Assembly: GCA_963829055.1 (NCBI GenBank)
Contig: CAWHHI010000012.1
Location: 32,001 to 96,000 of the forward strand
DNA: 64,000 nt
Direction: 5' to 3'
Source: an uncultured Gemmatimonadaceae bacterium
Lineage (GTDB): Bacteria; Gemmatimonadota; Gemmatimonadetes; Gemmatimonadales; Gemmatimonadaceae
Position numbers and translations under genes: made by a program. This document shows, piece by piece, positions 1 through 64,000 of the stretch (the first letter of the stretch is position 1; each line of letters opens with the position of its first letter). Below the pieces are notes generated by a model that saw only the letters and a list, made by a program, of their open reading frames with translations, was not told the origin of the DNA and did no database searches.

Positions 1-331
1 GCCACGACAGAAACCGCTGGCGCGGCTCTGGTGGGAGAGCCCGGTGGTGGGTAGTTCACCGTGAGAACAGAACTCGTTGCTCATGCGTGGCGCCTAACAC
101 ACGGACAGGAATCTCACCGGAGGCCGGCCGAGCAACTCTATTGCACGTTGGAATCGCGCCCACCTTCGCCGGGGCGGTTGGGGCGCAACGCGCTGTAGAT
201 CGGCTCGTCGCACATCGGGCCTGGACCCCACACGCAAACGTGGTGACTCCGCGGCAGTCCGGGCCGCTGGGCTGCGGATCCGCTACCGTCGCGGCATACT
301 TCCACGACCCCGATCGAGTCTCTGAGCCCGA

Positions 332-1010
332 ATGGCGCCAGACCACATCGTTTTCGTCGTGGACGACGACCAGCGAATCCGCGAATCGCTGGCTCGCTTT
401 TCTTCGAGCTTCGACATGCACGCGGTCGCGTTCGGCTCGGCCGCCGAGTACATCGCGTATCCGAAGCCCGACGTGCCGGCGTGCCTGATTCTGGACGTCG
501 AGCTCCCGGACATCAACGGACTGGACCTGCAGAGCCAGATCGCGCAGGGCGATCATCCGCAGATCGTGTTCATCACCGGACACGGGGACATTCCCTCTTC
601 GGTGCGCGCGATCAAGGCAGGTGCGGTGGACTTTCTGACGAAGCCATTCAAGGAGGCGGATCTGATGCGGGCAATCGAAGCGGCGCTCGCGCAGAATCGC
701 GAAGCGCGAGCGAAAGCGAGCGGAGCTCGCCGATCTGCGACGACGCCTTTCGTCGCTGACGCCGCGCGAACGGGAAGTGCTCCCGCTGGTCGTGAGCGGC
801 CTGCTCAACAAGCAGGCAGCAGCAGAGCTCGGCATCAGCGAGATCACGTTGCAGATTCATCGCGGCAACATCATGAAGAAGATGCGGGCCGGATCCCTTG
901 CCGAGCTGGTCAGAATGGCCGGAACGCTCGAAATACCGATGACCCACTCCCGGCATCGACAAAATGATCAGCCGGCGTCAGACGCCGACTTGCTCGGCGG
1001 GCAGAGGTGA
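332..1010 (+). CDS. FixJ/NarL-family response regulator (REC + LuxR HTH), frameshifted near 715-775
   Basis: ORF 332..967 gives VFVVDDD...LILDVELPDINGLDLQ...FITGHGDIP...AGAVDFLTKP; ORF 777..1010 gives VVSGLLNKQAAAELGISEITLQIHRGNIMKKM. Confidence 0.9.
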
Positions 1011-2579
1011 ATTGAAATACGGCGCCCGCGGGGTGTTCGGAGCAAACCACAACTGCCCTGTGCGCCTCGATGATGGCGCGGCAGATCGACAGACCCATGC
1101 CCATGCCGTCGGACTTGGTCGTGAACAGCGGGTTGAAGATGCGGTCGACGTCCTGCGACGTTGATTCCGGTTCCGGTGTCCGCAACCGATACGATCACGC
1201 GGTCCGTCCTCGTACAGCTCGGACTTCACGCTCAGGATTCTCGGCTCATCCTTCGCCGCCATCGCATCGATGGCGTTCATGATCAGATTGAGAAGCACCT
1301 GCTGAAGCTGAACCCGGTTTCCTCTGACTTCCGGCAGCTGCCTGTTCGGCTCGGCCTGGACGTGATCCGGTGCCTCTGCAGGTCGCCGCGCCGAGGGCCA
1401 GCGCTTCCTGAATGAGCTCGTTGAGGTCGAACGACGGTTCTGTCGCGCGACGTCGTTCTTGAAGTTCGCGCGAATGCTGCCGATTACGTCTCCCGCGCGA
1501 TGACCGTCGGCGACGATTCGCTGGAACGCCTCCTTGGCCTTGTCGAGGTTCGGAGTGGACCGGTCGAGAAAGCGCAAGCCCGCATCGGCAGTCGTGACCA
1601 TCGCGGTCAAGGGCTGCCGAACTTCGTGGGCGATCGACGCCGCCACGGCGTCCCCGGTCATCAAGCGCGCTTCACGTTCGCGACGCTGACGGAGCACGGC
1701 GCCGAGAAGCCCTGCGTACAGCGCCGTGATCTCGTACAGCAGGACCATCAGCACGATGCTGCTGGACAGCAAGCTCGTGACGCGCACCGCATACCAGCCG
1801 GTGCTGAAGCGAGCCGGAACGGGATAGTAGTGTGGAGGTATCTCGATCAGGTACGCGCACAACACGACCATCAGGAAAAGATCGAGAATCGATCGTCGTC
1901 GGAGCCAGAGCACGATGAGCGCCGAGATGCACAGCGAGGCGATCGGCGCGCCGACGACGTAAGGCCACTCCGGAACGAAACGGGTCGCGATCGAGCATGA
2001 TGCGGGGCAATAGGCTCGGCCTCGTATGCACAGCGAATGCTGCGCGCGTCGCGCTCGCTGCGTCCAGGCGACGCTCCGCAGGATCGCGGCCCCGACCTTG
2101 CCTTGCGACAACCGTCTGCTCGGATCCTCGTCCTTCGACAACGCATAGCCGATGACGAACAGCGGGAAGCCGCAGTGCCACAGGAGGTACAGCTGCGCCG
2201 AGGTCTGCAGGCCACCGACGACGCCGTTCGGCGCGAACACGCCTGGAAACGCGAGCACATACGGAACGATGAGCAGCGCGGTAAAGAGATATCCGCTCGC
2301 GATCACGAGAATGGCGCGCGAGCGCAGGATGGAAAACTGCGTGTACAGCAGAATCGCGGTGATCGAATCGGTCACGAACATCGCGGTCGTGTAGACCGCG
2401 ACGAACGAATGGACTTCAGGCAACTGCTTGCCACCGAACGGCCCGATAACCAGGTAGAGGGCGACGCACAGGCCGAGCACGATGCCGAGCAGCGAGTCGC
2501 TTCTGCGCCGGGCTCGGCGGAAGGTTCGAAAGAATGAAATCGTTGTTCTTCGGGGACGGTGGTGATCTGCTTTCAGCAT
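978..2579 (-). CDS. Membrane sensor histidine kinase (MASE4-like TM domain + HisKA + HATPase), frameshifted at the C-terminus
   Basis: Multiple TM helices, H-box SIAHEVRQPL, N-box QVLLNLIMNAIDAM; DTGTGI and FTTKSDGMGMGLSIC in adjacent frames (968..1198, 910..1185). Confidence 0.88.
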   Translation of the reverse strand: MLKADHHRPRRTTISFFRTFRRARRRSDSLLGIVLGLCVALYLVIGPFGGKQLPEVHSFVAVYTTAMFVTDSITAILLYTQFSILRSRAILVIASGYLFTALLIVPYVLAFPGVFAPNGVVGGLQTSAQLYLLWHCGFPLFVIGYALSKDEDPSRRLSQGKVGAAILRSVAWTQRARRAQHSLCIRGRAYCPASCSIATRFVPEWPYVVGAPIASLCISALIVLWLRRRSILDLFLMVVLCAYLIEIPPHYYPVPARFSTGWYAVRVTSLLSSSIVLMVLLYEITALYAGLLGAVLRQRREREARLMTGDAVAASIAHEVRQPLTAMVTTADAGLRFLDRSTPNLDKAKEAFQRIVADGHRAGDVIGSIRANFKNDVARQNRRSTSTSSFRKRWPSARRPAEAPDHVQAEPNRQLPEVRGNRVQLQQVLLNLIMNAIDAMAAKDEPRILSVKSELYEDGPRDRIGCGHRNRNQRRRTSTASSTRCSRPSPTAWAWVCRSAAPSSRRTGQLWFAPNTPRAPYFNSPLPAEQVGV

Positions 2580-2589
2580 CGCGGCGGCT

Positions 2590-3039
2590 TTATGAGGAAG
2601 ATCTCCACCAGCTGGTCGCCAGGCACGGATGGTACGCCCTAGCGCCGCGTTGTCGAGAAAACTGCGTTAGTGCCTCGTTGATCGGCGGAGAGAAGCTCTG
2701 GCCCTTGAAACGGTTTGGTGAAGAATCGGGCTGTCTCCCACCAAAACCCGGTAATCGGTTCAGCGTTTCGGGATAACCCGTGATGAGAATGGTAGGCAAC
2801 CCGGGGCGTGCGGCATGAACTTGTCGCAGCAGCTCGAAGCCTTCCATGCCGGGCACATCGATGTCCGAGATCAAACAATCGATCTTGGGCAGGCATCCAC
2901 TGTCCAGGAAATCCCTGCCGGAAGCGAACAGGCGCACGGCGTAATCCGCGGATTCGAGAAGGTATTCGAGCGACCGCAGCACGCTCTGGTCGTCATCGAC
3001 CACTGCGACGATTGACCAGGAAGAGCGCTTCAGCCATGG
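2590..3039 (-). CDS. Single-domain response regulator (receiver)
   Basis: VVDDDQSVLRSLEYLLESADYAV...LISDIDVPGMEGFELL...ILITG; start approximate. Confidence 0.85.
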   Translation of the reverse strand, partial: PWLKRSSWSIVAVVDDDQSVLRSLEYLLESADYAVRLFASGRDFLDSGCLPKIDCLISDIDVPGMEGFELLRQVHAARPGLPTILITGYPETLNRLPGFGGRQPDSSPNRFKGQSFSPPINEALTQFSRQRGARAYHPCLATSWWRSSS

Positions 3040-3170
3040 AGTCCTCGGTGTGAAACGGACGATGTAGCCGCCCCAATTCTGTGCGGGTGCGGCGCCGGAG
3101 TAACTAATGGAAACCTATGATTGCCCGACACGATTGATCCGCGGACCATGCTTGGGAGCGAGAGGAACGT

Positions 3171-3789
3171 ATGGCCGGCGTAGAACCAACTGTGTTCGTT
3201 GTGGACGACGACATTTCGGTGCGCGAATCATTGAAGTTGCTCATCGAGTCGGCCGGTTGGCTCCGGAAATATTCGGGTCCGGACATCAATTTCTGGCGCG
3301 TCCGCGCGTGCTGAAGCCGAGCTGCTTGCTGCTCGACTCCGTCCTCCCGGATATCAGTGGTTACGATCTCCAGAATCTGCTCGCCGATCGCACCGAAATG
3401 CCGATCATCTTCATCACCGGTTACGGCGATGTGCCGGCAACAACCCGTGCCATGAAAGCCGGCGCCGTGGATTTTTTACCAAGCCGATCGCCGACGACAT
3501 GCTTTTGCAAGCGATTCGTGACGCGATCGACCGAAGCACGGAAGTGCTGAGCAACACCGAGCACATGCGAGTGCTCAGGGACAGCTACGCATCGCTCAGC
3601 AGTCGGCAACGGGAGGTAATGGCGCTCGTCGTCAGTGGCTGTTTGAACAAGCAGGCGGGAGGCGAGCTCGGAATCAGCGAAATCACCGTGAAGGCGCATC
3701 GCGGCGAAGTGATGCGCAAGATGAACGCCGCTTCCTTGCCCGATCTCGTGAGAATGGCCGCGCGGCTCGGCCTCCAGGACGCACGTTAG
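3171..3789 (+). CDS. FixJ/NarL-family response regulator, frameshifted
   Basis: ATG at 3171 reads MAGVEPTVFVVDDDISVRESL; later frames give IIFITGYGDVP...AGAVDF and LSSRQREVMALVVSGCLNKQAGGELGISEITVKAHRG. Confidence 0.88.
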
Positions 3790-3814
3790 GCGCGGTGCCG
3801 CCGATCAGACGTCA

Positions 3815-4931
3815 TCAGCCGAATGTGAACGCGTAGCCCGCTACGCCTGCATCCAGAAACTCGATTTCAACTCGCCGCTCGGTGATCAGTAGCGGCTGAC
3901 GAATCAACTGGTACAGCCGCTGATATGTCAATGTGCCATTGCCCTGCTCGTCGACGTCGAAGCCGTGCGCTGCGCCTGCCGACTGGCCATCGATGAGCAC
4001 CCGAAAGTCGATAGACTTCCCCGGCGTCGTTGGTCCCATGACGAGATTCACGTCCCGCGCGTGAAACTGAAGCACGACGCGGCCGCTCGCCATCGTTCAA
4101 CACGACTGGCTCGTTCTCGAACGTCCAGCGGCCGGTGAGCGCCCACTGATTGAGCTTTAGCTGCGTAGGCGCGGTATAGGCGTGCGCGTTGCCCGCGCAC
4201 GGCGCCACCCGGCGACGCAAAGCTCTGGGTGCGGGCTCCCGAGGTAGCTCTCGGGCGACCGCAGGTCGTCCAAATCGGCTGCCACCTCAGCACCGCGCGG
4301 GTCCGCGGCGATCAGGTCGCCACTAACGTCTCTGGCGCCTGCCTCCGTTCAATAGCTGTTGCAGAACGCGCTCGGATTCGTTATACGCGCCCTCGCCGAA
4401 GTGGTGGTGCCGAATACGACCCATGGCATCCACGAGGAGTACAGCGCTGGCCAGTAATTGTTTCGAAAACGCGTTCCAGACCGCGTACTCGTTGTCGATC
4501 GCGATCGGATAGCTGACTCGCATGTCTTGCGCCGCGCGGCGGAGGTTGCCGATGTTGTGCTCGAATGAGAACTCAGGAGTGTGCACACCAAGCACGACCA
4601 GGCCCTGGTCCCGGTATTTCTCCGCCCACGCGCGGACATACGGTAGCTGCCGCAGCCAGTTGATGCAGGTGTACGTCCAGAAGTTGACGAGCACCACCTT
4701 CCCGCGACGCGCCGGCGGTCGTCAAAGGCGGCGAATTGAGCCACGCGCTTGCGGTCCGCAGCGAGGCGAGCTGGCCTTCACTGGCAGCGTTTCGCTCGAG
4801 CGCGTCGTCTGGTGTGCGAAACGAGGTAGAGGCCGAGTCCAATGCCGGCCATGGCAGCGGCTCCTGCGCCCAAGAGGCGGCGGCGGTCGTGATCGATGGA
4901 GTGTGACTTATCGATGTGTCGGTGTTGCCAA
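3815..4931 (-). CDS. DipZ-like thioredoxin/redoxin protein (Trx domain + C-terminal DipZ domain) with Tat-like leader, frameshifted
   Basis: WLNSPPLT, VLVNFWTYTCINWLRQLPYV, VHTPEFSFEH, C-terminal RLYQLIRQ...YAFTFG; leader DRRRLLGAGAAA. Confidence 0.85.
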
Positions 4932-4947
4932 TCCGGTTGTGGTCGAG

Positions 4948-6035
4948 CTACTCGATCCGCAGGCTCTGCTCCATCGCGTAGCACTACATCTACGACATAG
5001 ACGTCGAATGCGGCGAGCCGCGTCGACCACTCGGGCGTGAGGGCGTTCGACGCACTGACCACGACACGGTCGATGTAGTTGTCGAAGACCGCCCACGGGT
5101 TGGACACTGGTCGACGCGGGTCCGATATCCTACGCCGGGCTTGGTGCGTAGCCAGCGCCGTCCTGCCGCCTGCTTCACGTCCTCCAATGAACTCGGCCTG
5201 GACGTCCACGTCGGCATTGGTACCCGTGCGGCGCGACGTGGCCACCCACCAGCGTGTCCCAGTCCAGCTTCGCGGATCTCTTCGACCTGGGCGAAATAAG
5301 CCTGGAACGTCCTGGGCGACGCGCGAACCGGCGCCACGGCATCCAGCCCGGGAAGACCACGTCGACGACCATCAGCACCCGCTGCGCGGGCGCGGAGATG
5401 AAGATGTTCCCGGCTCGTGCCCGTTGCCGTGGTACGAGAGCTCGAGCACCTGGCCGCCGACGCGCGAGCGTGTAACGGTCGGCGGAACGTCACCGTCGGC
5501 AGCGGCCGGTTCGGATCCGCGACGCGCGTGAGCAGCCGGAGCGGTCTCCTCGTGCGCGATGATGACGGGCTGACCGCCAAGGCCTTCGCTGCCGCCGATG
5601 TGATCGATGTGCGAGTGGCTGTAGACGACGTGCGTGATCGGCTTGGTCGTGACTTCGGCGATGGCCTGCGGAATGTGCGCCGCGTAGACTGGGGGCGCAT
5701 CGATCACCACGACGCCGTTTTCGTGCACCAGGAACATCGACTGGTACGCGCCTTCGGTCAGCATGTGAAGGCCGCTCCCGAGGTCCTGGCAGGCGGTAAC
5801 CTTTGGCCGGGATCGATGGCCGGCCCCTGGGCCGACGCGGGCACGTCCATGTACTTGCCGGTCCTTTCCCCGATTGGCGCGATCACGGGCATCTGCGGAT
5901 ACGGCTCTCCCACCGCCCCCTGAACGCTACCCTCTTCGCGTGATGCCGCCTTGGTGTCGGCGACGCACCCACAGATGCTCGCGACGGCATGCCTAACGTG
6001 ATGGCACGAGCGGCGACTCCGACTGCGGTTGACAT
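4948..6035 (-). CDS. MBL-fold metallo-hydrolase, frameshifted
   Basis: YQSMFLVHENGVVVIDAPP...VVYSHSHIDHIGG (HxHxDH), HEPG, VDVVFPGWMPW, LVGGHV; ends MEQSLRIE*. Confidence 0.85.
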
Positions 6036-6309
6036 GTGATTCACCAGTGTGAATGTGTGACCTTATGGACTGGGAGGACTCGGTGCCTAACACACGAAGG
6101 CGACATTACCCGAAACCGATGCGCCGCTCTATTGCACGATGGTATCGACCGGACAGGCGGCATTGGCGCCAGGGCGTACGAGAGAGGCCCCGGCGCGACT
6201 GGCGGAGGCTCTCTCGTAAGTGCCGCGTCAACTGGCTGCTGGCAGTGCGCGCAGCGTGGAGGATCGAGGCGTTAGGCTTGCCATGCTGTAGCCGTCCCGC
6301 GGCGGCGTG

Positions 6310-6800
6310 ACGTGCGTCGCCCGATCGGCGGCAGCGACAGCTCGAGTCCATCGCCATCGTAACCAGGTCGGCCAGCGATTCCGCCCGCATTTGCGCATCA
6401 CCTTCCGGGGTGTGCCTCACGGTGATCTCGCTGATACCTAACGCCGCACCGACCTGCTGTTCAGTGGCCGCGACCCGCGCCATCACCTCCTGTTCGCGGC
6501 TGCGTGAGGCATCCGTCCGGAGTTCGATCAACGTGTTCCTCACTGAGCACCGGCGGCTCGGGCGATCGCGTGACCAATGGCGCCGAGGAGCACATCGTCG
6601 CCAGTGGCTTCAACAGAAACTCGGTCGCGCCCGCCTCATCGCCCGATCGGTCGTCGAATGTCACTCTCACCAGTGACCACGATCACCGGCGTCTCCCTGC
6701 GCTCGCCAGCGACGCGCCGCAGCAGTCGAACCTGGAGCTCGAACCCGGCAACATCCAGCCCAGCAGCGGAACAGCAGCGCCGGACGCGCGAGAAGCTCGG
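6310..6800 (-). pseudogene. Decayed FixJ-family response regulator remnant
   Basis: Fragments GATEFLLKP, REQEVMARV, LGISEITV, MRAESLADLVTMA spread across frames with apparent deletions. Confidence 0.6.
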
Positions 6801-6898
6801 TGACGGATCCGAATGTCGTTAGCAGGCTACCGCGACGGCGACCTGACGGATTCAATGGCACGGGATCGAGGGAGTCGGCGAGATGCCGCTCCCGGCGC

Positions 6899-7304
6899 TC
6901 ACTTGACCAGCGCGACGAGCGGCTTCCCTTTTTCAACGATATACGTGGCGAGCTCCGTCGCCTTACGGTTGCCGGTGTTCTTCGCCGCGTGGATCGTTCC
7001 GCCGGGATGAACAAGGCCTCGCCGGCCTGGAGCGTCACCGGCGGCTTGCCCTCTCGACCTGATACTCCAGCGAGCCTTCGAGGACGTAGGCGATCTCTTG
7101 GCCCGGATTGCGTGTGCTCTGTGCCGAACGCCACTCCCGGTCGAGCTCGACGCGCACCTGGACGACCTCGCGTCCGGGGACGCCGAGATCGTGCCGCTGG
7201 AGCTCGGTGCGCCTGATTCCCGTCTGCTGCGCCCGCGCCACGTACAGCGCCAGACCGCTTCCGGCGATCAGCACCGCTACCGCTACGATTCGCTTCGTTT
7301 TCAT
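6899..7304 (-). CDS. Secreted cupin-domain protein, frameshifted
   Basis: Signal peptide MKTKRIVAVAVLIAG, RTELQRHDLGVPGREVVQVRV, EIAYVLEGSLEYQVE, VTLQAGEALFIP. Confidence 0.85.
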
Positions 7305-7314
7305 CTGGACCCCT

Positions 7315-8734
7315 CTACCGCAACGACTTGAACGCCGCACGCAGCTCCGCCGCGAACAGCTCCGGGTGCTCCCACATGGCGAAGTGGCCGCCCCGGTCGG
7401 CCTCGTGGAAGTAGATCAGGTTGGGGAAGGCGCGCCGGGCCCACGTCTCCGGGGCGCGAAAGATCTCGTCCGGAAACACCGTGATGGCCACCGGGACCGT
7501 GATCTCGTCGGTCTTCTGGGCGCCCGCACTGATCAGGTTCGGTCCCGGTTCTCCCAGTAGAGCCGCGCCGACGAGGCGGCGGTGTTCGTCAGCCAGTACA
7601 GCGAGAAGTTGTCCAGCACGTCGTCTCTCGTCGGCGACTGTTGGGATCCTTGCCGTACGTCCACTTCGCGAACCCCCGGTGCACGAGCATCCACCCCGCG
7701 AGGCCGGCGGGGGAGTCCGTCAGGCCGTAGCCGACGGCCTGCGGCCGCGCGCCCATCATCGTCAGGTAGGCCAGGCCCCCGTTCTGGACGATACGCTCCC
7801 AGGTCGTCGAACGCCGCGCGTTCCTTCTCGGAGAGTCGCCGCCGCGCGGACCCGCGCCGCCGAGCGCCGCCGCCTACGTCGGGCGTGAATCACCGCCGGC
7901 AAGTTGGTGTGGATGCCGAGCAGTCCTGCCGGCGCCTGCCGCCCCATCGCCTGGACGACCCCGCGCCCCAGTCGCCGCCCTGCGCGACGTAGCGCGTGTA
8001 CCCCAGCCGCTTCATGAGGACGTCCCACGCGCGGCCGATGCGCTCCAGCCCCCAGCCCGCCTCGGTCGGCCGCGCCGAGAAGCCGAAGCCCGGCAGCGAC
8101 GGGATCACGACGTCGAAGGCGTCCTCCGCCCGGCCGCCGTACGTCGTCGGATCGGTGAGCGGACCGATGAGCTTGATCTGCTCGAAGACCGAGCCCGGCC
8201 ACCCGTGCGTGATGATCAGCGGCAGCGCGTTCGGGTGGCGCGAGCGGACGTGGATGAAGTGGATGTCCACGCCGTCGATGTTCGTCATGAACTGCGGGAA
8301 GGCGTTGAGCTTCGCCTCGGCCTTGCGCCAGTCGTAGTCGGTCGCCCCAGTAGCGGACGAGCTCCTGGAGCGTTCGCGAGCTGCACGCCCTGCGACTGAT
8401 CGGCGACCGTCTCCTTGTCGGGCCAGCGGGTCGCCGCGAGCCGCCGGCGGAGGTCGGCGAGGTCCTCGTCCGACACGCTGACGCGGAAGGGCGGATGGAC
8501 GTGTCGGTTCGCCAGGGTTGTCCGCCGCGACGGCGCCGGTGGCGAGCTCGCCAGAACTTGCTCCGAGCACTGGCGCGCGAGCGTTGCGAGCGCGGTGACT
8601 TCGGTGTGCGCGGTTCGCTGACAGCGACGCGGAAAGGCAAGCTGAAGGCCCAGCGAAAGGAATGACGGCAATGGTGACTGTTCAGCGACTCCGCGAAGGA
8701 GGTGAGAGTGGTCGTAGTTGTTCGTGCGAAGCAC
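7315..8734 (-). CDS. Epoxide hydrolase (EHN + alpha/beta hydrolase), copy 1, frameshifted
   Basis: TRWPDKETV, YDWRKAEAKLNAFPQF, ITHGWPGS, VVIPSLPGFGFS, VAQGGDWG; start approximate. Confidence 0.88.
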
Positions 8735-8782
8735 GTGCTGTCGCGTGTCAACGCAGACCGGACCGCCGGCGGACGATGCGCA

Positions 8783-10133
8783 TCAGACACGCGCGATCGT
8801 ATGGAGACCGCTTCGAGAGCGAACGACTTGAACGCCGCACGCAGTTCTGCACGCGAAGAGCTGCGGCTGCTCCCACGCCGCGAAGTGGCCGCCCTTGTCG
8901 AGCTTGTTGTAGTAGATGAGCTTGGGATAGGCCCGCTCGGTCCAGCTCCGCGGAGCCTCGTATTGCTCGCCGGGAAAGACGCTCACGGCCACCGGAATGG
9001 CGACGCCCTTGGCGTTGAAGAAGCCGCCCTTGTATTCCCAATAGAGACGAGACGCAGAGACGCCCGTGTTCGTCAGCCAGTAGAGCGTGATGTTGTCGAG
9101 GATCTCGTCGCGCGTCAGTTCGCCGGTGGCGCTCGTGGTCCGGTTCAGCGCCGAGGCGACCGCCGCCGCCGGCTGGCCATCGGCGTCATTGTGGTCGAGA
9201 AGCCAGGCGGCGAGGCCGACGGGTGAATCCGCAATGCCGTACAGGGTTTGCGGACGCGACGCCATCAGCCTCGCGTAGTCGACTTGCTTGAACGTTCGGA
9301 CCAGCTGCTCGTACGCGCGCTGTTCGTCGGCTGAGAGACCCGACGGCGCCGGGCCGCCGGCCAGGAGCGCCTTGTCGACGTCAGCTGGAACGGTGGCCGG
9401 CATGTTGGTGTGGATGGCGAGCAATCCCGCAGGCGCCTGCAAGCCCATCTGGTCGACGACAAACGCGCCCCAGTCGCCGCCCTGGGCGACGTAGCGCGTG
9501 TAGCCGAGGCGCTTCATCAGCTCTGCCCACGCTCGGCCCATGCGCTCGGGGCCCCAGCCGGTGCTCGTCGGCTTGCCGGAGAAGCCGTAGCCCGGCATCG
9601 ACGGGATGACGACATCGAAGGCGTCCGCCGCCTTGCCGCCGTGCGCCGTCGGATCGGTCAGCGGATCGATGATCTTCATCTGCTCGAGGACCGAGCCGGG
9701 CCAGCCGTGCGTGACGATCAGCGGCAGCGCATTCTCGTGCTTCGACCGAACGTGGATGAAATGAATGTCCAGCCCGTCGATCGTCGGTGATGAACTGCGG
9801 CAAGGCGTTCAGCTTCGCCTCCACCTTGCGCCAGTCGTAGTCCGTCGCCCAGTAGCGCGCGAGTTCCCGCATCGTCGCGAGCGGCACGCCCTGCGAGTGA
9901 TCGGTGACGGTCTCCTTTTCGGGCCATTGCGTGGCGGCGATGCGCCGGCGGAGGTCGGTGAGTGCGTCCTCCGGAATGTTGACGCGGAAGGGGCGGATCG
10001 AGACGTCTTCCGCCGCTGCGCGGAGCGTCCCCCGGGGAGTGCTGATGGCCGCGGCGGCAGCCGTACGGCCAGTAGTTCGCGCCGTGTGGGCGATAGCGAT
10101 ATTGCTGAATGAATCTCCTGTGTTTCGATCCAT
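8783..10133 (-). CDS. Epoxide hydrolase, copy 2, frameshifted
   Basis: QWPEKETVTDHSQGVPL, PSMPGYGFS, AQGGDWG, DSPVGLAAW, GGHFAAWEQP. Confidence 0.9.
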
Positions 10134-10634
10134 TCCGATGCCGTGCACAGATCGACGTACCGGAAGGCAAAACTGCTAAACGATGGTATTGGCAATACTT
10201 GGGTGGCGGAATCTTCATGGTTGAACCTCCTTGCCGGGCGAATAGAACGTCGCCGTTTGTCCGGTAAAGACGTTGCCCTCGGCGTCACCAACTCGACCGT
10301 ACCTTGTGCTGGCCGCGCGGAATGCCCACGAGGATAATGGTGTTGCTCTGACCGTAGTCCGCCCCGCCAAGGCAGATCGTCGACGGTGAAGGGGCGGATG
10401 CCCGATCCGCGGCGAACTGCGGCGGCGCGCCGGCCGGCAGGGATGCGAGGTTTCCGGGGCTGCCATCCCTGAGCCAGGGGGTGGGGAGCGGCGATCGCGA
10501 TCATCCTGGGCTGGCGAGCGTCCTCGCTGAGCTAGGTATCATTGCCTTTCTCTCGCGCTTGGAGATTCGCTAGCGGGCTAATCGCCAGGCGGGGGGTGAC
10601 GCGCACGTCCGGCGCGTCACCCTCCGCCCAACCT

Positions 10635-11984
10635 TCACGTCCGCAACGTCTTGAACGATGCGCGCACCTCATCGGTGAAGTAGCTCTCGGCTGCTCCCAC
10701 GCCGCGAAGTGGCCGCCCTTTGGGGAGCGTGCTGTAATGCAGATCAGCTTCGGGATACGCGCGCTCGGCCCAGCTCTTCGGCGCGGCGTAGATCTCGTCG
10801 GGAAAGACGGTCACGGCGACCGGGATCGTGACGTTCCTCGGCGTCGAAGAAGCCCGCCTTCGCCGTTTGCTGGTGTCCCAGTAGAGGCGGGCCGACGAGA
10901 TCGCCGTGTTCGTCAGCCAGTAGAGCGTGATGTTGTCGAGAATGTCGTCCGGCGTGAGGCCCTCGGGCTGTCCGTCGAAGACGCGCGCGATGAGCGCGTA
11001 ACTGCGCGCGTCGTGGTCGAGCATCCACGCCGCCAGCCCGACCGGTGAATCCGCGATCGCGTAGAGCGTCTGCGGACGGAGCGCCATCTCGTTGGCGTAG
11101 CCCAGGCCGTTCTTGTAGAAGAAGTCGAGCTGGTCCCACGCGTTGCGTTCGTCAGCCGAGAGGGTCGACGGCGGCGGCTCGCCGCATCGCGAGCGCCTTC
11201 GCGATCTCGGGCGGAACCGTCGCCGCCATGTTGGTGGAAATGCCGAGCAATTCCGGCGGCGCCTGCAGCGCCATCTGCTCCGAGACGGCATTGCCCCAGT
11301 CGCCGCCCTGCGCCACGAATCTCGTGTAGCCGAGGCGCTTCATCAGCGTCGTCCACGCGCGTGCGATGCGCGGCGGATCCCACCCGGGCGCCGTCGGCTT
11401 GCCCGAAAATCCGTAGCCCGGCAGCGACGGGATCACGACGTCGAACGCGTCCTCGGCCTTGCCGCCGTGCGCAGTCGGATCGGTGAGCGGGTCGATGATC
11501 TTCAACTGCTCGATGATCGAGCCGGGCCAGCCGTGCGTGATGATCACCGGCAGCGCATTCATTTGCTTCGACCTCACGTGAATGAAGTGAATGTCGAGCC
11601 CGTCGATCTCGGTGATGAATTGCGGGAGCGCGTTCAGCTTCGCCTCGCACTTGCGCCAGTCGTAGTCCGTGGCCCAGTAGCGCGCGAGCTTCTGCATCGT
11701 CGCGAGCTGCACACCCTGCGATTCATCATTGACCGTTTCTCGCTCCGGCCACTTTGTCGCCGTGATGCGCCGGCGAAGGTCCGTGAGATCCGCCTTCGAA
11801 ACGGTGACACGAAACGGACGGATCTCGGTTTGCTCTCTGCCCGTTTCGACTGCCGTCATCACGTCAGTCATGGCGTTCACCCTCCTGAGGGAGACGCGAG
11901 CAGACCGCGTTGGCCTGCGGCAACGGTTGCCGCTGCTGCAGTAAGGAAGCGACGTCGGTCGAGGTTGCCCTGCGTTTCTGACAT
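10635..11984 (-). CDS. Epoxide hydrolase, copy 3, with Tat-like leader, frameshifted
   Basis: KWPERETVNDESQGVQL, THGWPGS, AQGGDWG, DSPVGLAAW; upstream frame MSETQGNLDRRRFLTAAAATVAA. Confidence 0.9.
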
Positions 11985-12879
11985 ACGAGTGGCCTCCCGG
12001 CCCCGGCGAGATGGACGGCTCCGAGTTCGATCGCCGTGTGCCCCGCGCGATGGCCAATGCGCTCCGGGGCCCAAGCAATCTTCCGCGACGAGGAGTCTTG
12101 GCCTCCATTCGATGGTATCGATCGATACGTAGCATTCCGTCCCACAATGGCAGCTGACCACCGCGCCTAACGTCACCGCCGCGCCCTGGGAATGGCCTAT
12201 GTGTAGCCAGAGCTCGCCGACGCGGTGCGCCATGCCGACGCGTGCCTCAGGCTCGATGTCGCCGCACTCGAGCGCTTGAGTGAACCAGCGCGCCACCGAC
12301 CGAGCGAAGGCGGTTTTGATTCGAGCCCGTCCTGGGCCCGGTCGCGCCGGTGGCGCTGATCACCGTGAGAGCAGCGATATGTTGTGCTCCCGTCGCTCTC
12401 GACGGCAAAGGCTAGTCGACTGCACATGAGGCGATGGACTGCTTACCGATCATCATTCTGCGCGCCGAACTTCTGCCCGCGCGAACGCGCGTTGCGCACG
12501 GCCCAAACGGGGCGTGGCGAGTGCCGACGTTAGGCAGCAGTTGTCGAGCGAAGCACCACGGAAAGTGCGTAGACTGAACGCGGCGCCGACCACGAATGCC
12601 AGCCGGGCAAGCTGGCCTTGGCCAGTCGTGGTTCCGACGACTCCCCTCGCGACTGGCACACGCCGGATGCATGCGCACTCTCGCAAACGTGCGTGTTCAC
12701 AAGGGCTTACATTCGCCCCTTCCCACGACTTCACGCCCAGCGGGTCCGCACTACCGTCGTCGTCAATGCCGTTGGGGACCGTTGGGGACCCGTTCCGACG
12801 CCTCAAAACGAGACGAGCGGCGACCGCTTCGTTAGGCGGCCACCGCTCGCAATTCGTTATCCGACAATCACCTATGCAG

Positions 12880-12952
<73 letters not shown>

Positions 12953-13058
12953 GAACGTCAGGTAGGTTAACCCGCCGACCAGACCGGAACAAGCCGCCCG
13001 CCTCGCGCGAATAATACTTTGTGTTGACAAAGCAAATCATATATCGCATCCTTGGCCC

Positions 13059-13571
13059 CATGGCCGTCCGCTCCAGCGACGACTTCATCACGCTGTACTC
13101 GCAGATCTACTTCGCCTGCCACACGCGGCACGTCCGCGACCCCGAGTCCGGGACGCGCGTGAGCGCGCGACAGGCCAGCATTCTCAGCCACCTCGACTCC
13201 GTCGAGCCGACGCCCATGACGCAGCTCGCCGACCACATGGGCGTCACCGTCTCCACCATGTCCATCGCCGTCGATCGCCTCGTCCGCCAGGGCTACGTCG
13301 TACGCGCCCGCGCGGATACCGACGGACGGGTCCGCCATATCCGACTCACAGCGGCGGGTGAGCGCCTGCGCGCCGCACAAAAAGTCCTCGACCCACGGCT
13401 CGTGCGCTCAATGCTCTCACACCTCTCCCCCGCCGACCGACGCGACGCACTGCGGGGCCTCGAACTGTTGGGAGCGGCCGCTCGCGAACAGACGAAGGTG
13501 CGCCGCAACAGCGGTGATGGCGGTGACCGGAGGACTCGCTCGCCGTCCGACGACAGAAACCCACTGCCTAA
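13059..13571 (+). CDS. MarR-family transcriptional regulator (runs in frame into the next gene in this assembly)
   Basis: VSARQASILSHL...MTQLADHMGVTVSTMSIAVDRLVRQGYVVR...DGRVRHIRLTAAG; end uncertain. Confidence 0.85.
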
Positions 13572-13602
13572 CCCGTTTCCCGAACAACCGCGGAGGCTCG
13601 CC

Positions 13603-14133
13603 ATGCGCTGGGTACTCGGAATCGTCGGCGTCCTCGTCGTCCTCGTCGCGATCGTCCTCGTCGTTGGAGCAATGTTGCCCAAGTCGCACGTGGCATCGAG
13701 GTCCGCGCGCTACACCGCGTCGCCCGACACACTCTGGGCATCACTCACGAACGCGAGAGCGTTCCCCACGTGGCGCACCGACGTCACACGCGTCGAGACG
13801 TTGCCTGACGAGAATGCACAGCGCGGCTGGCGCGAACACGGCAAGAACGGCGTCATCCCATACCGCGTCGTCGAGAGTGTCGCGCCACGCCGACTCGTCA
13901 CTCGCATCGCGGACCCCAAGCTGCCGTTCGGCGGCACCTGGACGTACGACCTGACTCCCAATGGCGCCGGCACGCGCCTAACGATCACGGAGCACGGCGA
14001 AGTGTACAACCCGGTCTTCCGGTTCGTCTCCCGCTTCTTCATGGGCTACACCTCCACGATGGACGGCGTTCTCCGCGCCCTCGGAACGAAGCATGGCGAG
14101 ACCGTTACACCAGAATCGGCGGTTGCTGCCTGA
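13603..14133 (+). CDS. SRPBCC/START-like (polyketide cyclase-type) protein with N-terminal TM anchor
   Basis: GGAGG RBS before ATG 13603; MRWVLGIVGVLVVLVAIVLVVGAMLPKSH...LPFGGTWTYDL...ITEHGEVYNPVFRF. Confidence 0.85.
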   Translation: MRWVLGIVGVLVVLVAIVLVVGAMLPKSHVASRSARYTASPDTLWASLTNARAFPTWRTDVTRVETLPDENAQRGWREHGKNGVIPYRVVESVAPRRLVTRIADPKLPFGGTWTYDLTPNGAGTRLTITEHGEVYNPVFRFVSRFFMGYTSTMDGVLRALGTKHGETVTPESAVAA

Positions 14134-14598
14134 CGCGGAACCCTGACGCGGGAATCCGACGAAGCGCTCTGCACCGCGTGATGTCTCCGATACAACCGTT
14201 ACGCGACGCCAGACACACAATCACGCTGCCTAACAGACGGCGTTGATCGTTGCGTCGTTAGTGGCGCGCACTGTGTCGCACTCGTCCGCCTGCGTGGGTC
14301 GAGCCCTGCACATGTCGCCGCACTTCGCAATCAGCCACTTCTCGGGGTCTGCGGTTTCTTCGCCGCGTTCGGACTGCCCGGCGCTGCGGTCCGGTCCTGG
14401 CTCGCGACGACGCGTTATCGATTCGCTCGACGAAGCGACTGGGTCGTCGCGCGCGCACCCGCGGTCGATGCGACGGCGCTCTACGCTCTGAGCCATGCGG
14501 GCGGGCGGTGCCTGACAGGTGAAGCCGGCGGTTGTCTCGAGGCGCTCGGCGTCAGCGACTCTCCGAGCCTTTCAGGCCCAACGCCGGCCGGGATCGAG

Positions 14599-14949
14599 GT
14601 GCGTGTGATCGACCCGTCTTCCCCGACGTACGACGGCGTTGCGAATTCGCGGAGCGCTGCGTTGGGTGGTGCTGAAGACGAGTTGCTGGCCGACGCGGTG
14701 CGCGCGATTGGCCCCGATCGGTTCGCGCGGTTCTGGGCATCGTCGTCGAGGCCGGACGCCGCTTATCTCGCGGCCGCTGGCGTCAGCCTGGAGTCGTGGA
14801 CACAACAATGGCTGACGCGGACGTACGGGACCTTAGGCCAGCGACCCACGGTCCGTCTGAGCGAGGTCATGTGGCTGGCCATCGTCATGCCGCTCGTCCT
14901 CTTCGTTGCCGCTCGGCCACGCGAGCGCATCCTGGCGGACACGCGTTAG
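14599..14949 (+). pseudogene. C-terminal fragment of a hypothetical membrane protein
   Basis: Protein-like ORF (LLADAVRAIGPDRFARFW...C-terminal TM helix) lacking an evident N-terminus. Confidence 0.4.
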
Positions 14950-15194
14950 GCGTACACGACCGGGCGTGGCTCGTGCGCCACGGCCCGCCGCCGCTGCGCA
15001 CGCTTGCAATGTGCGGCACGTCGCCGGCACGGTTCCGGTCGCCGAACGTTGGGCCAGCCAGGCCGGGCCGCGATGGTTCCGCCAACTTCGTTAGGCACAC
15101 GTTGCTGCCACAGGATGTAGCGGCTTGGAACGGTTGCCGAGCCCGGCCGACTAATCGGTGTCGTCGGCACGATTGGGTCGATCGCGCTGGCCTG

Positions 15195-15340
15195 CGCGTT
15201 GCTCAGAGTCTTCTCAATTGCGTCGCACTCACTCCATTCTCGCGTACTTCGGCGAGGAAGTTGCGACGGGATGGCGCTGCCACAACTGCGACGCGTGCGA
15301 TCTGCTCGACACGTGGGACTCGGGCCCGGTGAAAGCCTAA
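15195..15340 (+). pseudogene. RecQ-type zinc-binding domain remnant
   Basis: ESSQ.RR.HSILAYFGEE...CHNCDAC resembles the RecQ CRRxxLLxYFGE...CxxCDxC motif; no helicase core upstream. Confidence 0.55.
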
Positions 15341-15418
15341 CGCCTGTTGTCGAGTACGTCGACGCCAATGCGCGCACCTACAGATGGGCTCCCCAAATTC
15401 AGCAACGAGGACGAATCG

Positions 15419-15919
15419 ATGGCATCAACGAAAACCAACGCGCCTGACGAGCCACTGACTGCCGAAGCGCGTGCGCATTTCGAGAAACGTCTGCTGGAGG
15501 AACGGAGGCGCGCACTCAGGGAGCTCAACCAGCTGGGTGAGACGTTCGGCGCGAGCCTGACCGCATCTGACGGAGACCTGACCAACTATCCGTTCCACAT
15601 GGCTGACCAGGGCACCGACACCATGGAACAGGAGAAGAACTTTCTCTTGGCGAGCCAGGAGGGGCGGCTGTTGTGGAACATCGATGAGGCGCTCCGTCGA
15701 CTCTACCGCTCGCCCGAGACATTCGGGCGCTGCGAGTCTTGCGGAAATACGATCGCCTTCGAGCGCCTCGATGCTCTTCCGTACACGCGCACATGCATTA
15801 GCTGCAAGCAGCGGGAGGAGACGAGCGCGAGAACTGTTACGGCTGTGACTCCCAGCGGAGACACAGGAAGTGACGCTGACGGCGCCCCCGCTGCAGGAGC
15901 CGGCACCAGCGCGAGCTGA
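15419..15919 (+). CDS. DksA/TraR C4-type zinc finger protein
   Basis: HMADQGTDTMEQE coiled coil; FGRCESCGNTIAFERLDALPYTRTCISCKQ. Confidence 0.92.
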   Translation: MASTKTNAPDEPLTAEARAHFEKRLLEERRRALRELNQLGETFGASLTASDGDLTNYPFHMADQGTDTMEQEKNFLLASQEGRLLWNIDEALRRLYRSPETFGRCESCGNTIAFERLDALPYTRTCISCKQREETSARTVTAVTPSGDTGSDADGAPAAGAGTSAS

Positions 15920-16166
15920 TCGAACGGCCTTGACGTGGCCGCTGAAATTCATATGTTTACATCCGTTCCGACGGCCGGCGTGCTTCCAGTTTCGAGCCGA
16001 CACCGTTCGAAGCAAGGGGCCCATGCTCCATGACTACGTCACGCCCCAGTGCGGGGAAGACGGTCGCATGGCCGGGGTCACCTACCTGTTCCAGCAGGGC
16101 TTCGAAACCCGCGCGCCGACCGACCGGGAACACCTTCGAGCTCGCCCTGGCGTGGCTCGAGCACTG

Positions 16167-16198
16167 ACGGCCCGCTCTCAACGAGCGGGCCGTTTTTC
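16167..16198 (+). terminator. Intrinsic terminator
   Basis: ACGGCCCGCTC-TCAAC-GAGCGGGCCGT followed by a T tract. Confidence 0.75.
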
Positions 16199-16256
16199 GT
16201 TCCGTGGATCCGCGACGTGGCGCGACTCCCACCACCAGCAATGGCGATGCCAGATG

Positions 16257-16284
16257 CAAAACGGGACGGCGCGAGCCGTCCCGG
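16257..16284 (-). terminator. Intrinsic terminator after the tRNA cluster
   Basis: Minus strand CGGGACGGC-TCGC-GCCGTCCCG-TTTTG. Confidence 0.7.
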
Positions 16285-16318
16285 AGGGAGTTACCACTGC
16301 TTGAGCGATCTTACTCAG

Positions 16319-16390
16319 AGCCAGCGGTCGGGATTGAACCGACGACCGCCCGATTACGAATCGGGTGCTCTACCACTGAGCTACGCTGGC
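16319..16390 (-). tRNA. tRNA-Thr (CGT)
   Basis: Revcomp GCCAGCGTAGCTCAGTGGTAGAGCACCCGATTCGTAATCGGG...GGTTCAATCCCGACCGCTGGCT. Confidence 0.97.
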
Positions 16391-16447
16391 GAACGGTCCA
16401 CGCGCGACCGGAACACATCGGTGCAAACCGGCACCAACCGGTATACA

Positions 16448-16529
16448 TGCCCTGGCGCGGACTCGAACCGCGACGCCTTGCGGCACCACCCCCTCAAGAT
16501 GGCGTGTCTACCAATTTCACCACCAGGGC
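16448..16529 (-). tRNA. tRNA-Leu (GAG)
   Basis: Revcomp GCCCTGGTGGTGAAATTGGTAGACACGCCATCTTGAGGGGGTGG + variable arm + GGTTCGAGTCC. Confidence 0.96.
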
Positions 16530-16558
16530 AAAACAACTGCGCTTCCCTACTCTTCGTA

Positions 16559-16633
16559 CGGGGCTGACGGGGCTCGAACCCGCGACCTCCGGTGTGACAG
16601 ACCGGCACTCTAACCAAGCTGAGCTACAGCCCC
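16559..16633 (-). tRNA. tRNA-Asp (GTC)
   Basis: Revcomp GGGGCTGTAGCTCAGCTTGGTTAGAGTGCCGGTCTGTCACACCGG...GGTTCGAGCCCC. Confidence 0.97.
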
Positions 16634-16722
16634 AAATGTGCTACACGTGCGCCTGCCTAACGATCAATGCGACTGCCGTTCGACCTCGATCACTCACGCC
16701 ATCACGCCTAACGCGACGTACA

Positions 16723-16794
16723 TAGCCCCAACGGGAGTCGAACCCGTCTTTCAACCTTGAAAGGGTCGTGTCCTAACCGATAGACGATGGGGCC
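16723..16794 (-). tRNA. tRNA-Glu (TTC)
   Basis: Revcomp GGCCCCATCGTCTATCGGTTAGGACACGACCCTTTCAAGGTTG...GGTTCGACTCCCG. Confidence 0.96.
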
Positions 16795-16881
16795 AGACAA
16801 TCAGGGTTCGGTTTTCGGCGGCACCGGAGCCGGAGAGCCGTCGAAGCCGAACCCCACAGCCAACCATTTCCTGCCCGCCAA

Positions 16882-16954
16882 TAGCGCTAACGGGATTCGA
16901 ACCCGTGTTCCAGCCTTGAGAGGGCCGTGTCCTAGTCCCCTAGACGATAGCGCC
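16882..16954 (-). tRNA. tRNA-Glu (CTC)
   Basis: Revcomp GGCGCTATCGTCTAGGGGACTAGGACACGGCCCTCTCAAGGCTG...GGTTCGAATCCCG. Confidence 0.96.
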
Positions 16955-17009
16955 ATTTGATACTGCCGGTATTGCAACTGCGATCGTGCTTGCCAGTCCC
17001 CGCTGTCGA

Positions 17010-17082
17010 CAGGCCCGGAGGGAATCGAACCCCCAACCGCCGGTTTTGGAGACCGGTGCTCTACCAATTGAGCTACGGACCT
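17010..17082 (-). tRNA. tRNA-Trp (CCA)
   Basis: Revcomp AGGTCCGTAGCTCAATTGGTAGAGCACCGGTCTCCAAAACCGG...GGTTCGATTCCC. Confidence 0.97.
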
Positions 17083-17166
17083 AGAGAGCCGGCGCCAACC
17101 GTCGAGCTTCAGCGGAGTCCGCCGAAGGCTGACCGGCCGGTCCGCCACTCCTTGCCACTCCTCAAG

Positions 17167-17241
17167 GGTGACTGAGGGGACTTGAACCCCCAACCCCCGG
17201 AGCCACAGTCCGGTGCTCTAACCGATTGAGCTACAGCCACC
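17167..17241 (-). tRNA. tRNA-His (GTG), G-1 encoded
   Basis: Revcomp GGTGGCTGTAGCTCAATCGGTTAGAGCACCGGACTGTGGCTCCGG...GGTTCAAGTCCCC. Confidence 0.96.
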
Positions 17242-17389
17242 ATGTTGCCGAGTCGTCCGCGTGCACATGCAATCGCACGTGTTCCTTCCCGGCGCCTTCA
17301 CCGCCTGACTGGCGGCGAAGAGTTTCATAGTAATTGCCCTGCCGAATCGAATCAACCGCTTCGCCCTGCGGCTTGGCTGCCTCTCGCCG

Positions 17390-17953
17390 CTACTTCGCGC
17401 GATCCATGTACTCGCCGGTCGTCGGATTCACGCGAACCTTCTCGCCGATGCTGATGAATTCCGGAACGTTCACCGTCACGCCGTTATCCAGCTTGGCCGG
17501 CTTCGTCGACGCCGTCTTCGTCGCCGTCTTCATCACCGGCGCCGTGTCCACGACCTCGAGCGTCAACGTGTTCGGCAACTGAATACCGATCGGCCGTCCT
17601 TCGTAGTACTCGGCCACGATCCGCATTCCTGGCTGCATCCACTGCGCGTTGTCGCCAAGCATCTCTTCATCCATCTCGAGCTGATCGTAGTTCTCGATGT
17701 TCATGAAGTGATACGTGTCGCCACCCTGATAGAGGAACTCGAGATCGTGCGTCTCCATCGACGCCTTCTCGATCGAGTCCGCGGCGCGGAAGCGATGCTC
17801 GAAGCTCGACCCCGTACGGAGGTTCTTGAGCTTCGCCTGCACCATTGCGCGCAGGTTTCCGGGCGTGTGATGACGGAATTCGACGACGCGACAGGGTTGG
17901 CCCTCGAAAACGAGGACCATGCCCCGACGAATCTGGGTAGCCGGCATTGCCAT
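17390..17953 (-). CDS. efp: Elongation factor P (PGN loop)
   Basis: IRRGMVLVFEGQPCRVVEFRHHTPGNLRAMVQAKLKNL...KPAKLDNGVTVNVPEFISIGEKVRVNPTTGEYMDRA. Confidence 0.96.
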   Translation of the reverse strand: MAMPATQIRRGMVLVFEGQPCRVVEFRHHTPGNLRAMVQAKLKNLRTGSSFEHRFRAADSIEKASMETHDLEFLYQGGDTYHFMNIENYDQLEMDEEMLGDNAQWMQPGMRIVAEYYEGRPIGIQLPNTLTLEVVDTAPVMKTATKTASTKPAKLDNGVTVNVPEFISIGEKVRVNPTTGEYMDRAK

Positions 17954-18027
17954 GACGATCAGTCCAGCGAAGAAAGTTGCGTGAATGAAAAGCGCGTATT
18001 CAGCCTAAGATGCGACAGCCTTTGATT

Positions 18028-18785
18028 TTAGCCTGCAGTTGGGGTTGCGTCAAGCTGTTGGAGTAACGGGCCGAGCGTCTCCCACACGTTGTGGGCGACG
18101 ATCTGTGCGCCGCGCTCGTTCGGGTGCATCCCATCCTGCTGATTCAGACCCGTCACACCGGCGACGTCCCGCAGGAGGAACGGCATCACGCCCACGCCCG
18201 TTTCCTTTGCAACGTCCTGATACATGGCCCTGAACGCCGTCGTATATTTCGCACCGAGGTTCGGCGGCGCCTCCATCTGCGCGAGAAGAATCCGCGCTCC
18301 TGGACGCGCCGCTTTCACTTTGGCGACGATGGCGCGAAGGTTCGAACGAGTCGAGTCGACGTCCAGCCCCCGAAGCCCATCATTCGCCCCGGTCTCGATC
18401 ACCACGACATCCGCCGGCCCCCTCAGGAGCCAGTCCATGCGCCGCAATGCTCCGGCCGACGTTTCCCCACTGAGACCGGCGTTCACGATGTCGACGTGAT
18501 AGCCGGCCGAGTCGGCCTTCCGCTGCAGCAAGGCGGGATAGGCGTCTTCCGGATCGAGACCGAGACCGGCGGTCAGGCTGGTGCCCACCATCAGCACTGT
18601 GCGGCGGGAGCCGGGAACGGGGACGGGGGAACCGGGGCTGCCCGCTTGTTGCTTCCCGCTCGCGGCGGCGGTTTCCGTTCCCGGTTCCCGGTTCCCCGTT
18701 CCCGCCCGACCGGAGTCGGTCAGCCTTGGCGCTCCCGCCCACTCCGCAGGCGCACCAGAACTAAAACCAACAGAAGACTACGCAT
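18028..18785 (-). CDS. tesA: Arylesterase / acyl-CoA thioesterase I (GDSL/SGNH), N-terminus frameshifted
   Basis: GTSLTAG, NAGLSGETSAG, ETGANDGLRG, QDGMHPN; divergent from the ybbA-like gene. Confidence 0.88.
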
Positions 18786-19561
18786 GCTCGTTGCTCGAGA
18801 GTTGACGAAAGAATTCCAGAGCGGAACGCACGAGCTCACCGTGCTCCGCGACGTGTCGTTCGCGATACCGCAAGGCGCGTTCGTCGCGATCGTCGGGCCA
18901 TCCGGCAGCGGCAAGACGACCCTGCTCGGACTGCTGGCCGGACTCGATACCCCCTCGCACGGCACCGTGATCCTCGACGGCGTCGATCTCCGGAGCCTCA
19001 CCGAGGACCAGCGGGCGCGACTGCGCGGTGAGAAAGTTGGGTTCATCTTCCAGAGCTTTCAACTCATTCCCACGCTCACCGCGCTGGAGAACGTGCAGGT
19101 ACCGCTCGAGCTTCGCGGCGAGAGCGGCGCGTCGGCACGCGCGGTCGAGCTGCTCACTCGCGTCGGGCTCCGCGATCGCATGGACCACTTTCCGTCGCAG
19201 CTGTCGGGCGGCGAGCAGCAACGCGTCGCCATCGCCCGCGCGTTCTCGAATCATCCACGGATCCTGTTCGCCGATGAGCCGACTGGCAATCTCGACGCCA
19301 CAACCGGTGCCCGCATCGTCGAGCTGCATCGAGGAGCTCAACCGCGAATCCGGGACGAGCGTCGTGCTCGTGACGCACGACCTGACGCTCGCCGCCCGAG
19401 CGAATCGAATGATCCGGTTGGCCGATGGGCTCGTGGTCGAAGATCGGGAATCCGCAGGGCGGGAACGGGGAACGGGGAACGGGGAACCGGAACAGCGCGC
19501 CGATGTGCACGGGGTATCGGTTCCCCCCTCCCTGTTCCCCGTTCCCGGTGGTTCAGCATGA
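18784..19561 (+). CDS. ybbA: ABC transporter ATP-binding protein (YbbA/LolD-like), frameshifted
   Basis: [41 protein letters not shown] in the next frame. Confidence 0.9.
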
Positions 19562-22183
19562 CCGGCCTAACGAGTCCCGTCCCCCGTGCGTTCCACGACG
19601 CCGACGTCCCGCGGCGCAAATCGCTGAAGACGCTCTCGGCCGCGCTACTTTCGCTCGCGTGGCGAGAGAGTCGCACCGCAAGACGACGACTCTTGCTGTA
19701 CATGTCGTCCATCTCGCTCGGCGTCGCCGCGCTCGTCGCCATCGACTCGTTCGCGTCGAACGTCACCGACTCCGTGCGTGAACAGTCGCGCGCGCTACTG
19801 GGCGGAGACGTTGCGTTCGGTGCGCGGCAAGGCACCTTCACGCCGCGCGCCGACTCGCTGCTCGACTCGCTCGCCGCCACCGGCGTGCGGTTCGCGCGGC
19901 AGACGACGTTCGCGTCGATGGGGCTCGTGGAGCGCACCGCCGGCACGCGACTCGTACAGGTTCGCGCCGTCACGCCCGGCTATCCGTTCTACGGCACGGT
20001 CACAACCGCGCCTGCGGGTAGATGGGCCCAGCTGCAGAACGGTCCGAACGCGCTCGTCGACCAGTCGCTCCTCATCTCGCTCGACGCACGCGTCGGCGAC
20101 ACGTTGACGCTCGGATACGCGAAGTTCGCCATCATCGGTCAGCTCGTGAGCGTGCCCGGCGACCCCGGCATCTCGGCGACGATCGGGCCGCGCGTGTTCA
20201 TCCCGGCTGCGTACGTCGATTCGACGAAGCTCCTCGGATTCGGCAGTCGAGCGGACTACGAGGCATTCGCCAAGCTGCCGGAAGGTACCGATCCGGCGAC
20301 GTGGCTCGCGCCGTTGCGCCCGCGCTTCGAGCGCAACCGCGTGCGCGCGAGGACGGTCGTCGAGAACGAAGTGAACCTCACCGAGTCCATCGATCAGCTC
20401 AGCGATTTTCTGGGCGTCGTCGGTCTCGTGGCGCTGTTGCTCGGGGGCATCGGCGTGGCCAGCGGCGTGCACGCGTTCGTCGCCCGTAAGATCGACACCG
20501 TGGCGGTGCTGCGTTGCCTCGGCGCAACGAGCCGGCAGGTGCTCATCATCTACGTCCTGCAGGCCGCTGTGATGGGCCTGGTCGGTGCCGCCGTTGGGGC
20601 AGCGCTCGGCGTCGCGATCCAGTACGCGTTGCCGTTCACCATCCGCGACTTCCTGCCTGTCGACGTGCAGGTGTCGCTCGCGCCGAAGGCTATTCTCGTC
20701 GGGCCTGGCGTTAGGCGTCTGGGTCGCGATGGTGTTCGCGCTCCGGCCGCTGCTCGCGCTCCGCAACGTGTCGCCGCTCCAGGCGCTGCGTCGCGACCTC
20801 GACGGTGTGCCCTTCCGGTCGGGCCTGCGTGATTGGCCGCGCGTGCTGGTGAATGTCGCACTCGCCGCGAGCGTGGTGCTGCTCGCGGCGTGGCGCTCGC
20901 CGAATCTCAAGACGGCGGTGTGGATGAGCGGCGGGATCGCGGCGGTCCTCCTCGTCCTGCTCCTGAGCGCGGTGGTGCTTTCCGCGCTCGCGCGTCGGGT
21001 GCTCCGAGCGGGCTGGCCGTACGTCGTGCGCCAGGGCGTCGCGAACCTCTATCGGCCGGCGAACCAGACCCGAGCCGTCGTCCTGTCACTCGGGTTCGGC
21101 GCGTTTCTGATTACGACGCTGTACCTCGTGCAGGGAAATCTTCTTCGCCAGTTCGACCTAACGACCGCAGCCTCACGAGGGAATCTCCTGTTCTTCGACG
21201 TGCAGGACGACCAGGACGAGGGCGTCCAGCAACTCGTCAGGCAGGGCGGCTATGAAGTGATTCAGTCGACGCCGATCGTGACCATGCGGGTGAAGTCAGT
21301 CGGGGGCCAGACAGTAGCACAGATGCAGGCGGACACCACGAGACGCGGCGGGGCGTGGGCATTCCGCCGGGAGTATCGCTCGACGTATCGCGATTCAATG
21401 CAGAGCTCCGAGACGCTCGTGTCCGGCAAGTGGTTCGGCAAGACTCCTGCGGTCGACAGTCAGCCGACGGCCGAGGTGTCGCTGGAACAGGGCGTCGCGA
21501 AGGAGCTGCGCGCGAAGCTCGGCGACGTCATCGTGTGGGACGTGCAGGGCGTCGAGATCCCGACGCGGCTCACCAGTATGCGCGATGTGAACTGGGCGCG
21601 GTTCGAGCCGAACTTCTTCGCGGTGTTTGGCCCCGGGGCCCTCGAGCAAGCACCGAAACAGTTCGTGCTGCTCACGAACGTCCCAGACGGCGCCAGCGCC
21701 GCGCGCGTGCAGCGTACCGTGGTGCAGCGATTCCCTAACGTGTCGGCGATCGATCTCTCGATCGTCCGGAAGACCATCAGCGAGATCGTGGAGCGCGTCT
21801 CGATGGCGATTCGCTTCCTGGCGGTGTTCAGTCTCGCGATGGGCATCCCGGTGCTGTTCAGCGCCGTCGCGGCGACGCGCCGAGAGCGTGTACGCGAGGG
21901 CGTGCTGCTCAAGACGCTCGGCGCGACACAGGGACAGATTCGCCGCATTCTGTTTTCCGAGTACGCGCTGCTCGGCGTGCTCGGCAGCCTAACGGGAATG
22001 GTGCTGTCGTTCGGAGGAGCGTGGGCGCTCCTCCGATTCGTGTTTCACCGCCCGTTCACTCCGGCAACCGGCCCTGCCCTGCTCATCGCCGCCGCGATGG
22101 TACTGCTGACGGTGCTCATTGGCGTGCTGAGTGGCCGGGACGTCTTCCGTACAACACCGATGGCGGCGTTGCGAGAGGCGTAG
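19558..22183 (+). CDS. ybbP: ABC transporter permease (YbbP / FtsX-MacB family), frameshifted near 20700
   Basis: LAWRESRTARRRLLL...GVAALVAI; two FtsX halves (AVLRCLGAT, LLKTLGAT); PNFFAVF. Confidence 0.9.
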
Positions 22184-22688
22184 GGTTCATCGCGCCGGGC
22201 CGGTGGGGACTGCGATTGGGCGGATCGGTACGGCGAAACGACCGGATCCGGCTTTGCATTCAGGCATCATCGCGCCGCGGTCGGTGGGAACGACGATGAC
22301 GCGGATGACGCGGAAGACGGCCGGATACGGCTTTGCATTCGACACTGGCCCTCGCCGGGCCGTGATTGAACATTGGGAACGGCCGCTCGGGACGCAGGAG
22401 TCTCCCGAGCGGCCGTCCCAAGAATTCACGGCTCGTGGCGTGAGGAGCCGGATCTACCGAGCAGTATCCTGCTTCTTCCGCGTCATCGCGCGATCGCAGT
22501 TCCCGTTGGCCGGGCGCGATGATGCGTCGATGCAAAGCCGGATCCGGCCGTTTTGCCGTGTCATCCGCAAAATCGTAGTCCCCACCGGCCCGGCACGATG
22601 ATTCCTGAATGCGGAGCGCGAATCCGGTAGTTTCGCAGTACCGATCCGCCAGATCGTCAGTTCTCACCGGCCCCGGCGCGATGACGGC
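22183..22688. repeat. Composite long palindromic intergenic element (A-A-hairpin-A'-A')
   Basis: ~80-nt units CATCGCGCCG..CGGTGGG...CGGAT...CCGGAT.CGGCTTTGCATTC twice forward and twice inverted around hairpin GGGAACGGCCGCTCGGGA..TCCCGAGCGGCCGTCCC. Confidence 0.85.
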
Positions 22689-22694
22689 TGGCAC

Positions 22695-24688
22695 TCAGTT
22701 CAGCCTAACGACATACACGCGTGCCCACGGAAAGGCGACATTGCCGCCGCCCGGAGACTGCATACGGAACGTGGCCACCGGCGCGCCCGCGTTGCGTTGC
22801 GCCAGGAAGTACACACCCGACCCCGACTGCGCAGTCGTCGTGAACGGCGCACCTGGCGTGAACACTCGCAGGGGGTAGTTCCCACCCGCCGCGCCAGCCA
22901 CCGCGTCACGCATGTTCCAACTGACGTACGAATACCGCGCATCGAGCGACGATACGCCGAGGTTATCGGTGTAATTCGCGATCAGCCATCCCGGAGATGA
23001 TCTGGTCGAACGGCACTCCTGCCCGCTGCACGAGGTTCGTGACACTGATCTGCGGGCCCGCGACGAGCCGGCGGAAGAATGCGCGCGCGTTCCCGGGTGC
23101 GTAGTGATCCGCGGTGTAGCGCAGCAACGCCCAGGCCGCGCCGCGAGGGCCGAGGTCCTTGTCCGCATTCGAGCCGATGGGAGACGAGGTATCCGGACGT
23201 ACCAGCCACGTCGAGAAGCGCGCCAGGTTCTGCTGGAAGAATGCGTTGTAGTCGTCCGTGTTCGTGCGAACGTCCGAGAACGACAGGCTCTGGAAATCCC
23301 CGAACCCACGCGACGCGCGACCGACGGCTTCCTCGGCGAAGTGCGACAGTCCCTCGTTCAGCCAGTCGACCTCGAAGGAATCGGCGTCGGGGTTGAACTG
23401 ACGGATGCCCTGGTTGATCATGTGCTGGAACTCGTGCGCGATGGTGCCGCGCGTCGACTGCCTAACGAGCGCCGTGGAGCGGGGGTCGCCGAACGTGCCG
23501 GAGGGGTCCGCGGCGAGCAGATAGAACACTTCCTGCTCGTTGGTCTGCGGGCAGCTGATGGGCGGGCTCGCTGCCTGGTAATCCGCCTTCGTGAACAGGT
23601 CGCCGCCCCAGAAGAACCCACCGATGTAGCTGTTCGATCCCTTCGGCGTGAACTTGTTCACTTCGGGCGTATACAGGATCGTGACTCGCCCGTCTTTATT
23701 GATGTCCGTCGGCGCGCCGAACCACGACGTGTCGGTCTTGAAAATGAGATCGTCGAACTCGGCGGCGATCGCGGTGAAGTCTGCCGCAGTGAATCCGTTC
23801 GCCGCGGCGTTCACATCCAACGCCACCTGCACCTTCTTGCCGACCGCCTTCACGACGCCGCGGACGGAAAAGAAGCTCGTGCAGAGATCCGATGCCAATA
23901 CGTCTGGGACTCGGTACGGGATCGTGTCCCCAAGCGCAGCGGCTGCCGCGAGTAAGGAAGGGTGAGCTCCGGATGCAGACCGCGCCACGACGTCACTGGC
24001 TGTTGCGCCTCGCCCCGCCATCGCGCGGACGATACGACCTTCCTGTCGACGAATGCGGTTCTCGATGTTGTCGCGCTGCTCGAGCGATTCGGACACGCGA
24101 CGGAATTCGGCCGAGAGGCCGTTCGCTGACGACGGACGCGGCCGGCGACACTGATGCGACCGTGCCGTTCTGCAGCGAAACCGCGAACGTCTGCTTGTCG
24201 TCCGGCGTCGGATTCGCGTTGGCGGTGATGAACAGGAGCTGGCTCGCCGCGGCGGACGATGCCAGCGTTATGCAGGACACGGCGGCGGGGCCGCTGAGCA
24301 CCGACACCTGCCCGACCGCCAATGTGAGCGGGTTCGCGCATCGATCCACGTCGACGGTCAGCGGCAGCGTGCCCTTGGCATTGTCGGCCTGAGCCGTGAT
24401 CGTAACGGCACCTGGAGCCACGGCCGTGATGAGGCCCTTCTGATCGACGGTCGCGACAGCGGCACTGCTCGTACTCCACGTCGGTGTCTTCGACGCGACG
24501 TCATCACCCTTCGAGTTGATCAGCCGCGCAGTCGCGGTCATCGTCGCGCCAACCTGCAGCGAGGGCGCCGGCGCGCTCACGACGATGTTCGTAACCGTCG
24601 TCGCTGACGGCGCGCTCGGGCCATCGCTGCACGCGCCGACAAGTGCGCACATCGTCACGATCGCCGCGAACGAAGCAACTGTCTTCAT
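22695..24688 (-). CDS. Lipoprotein with Ig-like (Big_2) domain and zinc metallopeptidase domain (M30-like), frameshifted
   Basis: Lipobox LVGAC; TWSTSSAAVATVDQKGLITAVAPG; TIAHEFQHMI...WLNEGLSHFAE. Confidence 0.82.
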
Positions 24689-25023
24689 TAAAGCACGCTC
24701 CTCTAGCACGCTGGTCGCGCGCGAAAATGGCGGCGCACACTGGCCCGCCGCCTGACAAGAAAATGTGGAGCGCGAGGCGTGCCGTAACGCGGCGCCTTAC
24801 GCGAACAACTCGTGAAGTTTACGAGCTCTGCCGCGGAGAACAACTGACACGGCGCGGCGTTGCGGTCTCTGGCTATACAGCCGAGTCAATCACCAGAGAC
24901 GACTTGCGAGCGGTCGGCGCAATGCCACTCGACCCTGTACAACTCCGCCGCGATGCCGCGCCACCAACCCAACTGCTACCAGTCGATTTCCTTCAGCAAT
25001 CGTTGGACACCAAAGGGTCGGAC

Positions 25024-25188
25024 TCAGTGTGACACAGCGCTCGCATGCGACGTGACCTGCGTCACAGAAGGTTCGGCGCCTGCCATCTTCACGCTGCACG
25101 AAATGAACAGACCGAGAGTGAAAGCCAGGAACAACCGCTGGTAGGCGGGACGCTCGAAAAAGCGGCGAATGGCGCGATCCAGATCCAT
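25024..25188 (-). CDS. Possible small membrane protein
   Basis: MDLDRAIRRFFERPAYQRLFLAFTLGLFISCSVK: hydrophobic segment; no family recognised. Confidence 0.3.
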   Translation of the reverse strand: MDLDRAIRRFFERPAYQRLFLAFTLGLFISCSVKMAGAEPSVTQVTSHASAVSH

Positions 25189-25272
25189 GAGACAACAGAG
25201 TTGAGGAACGCCGTCATGAGACATGACGGCGGCTGCGAAGCCGAGACCCTACCCCGCGGAGCGAACTTCGTT

Positions 25273-26166
25273 TCAGTGGAATGTGTACGCGCCACCAAGG
25301 CGAAACGTCGTGGCGTCGGTCGGCACGGAATACAGCTCAGCGGTCACCGCAGCGCCAGCGCTCACGCGATACCAACCGCCCGCCCCGATCGCGAACCGTG
25401 TCATGTCGACGCTGATCTTCGTGTCGTCGAAGGCCGCGTTGGTATACTGAAAACCCACCTGGAAACGCGGGCGTAACCACGTCACGCCCGGTGACGCGTA
25501 CGCCCCCCACCGCCCACCAGCCGCCTCTTTCGCGATTCCTGCCTCGGCGCCGAACATGTTCGGCTCATACGTGTCGCTCGAGGGTTCGGTACCGTAACAC
25601 GCGGCGTTGGGGTCCGACTGCTGCAGGTTCTTCTCGGGGCACGTGATCGACCCACGGACGTGCCCGAACGTCCCGTGTGCGCGGAGGAGCAGTGATAGGC
25701 TGCCCTGTTCGGCGCTCCCGCTGAGGTGGACGGGGCGTGACAGCGCCACGCTTCCAAGGTTCGGCTCTGCATCGGCAACCTTGATCGGAGGCAGATAGCT
25801 GCCTTCCAGCAGCACGCCGCCCGGGAGTCCGATCGCCACGCGCGGACGCGGGAAGACCGGAGAGAGGTTTGTGTTCTCGGTCTTCTTGACGCCGTAGCAG
25901 GCCTCAGGCTGTTGGATCTCCTTGCTTGGCGACGGAACGTACGAGGCCTCGATGCCGATCCGGAATCGCCACGGAGCGAGGGGTTGGACCATGCCGCCAG
26001 GTGAGAACGAGATGGGCGTCGCAAAAAAGGCGAGCAACTTCGCCTCGTTGCTCTCTGTCGGTGGATGGCAGGTGACGCCCGTCTGGGCGCTCGCGGATGA
26101 AGCACCGAGCAAGAGCGACGCAGCGGCGAGCGTGAGCCCGATTCGGCGGCTAAGCGTAACTAGCAC
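25273..26166 (-). CDS. Secreted hypothetical protein, possible outer-membrane beta-barrel
   Basis: Signal peptide, alternating beta-strand pattern, aromatic C-terminus GGAYTFH. Confidence 0.7.
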   Translation of the reverse strand: MLVTLSRRIGLTLAAASLLLGASSASAQTGVTCHPPTESNEAKLLAFFATPISFSPGGMVQPLAPWRFRIGIEASYVPSPSKEIQQPEACYGVKKTENTNLSPVFPRPRVAIGLPGGVLLEGSYLPPIKVADAEPNLGSVALSRPVHLSGSAEQGSLSLLLRAHGTFGHVRGSITCPEKNLQQSDPNAACYGTEPSSDTYEPNMFGAEAGIAKEAAGGRWGAYASPGVTWLRPRFQVGFQYTNAAFDDTKISVDMTRFAIGAGGWYRVSAGAAVTAELYSVPTDATTFRLGGAYTFH

Positions 26167-26487
26167 AAAGGGATTGGTGAGAGCGTGTGGAGTGGCGACT
26201 GGCTGCCAGGATCGCGCAACGATAACGAGCCGCTTCTAACTCTCGCCACCCTATTGCGGTGGACGGTTCGGAATCGCGGCGGCGCTACACGAACGGTGGC
26301 GGGTCGTTCTCCTATGGACGCCTCAATCCTACGCCCGCAATGCGCTCGCACTACCTGACCGAACGAACGCCGGGGCTCCGGGATTCATCCAGGAACCGGT
26401 CCGCGTCGAGGAGCTGGACGCCTGCCTAACGATCGTCTTCGGGAGCGCGTCGGGCCGACCGGACGACCGTCAGCCGGACGACACCGG

Positions 26488-27612
26488 TCACTGACCGGTC
26501 AGCGCCTGATCGAGATCGGCGATCAGGTCGTCCGCGTGTTCGAGCCCGATCGAAAGACGGAGCAGGTTATCCGGCGTTCCGCTGTCCGGCGATTCGACCG
26601 AGGCGCGATGCTCGATCAGACTTTCAGGGCCGCCGAGGCTCGTGGCGCGCGTGAACACGCGGACACGCGCCTTCGTGCGCAGGGACGCTTCGCGCCCGCC
26701 GCGCACCTGCACCGACACCATTCCGCCGAACGCGGTCATCTGCCGAGCGGCTATGTCGTGACCGCGATGCGACGCGAGTCCCGGATAGTGGACCGCCTCG
26801 ACGTTCGCGTGCGCTTCGAGGAATGAAGCGATCGCCATCGCGTTCGCGGAATGTGCACGAACGCGATGCGGAAGCGTCTTGATGCCTCGGACGACGAGCC
26901 AGCAGTCGAATGGCGCGGCAATGGCGCCACCGGCTGTCTGCACCAGGCGAACACGCTGGAAGAAGTCGTCATCCTCGCGCGCGACGATCGCACCTCCCAT
27001 GACATCGCCATGCCCGCCCAGGTACTTCGTGGTGGAGTGCATGACGAGATCGGCCCCGAGGTCCAGCGGCCGTTGCCCGATGGGTGTTGCCCACGTGTTG
27101 TCTACCGCGCAGCGAGCGCCGGCGTCGTGCGCCAGCGTGGCGATCCGCGCGATATCGGCGACGGCGAGCAACGGGTTGGATGGCGTTTCGACCCATACGA
27201 GCCGCGTCCGCGGGCGAATGGCTCCGGCGACGTTCTCGGCGTCGCGCATATCGGCGCCGGTCATCGTTAGGCCCCAGCGGCCGAACACCTGATCCATCAG
27301 CTTGCGCGTGCCGTAGTACACGGACTCCGGCAACACGACGTGGTCTCCCGGCGACAGCGCCTGGAACACCGCCATGGTGGCGGCCTGACCCGACGAGAAC
27401 GCCGCAGCCGCTGCACCGGCCTCCAACGTCGCGAGCACTCGCTCGAGCGCCATGCGGTTCGGATTGGCGTCGCGCGCGTAGATGAAGCCATGCGGCAGCG
27501 AGCCGTCGGCGGAGCGCTCGAACGTCGTCGAGAGGTAGATCGGTGGGGCGACCGCGCCGGTCGCGGCATCAGGGCCGTGTGCGCCGTGTACCGCGAGGGT
27601 GTCGGGATGCAT
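26488..27612 (-). CDS. Cys/Met metabolism PLP enzyme (cystathionine gamma-synthase/lyase family)
   Basis: PPIYLSTTF, YARDANP, VETPSNP, DNTWATP, HSTTKYLGGHGD, SLGGPESL, LRLSIGLE. Confidence 0.95.
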   Translation of the reverse strand: MHPDTLAVHGAHGPDAATGAVAPPIYLSTTFERSADGSLPHGFIYARDANPNRMALERVLATLEAGAAAAAFSSGQAATMAVFQALSPGDHVVLPESVYYGTRKLMDQVFGRWGLTMTGADMRDAENVAGAIRPRTRLVWVETPSNPLLAVADIARIATLAHDAGARCAVDNTWATPIGQRPLDLGADLVMHSTTKYLGGHGDVMGGAIVAREDDDFFQRVRLVQTAGGAIAAPFDCWLVVRGIKTLPHRVRAHSANAMAIASFLEAHANVEAVHYPGLASHRGHDIAARQMTAFGGMVSVQVRGGREASLRTKARVRVFTRATSLGGPESLIEHRASVESPDSGTPDNLLRLSIGLEHADDLIADLDQALTGQ

Positions 27613-27649
27613 GTCGATCGGGAATCGGGAATCGGGAATCGAAGCCAGT

Positions 27650-28742
27650 TCAGTCGCGACCGGACGCGTTAGGCTTGCCGCCCGGCTTCCATTCCGGCTT
27701 CGTCGCCGAATCGGCGAGCAGGCGCGCGGCTCGTACCGCGACGTCCACGAGTCTCGTCATGTGCGCGAAATCAACGTGCGACACGTCGTCCTTCAGCGTG
27801 TGGTAGTCGGTGTGCATGTTGTACGACGACAACGTGTGCGCCACGATGCCGCGCTGCGCGAACGCAATGTTGTCGCTGCGCATGAAGAAGTCCTGGTCGA
27901 GGCGGCGATCGGCAACGATCGGCAGGCCTGCTGCGGCGAAGGAAGCGCCCATCGTCGATCGCTCGAACCCCGTCAACCAGCCGCGACCCGCGCCGCCGGC
28001 GAGCGAGTCGGGTCGGCCGATCATCTCGATCTCGAGGTTGGCCACCATCGCGCTCAGCGGCCGAACGGGATGCTCGATGTACCAGCGCGTGCCGAGCAGG
28101 CCGACCTCCTCGCCGGTGGTTGCCGCAACGATTACCGTGCGCTTCGGCGGCGGTCCGGCCGCCAGCGCACGCGCGATCTCGAGCACCGCCACGACGCCGG
28201 AGGCATCGTCGTCGGCGCCATTGAAGATCGAGTCGCCGGCTGACGGCGCTGCCCAGCCCGAGATGATCGTAGTGCGCATCGACGAGCACGACCTGATCGC
28301 GCAGCGCGGGATCGGCGCCCGGAATGATGCCGACCACGTTCACGGCGGCCGGGCGTGCCTCGGCAGGTAGCGTGTCGCGCGCGGCCAGGGATGGCAGCAA
28401 CGACAGCCCTTTACCTCCGGCTTGTCGTGCGACCGGAACGCGCTGGAAGTAGCCGCTGTCACCGGCAGCCTGCACACCGTATCGTGCCAGCTCCGCGGCG
28501 ATGAAGCGCGCGGCGCGCGCCGATCCGGGAGTGGCTGTGCCGCGCCCCTGCATGGAATCGTCCGCGAGCGCGCCGAGCAGTCGCCGCACGTCGGACTCGC
28601 TGACGCCGGTGGCCGGCTGCGTCACGGGAGTGGGCAGCTGCGACGGGGGGGCCGAGGAGACGGTCACTCCGCGAGAGCATGCGCCGGTCACGAGTAGACC
28701 CGCGAGAAGAACGCGACGTCCGAGGAAGCGCAGCCTGTGCAT
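27650..28742 (-). CDS. M28-family peptidase lipoprotein, frameshifted near 28260
   Basis: LADDSMQGRGT, NVVGIIPG, DAHYDHLG, NGADDDASG, GEEVGLLG, RSDN, HTDYH. Confidence 0.92.
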
Positions 28743-28941
28743 TGTACGGTAGCTGACTGGAGAAAGGTCAGCCGTACGGCGAAGCGCGGCTGCCGGTCGG
28801 GACAATGGTGCTGCGTGGGACGTAAGCGTCGCATCAATCGCCGCGCAACCCGTCGTCGGCTCGCGCCGTGCGGTACCCATGCCTATACTGGCATGGACAC
28901 TCGCTTCGAGCCGCGTCTCGAACCGACCGGAGTACGAATCG

Positions 28942-30682
28942 ATGCTTCTCCTCGCCTCCCTTCCCCGCGCGCTGCCCGTCGTCCTGTCGCTGGCAATGCA
29001 GCCGGCCGCAGCCACGCAGTCGTTCCTGCCCAGGTCAAAGGCCGTCGATGAGCCCCGACTCCGCGCGCGTGCTCAAGAGCGCGCGGGCGGCGCAGTGGGA
29101 TTTCGAAAGTACTCGGCGCGCGAACCTGCCGATCACCCCACGAGGATCGTCCGGCCGCTGCGACGTGCGCGTCGGGCGGTTCTGCTACTGGTGGGACGAC
29201 GGTGAGTACGATCCGCCCCCCGAGCTGCCGAAGACCAAGTCAGCTCGCAAGGCCCTGCTCGAGCGACTCGCCAACGCCGCGGCGAGCCAGCCAGGCGATC
29301 GGTGGATTGCCGGTCAGCGCGTGCGCTATCTGGTCGAGGACGGCCAACCGCAAGCGGCCGTACAGGCGGCACGCGAGTGTCGCGCCGAATCCAGCTGGTG
29401 TCCCCTGCTCGAAGGTTTCGCGCTGCACGCGGCCGGCGACTTCGCGCATTCCGACAGCACGTTCAGTGCGGCGCTCGCGGCAATGTCCGAGCGCGACCGC
29501 TGCCGGTGGACGGACATCTCTCTCCTTCTCGAGGGCGATGCGCGCAAGCGGTACGAGCGACTCGCGTGCGCCGAGCGCGGGCCGTTCGAAGCGCGGTTCT
29601 GGGCGCTGTCACGTCCGCTGTATCTGCTTCCGGCGAACGACCTCCGGACCGAGCACTTCGCGCGCCTAACGATGGCGGAGCTGCTGCGCATGGCGCGCTA
29701 TCCGCACGACATGCCGTGGGGGGACGACTCCCGTGAGCTTCTCGTGCGCTACGGCTGGGAGACGGGCTGGTCGCGAGACGTTCCCTCGGCCATGAGCCCA
29801 ATCGACGTGCACGTGATCGGTCACGAGCCGACGCCGGCGTTCGACTTCGTTCCCGATGCGGAAGGACTCTCGAAGCCCGATTCGCTCGAGGCGTCGGACT
29901 GGGCACTCCGTGACCCTGCCGCCCAGAGCCGGTATGCGCCGCGTTATGCACGATCGATCGGCGATCTCGACTCTCAGGTCGCCATGTTCCGTCGTGGCGA
30001 TTCGGCGCTCGTCGTGGCGGCGTTCGATGCCCGGCGCGATACGGCGTTCACCCACGACTCCATCGATGCGGCGCTCGCAGTGGCGCCAGCCGCCGCGCCG
30101 GATTCCGCGCGCGTCGTCAGCGATTCCGTCGCGCGCCGCAGCGCCGTGCTCACATCGTCGGCCCCGTGGGCTCCGCTCATCGTGAGCGTCGAGGCGTTCG
30201 ACTCGGCGGCGCGACGCGTACGGCGAGCGCGATCGGTGGTGCGCCCGCCGCTGTCCGAAGGCCGAGTTGCCGTGTCGGACCTGTTGCTATTCGACGATCC
30301 CGCTGCACTGCCGACGTCGTTGGACGACGCCACGCGCCGCGCACGCGGCTCGATGCGCGTCGAGCGAACGATACCGGTGGGCGTGTACTGGGAGATCTAT
30401 GGAGTGCCGCCCGACGGCGAAGCGCTGGCCTACACGCTCACGGTGACGCGCGATGGAACATCGTGGTACCGTCGTGCGGCGGAGAAGCTGGGCGTCATCG
30501 ATCGACGGGCACCGGTCTACATGCAATGGGATGAGCCGGCGTCGCGCGTCGATGCATCGCGGTCCCGCGCGATCTCGGTCGATTTCTCTACCCTTCCCGA
30601 GGGCAGGTACCGTATCGACCTAACGCTGACTGCGGGAGGCCAGGCAACAGCGACGGCGAGTCGGGTGGTGGAGGTGAAGTAA
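28942..30682 (+). CDS. Secreted hypothetical protein (TPR-like N-terminus, GWxTD-like core, Ig-like C-terminus), frameshifted near 29030
   Basis: Signal-like MLLLASLPRALPVVLSLA; FWALSRPLY..NDLRTEHFAR...DDSRELLVRYGW; VSDLLL and LPEGRYRIDLT C-terminal domain. Confidence 0.65.
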
Positions 30683-30726
30683 CCAGGCCTTGGGAAGGAG
30701 GCCTGAGGAAGGAGGAGCAAAGCAGC

Positions 30727-30838
30727 TGTCATCCCGAGGAGCGACAGCGACGAGGGACCTTCTGTGACGTCATCGTAGCCGGCCTGCCACGAGTACTTCA
30801 CACAAGATCCCTCGTCGCTTCGCCCGCTCGGGATGACA
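30727..30838. repeat. REP-like palindrome TGTCATCCCGAG...CTCGGGATGACA
   Basis: 12-bp terminal inverted repeat with inner AGCGACGAGGGA / TCCCTCGTCGCT arms, between convergent genes. Confidence 0.88.
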
Positions 30839-30845
30839 AATTCGG

Positions 30846-31584
30846 TCAGAATACCAGGACGAGAATGTCGTAGATCGCGTGCGTCCACGCCGTGATGCCG
30901 AAGCCGCGAAATACGTACAGCGCGCTGAACGCCACGCCCGCGATCGCCCTGAACACGAACGAGTCGAGGCGGAACGGATCGCCGTAGGCACCCACATAGT
31001 GGAAGGCCGAGAAGATCAGCGCCCCTGTCGACGACGGCGAAGGTGTTCGCGAGCGCTGGCCGCCAATGGAGCACGCGCCGCGCGAGCAGCAGCAGACCCG
31101 ACACGAGCAGCACGCGGAACAGAAGCTCTTCGTAGAGTCCAGCGCCGAGCGACAGCATGAGCCGCGCACCCACGCCCATGTGCTGTTGAGTCGGACCGAT
31201 CGCGAGCGGCGAGAATGGCGACAGCAGTCGCGCGGTGACCGTCCCAATGACGAGACCAAAGACGAGCGCCAGCGCGATCGCCTCGACGCTCATCCAGAGG
31301 AACACGCGCGATTCGAGCTTACCGCCGCGCCGCAGGTCGCGCGCGATGAGCCAGATGCTCACGCCAATCACGCACAGAACGAACAGCAACGGGCCGCGGA
31401 CGCCCGCTACAGCCACGAACACCGAGCGGAGCATGACGTCAGCGCCATTGCGCATCTGCTCCCCAGCGAAGCGGGAGAGCGTCGCAGCGAGCACTTCGTA
31501 CAGAATCACGAGCGGAAGCGCGAACGTCACGCTGTAGCGAGGTGCGCGGCTGAGGGTCCAGTAGGACCCCGGTCTGGTAAGCAC
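30846..31584 (-). CDS. CPBP/CAAX-type intramembrane glutamic endopeptidase, frameshifted
   Basis: GAGLYEELLFR, IFSAFHY, RGFGITAWTHAIYD. Confidence 0.88.
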
Positions 31585-31724
31585 GATCAGCCAGAATGGT
31601 ACGGGACACGTGGCGGGCTCACGGGCTGAGCCGGCGGACTCATTCGAATCCTACGATGCGCGCGACCAATAAGTGGCGCGTGCCGGCGGGTCGGCACAAG
31701 CGCGAAGCCACGAGATCGAAATGC

Positions 31725-31756
31725 AAAGCGGCCAGCCCAATTGGGCTGGCCGCTTT
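31725..31756 (-). terminator. Perfect palindrome / terminator downstream of susD
   Basis: AAAGCGGCCAGCCCAA-TTGGGCTGGCCGCTTT. Confidence 0.75.
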
Positions 31757-31778
31757 GTCGCTGCGAATGCCGGGCGCC

Positions 31779-33219
31779 TTACGGGCAACCCTGTGGCTTC
31801 GGAGCCGGACGCGCATCGCACTCGGCGAGCGGAACCGGCTGTGCCCGTGCCACGAAGTGCGTGTACTGTCCGCTCGTGTTGTCGAGCGGGAGCGTGTTCA
31901 GAATGTTGTAGCGACGGGCGTCGTTCCAGCGCTGGCCTTCGAGCAGCAGCGAGTAACGGCGGTTGTACAGCAATTCCGTGATCGCCTGCGCCTGCGTGCC
32001 TAACGACCCGAGCGCGGAGAGCTTGCCCGAGACCGTGCGGATCGTGTTGATGTCGACGAGCGCAGCCGCAAGGTTGTTGAGCTGGATGTTCGCTTCGGCG
32101 CGGAGGAGGATCAGTTCCTCGTTGCGGATGATCGGCACGTCCGTGCTCGGCGTCGCATAGATCGTGAACGCATAGTTCGCCGGAATGCCCGTTCCCTGCG
32201 GTGGTGAGACAGGGTTCGCGAGCTTGACCACCTTTCTCCCGACGCGATCGTCCAGCGTCGTACCATCGGCTTGCTTCTGAGCGTCGGTCACGATGCTCGC
32301 GTGCGCGAACAGGTTGCCGTTATTCGCGGTCGAGAGGCTGTTCTGCACGTCGCCGGTGGCGGTGCTGTAGTTGTTGTACACACCGGCGTTCAGCTGCGCC
32401 AGGCTGGTCGCAGCGCCCGGAGCGGTGGCGAACGACTCGCCGATCGCGGTCAGCGCCTGCGTGAAGCACGGAGCTCCGCAGCCCTGCGTACCACGATTCA
32501 CGAGCACCCGCGCGAGAATCGCGCGGTTGAACTTGAGGAAGGTGGCGGGCGTGTCGAAACCAGCGAAGCCCTTGCTGAGCGTGAACGGAAACGCGGCCCC
32601 ACCGGCGGAAAGGTCGGCCTTCCCCTGCTCGAGCATTCCGGTGGAGAACTTGTACGCTGAATCCTTGCTGACGAACGGGCGCCAGCTCGTTCGGGTCCTC
32701 GTTGACGTCAACCGGCGTCCCGAGCGTATCGCGCGCGTACAGCACGTACATCACGTCCAGGCCGCGAATGGTCTTCGCGAAACCGGTCGTCGCCTTCTTC
32801 TGTGCATCGGTCAAGGTCGACGCTTCGACCGCGTTCATCAGATTGACCGCGTTCCGCATGTTGTTGAAGCGGTTGTTCCAGTTGGTCCCGGTGGCGCCGA
32901 AGCCGCCCGGATCGATCGTCTTTCCTCCGGGGCCGGGGCCCGGAACGCCCACCAGGAACCCGGTGACGTTGCGCGTGTCCGTCGAGAAATAGACATACGA
33001 CTCACGGCCAAGGAAGCCGAAGTCCTGGCTCGTGCCGGGCTGCAGCGATCGCTCGCGCTCGATGAGACCCGTCGCGGCCAGTTGAATTCCTTGAGGATCC
33101 TTGGACACGCCGTCCGTAGTCGGCGCGTTGTAGTTCGGGATCGCGAGACGGTCGGCACTGCAGGCCGCCGCTCCCAGAAGTGCTCCCGAGAGCACCCATC
33201 CCTTCAGGGTGTACTTCAT
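31779..33219 (-). CDS. RagB/SusD-family nutrient-binding lipoprotein, frameshifted near 32690
   Basis: Lipobox GAAAC; PIIRNEELILLRAEA...INTIR...RRYSLLLEGQRWNDARR. Confidence 0.9.
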
Positions 33220-33273
33220 CCGTTAGCTATCTCCTCGAATGCCCGGAGGCACCCGTTCGTTGATTCGTTAGGT

Positions 33274-33374
33274 GGTCATTCCGAGCGAAGTCAGGGAACC
33301 GACGTCGTCGCAGCTGGGGCAAACCCCTGCGGCCACAATCGCGGTTCCTCTCACTTCGCTGCCTCGGAAAGACA
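33274..33374. repeat. Degenerate REP-like palindrome between susC and susD
   Basis: GGTCATTCCGAGCGAAGT.AGGGAACCG ... CGGTTCCTCTCACTTCGCTGCCTCGGAAAGAC. Confidence 0.7.
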
Positions 33375-33383
33375 ACGCGCTGC

Positions 33384-36300
33384 TCAGAAGCCGATGTCGA
33401 AGCTCAGGAAGAACGAACGGCTGGGCGGCCACGGTGCGAGGTCGACGAACCGCGCGACGACGTTGCCGCCGTTGTTCACTTCCGGATCGACGCCGTTGTA
33501 GCCCGAGATGATGAACAGGTTTCTGCCAGCGAGGTTGACACGCATGTTGTCGACGCCGCGGACCTTCGAGAGCATGTTGCGCGGAACGTCCCACGACAGG
33601 CTGACTTCACGGACCTTCGTGTAGGACCCGTCCATCAGGTACGCTGCCGTGTTCGCGCCACCGTTCCACAGGTCGTAGCGGTACTTCCCGAGGGGGACGC
33701 CGGCCTTTGGCGACGCGTCCTCGTAATCCCACGTGTTCTCGCCCTCGTCGTACAGGTTCAGCGTCATGTTCGAGAGCGTGCCGCCGTGGCGGTAGTCCAC
33801 GAGCACGTTGAGCGCGAACGCCTTGTACGTGAGGTCGTTGCCGAACTGCATCAGGTACTTCGGGTTCGCGTCGGCGAGCGGAATGTTGCCCACGCCGTCG
33901 ACAGCACCCCAGATCGTGCTGACGCGATTGCCGGAGGCAAAGCGCAGCCGCCCGTAGGCGTTACCGAAGCCACCGGTCGAGTTGATCGTAAACGGCAGCA
34001 CGCCTTCGCCCAGCGTCTTGATCTCCGCGTAGTTCTGCGTGTGCGACGCGCGCGACGTCCAGCTGAAGTTCTGGGTCTGCACGGGAACGATCGTGAGGCC
34101 GACCTCCGTTCCCTGCGACTCCATCTCGCCGCTGTTGTCTGATCGTCTGCGTGATGCCGCTGGACGGCGCGAGCACAGGCCTAACGAGCAGATCGGTGAT
34201 GTTGCGCCTGAAGTACGTCGCCTCGAAGCCGAATGCGCTCGTTCCACGCCGTGACGTCGGTGCCGAACTCCGTCTCGGCTTGCGTCTCAGGCTTGATGTT
34301 GGCGTTGCCGACCGTCGCCGCCTGGATGAAGGCGGGACGCCCGTCGATCAAGGCGGCGTTGGTGACGGTCAGGAACCGATCGCCGTAGTTCGGCTGGTTG
34401 CCCGACAGGCCGTACGCGCCGCGGAGCTTGATCTCGTTGATGAATGGGAGCGGGCTGACGAAGCGGTACGACGCCGCGCCGCGCGGGAACGTGTAGAACT
34501 TGCTCGATGTCACCGTTCACGCTCGAACGCTCGGCGCGGACGGCGCCCGAGACGTAGAGCTTCTCGCTGAACAGGAAGCCTTCGAGCTGTCCGAAGTACG
34601 ACTGGTTGCGAACGATCTGGCGGTTCTGCGTCGTCGCGGTGTTCGCGGCGCCGGAGGCGTTGAACTGCTGCGGCGCGAGACCACGGCCCTGAATGTTGTA
34701 GTCGTTGAGCGTACGATCCGTGTACTGGATGCCGCCCTGAGCCGTCGTGCGAAGCATCGAACCGAAGTTCCAATCGAACACGGCCGCCGTCTGGAAGCTC
34801 GTGTTCAGCTCAGTGCCGTTCCCCTGAATCGCAACGCCGGGGAACGCGCCGGCCTGGACGGAACCGGGAGTCTGGAACTGAAGCGAGGTCGGGGCATAGA
34901 CGTAGTTCTCGTTGGAGAAGCGGTCCACGCCACCGGACGCCGTGAACTGCAGCGCGCCCTTGTCACCGGTCCATGCCGAGTAGTTCAGCGCGGCCGCCGC
35001 CGATGATTCGGTACACGTCCTCGTTCGTGCGCATGAGGTCGAACGTCTGGAACGGGTTCGACGCCGCCTTCACGCCGCCGGGCGGGAACGGGTTGAACAG
35101 GTAATTCCCCTGCGAGTTCTTGGTTTGCAGGTTGAGCACGGCGGGCGTGTAGCCGAACGCGTAGAGCGGGCTCGAGAACGTGTTGTCGTTGTTCGAGACG
35201 CCACGCTGCGCGAAGGAGCGCAGCATGTTCGCGTTGAGGCCGACCGTGATCTTGCTGCCAATGTTCTGGTCGACGTTGGCGCGAAGCGACTGACGCCTGG
35301 CACCCGTCTGGTTCGCAGTGCCGGCCTCGACCTTGTGGAGGCCAGACACGAAGTAGCGCGTGTTCGACGCGCCGCCCGTGAGACTCGCGACCGCCTCGTA
35401 CGACGGCTTCGTCTCACCGAACATCTCCTTCTGGTAGTTGTAGTGCGGGCAGTTCGGCGTGCAGACGGAACGAGCGGCAGCCTGTGCATCGGGGTTACCC
35501 GACGTCGCGCCGACCGAGAGCAGCTCGTCGAGCGTCTCGAAGTTGCGCGAGTCCTGGAGGCGCATGGCCTGATACGTTCCACCACGCATCGTCAGGTTGA
35601 ACTTGGGCGACCCGGCCCTACCACGCTTCGTGGTGATGAGGACGACGCCGTTCGTCGCCTGCGACCCGTAGATCGCAGCCGCGGCGGTGCTCTTCAGCAC
35701 CTCGATCGACTCGATGTCGTTCGGGTTGATGTCGGCGAGCCGGTTCGTGCCGTTCTCCTCGCCGGAGTTGAGCGAGCCGGTCGCGACTGCCTGACGCGTG
35801 CTGCGAACGGAGTTCGAGACGACGACGCCGTCGACGACGAACAGCGGCTGCGTGTTGCCGATCAGCGAGCTCGCGCCGCGGATCTGCACCTGCGCACCGC
35901 CGCCCGGGGCGCCGTTGTTCATGTTGATGCTCGCGCCGACGACCTTGCCCTGCATGGCACTCTCGATCGACGTCGCAGGCGCGCGGGTGAGATCCTCGGC
36001 GCTGACCGAAGATACCGACGTCGCGGCGTTCTTCTTTTCGATCGTGGTCGCGGTGCCGGTGACCGTCACGCCTTCGAGTTGCAGCACGTCCTTCTCGAGT
36101 GCGAAGTCAGCGGTCGACTGGGTGGCTACCACACGCGCGCCGCCACGCTTGAAGCCGATCGCTCTGACGAGCAGCGTGACGTCCGTTTGCGGTACGCGGA
36201 TGCGATACTCACCGTTCGCATTCGTCCGAACGCCGGCAGGGGAGCCGACCACGCCGACCGTAGCGTCGGCGAGCGGTGTGTTCGAACCGGTTTGGACGAC

Positions 36301-36393
36301 TTTCCCGGTGATCTCTCGCGTCGCCTGGGCTCGGGCAATGCCCGGCACCATCAGCGTCGCGATGAGTGGTACGGCAGACAAGAATCTGCGCAC
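33384..36393 (-). CDS. SusC/RagA-family TonB-dependent outer membrane protein, several frameshifts
   Basis: IRGASSL..NTQPLFVVDGV, DINPNDIESIEVLKSTAAAAIYGSQATNGVVLITTKRG, C-terminal DPEVN...PPSRSFFLSFDIGF. Confidence 0.93.
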
Positions 36394-36717
36394 ATCTTCC
36401 TCCGTTTTCTCGGGTTGAGTGGGACTGGTGGACGAAATTTCCCATCTCGGCCCGGATTCTCGCGGTCTGTCACCGAACTGTCAAGCTTCGCCCGGCATTT
36501 TGGGACGAAGCGCGAGAAACGAACGACATACGGGCGTGAAATCGCGCGCTCCCGCATGATCCGAGGTGGCAAACCGTCCGAATTGGTGACGAATCGTAGA
36601 CGGTCGCGGACGATGCTGCGCAACCGGGTTGTCGCCGTCGTGTGTCTTGACGCGCGGTGCGCCAGCGATAGGCTATCGGCTATTCGCACCACCGACCCGT
36701 TCGAGGGAGTCAACTCA

Positions 36718-39003
36718 ATGCGTCGCGCATACCGCAGGACGTCTCGCCCGATGACGGTTTTCGCCGTCGCCATCTGCTCCGCGTTCGCTGCACCCACTCG
36801 CGCGGTCGCGCAGACAGCGCCGCCTGCGTCGACGTTCTCGATCGACGATGCGCTCAATGTCGTCAGCTACTCGCAATCAGATCTGAGCGACGACGGACGC
36901 TGGCTCGCGACGGTGTCCGTGAGCCGTCGCGACGGCATCGGCGTCGATTACCGGCGTGATGGCGACCCGACCTACATCCGCCCAGCGGCGGGGATGGTGT
37001 GGGTCATCGAGACCGCGACGGGCAAGTCGCGCGCACTGTTCCCGGACAAGCGGAACGCGAAGAGTCTCGCCTGGTCCCCCGACGGTGCCCGGCTCGCGAT
37101 GCTCGTCCTGCACAACGACGCGTTCGAGCCCGTGATCTGGGAGCGCGCGACGGGACGCGCGACGACGGTGGCGACACCGCCGGGAACGTACGTGGCCGAG
37201 AATAGCGACGTGCGCTGGACGAGCGACGGCGCGTCGATCGTGTTCGCCCTGCACCGCGACGCGTGGAAGAAGTCGATCCATGAGCAGTTCGATCGATACA
37301 CGAAGGGACCGGTGTTCGTGCAGTCGAGCAGCGATCCGTTCCTGGCGTGGGATGATCTCCGGCGCTCCGCGAACAAGCGCTCGGTCGCGGCATACGATCT
37401 CGCGACCCGTCGCACGCGTGAGATCATCCCCGAAGGCATGATCGCCTCGTACACGCTGGTCACCGGCGACTCGGTCGTCGTGTACAGCGAGGACGTCACG
37501 ACCAAGACCGACTACGACGTCATCTTCGGCACCGAGAACCGGCTGATGGCGCGCACGCCCGGTGCGGCAGCGCCACGAACGGTGCTTCCCTCGCTCAAGT
37601 CCACGAACGTGGTGTGGACCGAAGACGGTCGGCGCTTCGCGTACGGAAAGGAAGGCCGCGTGTTCATTGGATCGCCGAAGGACAGTGGCGGTAGACAGAT
37701 CGCGGGTCCGGCGGCCGGCGCTCCGCGCGACACGAGCACGGCCGATACGTCGGCGGCGGCGCGGGAACGTCGCGCGCGCGAACGATTCACGCCGGTGCGA
37801 TTCAACAGCACAGGCGAGCTGCTGCTGCTGTCCAACCGACAGGGCCTGTGGGTCGCCGACGTCGCGACCGGCAACAAGGATCTCATGCTGGAGATCGCGC
37901 CGGACTCCTCGACGCAGGGTCCGCGCATGACGGCGATCGGCTGGAGCCCCGATAGCCGCTACGTCTATCTCACGTCAGCGTCGCGCACGAACTGGGAACG
38001 CGGCATCGCGCGGTTCGACCGCACGACGAAGCGCCTCGATGAGCTGGTGAAGGACGGGCGGATGTACTCGAACTTCCGCCTCTCGAAGAACGGCTCGGTC
38101 GCGATGGTCTCGATTGCGGACGGCAACCGACCGCCGGACATCTATGTGGGAGACGCGTCACTTGGCGGGATTCGCCGGATCACGGATGCCAATCCGTGGA
38201 TGCGCGAGCGGAAGATCGGTAGTACGGAGCTGCTCTCGTACCTCGACGCCGATGGGCATCAGAAGTACGGCGTCGTCTACTATCCCGCGAACTACACCAA
38301 GGGCCAGCGCTATCCCACGCTGTTCAACATCTACGAGGACTTCTTCGACGACGCGTTCGACGCGACGGCGAACGTGCTGACGGCCGCCGGCTACGTGGTG
38401 GTGAAGCCGTCGGTCGACTTCGACATCGGGTATCCCGGCGAGGCGTGGGTGAAGGGTGTCACATCGGCGGCGAACAAACTCATTGAGATGGGCGTGGCCG
38501 ATTCAGCGCGGCTCGGCGTGCATGGCACGAGCTACGGTGGCTACGCGACGAATCTGCTGATCACGCAGACGAATCGATTCAAGGCCGCCATCAACATCTC
38601 CGGCAAGGTCGATATCATCAGCTTCTACACGGACAGCCCGCGACTCGGCGTCCGCAATGTCCACGCGGCGGAGAAGAGCCAGGATCGGCTCGGCGCAACG
38701 CTCTGGCAGCAGCCGCAGAAGTACGTCGCGCATTCGGCGATCATGTTCGCGGATCGCATCACGACCCCGCTCCTGCTGATGACGGGCGACCAGGACTCGA
38801 ACGTTCCGGCGAACAACACGCGCGAGATGTACTACGCGCTGCGTCGCCTCGGGAAAACGGTGGAGTGGGTGAACTACATGAACAGCGGTCACGGCACGCC
38901 GGCGACGACGGTCGAAGATTTCACGGACTTCCACCGCCGCATGCTCGCGTGGTACCAGAAGTACCTGAAGGTCGAGCCGAAGAAGGTGGCGGAGGCGCGT
39001 TAG
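36718..39003 (+). CDS. S9 prolyl oligopeptidase-family serine peptidase with beta-propeller
   Basis: RBS GAGGGAG, signal peptide, WSPDG repeats, GVHGTSYGGY, LLMTGDQDSNVP, NSGHG. Confidence 0.92.
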   Translation: MRRAYRRTSRPMTVFAVAICSAFAAPTRAVAQTAPPASTFSIDDALNVVSYSQSDLSDDGRWLATVSVSRRDGIGVDYRRDGDPTYIRPAAGMVWVIETATGKSRALFPDKRNAKSLAWSPDGARLAMLVLHNDAFEPVIWERATGRATTVATPPGTYVAENSDVRWTSDGASIVFALHRDAWKKSIHEQFDRYTKGPVFVQSSSDPFLAWDDLRRSANKRSVAAYDLATRRTREIIPEGMIASYTLVTGDSVVVYSEDVTTKTDYDVIFGTENRLMARTPGAAAPRTVLPSLKSTNVVWTEDGRRFAYGKEGRVFIGSPKDSGGRQIAGPAAGAPRDTSTADTSAAARERRARERFTPVRFNSTGELLLLSNRQGLWVADVATGNKDLMLEIAPDSSTQGPRMTAIGWSPDSRYVYLTSASRTNWERGIARFDRTTKRLDELVKDGRMYSNFRLSKNGSVAMVSIADGNRPPDIYVGDASLGGIRRITDANPWMRERKIGSTELLSYLDADGHQKYGVVYYPANYTKGQRYPTLFNIYEDFFDDAFDATANVLTAAGYVVVKPSVDFDIGYPGEAWVKGVTSAANKLIEMGVADSARLGVHGTSYGGYATNLLITQTNRFKAAINISGKVDIISFYTDSPRLGVRNVHAAEKSQDRLGATLWQQPQKYVAHSAIMFADRITTPLLLMTGDQDSNVPANNTREMYYALRRLGKTVEWVNYMNSGHGTPATTVEDFTDFHRRMLAWYQKYLKVEPKKVAEAR

Positions 39004-39035
39004 GTGTGACGCGATGATCGCGGATGCTTAGTGCT

Positions 39036-39430
39036 GGGTTCATCGCGCCGCGGCCGGTGGGAACTGCGATTTGGCGGATGACACGGAAAACGGCCGGATA
39101 CAACTTTGCATTGACGCTGGCTCATCACCGGACTCTGAACTAATGGGAACGGCCGCTCGGGACGCCAGTGCGTCCCGAGCGGCCGTTCCCAACAGATCCC
39201 GGCTCGTCTGGCGAGAGGAGACTCGTCACCTGAACGGCGACCGTGAATGCAAAGCCGGGCTGTCATTCCGAGCGGAGCCGCGAAGCGGCGCAGTCGAGGA
39301 ATCGCGATCATCCGGGTCGAGCGGCCCTACGGCGCAATCGCGATTCCGGGAATGCAACGCCGTGGAATCCGGTCGTTTCGCAGTTCCGATCCGCCGAATC
39401 GTAGTTCCCACCGGCCCCGGCGCGATGCAC
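39036..39430. repeat. Second composite palindromic element (A-hairpin-REP-A')
   Basis: Same GGGTTCATCGCGCCG...TTTGCATT unit and same GGGAACGGCCGCTCGGGA hairpin as 22183-22688, with a nested TGTCATTCCGAGCG REP. Confidence 0.85.
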
Positions 39431-39437
39431 TGTCTGG

Positions 39438-40640
39438 CTAGCCGCGGCTGACATTTCGGATCTCGTCCGGTAGCGCATCCAGCAACGGCCGGAGCTCCGT
39501 CGCGCGATCGAGCGTCGTCACGAACGTGAGTCCTGGCAGCGTCACCACCAGCATGCTCGATACTCCGTAGAGCACCACCGGCACGCCCTCGGCATGCACG
39601 ACGTTCCCCGTGCATTCCACGAAGTGCACCTCGCCGTGTGCGCCGTTCCCGTCGTCGTCGAGCTCCCGCGCGCGGCGCAGGGAGGCCCACGTGCCGACGT
39701 CGTCCCACCCGAAGTCTCCCGGCACGACCACCAGGTTCGACGTTCGCTCGAGCAGGCCTCGTTCGATCGACACCGACTGGATCATCCCAGCGAAGCGCAC
39801 GAAGTCCCGTTCTCCGAGCGCCTGCAGTCCGTGCGCGAGCTCGGACGCGTGCTCGGACAGTGCGGCGAGCACGTCCTGCGCGCGCCAGACGAAGATCCCG
39901 GAATTCCAGAACGCGCCATCGCTCACGAGCATCTCGGCCAGGATGGGCCCCGGTTTCTCGATGAACGTCTTCACGCGACACGGCGCGCCGTCATCCGCCA
40001 TGCCGCCGTGCAGCGGCTGACCGGGACGCATGTAGCCGAACGCCGTTTCCGGCCGCGTCGCGCGAACGCCGACGGCGGTGAGGACCTTGTCGCGCGCCGC
40101 CACGCGAGCCGCGCGGATCACGGCGTGCCGGAAGAATTCCGGAAATGCCACCGCGAGGTCGGCGTGAATGCAGCAGAAGATCGTCTCCGGCCCCGCGCGC
40201 CGAGCAATCTCCTGTGCGCCCCACGCCAGCGCTGCCGCCGTGCCGAGGGGCCGAGGCTCGACGAGCATGTTCGTCTCCGGGATCTCAGGGATCGCGGCGT
40301 GGATCGCCGGCGCGATGTCGCGGCTCGTCAGCACGAGCACGCGCTCCGGCGGAATGAGCGGCGCGAGGCGGGCCACTGTCTCGGCGATGAGCGGCCGCTC
40401 GCCGATCAGCTTCAACAACTGCTTCGGTCGTTCAGGTGTGCTCAGTGGCCAGAAGCGTGAGCCGATACCGCCCGCCAGCACGATCGCCCACATCGATGAA
40501 TCGGCGTCGAGCTGCGCCTCCGGTTGCGCCTCTTCCGCGGGGAGCGTTGCAACGGGCTCGGTTTCGGATGTCGTCACGGGGACGACCGGCACGGGCATGT
40601 TTCGCATGGGATCTCGTAAACGCGGTCCTGGAGCAGCCAT
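39438..40640 (-). CDS. manC: Mannose-1-phosphate guanylyltransferase
   Basis: IVLAGGIGSRFWPLSTPERPKQLL, EPRPLGTAAA, PETAFGY, FIEKP, WNSGIF, WDDVGTW. Confidence 0.93.
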   Translation of the reverse strand: MAAPGPRLRDPMRNMPVPVVPVTTSETEPVATLPAEEAQPEAQLDADSSMWAIVLAGGIGSRFWPLSTPERPKQLLKLIGERPLIAETVARLAPLIPPERVLVLTSRDIAPAIHAAIPEIPETNMLVEPRPLGTAAALAWGAQEIARRAGPETIFCCIHADLAVAFPEFFRHAVIRAARVAARDKVLTAVGVRATRPETAFGYMRPGQPLHGGMADDGAPCRVKTFIEKPGPILAEMLVSDGAFWNSGIFVWRAQDVLAALSEHASELAHGLQALGERDFVRFAGMIQSVSIERGLLERTSNLVVVPGDFGWDDVGTWASLRRARELDDDGNGAHGEVHFVECTGNVVHAEGVPVVLYGVSSMLVVTLPGLTFVTTLDRATELRPLLDALPDEIRNVSRG

Positions 40641-40709
40641 GGTCGCGGGGCGTGTAAACTACACAGTCGCAGTGCTGGCGTCTGCCAGTGCGAGAACGGG
40701 GTATCGGGA

Positions 40710-41504
40710 GTGGCCACGATTCATCCTCCACACGGGCGGGGCGACCCTGCCCCGCGGCTCGACGAGCTCGACCTCGAAGCGCATCTCACGGATCCTGCGC
40801 TGAAACAGCGCTTCGTGACGCCGATGTTCGACATCATCGCGCCACGTTACGATCGATTCACGCGCGTCTTCTCGTTCGGGATGGACCGTCGCTGGAAGGC
40901 CGAGCTCACGTCGTGGATGGCGACCGCCATCGGCCCGCGCGACCGCGTCCTGGACCTGGCCTGCGGAACGGGCGATCTCGCGTTCGCCGCGGGTGAGCGC
41001 GCCGTCGATGGCGACGTCCTCGGTGTGGACGCGTCGTCCGTGATGATCGACCTCGCCCGCCAGCGCGCCGAGAAGGATGCGCCCCGCCGGAACGTGCGGT
41101 TCGTCGTCGGCGACATCTCGACCCTCGACGTCCCGACCGCATCGATCGACGCCATCACGGCGGGCTACGCGCTCCGGAACGTTCCGGACTACGCTCGCGC
41201 CGTGGCGGAGATCGCGCGCGTGCTCAAACCCGGCGGCGTCGTGACGACGCTCGACTTCTACCGCCCCCAATCCGTGCTGTGGCGGCGCCTCTTCCTCTGG
41301 TACCTGTCCGTCGCCGGGAACTGGATCGGATGGCTGTGGCACCGCCAGCCGGTCGTGTACGGGTATATCGCGCCGTCGATCGACCACTTCGTGTCGTGGC
41401 AGCGGTTCTCGCGGACGCTCGCGGAGCACGGGCTTCGCGTCGAGTCGGTGCGGACGAAGCTGCTCGGCGGCGTGGCGATCCACATCGCCCGGCGCGCTGC
41501 CTAA
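40710..41504 (+). CDS. UbiE/MenG-family SAM methyltransferase
   Basis: MFDIIAPRYDRF, VLDLACGTGDLA, GYALRNV, RVLKPGG. Confidence 0.9.
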   Translation: MATIHPPHGRGDPAPRLDELDLEAHLTDPALKQRFVTPMFDIIAPRYDRFTRVFSFGMDRRWKAELTSWMATAIGPRDRVLDLACGTGDLAFAAGERAVDGDVLGVDASSVMIDLARQRAEKDAPRRNVRFVVGDISTLDVPTASIDAITAGYALRNVPDYARAVAEIARVLKPGGVVTTLDFYRPQSVLWRRLFLWYLSVAGNWIGWLWHRQPVVYGYIAPSIDHFVSWQRFSRTLAEHGLRVESVRTKLLGGVAIHIARRAA

Positions 41505-41520
41505 CGTCGTTCCGTAGCGC

Positions 41521-44500
41521 TCAGCAACCCATCCGGCTAGCGAGGCCGTGGAATCCGGATGCGATCGCCGCGTAACGCACCCGTTCCACGATGGCGTTGG
41601 CTGACGTCACGCCGACCGCTACGAGCGCCGGTGCACACTCCGCCACCAGCGTCGCGGTCGCGAACGCGTCGTTAGGTTCCGCTGCCTCGAGCGCGCGCTG
41701 GAAGCGATCCGCCGCGATTTCAGAATGACCGGCGAGAGAAGCAAGACGAATCGCCAATGCGTCCACACGCTCACGGCCCGTGAACCACGCCGACGCTGGC
41801 CCCGCGGTGACCATCTCGTCTGCACGTCGGAGGCGCGCTTCCGCAACGCCGATATCGCCTTGGTCCAGCGCGGCAAGTCCTGCGCTCGCGTGGGCTACGA
41901 TCTCGGTTGCTTCGTCGTCGAGCTCATTCGCGCGCGCCGCCGCGGCCTCGTATGCGGTGATCGCCTCATCCCACCGCCCGTCCTCGCGCGCGACGTGTCC
42001 CAGCGTCAGCAGCACGACGGCGCGCTTTGAATCATCGCGCACTGTCGTGAACAGCCGCAGGGCTTCCTCGAGTCGCTCACGTGCTTGACCGAGCACACCC
42101 GCTTTGAGGTCCAGCACACCGAGCGCGAAGGTCGCGATGGCGGCAAGGTCTGGCGCATGCGCCTGCCGCGCCGTGTCGAACGCCATCTCGAGCGTCTCAC
42201 GCGCCGCGCTCAGGCGACCTGCGTCCGCGTGTGCGTTGCCCGTAGCGAGCCAGCAGCGCGTCTGCCCGTGCTTGTCGCCGAGTCGCATGAACAGCGCGAG
42301 CGCCTCCCGATACCGGTCGAGCGTCTCCTCGAGGCGTTGCGCCGGGAGCGATGCGCCGAGCCGCAGCAGCGCGTCTGCATGGCCGCGCCTGTCGCCGCGC
42401 GTGGCGGACAACCGAACGGCGCGTCGGGCGGACCGCTCGGCTGCCTCGAGGTCGCCTAACGCGGCGTGCGCTTCGGCGATCATGACGTGCAGCGCGACGG
42501 CTTCTTCATCGATGTGTTCGGCCTCGGCTTCGACGAGCAGCATCGAGCACGCGTCGAGCGTTTGACGCACAGGTTGGCCGCGCCGCGCGCGCAGCCGTTC
42601 CCGAATACGGCGCACGGACAGTGCGCGCAACGTGTCGCTCTCGATTGCCAGATGATCGAGCGCCAGGTCGCAGAGGTCCTCCGCCTGTTCGAAGCGGCCT
42701 GCGAACTCGGCCACCTGAGCATGTTGGATGCGAGCGGCGGCGAGGTCGCTGGCCGACGGAGCATGTCGCTGCGCCACCGCGAGACACGCCGCCGCCTCGT
42801 CGTGGGCATGAACGCTGATCGCGCGTTCTGCCGCGAGCATCGCATAGCGATACGCTTCGCGATCGTCGCCGGCGACGTGGTAGTGACGCGCGATATCGGC
42901 AACGGCGGTCGGCGTCCTCATCTCGAGCGCACGCGCGATACGACGATGCAACTCCGGACGTACGCGATCCGGTATGACGATACGCGCGGCGTCAGCGAGC
43001 ACCGCATGCGCGAACTCGTACTCGCGCCCGTCGTGCCGCTCACCGCGAACGAGCACCGCCGCGGTCACACCCTCGTCGAGCGCACCGTCGATGTCCGCCG
43101 GCTCGCCGGCACCGGCGGCGACGAGGAGGCCGGCGTCGAACGAAGTCCCCAGCGACGCGGCGCACGCGATGATCGCCGCGGCTCGCGGAGACAACCGGGC
43201 GATGCGCCGGCTCACGAGTTGCGTGCACGCCGGCGGGAGCTGCATCTGATCCAGCGACCGCCACTCCCAGCGCGTGCCGGCATACCACACGCCTCCGTCG
43301 TCGATGAGCGCGCGTAGCACCTGCACGACGAGCAGCGGGTTCCCTTCCGTGTACCGATGAAGGAACGTCGGGAGCTCGGTGCCGATGTCACCCTGATGGA
43401 ACACGGTCTCGAGCCACCGCTTCAGCTCTTCTCGCGAAAAGCGGCGAAGACTGACCTGCGCGAACCCGCGTGAACGGGCGAGCCTCCGCCGGCGCTCGGC
43501 CACGTCACGCGCTTCCTCCGCGCGAATCGTCGCGCAGATCAGAATGCGTGCATCGCCAAGCTGGGCGACGACGAACTCGAGGGCGTCCCAGCTTGCCCGG
43601 TCCGCCCACTGCATGTCCTCGAGGACAACGGCAAGCGGCCGATTGGACGCGGCGGAGCGGAGGTATGCGACCAGTTCCTCGAGCAACGCGTACGGACTGG
43701 GTTCCCCTTCTCGCGATGGCTTGCCACGGCCTAACGCCGGAACGATCCGTGAGAGTGCAGGCCATTCCGTGGCAGCGACGAGACCTTCGTGGTGAATCGT
43801 GGCAACGACGTCGGCCCACGCCGCGAACGGCGCCTTCACGGCGGACTCCGTGTTGCGTCCGCCGACGATCAAACCAGCGCGCACGCGGACCTCGGGCTCG
43901 AGCTGTCGAAGGAGGGTGGACTTCCCCACCCCGGCCTCGCCGACGACCGCGACGAGGCGGCCGTCGCCGCGGAACGCCGCGTCGAGCCAGCTCACCAGCT
44001 TCCTCAACTCTTCGACGCGGCCGACGAAGCGGTCGAGATCCATTCGCGGCGTCGCAGGGCGCGGCTCGACGTCATCGGCGGACGCGATCCCACCGGCGCC
44101 GGCGCCTCGAGCGGCGAACAGCGCGCGATCTGCCGCGGCAATGAGCGCCTCCGCGCTGTCAGCGTTCGCCGGTGACGACGCGGCCCCGGCCGACACCGTA
44201 ATGGCCATCGTCGATTCCGGATCGTTGCGAACAGGCAAGCGCAGATGCGCGACCGCAGCCTGCAGCCGCACCGCAACCTCTCGCGCTACCGCGAGCGGGG
44301 CGCCGGGCAGGAGAATCGCGAACTCGTCACCGCCGTATCTCCCGACGACATCTCCACCGCGCAGACCATGCTGCAGCACGCGCGCGATCGCCCACAGCAC
44401 GTTGTCACCCTGCAGGTGCCCGTACGCCTCGTTCACTCGCGCGAGGTCATCGACGTCAATGAACAGGAGCGACACTGGCGCGGTTGCATTTCGGCGCCGA

Positions 44501-46353
44501 TCGAGCGCGTCGGCCACGGCCGCGATGAACGTAGCGCGCGGAAGTACTCCGGTGAGACCGTCCTCCGGGCCGGCATCTCGAGTCACACGTGCGTCAGAGG
44601 CCGTTACCGGTGACGTGACCTGACGCGGCTCCGAACAGGTCCATTCGCCCACGACTTCGTCGAACGCGCGGAATACCGCTGGGTCGAACTGCCGCCCGAC
44701 ATCGCGGCGCATGACGTCCATCGCCTCGTCGTGCGGGAGCGCGCGCTTGAAGCTGCGGTCGGACGTCAGCACATCGTAGACATCGGCGACGCACACGATG
44801 CGCGCGGCAAGCGGAATTCCTTCCCCCGCCAGGCCGTGTGGATAGCCGGAGCCGTCCCAGCATTCGTGGTGACATTCGACTATCGGGCGGACGTCCCAGG
44901 GAAAGTCGACGTCACGGAGCATCTCTGCGCCGGCGACAGGGTGGCGCCTAACGAGCGCCCACTCGTCCTCGGACAATCGCCCTGGCTTGTTCAGCAACTC
45001 GGCGGGCACAACGAGCTTCCCAATATCGTGAAGCAGCGCGCCCACCCGATACCAGAATACCATCGGCGCCGCGACACCCATCCGCGTCGCGACCGCGCAG
45101 GCGAGATCGGCGACGCGCTCGCAGTGGCCGTGCGTGTTGAGGTCCTTGGCCTCGATGGACTGACCCCATCGACGCACCACATCGATGAATTGCGCTTCCA
45201 GACGACGCGTGCGGCGCGAAAGATCGGCGACCGCAACGGTTCCACGGAGCTGCGACAAAGCGCGGTACGCGCGATTGAGCGCGATGATCGTCTCGCGATG
45301 GCGATCCTGACGGTGGTAGAGCTCCGCGCGCTCGGCTGCGATTTCCGCCGCAAGAATCGGATCGTCCTGGTCGCGCATCGCGGCCTCGGCACCCGAGAGT
45401 CGTTCCTCGGCGCGCGTGAGGTCGCCTCGCCCGCGCGCGACCATGGCGGCGGTGCGGAACGCGGCCGCCATCGCGCGCGGCTCGCGAATGCGGCGGGCCG
45501 TCTCGAGCGCCCGCTCGCAGACGTCGTGAGCGCGATCGATGTCGCCGCGACGCGCCAACAGTTCGGCGTGACGGAGCTCCGCGAATAGTACGGCCGCAGG
45601 TTCGCCCAACCCGGCGGCAACGGCTACCGCTTCGGCAAAGCCGGCATCCGACTCCGCCCATCGACGGGCGTCATCATGCAGCTCAGCCAGTGAGACCAGC
45701 GTTAGGCTCAAGTCTGCCGTCTGCCCGGTCGCCCGCAGTTCAGCCAGGCATTCTTCGTAGAGCGCGATCCCGTCATTCAGTGCGCCACGCGCGACCGCAA
45801 GGGCGGCGAGCGTTCGGAGTGCGGCGTTCGCTTCGCGTCCGTCGCCCGATGTGTGCGCCCATTGGCGAGCGCGCGTGGCTTCACGCTCCGCTCCGGCTAC
45901 GTCACCGCCCTCCCACAGGATGCGAGCGCGAAGGGACGCCGCGCGCGCGGAGTCCGCGTCTGCGCCAGCGGCCGCAGCAGACGCCAGCGCCAGCCTCGAG
46001 AATGTCGAGCGCCACCAATGGTTCTCCGGCGGAATTGGCTAAGCGTGCGCTGTTCAGTAGAGCGACAGGCACCACAGGGGCGTCGGTCGGTCCGACGGCG
46101 CGATGCAAGGCGCCTTCGTACAGTTCGCGTGCGAGGTCAGAGCGGCCACGCACTTCCGCCGCGCGAGCCTGCTCCAGGAGCGCGCCAGCCGAGTCGTCGG
46201 TGCTCCCGACGAGTCGCAGTCGCGAGGCATCGCCGCGCTCCGTTCCGAACGGACGTGCGGGCTTCACGCGTGACCGCGCTCGCCCAAGCGACGACAGCGC
46301 CGCGCAATAGATGCGCGGCGCGCCGGCAGATGAGACGAGCGCGCGTGAGGCAT
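41521..46353 (-). CDS. Large multidomain signalling protein: TPR - HD-GYP - GGDEF - STAND/AAA_16 NTPase - TPR; N-terminus broken by frameshift(s)
   Basis: 1396-aa ORF 41521..45711 with HDIGK / HHECWDGSGYP, RGGD-x5-GGDEF, FVGR...GEAGVGKST...LEDMQWAD...GNPL; TPR-like text continues in ORF 45902..46504; start uncertain. Confidence 0.88.
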
Positions 46354-46723
46354 GACGGTGACGAACAGGATGCGGGGTCGGCGCAGTGACCGAGGAACTC
46401 AACGTATGACGCCGGAACCCATCTGTTAGGCAACGTCGGGACCACGTTCGCGCGATGGCCGCGCCGACCGCGTTCGGTACGCCCTCGCATACGGCGCAGG
46501 CCATTCCCTAACGCCACGCCTACGAGCGGTGATATCGCACACGCGATGCGTGCGGCATGCGTCACGAAACCCGAAGCGAGGAGCGCGGTGCGGAACTCCT
46601 GTCCCGCGAGTCGCGTGTCAGACGCGTCTGGCGAAACACGCGAAGACTGGCCATTCGCGGGATCGCTCTTCGGTGTTGGAACATGGCCTGGTTCACTATC
46701 TCTCCGGCTCAGCCCTGCTTCGT

Positions 46724-47475
46724 TCAATCGGCGGCTGCGGGCGCCAGCGTCCGTCTGTCACGCACGGCGACAGCGTGCCCTCGTCCATAGGCGAAGTACA
46801 CGACCATACCGATCGCTAGCCAGATCACGAGGCGCGCCCACGTCGCGACCGGCAGCACGAGCATCTGACGACGCAGACCGTGGCACCCAGGATCGGAACC
46901 CAGGGCATACCCGGCGTGCGGAATGGACGTTCGAGATCTGGTGCGGTCTTCCGCAGAATGATGATCCCGACGCAGACGAGCGTGAACGCGAGCAGCGTTC
47001 CCATGCTCACGAGCTGGCTGAGCGTCGTTAGGGGAAGAAGCCCGGCGGCGATCGCGACAATGACACCGGTGACCAAGCGTGCTCACGTGCGGCGTCCGAA
47101 ACCTTCACGACAGGGCTGAACCACGTCAGTCCCGTCGCTTCGATTCCAACGGCGATTGGATCCGCGACGTTGAGCTTCGCATAGGGCACGATCCCGATCA
47201 GCACGATCGCGACGCAATGTACAACACGGTGCATAACGCGAGAGACACGAGAATGCCGAACGGGAGGTCCCGTTGTGGGTTCTTCGATTCCTGCGCGGCG
47301 GTGGAAACCGCGTCGAAGCCGATGTAGGCGAAGAACATCACCGCCGCTCCCCGAAGTACACCGCTCCAGCCGAAGCTGCCGAAGATACCTGTGTTCGGCG
47401 GGATGAACGGCGTGAGATTCTCTCGACGCACGTAAGTCGCAGCTCGGCGACGGATTTCTTGGTGAAGAGAGACAT
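46724..47475 (-). pseudogene. APC-family amino acid permease with two large internal deletions
   Basis: MSLFTKKSVAELR joins directly to ENLTPFIP..FFAYIGFDAVSTAAQESKNPQRDLP; FSPVVKV joins directly to RTPHVST..GTLLAF..RPFRTP. Confidence 0.75.
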
Positions 47476-47668
47476 CGTCGGGAATCGGGAACGGGGAATC
47501 GGGAATCGATCGCGCCGGCCCTGTCCCCAACATGCACGACGATCACGCCGGCGAGCGTCCGACGGGCGTGAGAACGGTGTGCGAGCCGAGTGGTCGCGTT
47601 GTTAGGCAGCCAGCAAGCAGCCCCGGTCACCGTTCCCGCCCGATTCCCGATTCCCGATTCCCGATTCC

Positions 47669-48372
47669 CTATTCCCGACTGAGCCGATATCCCGTCTTGA
47701 GCACCGTCAGAATGTGCCGCGGGTTTGCCGGGTCCGACTCGAGCTTGCGCCGAAGCTCGGCGATGTGCGTATCCACCGTGCGGCTCATCACCGAGTCGTC
47801 GTAGCCCCACACTTCCTTGAGCAGCTCGATGCGCGTCGCCACCTGCCCGTTGCGTCGGAGCAGTGCCACCAGCAGGTCATATTCCTTCGGCCGCAGTGCG
47901 ACCGCCGCGCCATCACGCGTCACCGTGTGGCGTGCCGCGTCGACCCGCACATCGCCGAACCCGGAAGGCGCGTCCGCCTGTGACGCGCGGCGCGTCGCCG
48001 TTAGGCCGGGTCGCGCGGCGGAGCAGCGCGTCGATCCGCGCCAGAAGCTCCATGAGTCCGAACGGCTTCGTGACGTAGTCATCGGCGCCGAAGCGGAAGC
48101 CGCGGACCTTGTCCGCCTCTTCACCTAACGCCGTCAGGACGAGGACTGGCGTGGTGTCCCCGTCGTCGCGCAGCGTTCGGAGGACACGATAGCCGTCAGT
48201 ATCCGGCAGCATCAGGTCGAGCACGATGAGGTCCGGACGCTTCTCACGTGCGAGCGCCAGCCCCGCGCGCGCCGTCGTTCGCGCAGAGTACCGAATAACC
48301 CTCGAACTCGAGGTTGCTCTGCAGCCCGCGCGCGAGCTTGTCGTTGTCTTCGATGAGGAGAACGGTCGGCAT
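47669..48372 (-). CDS. OmpR/PhoB-family response regulator, frameshifted
   Basis: [60 protein letters not shown]. Confidence 0.92.
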
Positions 48373-48374
48373 GT

Positions 48375-50181
48375 TCAGGATTCGCGAGCCGACGAACCAG
48401 GCCTACGCGCCAGCCGCCGCCGAGCGCGCGCCGTCCAACTCTGCCGCTCGCGTGACCCGTTGCTCGCGTCCCACCGCCGTTCGCGCGAACGCTCGCGTCG
48501 CGCCGCCGCACCAGCCGCCGGCTCGGCCCCTGCGGGAACACCAGTCGGAAGCTCGACGACGAATCGCGCGCCGCCTGTTGGCGCATCCTCGACGTAGGCC
48601 ATGCCGCGGTGCAACGCGGTCAGCTCGCGCACGACCGCCAGCCCGATCCCGCTTCCCTCGTTCGCTGCATTCCGCTCGCGACGAAGTCGCACGTACGGGC
48701 TCCAGATGCGGTTGCGATCGACGAGCGGGATGCCGGGCCCCTGGTCCTCCACCGCGATCCGCGCGAGACTGTCGGCGCGCTCGACGATCAGCCGCACCGT
48801 CTGCCCGCGCGGTCCAAACTTGAGCGCGTTGTCGAGGAGATTCAGGACGATCTGTCGCACCGCACCACAATCGACGAACGCCGTGATGGATTCGCGAATA
48901 TCGGTGACGACATGAGATCCGCGCTCCTCCGCGAGCGGCGCGAACGTCGCAACGATTGTGGCGACGAGTGGGTCGAGCTCCGTCTGCGTACGCTCGAGTT
49001 CCACACGGCCTTCGCTGGTGCGCGCGAAGTGCAGCACGTTGTCCACCATGCGCATGAGACGTCGCGCCTCGTGGACGATCGTCTCGACCGCGAGCTGACG
49101 ATCGGCTTCCGAGCGAACGCGCCCGAGCTCGAGCGTCTCACCGAACAGGAGAATCTGCGCGAGCGGCGTCCGCAGCTCGTGCGACACGCTCGACGTGAAG
49201 TCCGCGCGAAGTCGCGCCAGGTCGTGCTCGCGTCGAAGCTGCAGCAAGCGCGACGGCGGCGAGCGCAACGGTGAGCGCGAGCAGGCCAAGCAACATCGGA
49301 AGCCGTGAGCCGGGCGGACGACCCACCAGCAGTCGCTCGGGCGCGCTCGCCCGCAGCGCCGCGTGGACGATCAACGGGACGCCGACACCATCGAGCGCGA
49401 CGTCGCTCGCGTACGGAGACGCCGCACTGGCCGGCGTCGACGTACCCGACCGGTACCACTCCTGTCCCTGCGCATCGCTCACCGTGAGCACGAGCAGCGA
49501 ATCGTTCGACGCGCCACCGGTGACCGAACCGGGCAGCAGCGCGTGCGCCCTCATGACGTCACGCAGCACGCCTTCGCCAACCGCACGCGGACACGTTGTG
49601 AAGCCGTACGCGGCGAGCGGCGCGCCATGCTGCGCATACCGAATCGCGTAGAACACGAGGCGGCCGGGGGCGTGAACGGGATCAGCCACCGCGGCGTACC
49701 GCATCTCCGGTCGATACCGCAGCCGGTTGTTGGTGACGACCGTGTCTCGTAGCCAGCGGACGAATCCGCTGTCGGCGACGCCGCCGCCGAGAGCGACGGA
49801 CCCATCGCGAAGGTCTACCCGGAACACGACGCGCGCCGAATCGCCGGCACTCTGCCGACACGCGAGCACGTCGCGGGCGGGAGCGGTAACCAGGTCCGGT
49901 GGAGCGAGCAACTCGTAGGGCGAGCTCGCCCGGACGCTCGTCACCGGCGAGAGCAGCTCGCTCGCCGCTTCGCCGAGCCGGTCCTGGGCGTTCGCGACGT
50001 ACTCCCACGCTGCAACGGACGCGTAGTCCCGCAGCGCACGCTCGGCCGTCACACGATGCGACCGCGCCGCGTCGTGCGCCTCGTAGGCGAGCGACGCCGC
50101 AAGCACCACGGTGAGCGTGAGCAGCCCGACGAGGAGCGTGATGCGTGGCGCGGCAACGTGGCGTGTCGGCAGGCTGGGCAT
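48375..50181 (-). CDS. Membrane sensor histidine kinase, frameshifted near 49240
   Basis: Two TM segments flanking a periplasmic domain; SVSHELRTPL, NLLDNALKF, DQGPGI, GSGIGLAVV. Confidence 0.92.
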
Positions 50182-50459
50182 ATCGCAGGATAGCACTCGG
50201 CTCAGGCGGAGAACAGGAACGCCGCGGCAACCGCCACGCCGCGTCAGGCACGTGCGGCGGCCCCTAAGTCGCGCCGCCAGCGCTCGCCGGACAACCCTTC
50301 TGACACGGCTCTGACAGCGGTCGCACGCGTCCATTCGGCCGAGGGGTGCTCCCGACAATCGACCCGCGCCCCTAGCTTAGGCGTGACGGGCGCCTCGGCC
50401 GAGTCCCGACCTCCGGCGCCGTCGTCCGCCCGTTACTCAATCGTTTCGCCGGATCCTCC

Positions 50460-51506
50460 GTGACCACGCCTGCCCGCGCCCCGAACCTAACGCCGACCGA
50501 CGGTACCGCGACGGCGACCGACCGGCACATGCCGCACAGCGTCATGCGCGACCGCGAGCGGGCGGCTCGCGTTCGACCTTCCACCACGCGAGATCCGCGA
50601 CGCACTGGCCGACCCCGGCACCAAGCTCTGGGTCGACATCGACAGCACGAGTCGTCACCAGCACGCGGTGCTCGAGAAGCTGTTCAAGTTCCACCCGCTG
50701 ACCATCGAGGACACGCTCAACCCGAACAGCCGGGTGAAGATCGAGGCCTACGATGGATTTCTGTTCGTCGTGCTGCGCGCGATCCGCTTCTGCGACACGA
50801 CGACCGATCCCTACGACCTCGAGACCGAAAACCTCTACATCTACATCGGCGCGAACTACGTCGTCAGCGTTCACGCAGGCGAGTCACAGACGGTGGACAC
50901 GGTCGCCGACCTGGTGCGACGGAGCCCCGATCTGTTCGACCGCGGTCCCGCTCGCCTCGCGCACACGCTCTGCGACACAGCGATCGATGCGTTCTTCCCG
51001 ATCCTCGATCGCGTCGACGAGTTCGTCGACGGGCTCGAGTCGCGCGTCTTCGAGCGGTTCGATGAGACGAGCGCTGCACGACATCTTCGCGCTGAAGCGC
51101 ACGGTGCTGTCGCTCCGACGGTACCTCGCGCCGCAGCGCGAGATCTTCAACGTGCTCACGAACCGGCCGTCGCCGCTGCTCCCGCCGGAATCGCAGCTGT
51201 ACTTCCGAGACGTCTACGATCACGTGCTGCGCATCAACGACTCGCTCGACACGTTCCGCGAGCTTCTGAGCAGCACGCTCGACAGCTACCTCACGCAGGT
51301 CTCGAACCGGCTCGGGTCGATCACGAAGGGGCTGTCGGTGATCGCGACGCTCAGCGTCCCGTTCGTCGTCATCAGCGGCATGTGGGGGATGAACTTCGGG
51401 CGAGATTCCGCTGTCAGGGCTACCCGCACGGATTCCTGCTGATGGTGTCCTGCAGCTCGCGTTAGGTGTCGTGCTGGTCGCGATCCTTCGCTGGAAGAAG
51501 CTCTGA
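50460..51506 (+). CDS. corA: CorA-family Mg/Co transporter, frameshifted
   Basis: LWVDID, FHPLTIEDTL, YFRDVYDH, GMWGMNF signature. Confidence 0.9.
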
Positions 51507-51545
51507 AATCGCGGTGAAGTCGGCGCGCGGCTCGGCCGACGCGCG

Positions 51546-52539
51546 TCAGGGAAGCGGACCTCGCCATGCCGCCAGCATCAGCTCCAGCGCGAGCGCCAAC
51601 GAGCGCGATACCGAGCGGCCAGCGATACAGCTCCGAGTAGCGCGTGTACACGCGCGTGCGCACGGGCGTGCGCTCCAGCCGATCGATCTCCTCGGTGATG
51701 CGTTGCAGCGCCGCCGCGTCACGCGCGCGGAAGTACCGTCCACCGGTCCGCTCGCGCGATGTCCGTGAGCAGTGCATCGTCGATCTCGACCGGCCGATTC
51801 TCGTACCGCAGCCCGAACACGCCACGGCCGACAGGCACGGGCGCCATGCCCTCGGTGCCGACGCCGATGGTGTAGATCTTCACGCCGAACGCGGACGCCG
51901 CCTGCGCCGCCGTTCGCGGATCGATCGAGCCGCGATTGTTCACGCCGTCGGTGAGCAGGACGACCACGCGCGAATTGCCCGGCGCATCGCGCAGGCGGTT
52001 CGCCGCCGTCGCGATCGCCGTCCCGATCGCGGTTCCGTCCTCGAGTTGGCCGGGCTGCAGGTTGTCCACCGCGGCCATCACGACGGGATAGTCGGTCGTC
52101 AGCGGCACCTGCGTGAGCGCCTCACCGGAGAACGCGACGACGCCAATGCGGTCGCTGCCGCGCATCGCGATGAACTGCTTCACCTTGTCGCGCGCCACCT
52201 CGAGCCGGTTCTGCGGCTGGAAATCTTCGGCCAGCATCGAGCTCGAGATGTCGAACGCGATGACGATGTTGATGCCCTCGGTCGTCGACTGCTCCGCGCG
52301 ACCGGCGGATCGCGGCCGAGCGAGCGCGATGATCAGGCCGAGCGAGCACGAGATTGCGCGCGACGACCAGCGAGCGCGCGATCGCGCGCCCGCGCGCGGG
52401 CCCGCGCGCGAGCACGGAAACGCGCGAGAACACGATGGCTGCCGGACGACGACGTCGCCGCCACACCCACCAGATCGGCAGGAAGAGCAGCAACAGCAGG
52501 ACCCACGGAGCACCGAACTCCAGATGCGGGAATGTTCAT
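51546..52539 (-). CDS. BatA-like von Willebrand A domain protein, frameshifted
   Basis: IIALARP, DISSSM MIDAS, DRIGVVAF, PLTTD, GTAIG, LLTDGVNNRG, KIYTIGVG, TGGRYFRA. Confidence 0.9.
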
Positions 52540-52546
52540 GGCCTAA

Positions 52547-54292
52547 ATGTGCGCGATCGAGCGTGGCGCCGCAGGGGTCGCACGCGTCCTACAAGGCACG
52601 CCGCCGGCGTGCGCGATTGGCCCATCTTCTGTCTCCGGAACTTCGATCTTCGTGCGCCTCGTCACCGATTCGCTGGTTCGTCTGTCACGTGGTGTCTCGA
52701 TCATCTTCGGTGTCGCCGGCGTCTCTTTCGCGGCAGCCCTGTACGTCTCCGGCCGAGCGTCCGGCGCCCTCGCGCTGAGTCTCGGCCTGTACGCCATTGC
52801 CTTCGCGTTGATCGCGCTCGTGTTTGCCACGCGCGCGACGATCTCCTCTGCGCTCGCGGCAGCAACATCGGACGCGGACCGGGCCGACCCCGGAATTCAG
52901 ACGCTCGCGTCGTCGACAGCCGGCAACGTAACCGCGCCGGACCCGGCGACGGACGGATCTCCAACGGCACCGCCGCTCAGTCCTCGCTTCAATCTTCTAC
53001 ACCCGACCTGCGCGATCCGCTCACCGGACTCGCGACGCGTCTGCTGCTCCACGACCGGGTCGGTCACGCACTCGCGCGGGCGCACCGGCACGAGCGCGCC
53101 GTGGTCGATCATGCTGCTCGACCTGGATGGCTTCCGCTCGGTCAACGACGCGTTCGGCTACGCCGCTGGCGACCGCGTCCTGGCGGCGGTCGCCACTCGA
53201 CTGAATGCCGACACTGCGCGGCGGCGACACGGCAGTCACGACCCGGCGCCGATGAGTTCGCTCTGCTGCTCGAGGACATGGCCGACGAGAGCAACTTCGT
53301 ACAGATCAGCGAGCGCGTGAGCGACGCGCTCGCGCGGCCCATCACCATCGACGGACGCGAGCTCACGATCAGCGCGTGCACAGGCATCGCGCAGGCGACG
53401 CCGGATGACGACGTGGACAGCCTGCTGCGCAACGCCGACGCGGCGCTCGCCGCGGCAAAGCGCCGCGGTCGCGGGTCCTGCGAAGTGTTCTCGGACCGGA
53501 TTCGCTCGACGCTCGTGGACCGCGTGGAGCTCGAGGGCGAGCTCCGCGCCGCGATCGAGAACAAGCGCGTTCGAGATCGAATACCAGCCAATCGTCATCC
53601 TGCACAACCGGCGGATCGCCGGCGTCGAGGCGCTGCTGCGCTGGCGTCACCCGTCGCGCGGAGAGATCCCGCCGTCACGTTCCTGCCGGTCGCTGACGAG
53701 TTGGGCCTCTCCTCCGTGCTCGGTCGGTGGGTCCTGCTCGACAGCCTGCACACAGGTGAAGAAGTGGCAGGACGACGTCGCGAGCGCCCGCGCGCTGACG
53801 CTGACCGTCAACGTGTCTCGCGCGCAGCTGCGTCAGCCGTCGCTCATCGCGGATGTCGCGAACGCGCTCGAGCTTTCGGGCCTCGATCCACGGCGCCTCG
53901 TGCTCGAAGTCTCCGATGCCGTGCTGCTCGACGATGCCGGCACCGCGCTCGCGCGCCTCCAGTCGCTGAAGTCACTCGGCGTCCGCATCGCGATCGACGA
54001 CTTTGGCGCGCGCCAGGCGGCGCTTCACCAGCTGCCACGCATTCCGGTGGACATCCTGAAGATCGACAAGGCGTTCATCGACCGCGTCGGTCGCGGCGGC
54101 GTGAGCGTGGCTCACGTCGTGCTCGCGTTAGGCAAGTCGATGCGCCTGCGGACGGTCGCCGAGGGCGTCGAGGCGGAGGAGCAGGTCGCGGAGCTGCTGC
54201 GCCTCAAGTGCGAGTTCGGGCAGGGGCTGTTGTTCTCGCGCCCGCTGTCGCCCGCGGGCGTCGGAGCGCTCCTCCGCGCCGATCGGCGATAG
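52547..54292 (+). CDS. Membrane-anchored GGDEF-EAL protein, frameshifted; start approximate
   Basis: DPLTGL, LDLDGFRSVNDAFGYAAGD, GADEF; YQPIV, EALLRW, IAIDDFG, LKIDKAF, VAEGVE, GQGLLFSRP. Confidence 0.88.
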
Positions 54293-54320
54293 CGAGCATC
54301 GGCGCCAGCGTATCGGTTCG

Positions 54321-55147
54321 TCAGGCCGTCGCGTGCCAGAACTGGCGCACGAGATTCTGCGACACCGTGCGCCGATACTCCGCCGTCGAGCGCACATCGT
54401 CGATCGGCGTAATCTCTGCGCCGACCGCGGCTACGGCCGCATCGATCCCCTGCCCGGCCGCGAGCGCTCGCTCAGCCGCGCGCGCACGGACGACCACCGG
54501 GCCCACCGAGCCTAACGCGATACGCGGCGACGTCCGAGCGGACGCCAGCCATGACGACCTTCGAGATGGCCTGTGCGGCACGCGTGCCGACCTTCCGAAA
54601 CCACTGGCGTCCCGTGATCGGCCGGAATCTCGACCGCGACGATGAGCTCGTCGGGACGAAGGACGCTCGTCCGGTATCCCGAGTAGAACTCCGTGAACGG
54701 GATGCGCCGCTCGGCACCCGCACTCCGGACGACGACGACCGCCTCAGCCGCCGCGAACACCGGCAGCGTGTCTCCCGCGGGCGAGCCGTTCGCGATGTTC
54801 CCGCCAATCGTGCCGCGGTTCTGGATCTGCACGCCGCCAACCTGCCGCGCCGCGTCGACGAGCATCGGCAGTCGCTGCTTCACGAGCCGGGACCGCGTTA
54901 GGCTCGTGTACGTCGCGAGCGCACCGAGCGACGAGGACGTCGCCGCGCATCTCGATGCGTCGGAGCGGCTCGAGCGCCCAGAGATCGAGGAAGCGCGTGG
55001 CTGACAGCGTCCCGAAGTTGAGCGACTACGTACAGATCGGTCGCGCCCGCGAGCGGCGACGAGCGGCCCGTCATCCCGCAGCATCGTGAGCGCCTCGCGG
55101 ACCGATCGCGGCCGACGCAGCGTGAGCGGCGTGACCGCGGTTCTCAC
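54321..55147 (-). CDS. Xanthine dehydrogenase/CoxM-family FAD-binding subunit, frameshifted
   Basis: QIQNRGTIGGNIANGSPAGD, FRKVGTRAAQAISKV, PIDDVRSTAEYRR. Confidence 0.9.
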
Positions 55148-55621
55148 GTCGGCACGCTCGATGACGACATGCCTGCTGCCGCCGCTGTGCGACTCGCCCG
55201 CTTCGCCGCGCGAATGGCGCGATAGATCGCCTCGTAGCCCGTGCACCGGCACAGATTCCCGGCGAGCGCTTCCTGCATCTGCTTTCGGCGTTGGGTCCGG
55301 CCCGAGCGACATTGCCGCCATGATCATGCCGGGCGTGCAGATCCCGCACTGCGCGCCGACGTGATCCATGAACGCACGCTGCAGCGCCTGCGCTTCCGCG
55401 CCCTCGATCGTCTGCACGTCGCGGCCTTCCACCTGCGCGAACGGTACGAGGCACGATACGACCGCCTGGCCGTCGACGAGCACGGTGCACGCGCCGCACT
55501 CGCCTTCACCGCACCCTTCCTTCGTGCCCGTGAGCTCGCACTCCTCACGAAGCACGTCGAGCAGCCGTCGCATCGGATGCGCGTCGATGTCGACGCCTCG
55601 GCCGTTGAGCTGGAATTGCAT
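55144..55621 (-). CDS. Xanthine dehydrogenase/CoxS-family 2Fe-2S subunit, frameshifted
   Basis: GTKEGCGEGECGACTV, SCL, QCGICTPGMIM; NLCRCTGY in shifted frame. Confidence 0.92.
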
Positions 55622-55623
55622 CG

Positions 55624-57757
55624 TCAGAGCACTCGCTTCGCCAATGACTGCCGGAAAATGACCTCCGGTACCGCGGGCACCTCGCGCACGTCCACCCCAA
55701 GACTTCGGATCGCGTTCACGATGGCGGGGGCCGGGCCATCCATGGGCAGCTCGCCCAGTCCCTTCGCGCCGAACGGGCCGCCAGGGTACGGGTTCTCGAC
55801 CAGCACGACGTCGATCGGCGGCGTGTCGAGCGTCGTCGGGATCGTGTAGTTCGTCAGCTGTGCGTTGGCCATCGCGCCATCACGCATGACGACGTGCTCG
55901 AGCAGCGCGAAGCCTAACGCCTGAGCGGTTCCGCCCTCGATCTGACCGATCGGCGAGCGCCGGATGAATCGCCTTGCCGACATCCACGCACAGCCGTGAG
56001 ACGCAACGGCCGCACCTCGAGCGTCACGGGATCGAGCTCCACCTCGGCGACGTTGCACCCCCACCCGTACGTCGCGTACGCATCGCCCGGTACGTCTCGT
56101 CGTCCCACTGAATCCACTCGGGCTGCTCGTACTCCGCCTCGACGCGCAGCGGACCGTGCTCGCGGAAATACTCGGCCGGTGTCGCGTCGCCGATCCGCCG
56201 GCGCAGTTCGGCCGCCGCCCGCTGCAGGATGCCGCCGACGACCATGCAGGTGCGCGATGCGACCGTCGGCCCGCTGTCGGGGACGCGCGAGGTGTCCGGC
56301 TGCGCGACCTCGACCGATTCGTACGGCACGCCTAACGCGTCGGCGACGATCTGCGCGTGCATCGTGCGCGTGCCCTGCCCGATCTCGGTGCTCGACGTGA
56401 GCACCCGAACGCCGCGCTCCGTGAGCTCGAGCGCCGCACGCGATGCGAGGCGCAGCTCTCCGCTGCCGGTGAATCCCGAGCCATGATAGAACAGCGACAC
56501 GCCAATGCCGTCGCCGTTCGTACCCGCCACTGCCTGCTTTTCATGGTACCGGGACTTCCGCACCGCTCGACTCAGCGTCTCGAGCGCGCTGCAGTCGCTC
56601 GCCGAGCGTCTGGCCGGTCGCAGTGGTGTCGCCAGGCCGCAACGCGTTGAGCTCCCGCAGCTGGACCGGGTCCATACCTAACGCTTCGGCGATCCGGTCC
56701 ATGTGGACTTCCATCGCGAACTGCGTCTGCGGCGCGCCGAAGCCGCGGAACGCACCGTTCGGCGGCGTGTTCGTCATCACGGCGCGCCCGACAATGCGCG
56801 TGTTGTCGCACCGATACGGGCCGGCGGCGTGGATCGTTCCGCGCGAGAGGACGACGGGACTCAGCGTGACATAGGCGCCGCCATCCAGCATCACGTCAAT
56901 GTCCATCGCGACAATGCGACCGTCGCGCGTGACGCCGGTCCGATGCCGCACCACGGACGGATGCCGCTTGGTCGTCGCCACCATGTCCTCGGTGCGATCG
57001 TAGATGATCTTCACCGGCCGGCCCGACTTGAGCGCGAGGAGCGCGGCGTGTCCCGCGATCACCGACGGGAATTCCTCCTTGCCGCCGAATCCGCCGCCGG
57101 TCTCGGTCTGCACGACGCGCACGTGCGACACCGCATCGCCCAACAGTGCGACGAGCGCCTTGTGCACGTAGAACGGGCACTGAATGGAGCCGTGGACTGC
57201 GATGCCGCCGTCCTCCGGAACGGCGATCACCCCGTTAGGCTCGATGTACACGTGCTCCTGCGCGCCGGTGCGGTACGTCCCCTCGACGATGACGTCCGCG
57301 CTCGACATCGCGGCGTCGACGTCACCCTTCTCGATGTGGATGTGCTTGAAGACAGTCGTCGGAAGCTTCGGCGTCGAGCACGGCCGGCTCGCGCTCGTAG
57401 TCGATCTCGACGCGCGCGGCGAGCAGCTTCTCGCGATCGGCGTGCGCGAGCAGCAGAATCGGCTCGGCCGCGTGCCTGACGTCTCGCTCCGACGAGGCAC
57501 GGCTGATCGACCTCGATGAGCGCGACGACGTTGGTGCCCGGAATGTCGCGGTAGTCGACGACGGTGAAGTCCGTCTCGTCGAACTGGCGACGGACTGCCG
57601 TTATGCGTCCGCGCGGAATCTCGGAGCGGATGGTCCGGCCCCAGAGCATTCCCGGGAACACGAGGTCATCGGCGTAGACCGCCGTGCCCGTCGCTTTCCC
57701 GATACCGTCCTTGCGCGCGACGCTTCGTCCGACGGCGCGTTCGCTGGAGTTCGCCAT
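55624..57757 (-). CDS. Xanthine dehydrogenase-family molybdopterin-binding subunit, frameshifted
   Basis: KATGTAVYADD, EHVYIEP, GGGFGGKE, AFRGFGAPQ, EIGQG, GQIEGG, GAKGLGELP. Confidence 0.92.
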
Positions 57758-57912
57758 TGGGCGAAGGATGATCCACCGCGTGCGCCGGGATCAAGGTGGT
57801 CGAGCGTCGATCGTTCGACGTGAGGGCAATGAGAAAGGCGACCGAGGCTGTTCGCCGCACGACCGCCTTTCGATTCCCTATTCCCGATTCCCTATTCCCG
57901 TTTTTTTGCGCG

Positions 57913-58305
57913 TCAGACGTCGCTCACCGGACCAGTCGCCGGAGGCGGCGTGCCCTCGTCAGGCTTCGATCCGTTGCCGTTCCATCCCATGATCCAGCGG
58001 AGCAGCCACACGAGGAGGACGATCGGGAGAATGATCTTGAGCGCCAGGAGCCCGAACGACAACACGGCCGAGAGAATGGCCAGTAGCGCACCACCGAGCA
58101 GGAACACCAGAATGAACGGCATTCCAAAGAGTGCAAGCATGAAGAGAATCGGGAGCGCGAGCACCCCGAGTACCATGAGCACCGGCAAGCCCACCATCTT
58201 CAACACGAAGGCGATCGGAACCAGAATTCCCAACGAGCCAAGGCTCTGGAGCAGCCACTTGAGCATGGCCCACTTGAGCAACAGGCCCTTGATCAGGATC
58301 CACAT
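57913..58305 (-). CDS. Hydrophobic hypothetical membrane protein
   Basis: MWILIKGLLLKW...; nearly all hydrophobic with several TM helices; GAGG RBS upstream. Confidence 0.7.
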   Translation of the reverse strand: MWILIKGLLLKWAMLKWLLQSLGSLGILVPIAFVLKMVGLPVLMVLGVLALPILFMLALFGMPFILVFLLGGALLAILSAVLSFGLLALKIILPIVLLVWLLRWIMGWNGNGSKPDEGTPPPATGPVSDV

Positions 58306-58392
58306 CGGCGTACCTCGTATCGGGGAAATGGGTGCCACACCCTACGGCGCCGACCACGGACGCGGTTTCAGAAGATTCACCCCAATCTCTGC

Positions 58393-59412
58393 GTGAGCCA
58401 GTCGACCTCCGCTCATCACGACCCGGGCACGCGAGCGGCCATCGACCGCGCCGCGGCCGTGACAGAGGCACCCACTGAAGCGATCACGTTCCCGAACGGG
58501 CATCGAATCCGCGTGGGCACCGCCAGTTGGACGGATCGCACCCTGCTGCCCACCGGTCTGTTCTACCCCTCCGGCGTCGAGTCCGCCGAGGAACGGCTTC
58601 GCTACTACGCGAATCGCTTCCCGCTCGTCGAGGTCGATTCGTCGTACTATGGCCTACCCGTGCGACGGAACGCCGAGCTCTGGGCGAGCCGAACGCCTGA
58701 CGGATTTCGGTTCGACATCAAGGCCTTCGCGCTGATGACCGGGCATCCGACCGAGGTCGCTCGGCTCCCGAAGACGCTGCGCGATGCACTGCCACCCACG
58801 ATGGCGTCGCAGAAACGCGTCTACGCCCGTGATCTACCGCCGGAGATCTACGAGGAAGTCTGGGCGCTTTTCCGCGACGCCATCGAGCCGCTCATCGCCG
58901 CGGACAAACTTGGCTCCGTGCTGCTGCAGTATCCCCAGTGGTTCATGCCGGGCACCGCCGCGCGCAACGCCATTCTCGAAGCACGCGATCGGCTCGCCGG
59001 AGTGCCGTGCACGATCGAGTTCCGGAATCGCGCGTGGTTCGATGAGCGCAGTCGCGAGCGCAACCTCGCCTTCCTCCGCGACAACGCGCTGCCCTACGTT
59101 ATCGTCGATGAGCCTCAAGGGCTTCCTAACAGCGTGCCGCCCATCGCGGCGGTCACCGCGCCTTCACTCGCGATCGTGCGCTTTCACGGGCGTCGTGATG
59201 ACATTTGGAACCGGCGCGGCGTGAAGGTGGTGGACAAGTATCGCTATCTCTACGACCGGGACGAGCTCGCGACTTGGGTGCCCCGCGTCCTCGAAGTTGC
59301 CGAGAAGGCAGACGACACACACGTCGTGTTCAACAACTGCTACGCGAATTACGGTACTACCAACGCGCTCGAGATGAGCGCCATGCTGGCCGAGGCGGCT
59401 ACACACGGGTAG
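58393..59412 (+). CDS. DUF72 (YecE/YunF family) protein
   Basis: RVGTASW, YYANRFPLVEVDSSYY, FRFDIKA, LLQYP, EFRN, VDEP, RFHGR, YRYLY, FNN. Confidence 0.93.
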   Translation: MSQSTSAHHDPGTRAAIDRAAAVTEAPTEAITFPNGHRIRVGTASWTDRTLLPTGLFYPSGVESAEERLRYYANRFPLVEVDSSYYGLPVRRNAELWASRTPDGFRFDIKAFALMTGHPTEVARLPKTLRDALPPTMASQKRVYARDLPPEIYEEVWALFRDAIEPLIAADKLGSVLLQYPQWFMPGTAARNAILEARDRLAGVPCTIEFRNRAWFDERSRERNLAFLRDNALPYVIVDEPQGLPNSVPPIAAVTAPSLAIVRFHGRRDDIWNRRGVKVVDKYRYLYDRDELATWVPRVLEVAEKADDTHVVFNNCYANYGTTNALEMSAMLAEAATHG

Positions 59413-59447
59413 CGCCGTGCGGCCCGATCCGAGCAGCGGGAGTGGCA

Positions 59448-60452
59448 ATGACTGATCACACCAGGCTCGTCCGCGATCACCTCGCGGACGGATCACCACT
59501 GCCAGCCATTCCCCTCATCATCTCGGAGCCGATCGTCATGCGCGATCGCATGGATCTGCCGGCGGTCCGCTCGGAACGGCCGGCGGTCCGCCTGCGATTC
59601 GTGTGGCGCGGGAAAGCTCACGATCCGATGTTCGTGTTTCAGAATTGCCGTGAGCCGAGCTGGGAGCGAGTCGACATCACGGTCGAGAACCCGCTCGAAG
59701 CGGCGTTCGTCATGGAGCGCACGCGCCACGGGCCGGGCGTGATCCCGAGTACCATGCATCAATGGCGCGACGTTAGGGTCTTCGGAAACGGGGTGCTCGA
59801 ACGAGGATTCTGGCATCGCCGCGGCGACTTTGACGAAAACAACGAGCACGCCCGGTTCGACTCGGTTTCCGTGTACGGCTACACTGATTGCGGTTGGCTC
59901 ATCGAGGGCACGCAGTCGAAGGAGCATCTGTTCACGCATTGCCGCGCGAACGGCGACACGACGGGTCGCGTTGGGGTGCGCTCCTTCGGGTCGTTTCAGT
60001 GGATCGGCGGAGCAATGAGCGGCCACGCCGAAAGTTGCTTTGCGCTCGGTCCGCCCTGCGACGTCGTACGCATCGAAGGCGCTGGCTGTGAGACGTCCGC
60101 CCGCCTCCTTACGGCGAAGGGGCCTACGGGGAACGCGTATCCGGTGCTGCTCGAGCAGGTGCGATTCATGACCGATCGTCTGCATCCGGACGGCGTGATG
60201 ATCGATTTCGGCGCGCCAGGCCCGCTCACCATCCGCGGCGGTCAGTTCGGCAATGGGCACCAGCCGATCCCAACGATTCGGATGCGGACCGTGGCCGATC
60301 TGGCGTTCATCTGCGAAGGGGCCGCGTTCGACGCGTGGGGCTCCCACGAACACGCCGAACACATCTTCGACCTTCCGACGAATACCGGGCGCGACGTGCG
60401 CATCGTCGCCAACCTCTTCGCCGACGCGAACGGAATGGCGCGCCGTCGATAG
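59448..60452 (+). CDS. Hypothetical protein, possible right-handed beta-helix
   Basis: Intact ORF from ATG 59448 after GGGAG; repeated short beta-strand/Gly-turn segments; no family recognised. Confidence 0.6.
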   Translation: MTDHTRLVRDHLADGSPLPAIPLIISEPIVMRDRMDLPAVRSERPAVRLRFVWRGKAHDPMFVFQNCREPSWERVDITVENPLEAAFVMERTRHGPGVIPSTMHQWRDVRVFGNGVLERGFWHRRGDFDENNEHARFDSVSVYGYTDCGWLIEGTQSKEHLFTHCRANGDTTGRVGVRSFGSFQWIGGAMSGHAESCFALGPPCDVVRIEGAGCETSARLLTAKGPTGNAYPVLLEQVRFMTDRLHPDGVMIDFGAPGPLTIRGGQFGNGHQPIPTIRMRTVADLAFICEGAAFDAWGSHEHAEHIFDLPTNTGRDVRIVANLFADANGMARRR

Positions 60453-60570
60453 ACGCCGCTGGACGCCGTTCTGTAGTCACGTGCCCTTCGTGTCGCAGTG
60501 GTCGTCATCGGGCATGGTCCCGTGCGCAAGATCGAGGCGCGGAACCACCCGCTGCCTATAGGGAAGGGCG

Positions 60571-60855
60571 ATGAGCGATCCAACGAACCGGTCACACACA
60601 CCACCCTCCGTCACCGGACGCCGACGGCGCTTCACCGGCGCGCATCCGTACCCGGCGCTTCCACAATCGCGCTTGCCATTGCTGCGCGGGATGCTGTGGC
60701 TGACCTGGGCCGCCTGCCTCGCGATCGTCGACAGCGTGCTCGAGCTTGTGCCGGGCACCACGCGGTCTCGGCGTCGCAAGCGCAACCGCGGTGCGTCAGA
60801 GCCGGCAGCGGTGCCGCGTAGTCCGCGACTCCCTTCACTGACACCTACCGGATGA
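60571..60855 (+). CDS. Possible small membrane protein
   Basis: GGAAGG RBS-like sequence, one hydrophobic segment (MLWLTWAACLAIV). Confidence 0.35.
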   Translation: MSDPTNRSHTPPSVTGRRRRFTGAHPYPALPQSRLPLLRGMLWLTWAACLAIVDSVLELVPGTTRSRRRKRNRGASEPAAVPRSPRLPSLTPTG

Positions 60856-60995
60856 CACCCGCGTACGAGATCGAACGCGGGCGCGTCGCGCTGACTGCCT
60901 CGCCTAACGTGTTCAATTCGAGGGGGTCGGCCGCGCTGAGTCGATCACCCGCGGATCGCGGGCGTTAGTCCGCTTCACACCAAACAGTGTCGTCG

Positions 60996-61611
60996 ATGCG
61001 CGGCTCGTTTGCGTTCCTGCTTCCCCTCTACTTCGGTGCCGCCCTGTTCGGCGTGAACGCGGCGGCCAATACCGTGACACCGCTAGCTGCAGCGGCTGAC
61101 ATGACCGTCGTCGCCGGGCCCATCCGGGCACGCTGGGAGCGACGCCCGCAACGACCCATTCGCGTCTTCATTGCGGCGGCACGGACGACCCCGGGTTGGC
61201 AACCCGAACTCGTCGAGGCCGCCTGGGCCGGATTTCGGCGGTGGTCCACACCCGACGTTCCGGTTCGATTCGCACGCGTCTGGTCCGCATCGGACGCCGA
61301 CGTAGTCGTCGAATGGGTCGGATTCACTTCCCGGGACATGCATTGGCAAGACGTGGCGCGAGGAGATCGGTACCGAGATCAGCAACGCGCGGATTACGCT
61401 CGCTCTGCACGATCACCGCGGCCGGACACTCACGCCCGAGATGCAGCGCGGCGCGGCGCTCCACGAGATCGGCCATCTGCTCGGGCTCGAACACGTCGCG
61501 CACCGCGACTCGATCATGTACCCGCAGGTGTGGGTCACCGACATCGCCGATGCCGACAGGAACGCGTTGCGGAATCTGTATTCGACTCGCCCACCGGCGG
61601 TGGCGGACTAA
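60996..61611 (+). CDS. Matrixin (M10) family zinc metalloprotease, frameshifted near 61320
   Basis: Signal peptide; HEIGHLLGLEH...SIMYP (HExxHxxGxxH + Met-turn) read from 61441. Confidence 0.85.
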
Positions 61612-61659
61612 CTGGCCAAGGTTGGCGGACACCATCGCCCAGTCGGCGGCGCGCTGGAT

Positions 61660-62056
61660 CTACTCGTTCCTGATGGCGAAGGTCGAGATGGAGATCGGGC
61701 TTCCAACCTGCAGCTCGAGCCGCTGACCGGGCCCCAACACGACGGGATCCGTGACGTATCCGCGCGTCGCGCCGATGGGATCCGCTAGAATCTGAACCTC
61801 GCTGCCGCCGCTAATCGCCTGAGCCGGCAGCCGGAATGTCTGTGTCGACGAGCCGCCCACCGTACCGACGCGGAACCGGGCCGATCCACGCACGGCATAG
61901 ATCACGACGTCCAGCCAATTATCGTTCCGGACGGTAACACTCCGCGCCACCGTCCCATCCCCGGAGCGTCTGCTGATCGGAAACACGATTGGTAGCACAG
62001 GCACTCGAGATGACAGCCGCGACCAACGCCAACCCACCTAAGGTTCTCCGTACCAT
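61660..62056 (-). CDS. Hypothetical lipoprotein, frameshifted
   Basis: MVRRTLGGLALVAAVISSAC lipobox; VTVRNDNWLDVVIYAVRG..RVGTV..LADPIG. Confidence 0.7.
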
Positions 62057-62235
62057 CGTTCCTCCCTCTCCGTTGCCCGGCCGCCCTTTATCGAGTACTC
62101 CGTAGCGCGCGCGGTGTGCCATTCGCCTCCGGAGAAACGAGGAAAGAACGCGCGAGTGGTCCGTGGGATGCAAACGACGGCGGCACGTGAACGGTCGCGC
62201 TGGGCGACGCACTTTCGGTGTGGCCAATACGAAGG

Positions 62236-62270
62236 AGCCCCGGCGACCGCGAAGGTCACCGGGGCTTTTC
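62236..62270. terminator. Hairpin terminator downstream of tRNA-Ile
   Basis: AGCCCCGG.GACC-GCGAA-GGTC.CCGGGGCT-TTTC. Confidence 0.65.
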
Positions 62271-62284
62271 AATCGCTTCCGTTA

Positions 62285-62358
<74 letters not shown>

Positions 62359-62592
62359 GGAAAGAGTCGCGAAAACTAGCCACGCCTATGAGTTGAGTCA
62401 ACCGACGAACCCTTGGAATGCAAGTGAGCCCAACAGTACGGGGAACAGAAATTGCCCCTTCGACGATACGAGATGTCGCGTGCGCCGCCGCTGTCAGCGG
62501 GCGCCCCATGGCACCGTCGATGACACTCGACGAAAGCACCATCGCCCGGCGACGTCCGGTCCGTCACTACCGCCGCCCAAATTAATTCACTT

Positions 62593-63421
62593 ATGCTGGA
62601 ACGATTCGGAGGCAGGGTCATGATCACGATCATCATCCTGTCCCTCCTCGCCGCGCTCATTCTCATTGCAGCGTTCGTGGCACGAAGACGGAGACGGACG
62701 GAACGAGGCGGGGATGCGATTCCGCTCTTCTCGGTGCCGTCCAATTCGCCCGCCGCCATCCCCCGACCCGCGACGACCGCAGGTCGTGCGACGCGCAACA
62801 CCCCGCCGATGCCGCACGATCACGTGCCTTCGCCTCGGAACCACACTGCCGAGCAGGCAGTGCGCTTCGCGCCGACCACCGCCACGATCAAGACGCGCGA
62901 CGGCGGTGTCTCCACGCTCCCGCTCTCCTCACACGCAGAGCAACCAGGATCGGCTGATCAGGAACAACTTGGCGAGGAAGTCGACGGCCAATCATTGCGG
63001 TTCTGGCGTCCCGCGGACGGCACGCTCCAGTTCTTACCGGGGCGACTCGTGATCGCTGCGGGACGCGATGTCGGCCAGGAGATCCGGTTCGTGCGCACGG
63101 AAGGACCCGACGGCACGCGCATTACGTTTGGCCGCGCCGAAGGCGCGCCGTACCGCCACGTGCAGCTCCGGGAGCCGACGGTAAGCCGAGCGCATGCGCA
63201 GATGACATACGAGCAGCCATCGGTGTCGAACGGATCCGGATCGCGGGGTATAACCGGAATCACGTCCCATTGGCGCCTCGAGAATCTGTCGTCGACGAAC
63301 CCCGTCGCGGTCAACGGTCGGCCGCTTGAATGGTCAGGGCGGGCCCTCCGCATCGGTCATCCTGGCTGAGGGTGATCGGATTGAAATGGGTGAGGTCGCC
63401 TTCATCTTTCACTCGCGCTAA
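62593..63421 (+). CDS. Membrane-anchored FHA-domain protein, C-terminal frameshift
   Basis: N-terminal TM helix; ITFGR, PTVSRAHA, LENLSSTNPVAVNG; LAEGDRIEMGEVAFIF in shifted frame. Confidence 0.85.
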
Positions 63422-63495
63422 TGTTCCTGTCCCCGGCCGCCACTTGCCGTCGTCCGGTATCTGCGTCACAACCGCGGGAAAGAAGAGCTGGCTGA

Positions 63496-64000
63496 TGCTT
63501 GGTGATACGGAAGAACAAGTCGTCACAACCGATCTCGAGAGCGAATACGAGATACTCGGCGAGCTTGGCCGCGGGGCTACTGCTGTCGTGTATCGCGCGC
63601 GCGATCGCGAGCTCGGTCGTGAAGTCGCGATCAAGGTCATCCGTCCGAAATTCGCGGACGATGACGAGGCGGTAGCGCGCCTCGCGTCGTGAGGCGCGGA
63701 CGGTCGCGCAGCTTGGGCATCCGAACATTGTCACGCTCTACGCGGTCCGACGTGTTCGCGACGGCAGCCTTGCACTCGTTATGCAGCTCGTGCCGGGCAG
63801 AACGTTGCGCGAGATGCTGAACGAGCGCGGCCCGTGCACGTTCGAGCGAGCTGATCGGATCCTTCGCGATGTTGCCTGCAGCGCTCGCGCACGCGCACCA
63901 GCGAGGCATCGTTCACCGCGATGTGAAGCCCGAGAACATTTTCATCGACGAAAACACGGGCCATGCACTGCTCTCGGACTTCGGCGTCGCGCGCTCGCTC
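63496..64000 (+). CDS. Hanks-type Ser/Thr protein kinase, partial and frameshifted
   Basis: [55 protein letters not shown]. Confidence 0.93.

What the first reader, a model, noticed from the sequence alone, without database searches (positions are those of the whole stretch)
3784..60909. Pervasive (R)CCTAACG / CGTTAGG(Y) motif written into genes with rare codons: candidate genome-wide recognition signal
Seen: my hand count gives 50 exact copies. CCTAACG (30) starts at 5992, 6437, 12166, 13977, 15336, 16656, 16707, 19566, 21157, 21734, 21988, 22704, 23461, 26425, 29665, 30619, 31999, 34180, 41500, 42455, 43730, 44947, 46507, 48124, 50486, 54511, 55913, 56331, 56677, 60903. CGTTAGG (20) starts at 3784, 6270, 12528, 12830, 14944, 15089, 20709, 27265, 27667, 33266, 38998, 41670, 45700, 47026, 47999, 51460, 54126, 54896, 57233, 59771. 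CCTAACA variants occur at 93, 6086, 14229, 46424, 47600, 59125. The base 5' of CCTAACG is a purine in 46 of 50. At an eyeballed ~67% GC the zero-order expectation is ~7, and TA depletion should lower it. Inside genes the motif uses codons that are typically rare in high-GC genomes, in several frames: CTA-ACG (Leu-Thr; 19566, 21157, 21988, 29665, 30619), GCG-TTA-GG (Ala-Leu-Gly; 42455, 43730, 48124, 54126, 55913, 56331, 56677), GTT-AGG (Val-Arg; 22704, 23461, 44947, 59771) and CCT-AAC (Pro-Asn; 21734, 57233). It also supplies the stop codon of five ORFs (3789, 14949, 15340, 39003, 41504). Inference: selection or a biased process acts on the DNA word itself, as with DNA uptake sequences or cyanobacterial HIP1. 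Weak strand bias argues against Chi/KOPS. It could be a self-DNA tag, a nucleoid-protein site or a modification-linked motif; I do not know of a described system with this word.
Basis: partly seen in the sequence, partly recalled or inferred. Interest (0 to 1): 0.9.

Follow-up and report, generated by a model that had tools for sequence, protein, structure and literature searches.

The report
Genome-wide integron-core DNA word
One eight-letter DNA word, GCCTAACG, spelled like the core recombination site of this soil bacterium's own integron gene cassettes, is written through its genes far more often than chance allows; some relatives, an unrelated soil lineage and some phages share it, and although it resembles the self-recognition tags of Neisseria and Haemophilus, what reads it is unknown.

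Summary
All 50 listed copies of CCTAACG/CGTTAGG are present (3.2 expected). In the whole 7.78-Mb genome, a Gemmatimonadaceae MAG, the full word GCCTAACG occurs 5004 times against 102-131 expected. It is the most over-represented 8-mer. It survives a codon-aware null (4124 copies in genes against 237-370) and fills 62% of all Pro-Asn-(G..) sites. It shows no strand or replichore bias, is spaced more evenly than random, and arises in place by point substitutions. It is abundant only in some Gemmatimonadales genera and in one narrow Chthoniobacterales clade, which has its own dialect, GCCTAACGA. Three phage contigs carry it at host-like density.

This scan had already met the word in other Gemmatimonadaceae genomes, and two of those notes pointed to integrons. 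Here I show that the word is exactly the R' core (C+GTTAGGC) of the attC sites in this genome's own integron and in word-poor relatives. Fewer than 0.5% of the copies lie in attC sites. The integrase gene does not track abundance: it is intact in many poor genomes and broken in the richest one.

Best reading (about 0.4): a DUS/USS/HIP1-like tag kept up by biased DNA exchange, with an unknown reader. No published description was found. New variant of a known kind.

The parts
3784..3790 (-). copy of CCTAACG; its TAG (3787-3789) ends + strand ORF 3499-3789
5992..5998 (+). copy of CCTAACG
6270..6276 (-). copy of CCTAACG
6437..6443 (+). copy of CCTAACG
12166..12172 (+). copy of CCTAACG
12528..12534 (-). 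copy of CCTAACG
12830..12836 (-). copy of CCTAACG
13977..13983 (+). copy of CCTAACG
14944..14950 (-). copy of CCTAACG; its TAG ends + strand ORF 14599-14949
15089..15095 (-). copy of CCTAACG
15336..15342 (+). copy of CCTAACG; contains TAA at 15338-15340
16656..16662 (+). copy of CCTAACG
16707..16713 (+). copy of CCTAACG
19566..19572 (+). copy of CCTAACG, read C-CTA-ACG in ORF 18091-20832
20709..20715 (-). copy of CCTAACG; G001 and G003 have CGCTCGG at this place
21157..21163 (+). copy, read C-CTA-ACG in gene 20729-22183; G001 has CCTCACG
21734..21740 (+). copy, read CCT-AAC-G in gene 20729-22183; G001 and G003 have CCGAACG
21988..21994 (+). copy, read C-CTA-ACG; kept in G001, TCTGACG in G003
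22704..22710 (+). copy of CCTAACG
23461..23467 (+). copy; kept in G001, CCGCACG in G003 and G004
26425..26431 (+). copy; last G reads A (CCTAACA) in contigs of three other runs
27265..27271 (-). copy inside the Cys/Met-metabolism gene 26488-27612; same gene position in L001, L002, L004 and in G002-G004
27667..27673 (-). copy of CCTAACG
29665..29671 (+). copy, read C-CTA-ACG; kept in G001, G002, G005; CCTGACG in G003, G004
30619..30625 (+). copy, read C-CTA-ACG; relatives have GCTGACG or TCTCGCG
31999..32005 (+). copy of CCTAACG
33266..33272 (-). copy of CCTAACG
34180..34186 (+). copy; its CTA (34181-34183) is the TAG stop of - strand ORF 34181-34513; G002 has CCGCACG
38998..39004 (-). copy; its TAG ends + strand peptidase S9 gene 36751-39003
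41500..41506 (+). copy; its TAA ends + strand UbiE-like methyltransferase gene 40710-41504
41670..41676 (-). copy of CCTAACG
42455..42461 (+). copy, read xCG-TTA-GGx in - strand gene 41521-45711
43730..43736 (+). copy, read xCG-TTA-GGx in - strand gene 41521-45711
44947..44953 (+). copy, read GTT-AGG in - strand gene 41521-45711
45700..45706 (-). copy of CCTAACG
46507..46513 (+). copy of CCTAACG
47026..47032 (-). copy of CCTAACG
47999..48005 (-). copy of CCTAACG
48124..48130 (+). copy of CCTAACG
50486..50492 (+). copy of CCTAACG
51460..51466 (-). copy of CCTAACG
54126..54132 (-). copy of CCTAACG
54511..54517 (+). copy; its CTA (54512-54514) is the TAG stop of - strand ORF 54512-55621
54896..54902 (-). 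copy of CCTAACG
55913..55919 (+). copy of CCTAACG
56331..56337 (+). copy of CCTAACG
56677..56683 (+). copy of CCTAACG
57233..57239 (-). copy of CCTAACG
59771..59777 (-). copy of CCTAACG
60903..60909 (+). copy of CCTAACG
93..99 (+). variant CCTAACA (8-mer GCCTAACA is 10x over-represented genome-wide; spelled like the R'' side of attC sites in word-poor relatives)
6086..6092 (+). variant CCTAACA
14229..14235 (+). variant CCTAACA
46424..46430 (-). variant CCTAACA (TGTTAGG on +)
47600..47606 (-). variant CCTAACA (TGTTAGG on +)
59125..59131 (+). variant CCTAACA

Best explanation
GCCTAACG/CGTTAGGC is a lineage-specific genomic tag of the same kind as the DNA uptake sequences of Neisseriaceae and Pasteurellaceae and cyanobacterial HIP1. 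Some protein of these cells reads the double-stranded 8-mer in either orientation. DNA segments that carry the word are preferentially taken up, kept or recombined when DNA passes between cells of the population. Point mutations that create the word therefore spread faster than those that destroy it (molecular drive, possibly helped by weak selection). This continues until about one copy per 1.2 kb stands against the cost of rare codons and altered residues. Shown here: the statistics, the point-substitution origin, the patchy distribution with dialects, and the identity with the attC R box.
For: Density and symmetry match known uptake sequences. There is one 7-mer per 1.2 kb, split 3154+/3237-. 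Copies lie sense and antisense in genes about equally (1984 against 2114 non-stop copies), and 28.5% are intergenic against about 24.5% of the sequence. There is no replichore bias.

It is a sharp short word with no conserved flanks, and the tolerated positions are graded: ACCTAACG 13x, GCCTAACA 10x, GCATAACG 4.4x.

Spacing is more even than random in all four orientation classes. Gaps under 200 bp number 408 against 977 expected, and gaps of 400-1600 bp number 3606 against 2885. This is what is expected if a second copy on the same fragment adds little.

The pressure is on the DNA. 62% of Pro-Asn-(G..) sites and 29% of (xCG)-Leu-Gly sites carry the word, against 6.4% and 0.9% from codon usage. 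The Pro-Asn dipeptide is itself raised (O/E 1.39).

At orthologous places, same-genus species carry ordinary codons 1-3 substitutions away. Only 8 of 31 aligned copies are shared, so turnover is fast and continuing.

Abundance is a clade trait. It is high in all 7 genomes of the genus and in some other genera, and differs within one genus: 3896 and 4141 copies against 66.

The Chthoniobacterales clade has its own dialect, GCCTAACGA.

A type IV pilus secretin-like gene and ComEC are present in G000.

HIP1, another hyper-abundant octamer, is reported to raise transformation (PMC13756078, abstract and section 14 read).
Against: No uptake or transformation has been measured, and I know of no report of competence in this phylum.

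The secretin-like gene and ComEC occur in word-poor relatives too (30 of 31 and 31 of 31 genomes), so they do not discriminate.

No ComP_DUS-type pilin was found in any of the 8 rich genomes searched. A pilin-like ORF of G000 has orthologues in only 3 of the other 7 rich genomes.

Inverted pairs acting as terminators, common for DUS, are not enriched.

Three genuine phage contigs carry the word at host-like density in mixed orientation: L237 9 copies against 0.45 expected, L313 11 against 1.0, L206 9 against 0.53. Uptake drive explains this only if these phages are temperate or recombine often with hosts.

The model does not by itself explain why the word equals the integron R' box.
Confidence: 0.4

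Rival explanations
1. Intracellular self tag. A cytoplasmic system (recombination, repair or defence) reads the word on any DNA in the cell. It spares tagged DNA or repairs it better, as Chi does for RecBCD, but without regard to orientation. Chromosomes and phages are both selected to carry it.
For: Phage contigs mirror the word, and apparently the host dialect. L237 and L313 (GC 64-65%) show no preference after the word. L206 (GC 60%) has A after it in 8 of 9 copies, like the Chthoniobacterales genome. Even, orientation-blind spacing fits a system that needs a copy within reach of any break or entry point.
Against: No candidate system was identified. Known Chi and KOPS words are strand-skewed (recalled), and here there is no skew. 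A word expected only about 100-130 times by chance is an unlikely starting point for a selected protective signal. An excess of about 40-fold is far above what I recall for Chi. The hosts and lifestyles of the three phage contigs are unknown; the L237 capsid was not found in the 31 relatives searched.
Confidence: 0.2
2. Integron-linked. The integron integrase, or a factor acting with it, reads the genomic copies as R boxes (attI/attG-like sites). Either it favours their spread, for example by short conversion patches from abortive strand exchange with attC sites, or the copies are selected as docking or decoy sites.
For: All 8 letters match the R' core of the attC sites of this genome's own cassette array, which start GCCTAACGC and end ACGTTAGGC next to intI at C20:208041-208958. 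They also match arrays in word-poor relatives, where 23 of 25 pairs read GCCTAACA...C-GTTAGGC. The consensus RYYYAAC/GTTRRRY and double-stranded binding of the attI R box are in print (PMC12901181, passages). The tolerated variants (purine at the first letter, A at the eighth) are the ones seen in attC sites. intI scores over its cut-off in 9 of 10 word-rich family-f1 genomes (my hand count). The word recurs in a second phylum that also has intI.
Against: intI is over its cut-off in 35 of 60 word-poor f1 genomes, including G294 (66 copies), and in the word-poor G033. It is split over three frames in the richest genome, G014, and broken in G032. Only 11 sites with the full attC signature exist in G000, against 6391 copies, and attC-sized inverted pairs are not in excess. 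The substitutions that create copies are of all types and fall at all positions. No known integrase reaction writes an 8-mer by point change.
Confidence: 0.15
3. Binding or modification site under direct selection. The word is the site of a nucleoid protein or of an asymmetric DNA methyltransferase (with or without a partner nuclease), and many evenly spaced sites are weakly advantageous in very large populations.
For: Even spacing. The form NNNNAC with an adenine in fifth place resembles sites of one-strand type IIL/BREX methylases (recalled, not tested). HIP1 is read by two methylases (PMC13756078 abstract).
Against: No enrichment of this size is known for methylation sites other than HIP1. 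MmeI-type methylase domain hits are weak and partial, and occur in rich and poor genomes alike. No methylome data could be examined. The model does not explain the identity with the R box.
Confidence: 0.15
4. Artefact. The word is produced by systematic base-calling or assembly error in a long-read MAG.
For: The assembly does contain 1-bp indel errors relative to contigs of four other runs, and many genes are broken.
Against: The same word fills independently assembled genomes of the genus and of other genera. It sits at the same gene position in 3 of 4 related loci. No one-mismatch neighbour is depleted. Of the 40 best-supported differences shown between the window and other runs' contigs (706 in all; the rest were not shown), one touches a copy, and it gives the tolerated variant CCTAACA.
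Confidence: 0.01

Closest known systems
DNA uptake sequence (DUS) of Neisseriaceae, read by the minor pilin ComP
   Same: A short asymmetric word on both strands, about one per kilobase, in genes and spacers. It is clade-specific and has dialects (DUS dialects: PMC3630211, title and abstract start seen in the listing).
   Different: 8 letters instead of 10-12. No ComP_DUS-type pilin found. No excess of inverted pairs. Uptake is untested. Different phyla. The word equals an integron core site.
Uptake signal sequence (USS) of Pasteurellaceae
   Same: A core of similar length (9 bp) with orientation-blind, fairly even spacing. It is written into reading frames, with a trace in the proteome (PMC2817400, abstract start seen in the listing; here).
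   Different: No AT-rich flanking segments. The receptor is unknown in both. Competence is not shown here.
HIP1 (GCGATCGC) of cyanobacteria
   Same: A hyper-abundant octamer of long-unknown function, roughly one per gene, conserved and quasi-periodic. It is now proposed as an uptake or transformation signal (PMC13756078 abstract and section 14; PMC5861425 abstract start in the listing).
   Different: HIP1 is a palindrome, phylum-wide, and read by known methylases. This word is asymmetric and patchy at genus level, and no methylase has been linked to it.
Integron attC/attI core site (R box; R' = GTTRRRY, R'' = RYYYAAC)
   Same: Identical spelling including the flanking base (C-GTTAGGC). The same word bounds the attC hairpins of this genome's array and of arrays in relatives. 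Consensus from PMC12901181 passages.
   Different: More than 99% of copies are solitary. They have no partner box, no L boxes and no hairpin, lie inside conserved genes, and arose by point substitution.
Chi and KOPS/AIMS (oriented chromosomal words)
   Same: Over-represented 8-mers read by DNA-processing machines.
   Different: Those are skewed toward one replication strand (recalled), and this word is not. The excess here is far larger.

Membership tests
DUS (Neisseriaceae) | Short word hyper-abundant on both strands, about 1 per kb, clade-specific | tested here: met
   5004 8-mers and 6391 7-mers in 7.78 Mb, split 3154+/3237-.
DUS (Neisseriaceae) | ComP-type minor pilin receptor | tested here: not met
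   PF16732 gave no match in G000-G006 or G014. Weak hits occur only in word-poor genomes.
DUS (Neisseriaceae) | Frequent inverted pairs forming terminators | tested here: not met
   Close pairs are depleted in all four orientations.
DUS/USS | Word-bearing DNA is preferentially taken up or transforms better | not testable with these tools
   This needs a cultured word-rich strain. Only a secretin-like gene and ComEC could be shown.
USS (Pasteurellaceae) | Core plus conserved AT-rich flanking segments | tested here: not met
   No information beyond -2/+1 in 6391 aligned copies.
USS (Pasteurellaceae) | Even spacing, and imprint on codons and peptides | tested here: met
HIP1 | Palindromic octamer | tested here: not met
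   GCCTAACG is not its own reverse complement.
HIP1 | Read by dedicated DNA methylases | tested here: inconclusive
   Only one methylase family was searched (PF20473). Hits were weak and occur in rich and poor genomes alike. No methylome data.
Chi / KOPS | Orientation skew with replication direction | tested here: not met
   On C16 the GC skew and gene strand switch near 550 kb, while the word ratio stays 98+/143- before and 145+/155- after.
Integron attC site | R'' (RYYYAAC) and R' (GTTRRRY) boxes | tested here: met
   GCCTAAC / GTTAGGC fit both consensus boxes.
Integron attC site | Paired boxes 57-141 bp apart with L boxes, forming a hairpin | tested here: not met
   True for 11 sites only. 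There is no excess of +/- pairs at 40-160 bp.
Integron attC site | Array next to an integron integrase gene | tested here: not met
   One array lies at C20, about 163-208 kb, beside intI (265.7 bits). The window is on another contig and none of its 50 copies lie in an array.
REP/MITE repeats | Longer conserved, often palindromic unit | tested here: not met
   No flank conservation. A separate REP-like family does exist in the genome.

The most novel reading that the evidence does not exclude
The integron core site has been taken over as a genome-wide signal. In these lineages a protein with R-box specificity (the integrase itself or an unknown partner) reads thousands of solitary core sites. 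This ties natural DNA exchange to the cassette system. It could work by fishing cassette-bearing DNA from the environment, with the genome accumulating the word as a by-product. Or it could turn every gene neighbourhood into a potential cassette docking or birth site, so that word-rich genomes act as nurseries where new attC sites can arise from two nearby inverted copies. The same word appearing in two phyla would then be convergence on a universal integron signal rather than shared descent.
Probability: 0.15. Interest if true: 0.9.

Novelty: new variant of a known kind. Interest (0 to 1): 0.75.

Why it matters
Sequence-specific self-DNA tags are firmly known from only two proteobacterial families, with HIP1 as a recent third candidate. 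Here an equally extreme word occurs in widespread soil and rhizosphere bacteria of two little-studied phyla; near-identical sequence is held by runs of 16 studies. It reshapes codon use and even dipeptide content. It can flag foreign or chimeric DNA in MAGs, as it did here. It is spelled exactly like the integron recombination core, which raises testable links between DNA exchange and the unsolved origin and capture of gene cassettes.

Tried and rejected
1. Base-calling artefact. I suspected it because genes are fragmented. I rejected it because no neighbour word is emptied, independent genomes carry the word, and contigs of four other runs cover the stretch.

2. Strand polarity in the Chthoniobacterales genome G031. 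The hit list suggested it, but that was a truncated listing. The fetched 394-kb contig has 131+/94- and no skew.

3. Same-strand, regularly spaced hits in word-poor genomes. I first took them for repetitive genes. They are attC arrays.

4. Word-free stretches as genomic islands. The three longest (49.6, 44 and 31.5 kb) lie at contig ends and encode housekeeping genes. For the 49.6-kb stretch, divergent second copies lie elsewhere in the genome, so it is probably a chimeric or foreign segment. Stretches of 7-16 kb hold ordinary genes, and their number is about what an exponential tail predicts (my arithmetic).

- Integron integrase does not track abundance.
- A pilin-like ORF has orthologues in only three close relatives.
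- ComP_DUS was not found in rich genomes.
- The MmeI-type methylase domain is uninformative.
- I compared 794 kb of G031 with G000 for genes shared at unusually high identity. This gave housekeeping genes and one patchy 184-aa protein that does not follow the word.

6. Prophage in G000. None was found with PF05065 or PF03354, so word density in a resident prophage could not be measured.

7. An attC-like hairpin in the window at 14576-14667 from my crude scan. Its fold is no better than shuffles (z -0.36).

8. Literature. A full-text search for the two 8-mers returned primer and construct sequences only. Searches combining Gemmatimonad/Verrucomicrobia with uptake-sequence, over-represented, octamer and HIP1 terms found no description of this word.

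I re-sent it with a shorter gap.

Full report
**Observation.** One search finds CCTAACG 50 times in the window (30 +, 20 -) at exactly the listed coordinates, against 3.16 expected from dinucleotide-preserving shuffles (largest 8; 0 of 100 reach 50). The 5' neighbour is a purine in 46 of 50. The six CCTAACA variants are present, and the related control words occur 2-5 times.

The window is G000:C12:32001-96000 of a 7.78-Mb, 20-contig genome with about 66.5% GC. Genome-wide the 7-mer occurs 6391 times (3154+/3237-), against 65-194 for the three control words.

Aligning all copies shows that the word is really GCCTAACG. G is at -1 in 78% and A in 13%, and nothing is conserved further out. The 8-mer occurs 5004 times against 131 (order-1 Markov) or 102 (order-2). 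It is the top-ranked 7- or 8-mer under both models. 82% of all CTAAC pentamers in the genome lie in the word.

**Codon-aware tests.** No gene caller is available, so I wrote a crude one: 6845 genes, 75% of the sequence. It undercalls because the assembly carries 1-bp indels (see below).

- Whole copies inside genes number 4124, against 325-370 in ten within-gene synonymous shuffles and 237-271 in five genome-wide synonymous resamplings.
- Copies fall in four reading classes: CCT-AAC 1201, C-CTA-ACG 783, xCG-TTA-GGx 1595 and GTT-AGG 519.
- A further 259 copies supply TAA stops and 213 supply TAG stops.
- 1821 copies (28.5%) lie between called genes, which make up about 24.5% of the sequence.
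- The word holds 56% of all TTA codons and 20% of CTA codons.
- In 4374 confidently called genes, 62% of all Pro-Asn-(G..) sites and 29% of (xCG)-Leu-Gly sites are spelled with the word, against 6.4% and 0.9% expected from codon usage.
- The Pro-Asn dipeptide is raised (O/E 1.39; Asn-Pro 1.23). Copies are spread evenly along genes, and copies per gene follow a Poisson distribution.

**Geometry.** There is no strand bias. On contig C16, GC skew and gene strand both switch near 550 kb, but the word ratio stays 98+/143- before and 145+/155- after.

Spacing is more even than random. Gaps under 200 bp number 408 against 977 expected, and gaps of 400-1600 bp number 3606 against 2885. The depletion of close pairs is the same for all four orientation combinations.

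**Origin of copies.** Syntenic DNA of five same-genus genomes (70-83% identical) shows ordinary high-GC spellings where they lack a window copy: CCGAACG, CCTGACG, CCTCACG, CCGCACG, CGCTCGG. These are 1-3 substitutions of all types away from the word. Only 8 of 31 aligned copies are shared. Copies therefore arise in place by point change and turn over quickly. One copy (27265) sits at the same position of the Cys/Met-metabolism gene in 3 of 4 related loci.

**Who has it.** Record titles of the closest loci place the organism in the Gemmatimonadaceae.

- Same genus: 8-mer counts are 2501-5112 in the six other genomes.
- Other relatives: 6360 in G014 (another genus) and 605, 345 and 194 in three others. 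In the 20 remaining relatives counts are at or below the reversed-word control.
- Phylum sample of 301 Gemmatimonadota genomes: counts of 450 or more occur in ten genomes of family f1 (including G000) and three genomes of one f2 genus. One genus holds 3896 and 4141 copies beside 66.
- Second phylum: two loci titled Chthoniobacterales and Verrucomicrobiae carry 18 and 17 copies in 21 kb. Their genomes hold 1378 and 1535 8-mers against controls of 249 and 359.
- In an even sample of 251 Verrucomicrobiota genomes, only G031 exceeds its control.
- G031 (GC 54.7%) uses a longer dialect, GCCTAACGA (A after the word in 91%), and shows no skew (131+/94-).

The tallies include the unpublished genomes G013, G084, G123 and G204.

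**The integron link.** Earlier notes of this scan on other Gemmatimonadaceae genomes had reached the uptake-sequence reading, and two had remarked on a likeness to integron core sites. I tested that here.

- G000 has an integron integrase (TIGR02249, 265.7 bits, C20:208041-208958) and a truncated second copy on C4.
- Beside the intact gene, at about 163-208 kb, lies a cassette array. Its attC hairpins begin GCCTAACGC and end ACGTTAGGC.
- In word-poor relatives nearly all copies of the word sit in such arrays: 23 of 25 pairs read GCCTAACA ... C-GTTAGGC, 82-95 bp apart.
- The hyper-abundant 8-mer is therefore the R' core with its flanking C. It fits the published consensus R'' = RYYYAAC and R' = GTTRRRY (PMC12901181, passages read). 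That paper also cites insertion of cassettes at genomic attG sites (Loot 2024), which I did not read.
- An 8-of-8 match by chance is about 1 in 33,000 (my arithmetic).
- The bulk of copies are not attC sites. Only 11 sites in G000 carry the full attC signature, and attC-sized inverted pairs are not in excess.
- The integrase does not explain abundance. It is over its cut-off in 125 of 301 genomes. By my hand count this is 9 of 10 rich and 35 of 60 poor family-f1 genomes. It is intact in the rich G031 and in the poor G033, and split over frames in the richest genome G014 and in G032.

**Other reader candidates.**

- A PilQ-like secretin and ComEC are present in G000, but also in 30 and 31 of 31 relatives.
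- ComP_DUS was not found in the 8 rich genomes.
- A pilin-like ORF and a 184-aa protein shared with G031 both follow close kinship, not the word.
- MmeI-type methylase hits are uninformative.

**Phages.** One IMG/VR scan for two copies 270-300 bp apart returned 80 loci.

- Most word-rich loci are same-strand regular arrays, i.e. cassette arrays. L228, for example, has 13 copies, all on the - strand.
- L237 (portal, Mu-F-like protein, protease, HK97 capsid) has 9 copies, 4+/5-, against 0.45 expected.
- Its relative L313 (DnaB-like helicase, large terminase, portal, capsid, endonuclease VII) has 11 copies, 5+/6-, against 1.0 expected.
- The unrelated L206 (large terminase, portal, protease) has 9 copies against 0.53 expected.
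- All three are genuine phage DNA with host-like density.
- L206 uses the A-dialect in 8 of 9 copies.
- The L237 capsid was not found in the 31 relatives searched. Hosts and lifestyles are unknown.

**Independent sequence support.** The stretch 20001-30000 is held (41-62% of sampled 31-mers) by 20 soil, rhizosphere and sediment runs of 16 studies. Contigs of four of those runs, laid on 20001-40000, are 98-99% alike. Of the 40 differences shown (706 in all), one touches a copy: 26431 G>A, giving CCTAACA.

Those contigs also disagree consistently with the window by 1-bp indels at 24723, 26321, 28242, 31771 and 34137. These indels explain the broken genes.

**Reading.** The statistics match the known class of self tags (DUS, USS, and HIP1 as now interpreted; PMC13756078 abstract and section 14). 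I rank a drive through biased DNA exchange first (0.4).

A repair bias of the very-short-patch type is unlikely, because copies are created by every kind of substitution at every position. Phage mimicry keeps open an intracellular reader (0.2). The exact identity with the R box keeps open an integron-linked mechanism (0.15). A selected binding or methylation site cannot be excluded (0.15).

Three full-text searches found no description of this word. Supplementary files were not consulted.

Noticed in passing
window 24723, 26321, 28242, 31771, 34137 (and others not shown): Contigs from three or four independent runs agree with each other and differ from the window by single-base insertions or deletions. 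The assembly therefore carries indel errors that split genes. Examples are the TonB-dependent receptor pieces at 34963-36393, 34181-34513 and 33384-34124, and the aldehyde-oxidase-like pieces at 54512-57308.
   Followed up: partly
window about 22190-22560, 30730-30800, 39040-39430: A dispersed REP/MITE-like repeat family containing TGTCATTCCGAGCGGAG...AGTCGAGGAATC. It has 100-290 copies genome-wide, many copies in same-genus genomes, and very high depth in metagenome contigs. It accounts for the other over-represented k-mers and is unrelated to the word.
   Followed up: partly
G000:C6:5440-55038, C6:591808-623330, C11:1-44055 (outside the window): Three long word-free stretches lie at contig ends. 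The two on C6 have raised GC (70-73%). All encode housekeeping genes. For C6:5-55 kb, second copies at 47-60% amino-acid identity lie on C16 (FtsK, DAHP synthase, leucyl aminopeptidase, TrpB, TrpG). This is probably chimeric or foreign DNA in the MAG. Word density flags it.
   Followed up: partly
G000:C20:163000-209200 and C4:2862-3170 (outside the window): A chromosomal integron: the integrase is in the same orientation as most cassette genes, with an array of about 45 kb. There is also a truncated second integrase (N-terminal domain only) and a few solitary attC sites at C20:119251/119424, C9:93485 and C10:178808/190168.
   Followed up: partly
L180:14917-15468 (G031) and G000:C4:414310-414825: A 184-aa protein with no Pfam family is 63-72% identical between a Chthoniobacterales genome and scattered Gemmatimonadales genomes (6 of 31). 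This looks like a horizontally moving gene. It does not follow the word.
   Followed up: partly
L267 (IMG/VR contig, 8 kb): 23 copies of the word in 8 kb (17+/6-, 0.6 expected), with almost no recognisable genes. It is neither a regular cassette array nor an annotated phage module.
   Followed up: no
L242, L247 (IMG/VR contigs, GC 30% and 48%): Same-strand runs of the word occur in low-GC viral contigs. They look like cassette arrays using the same R' core, which would show the core's spelling is shared far outside this phylum.
   Followed up: no
window 41521-45711 (-): A 1396-aa protein combining HD-GYP-like HD, GGDEF, AAA_16 ATPase and MalT-like TPR domains. This is an unusual signalling architecture.
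   Followed up: no
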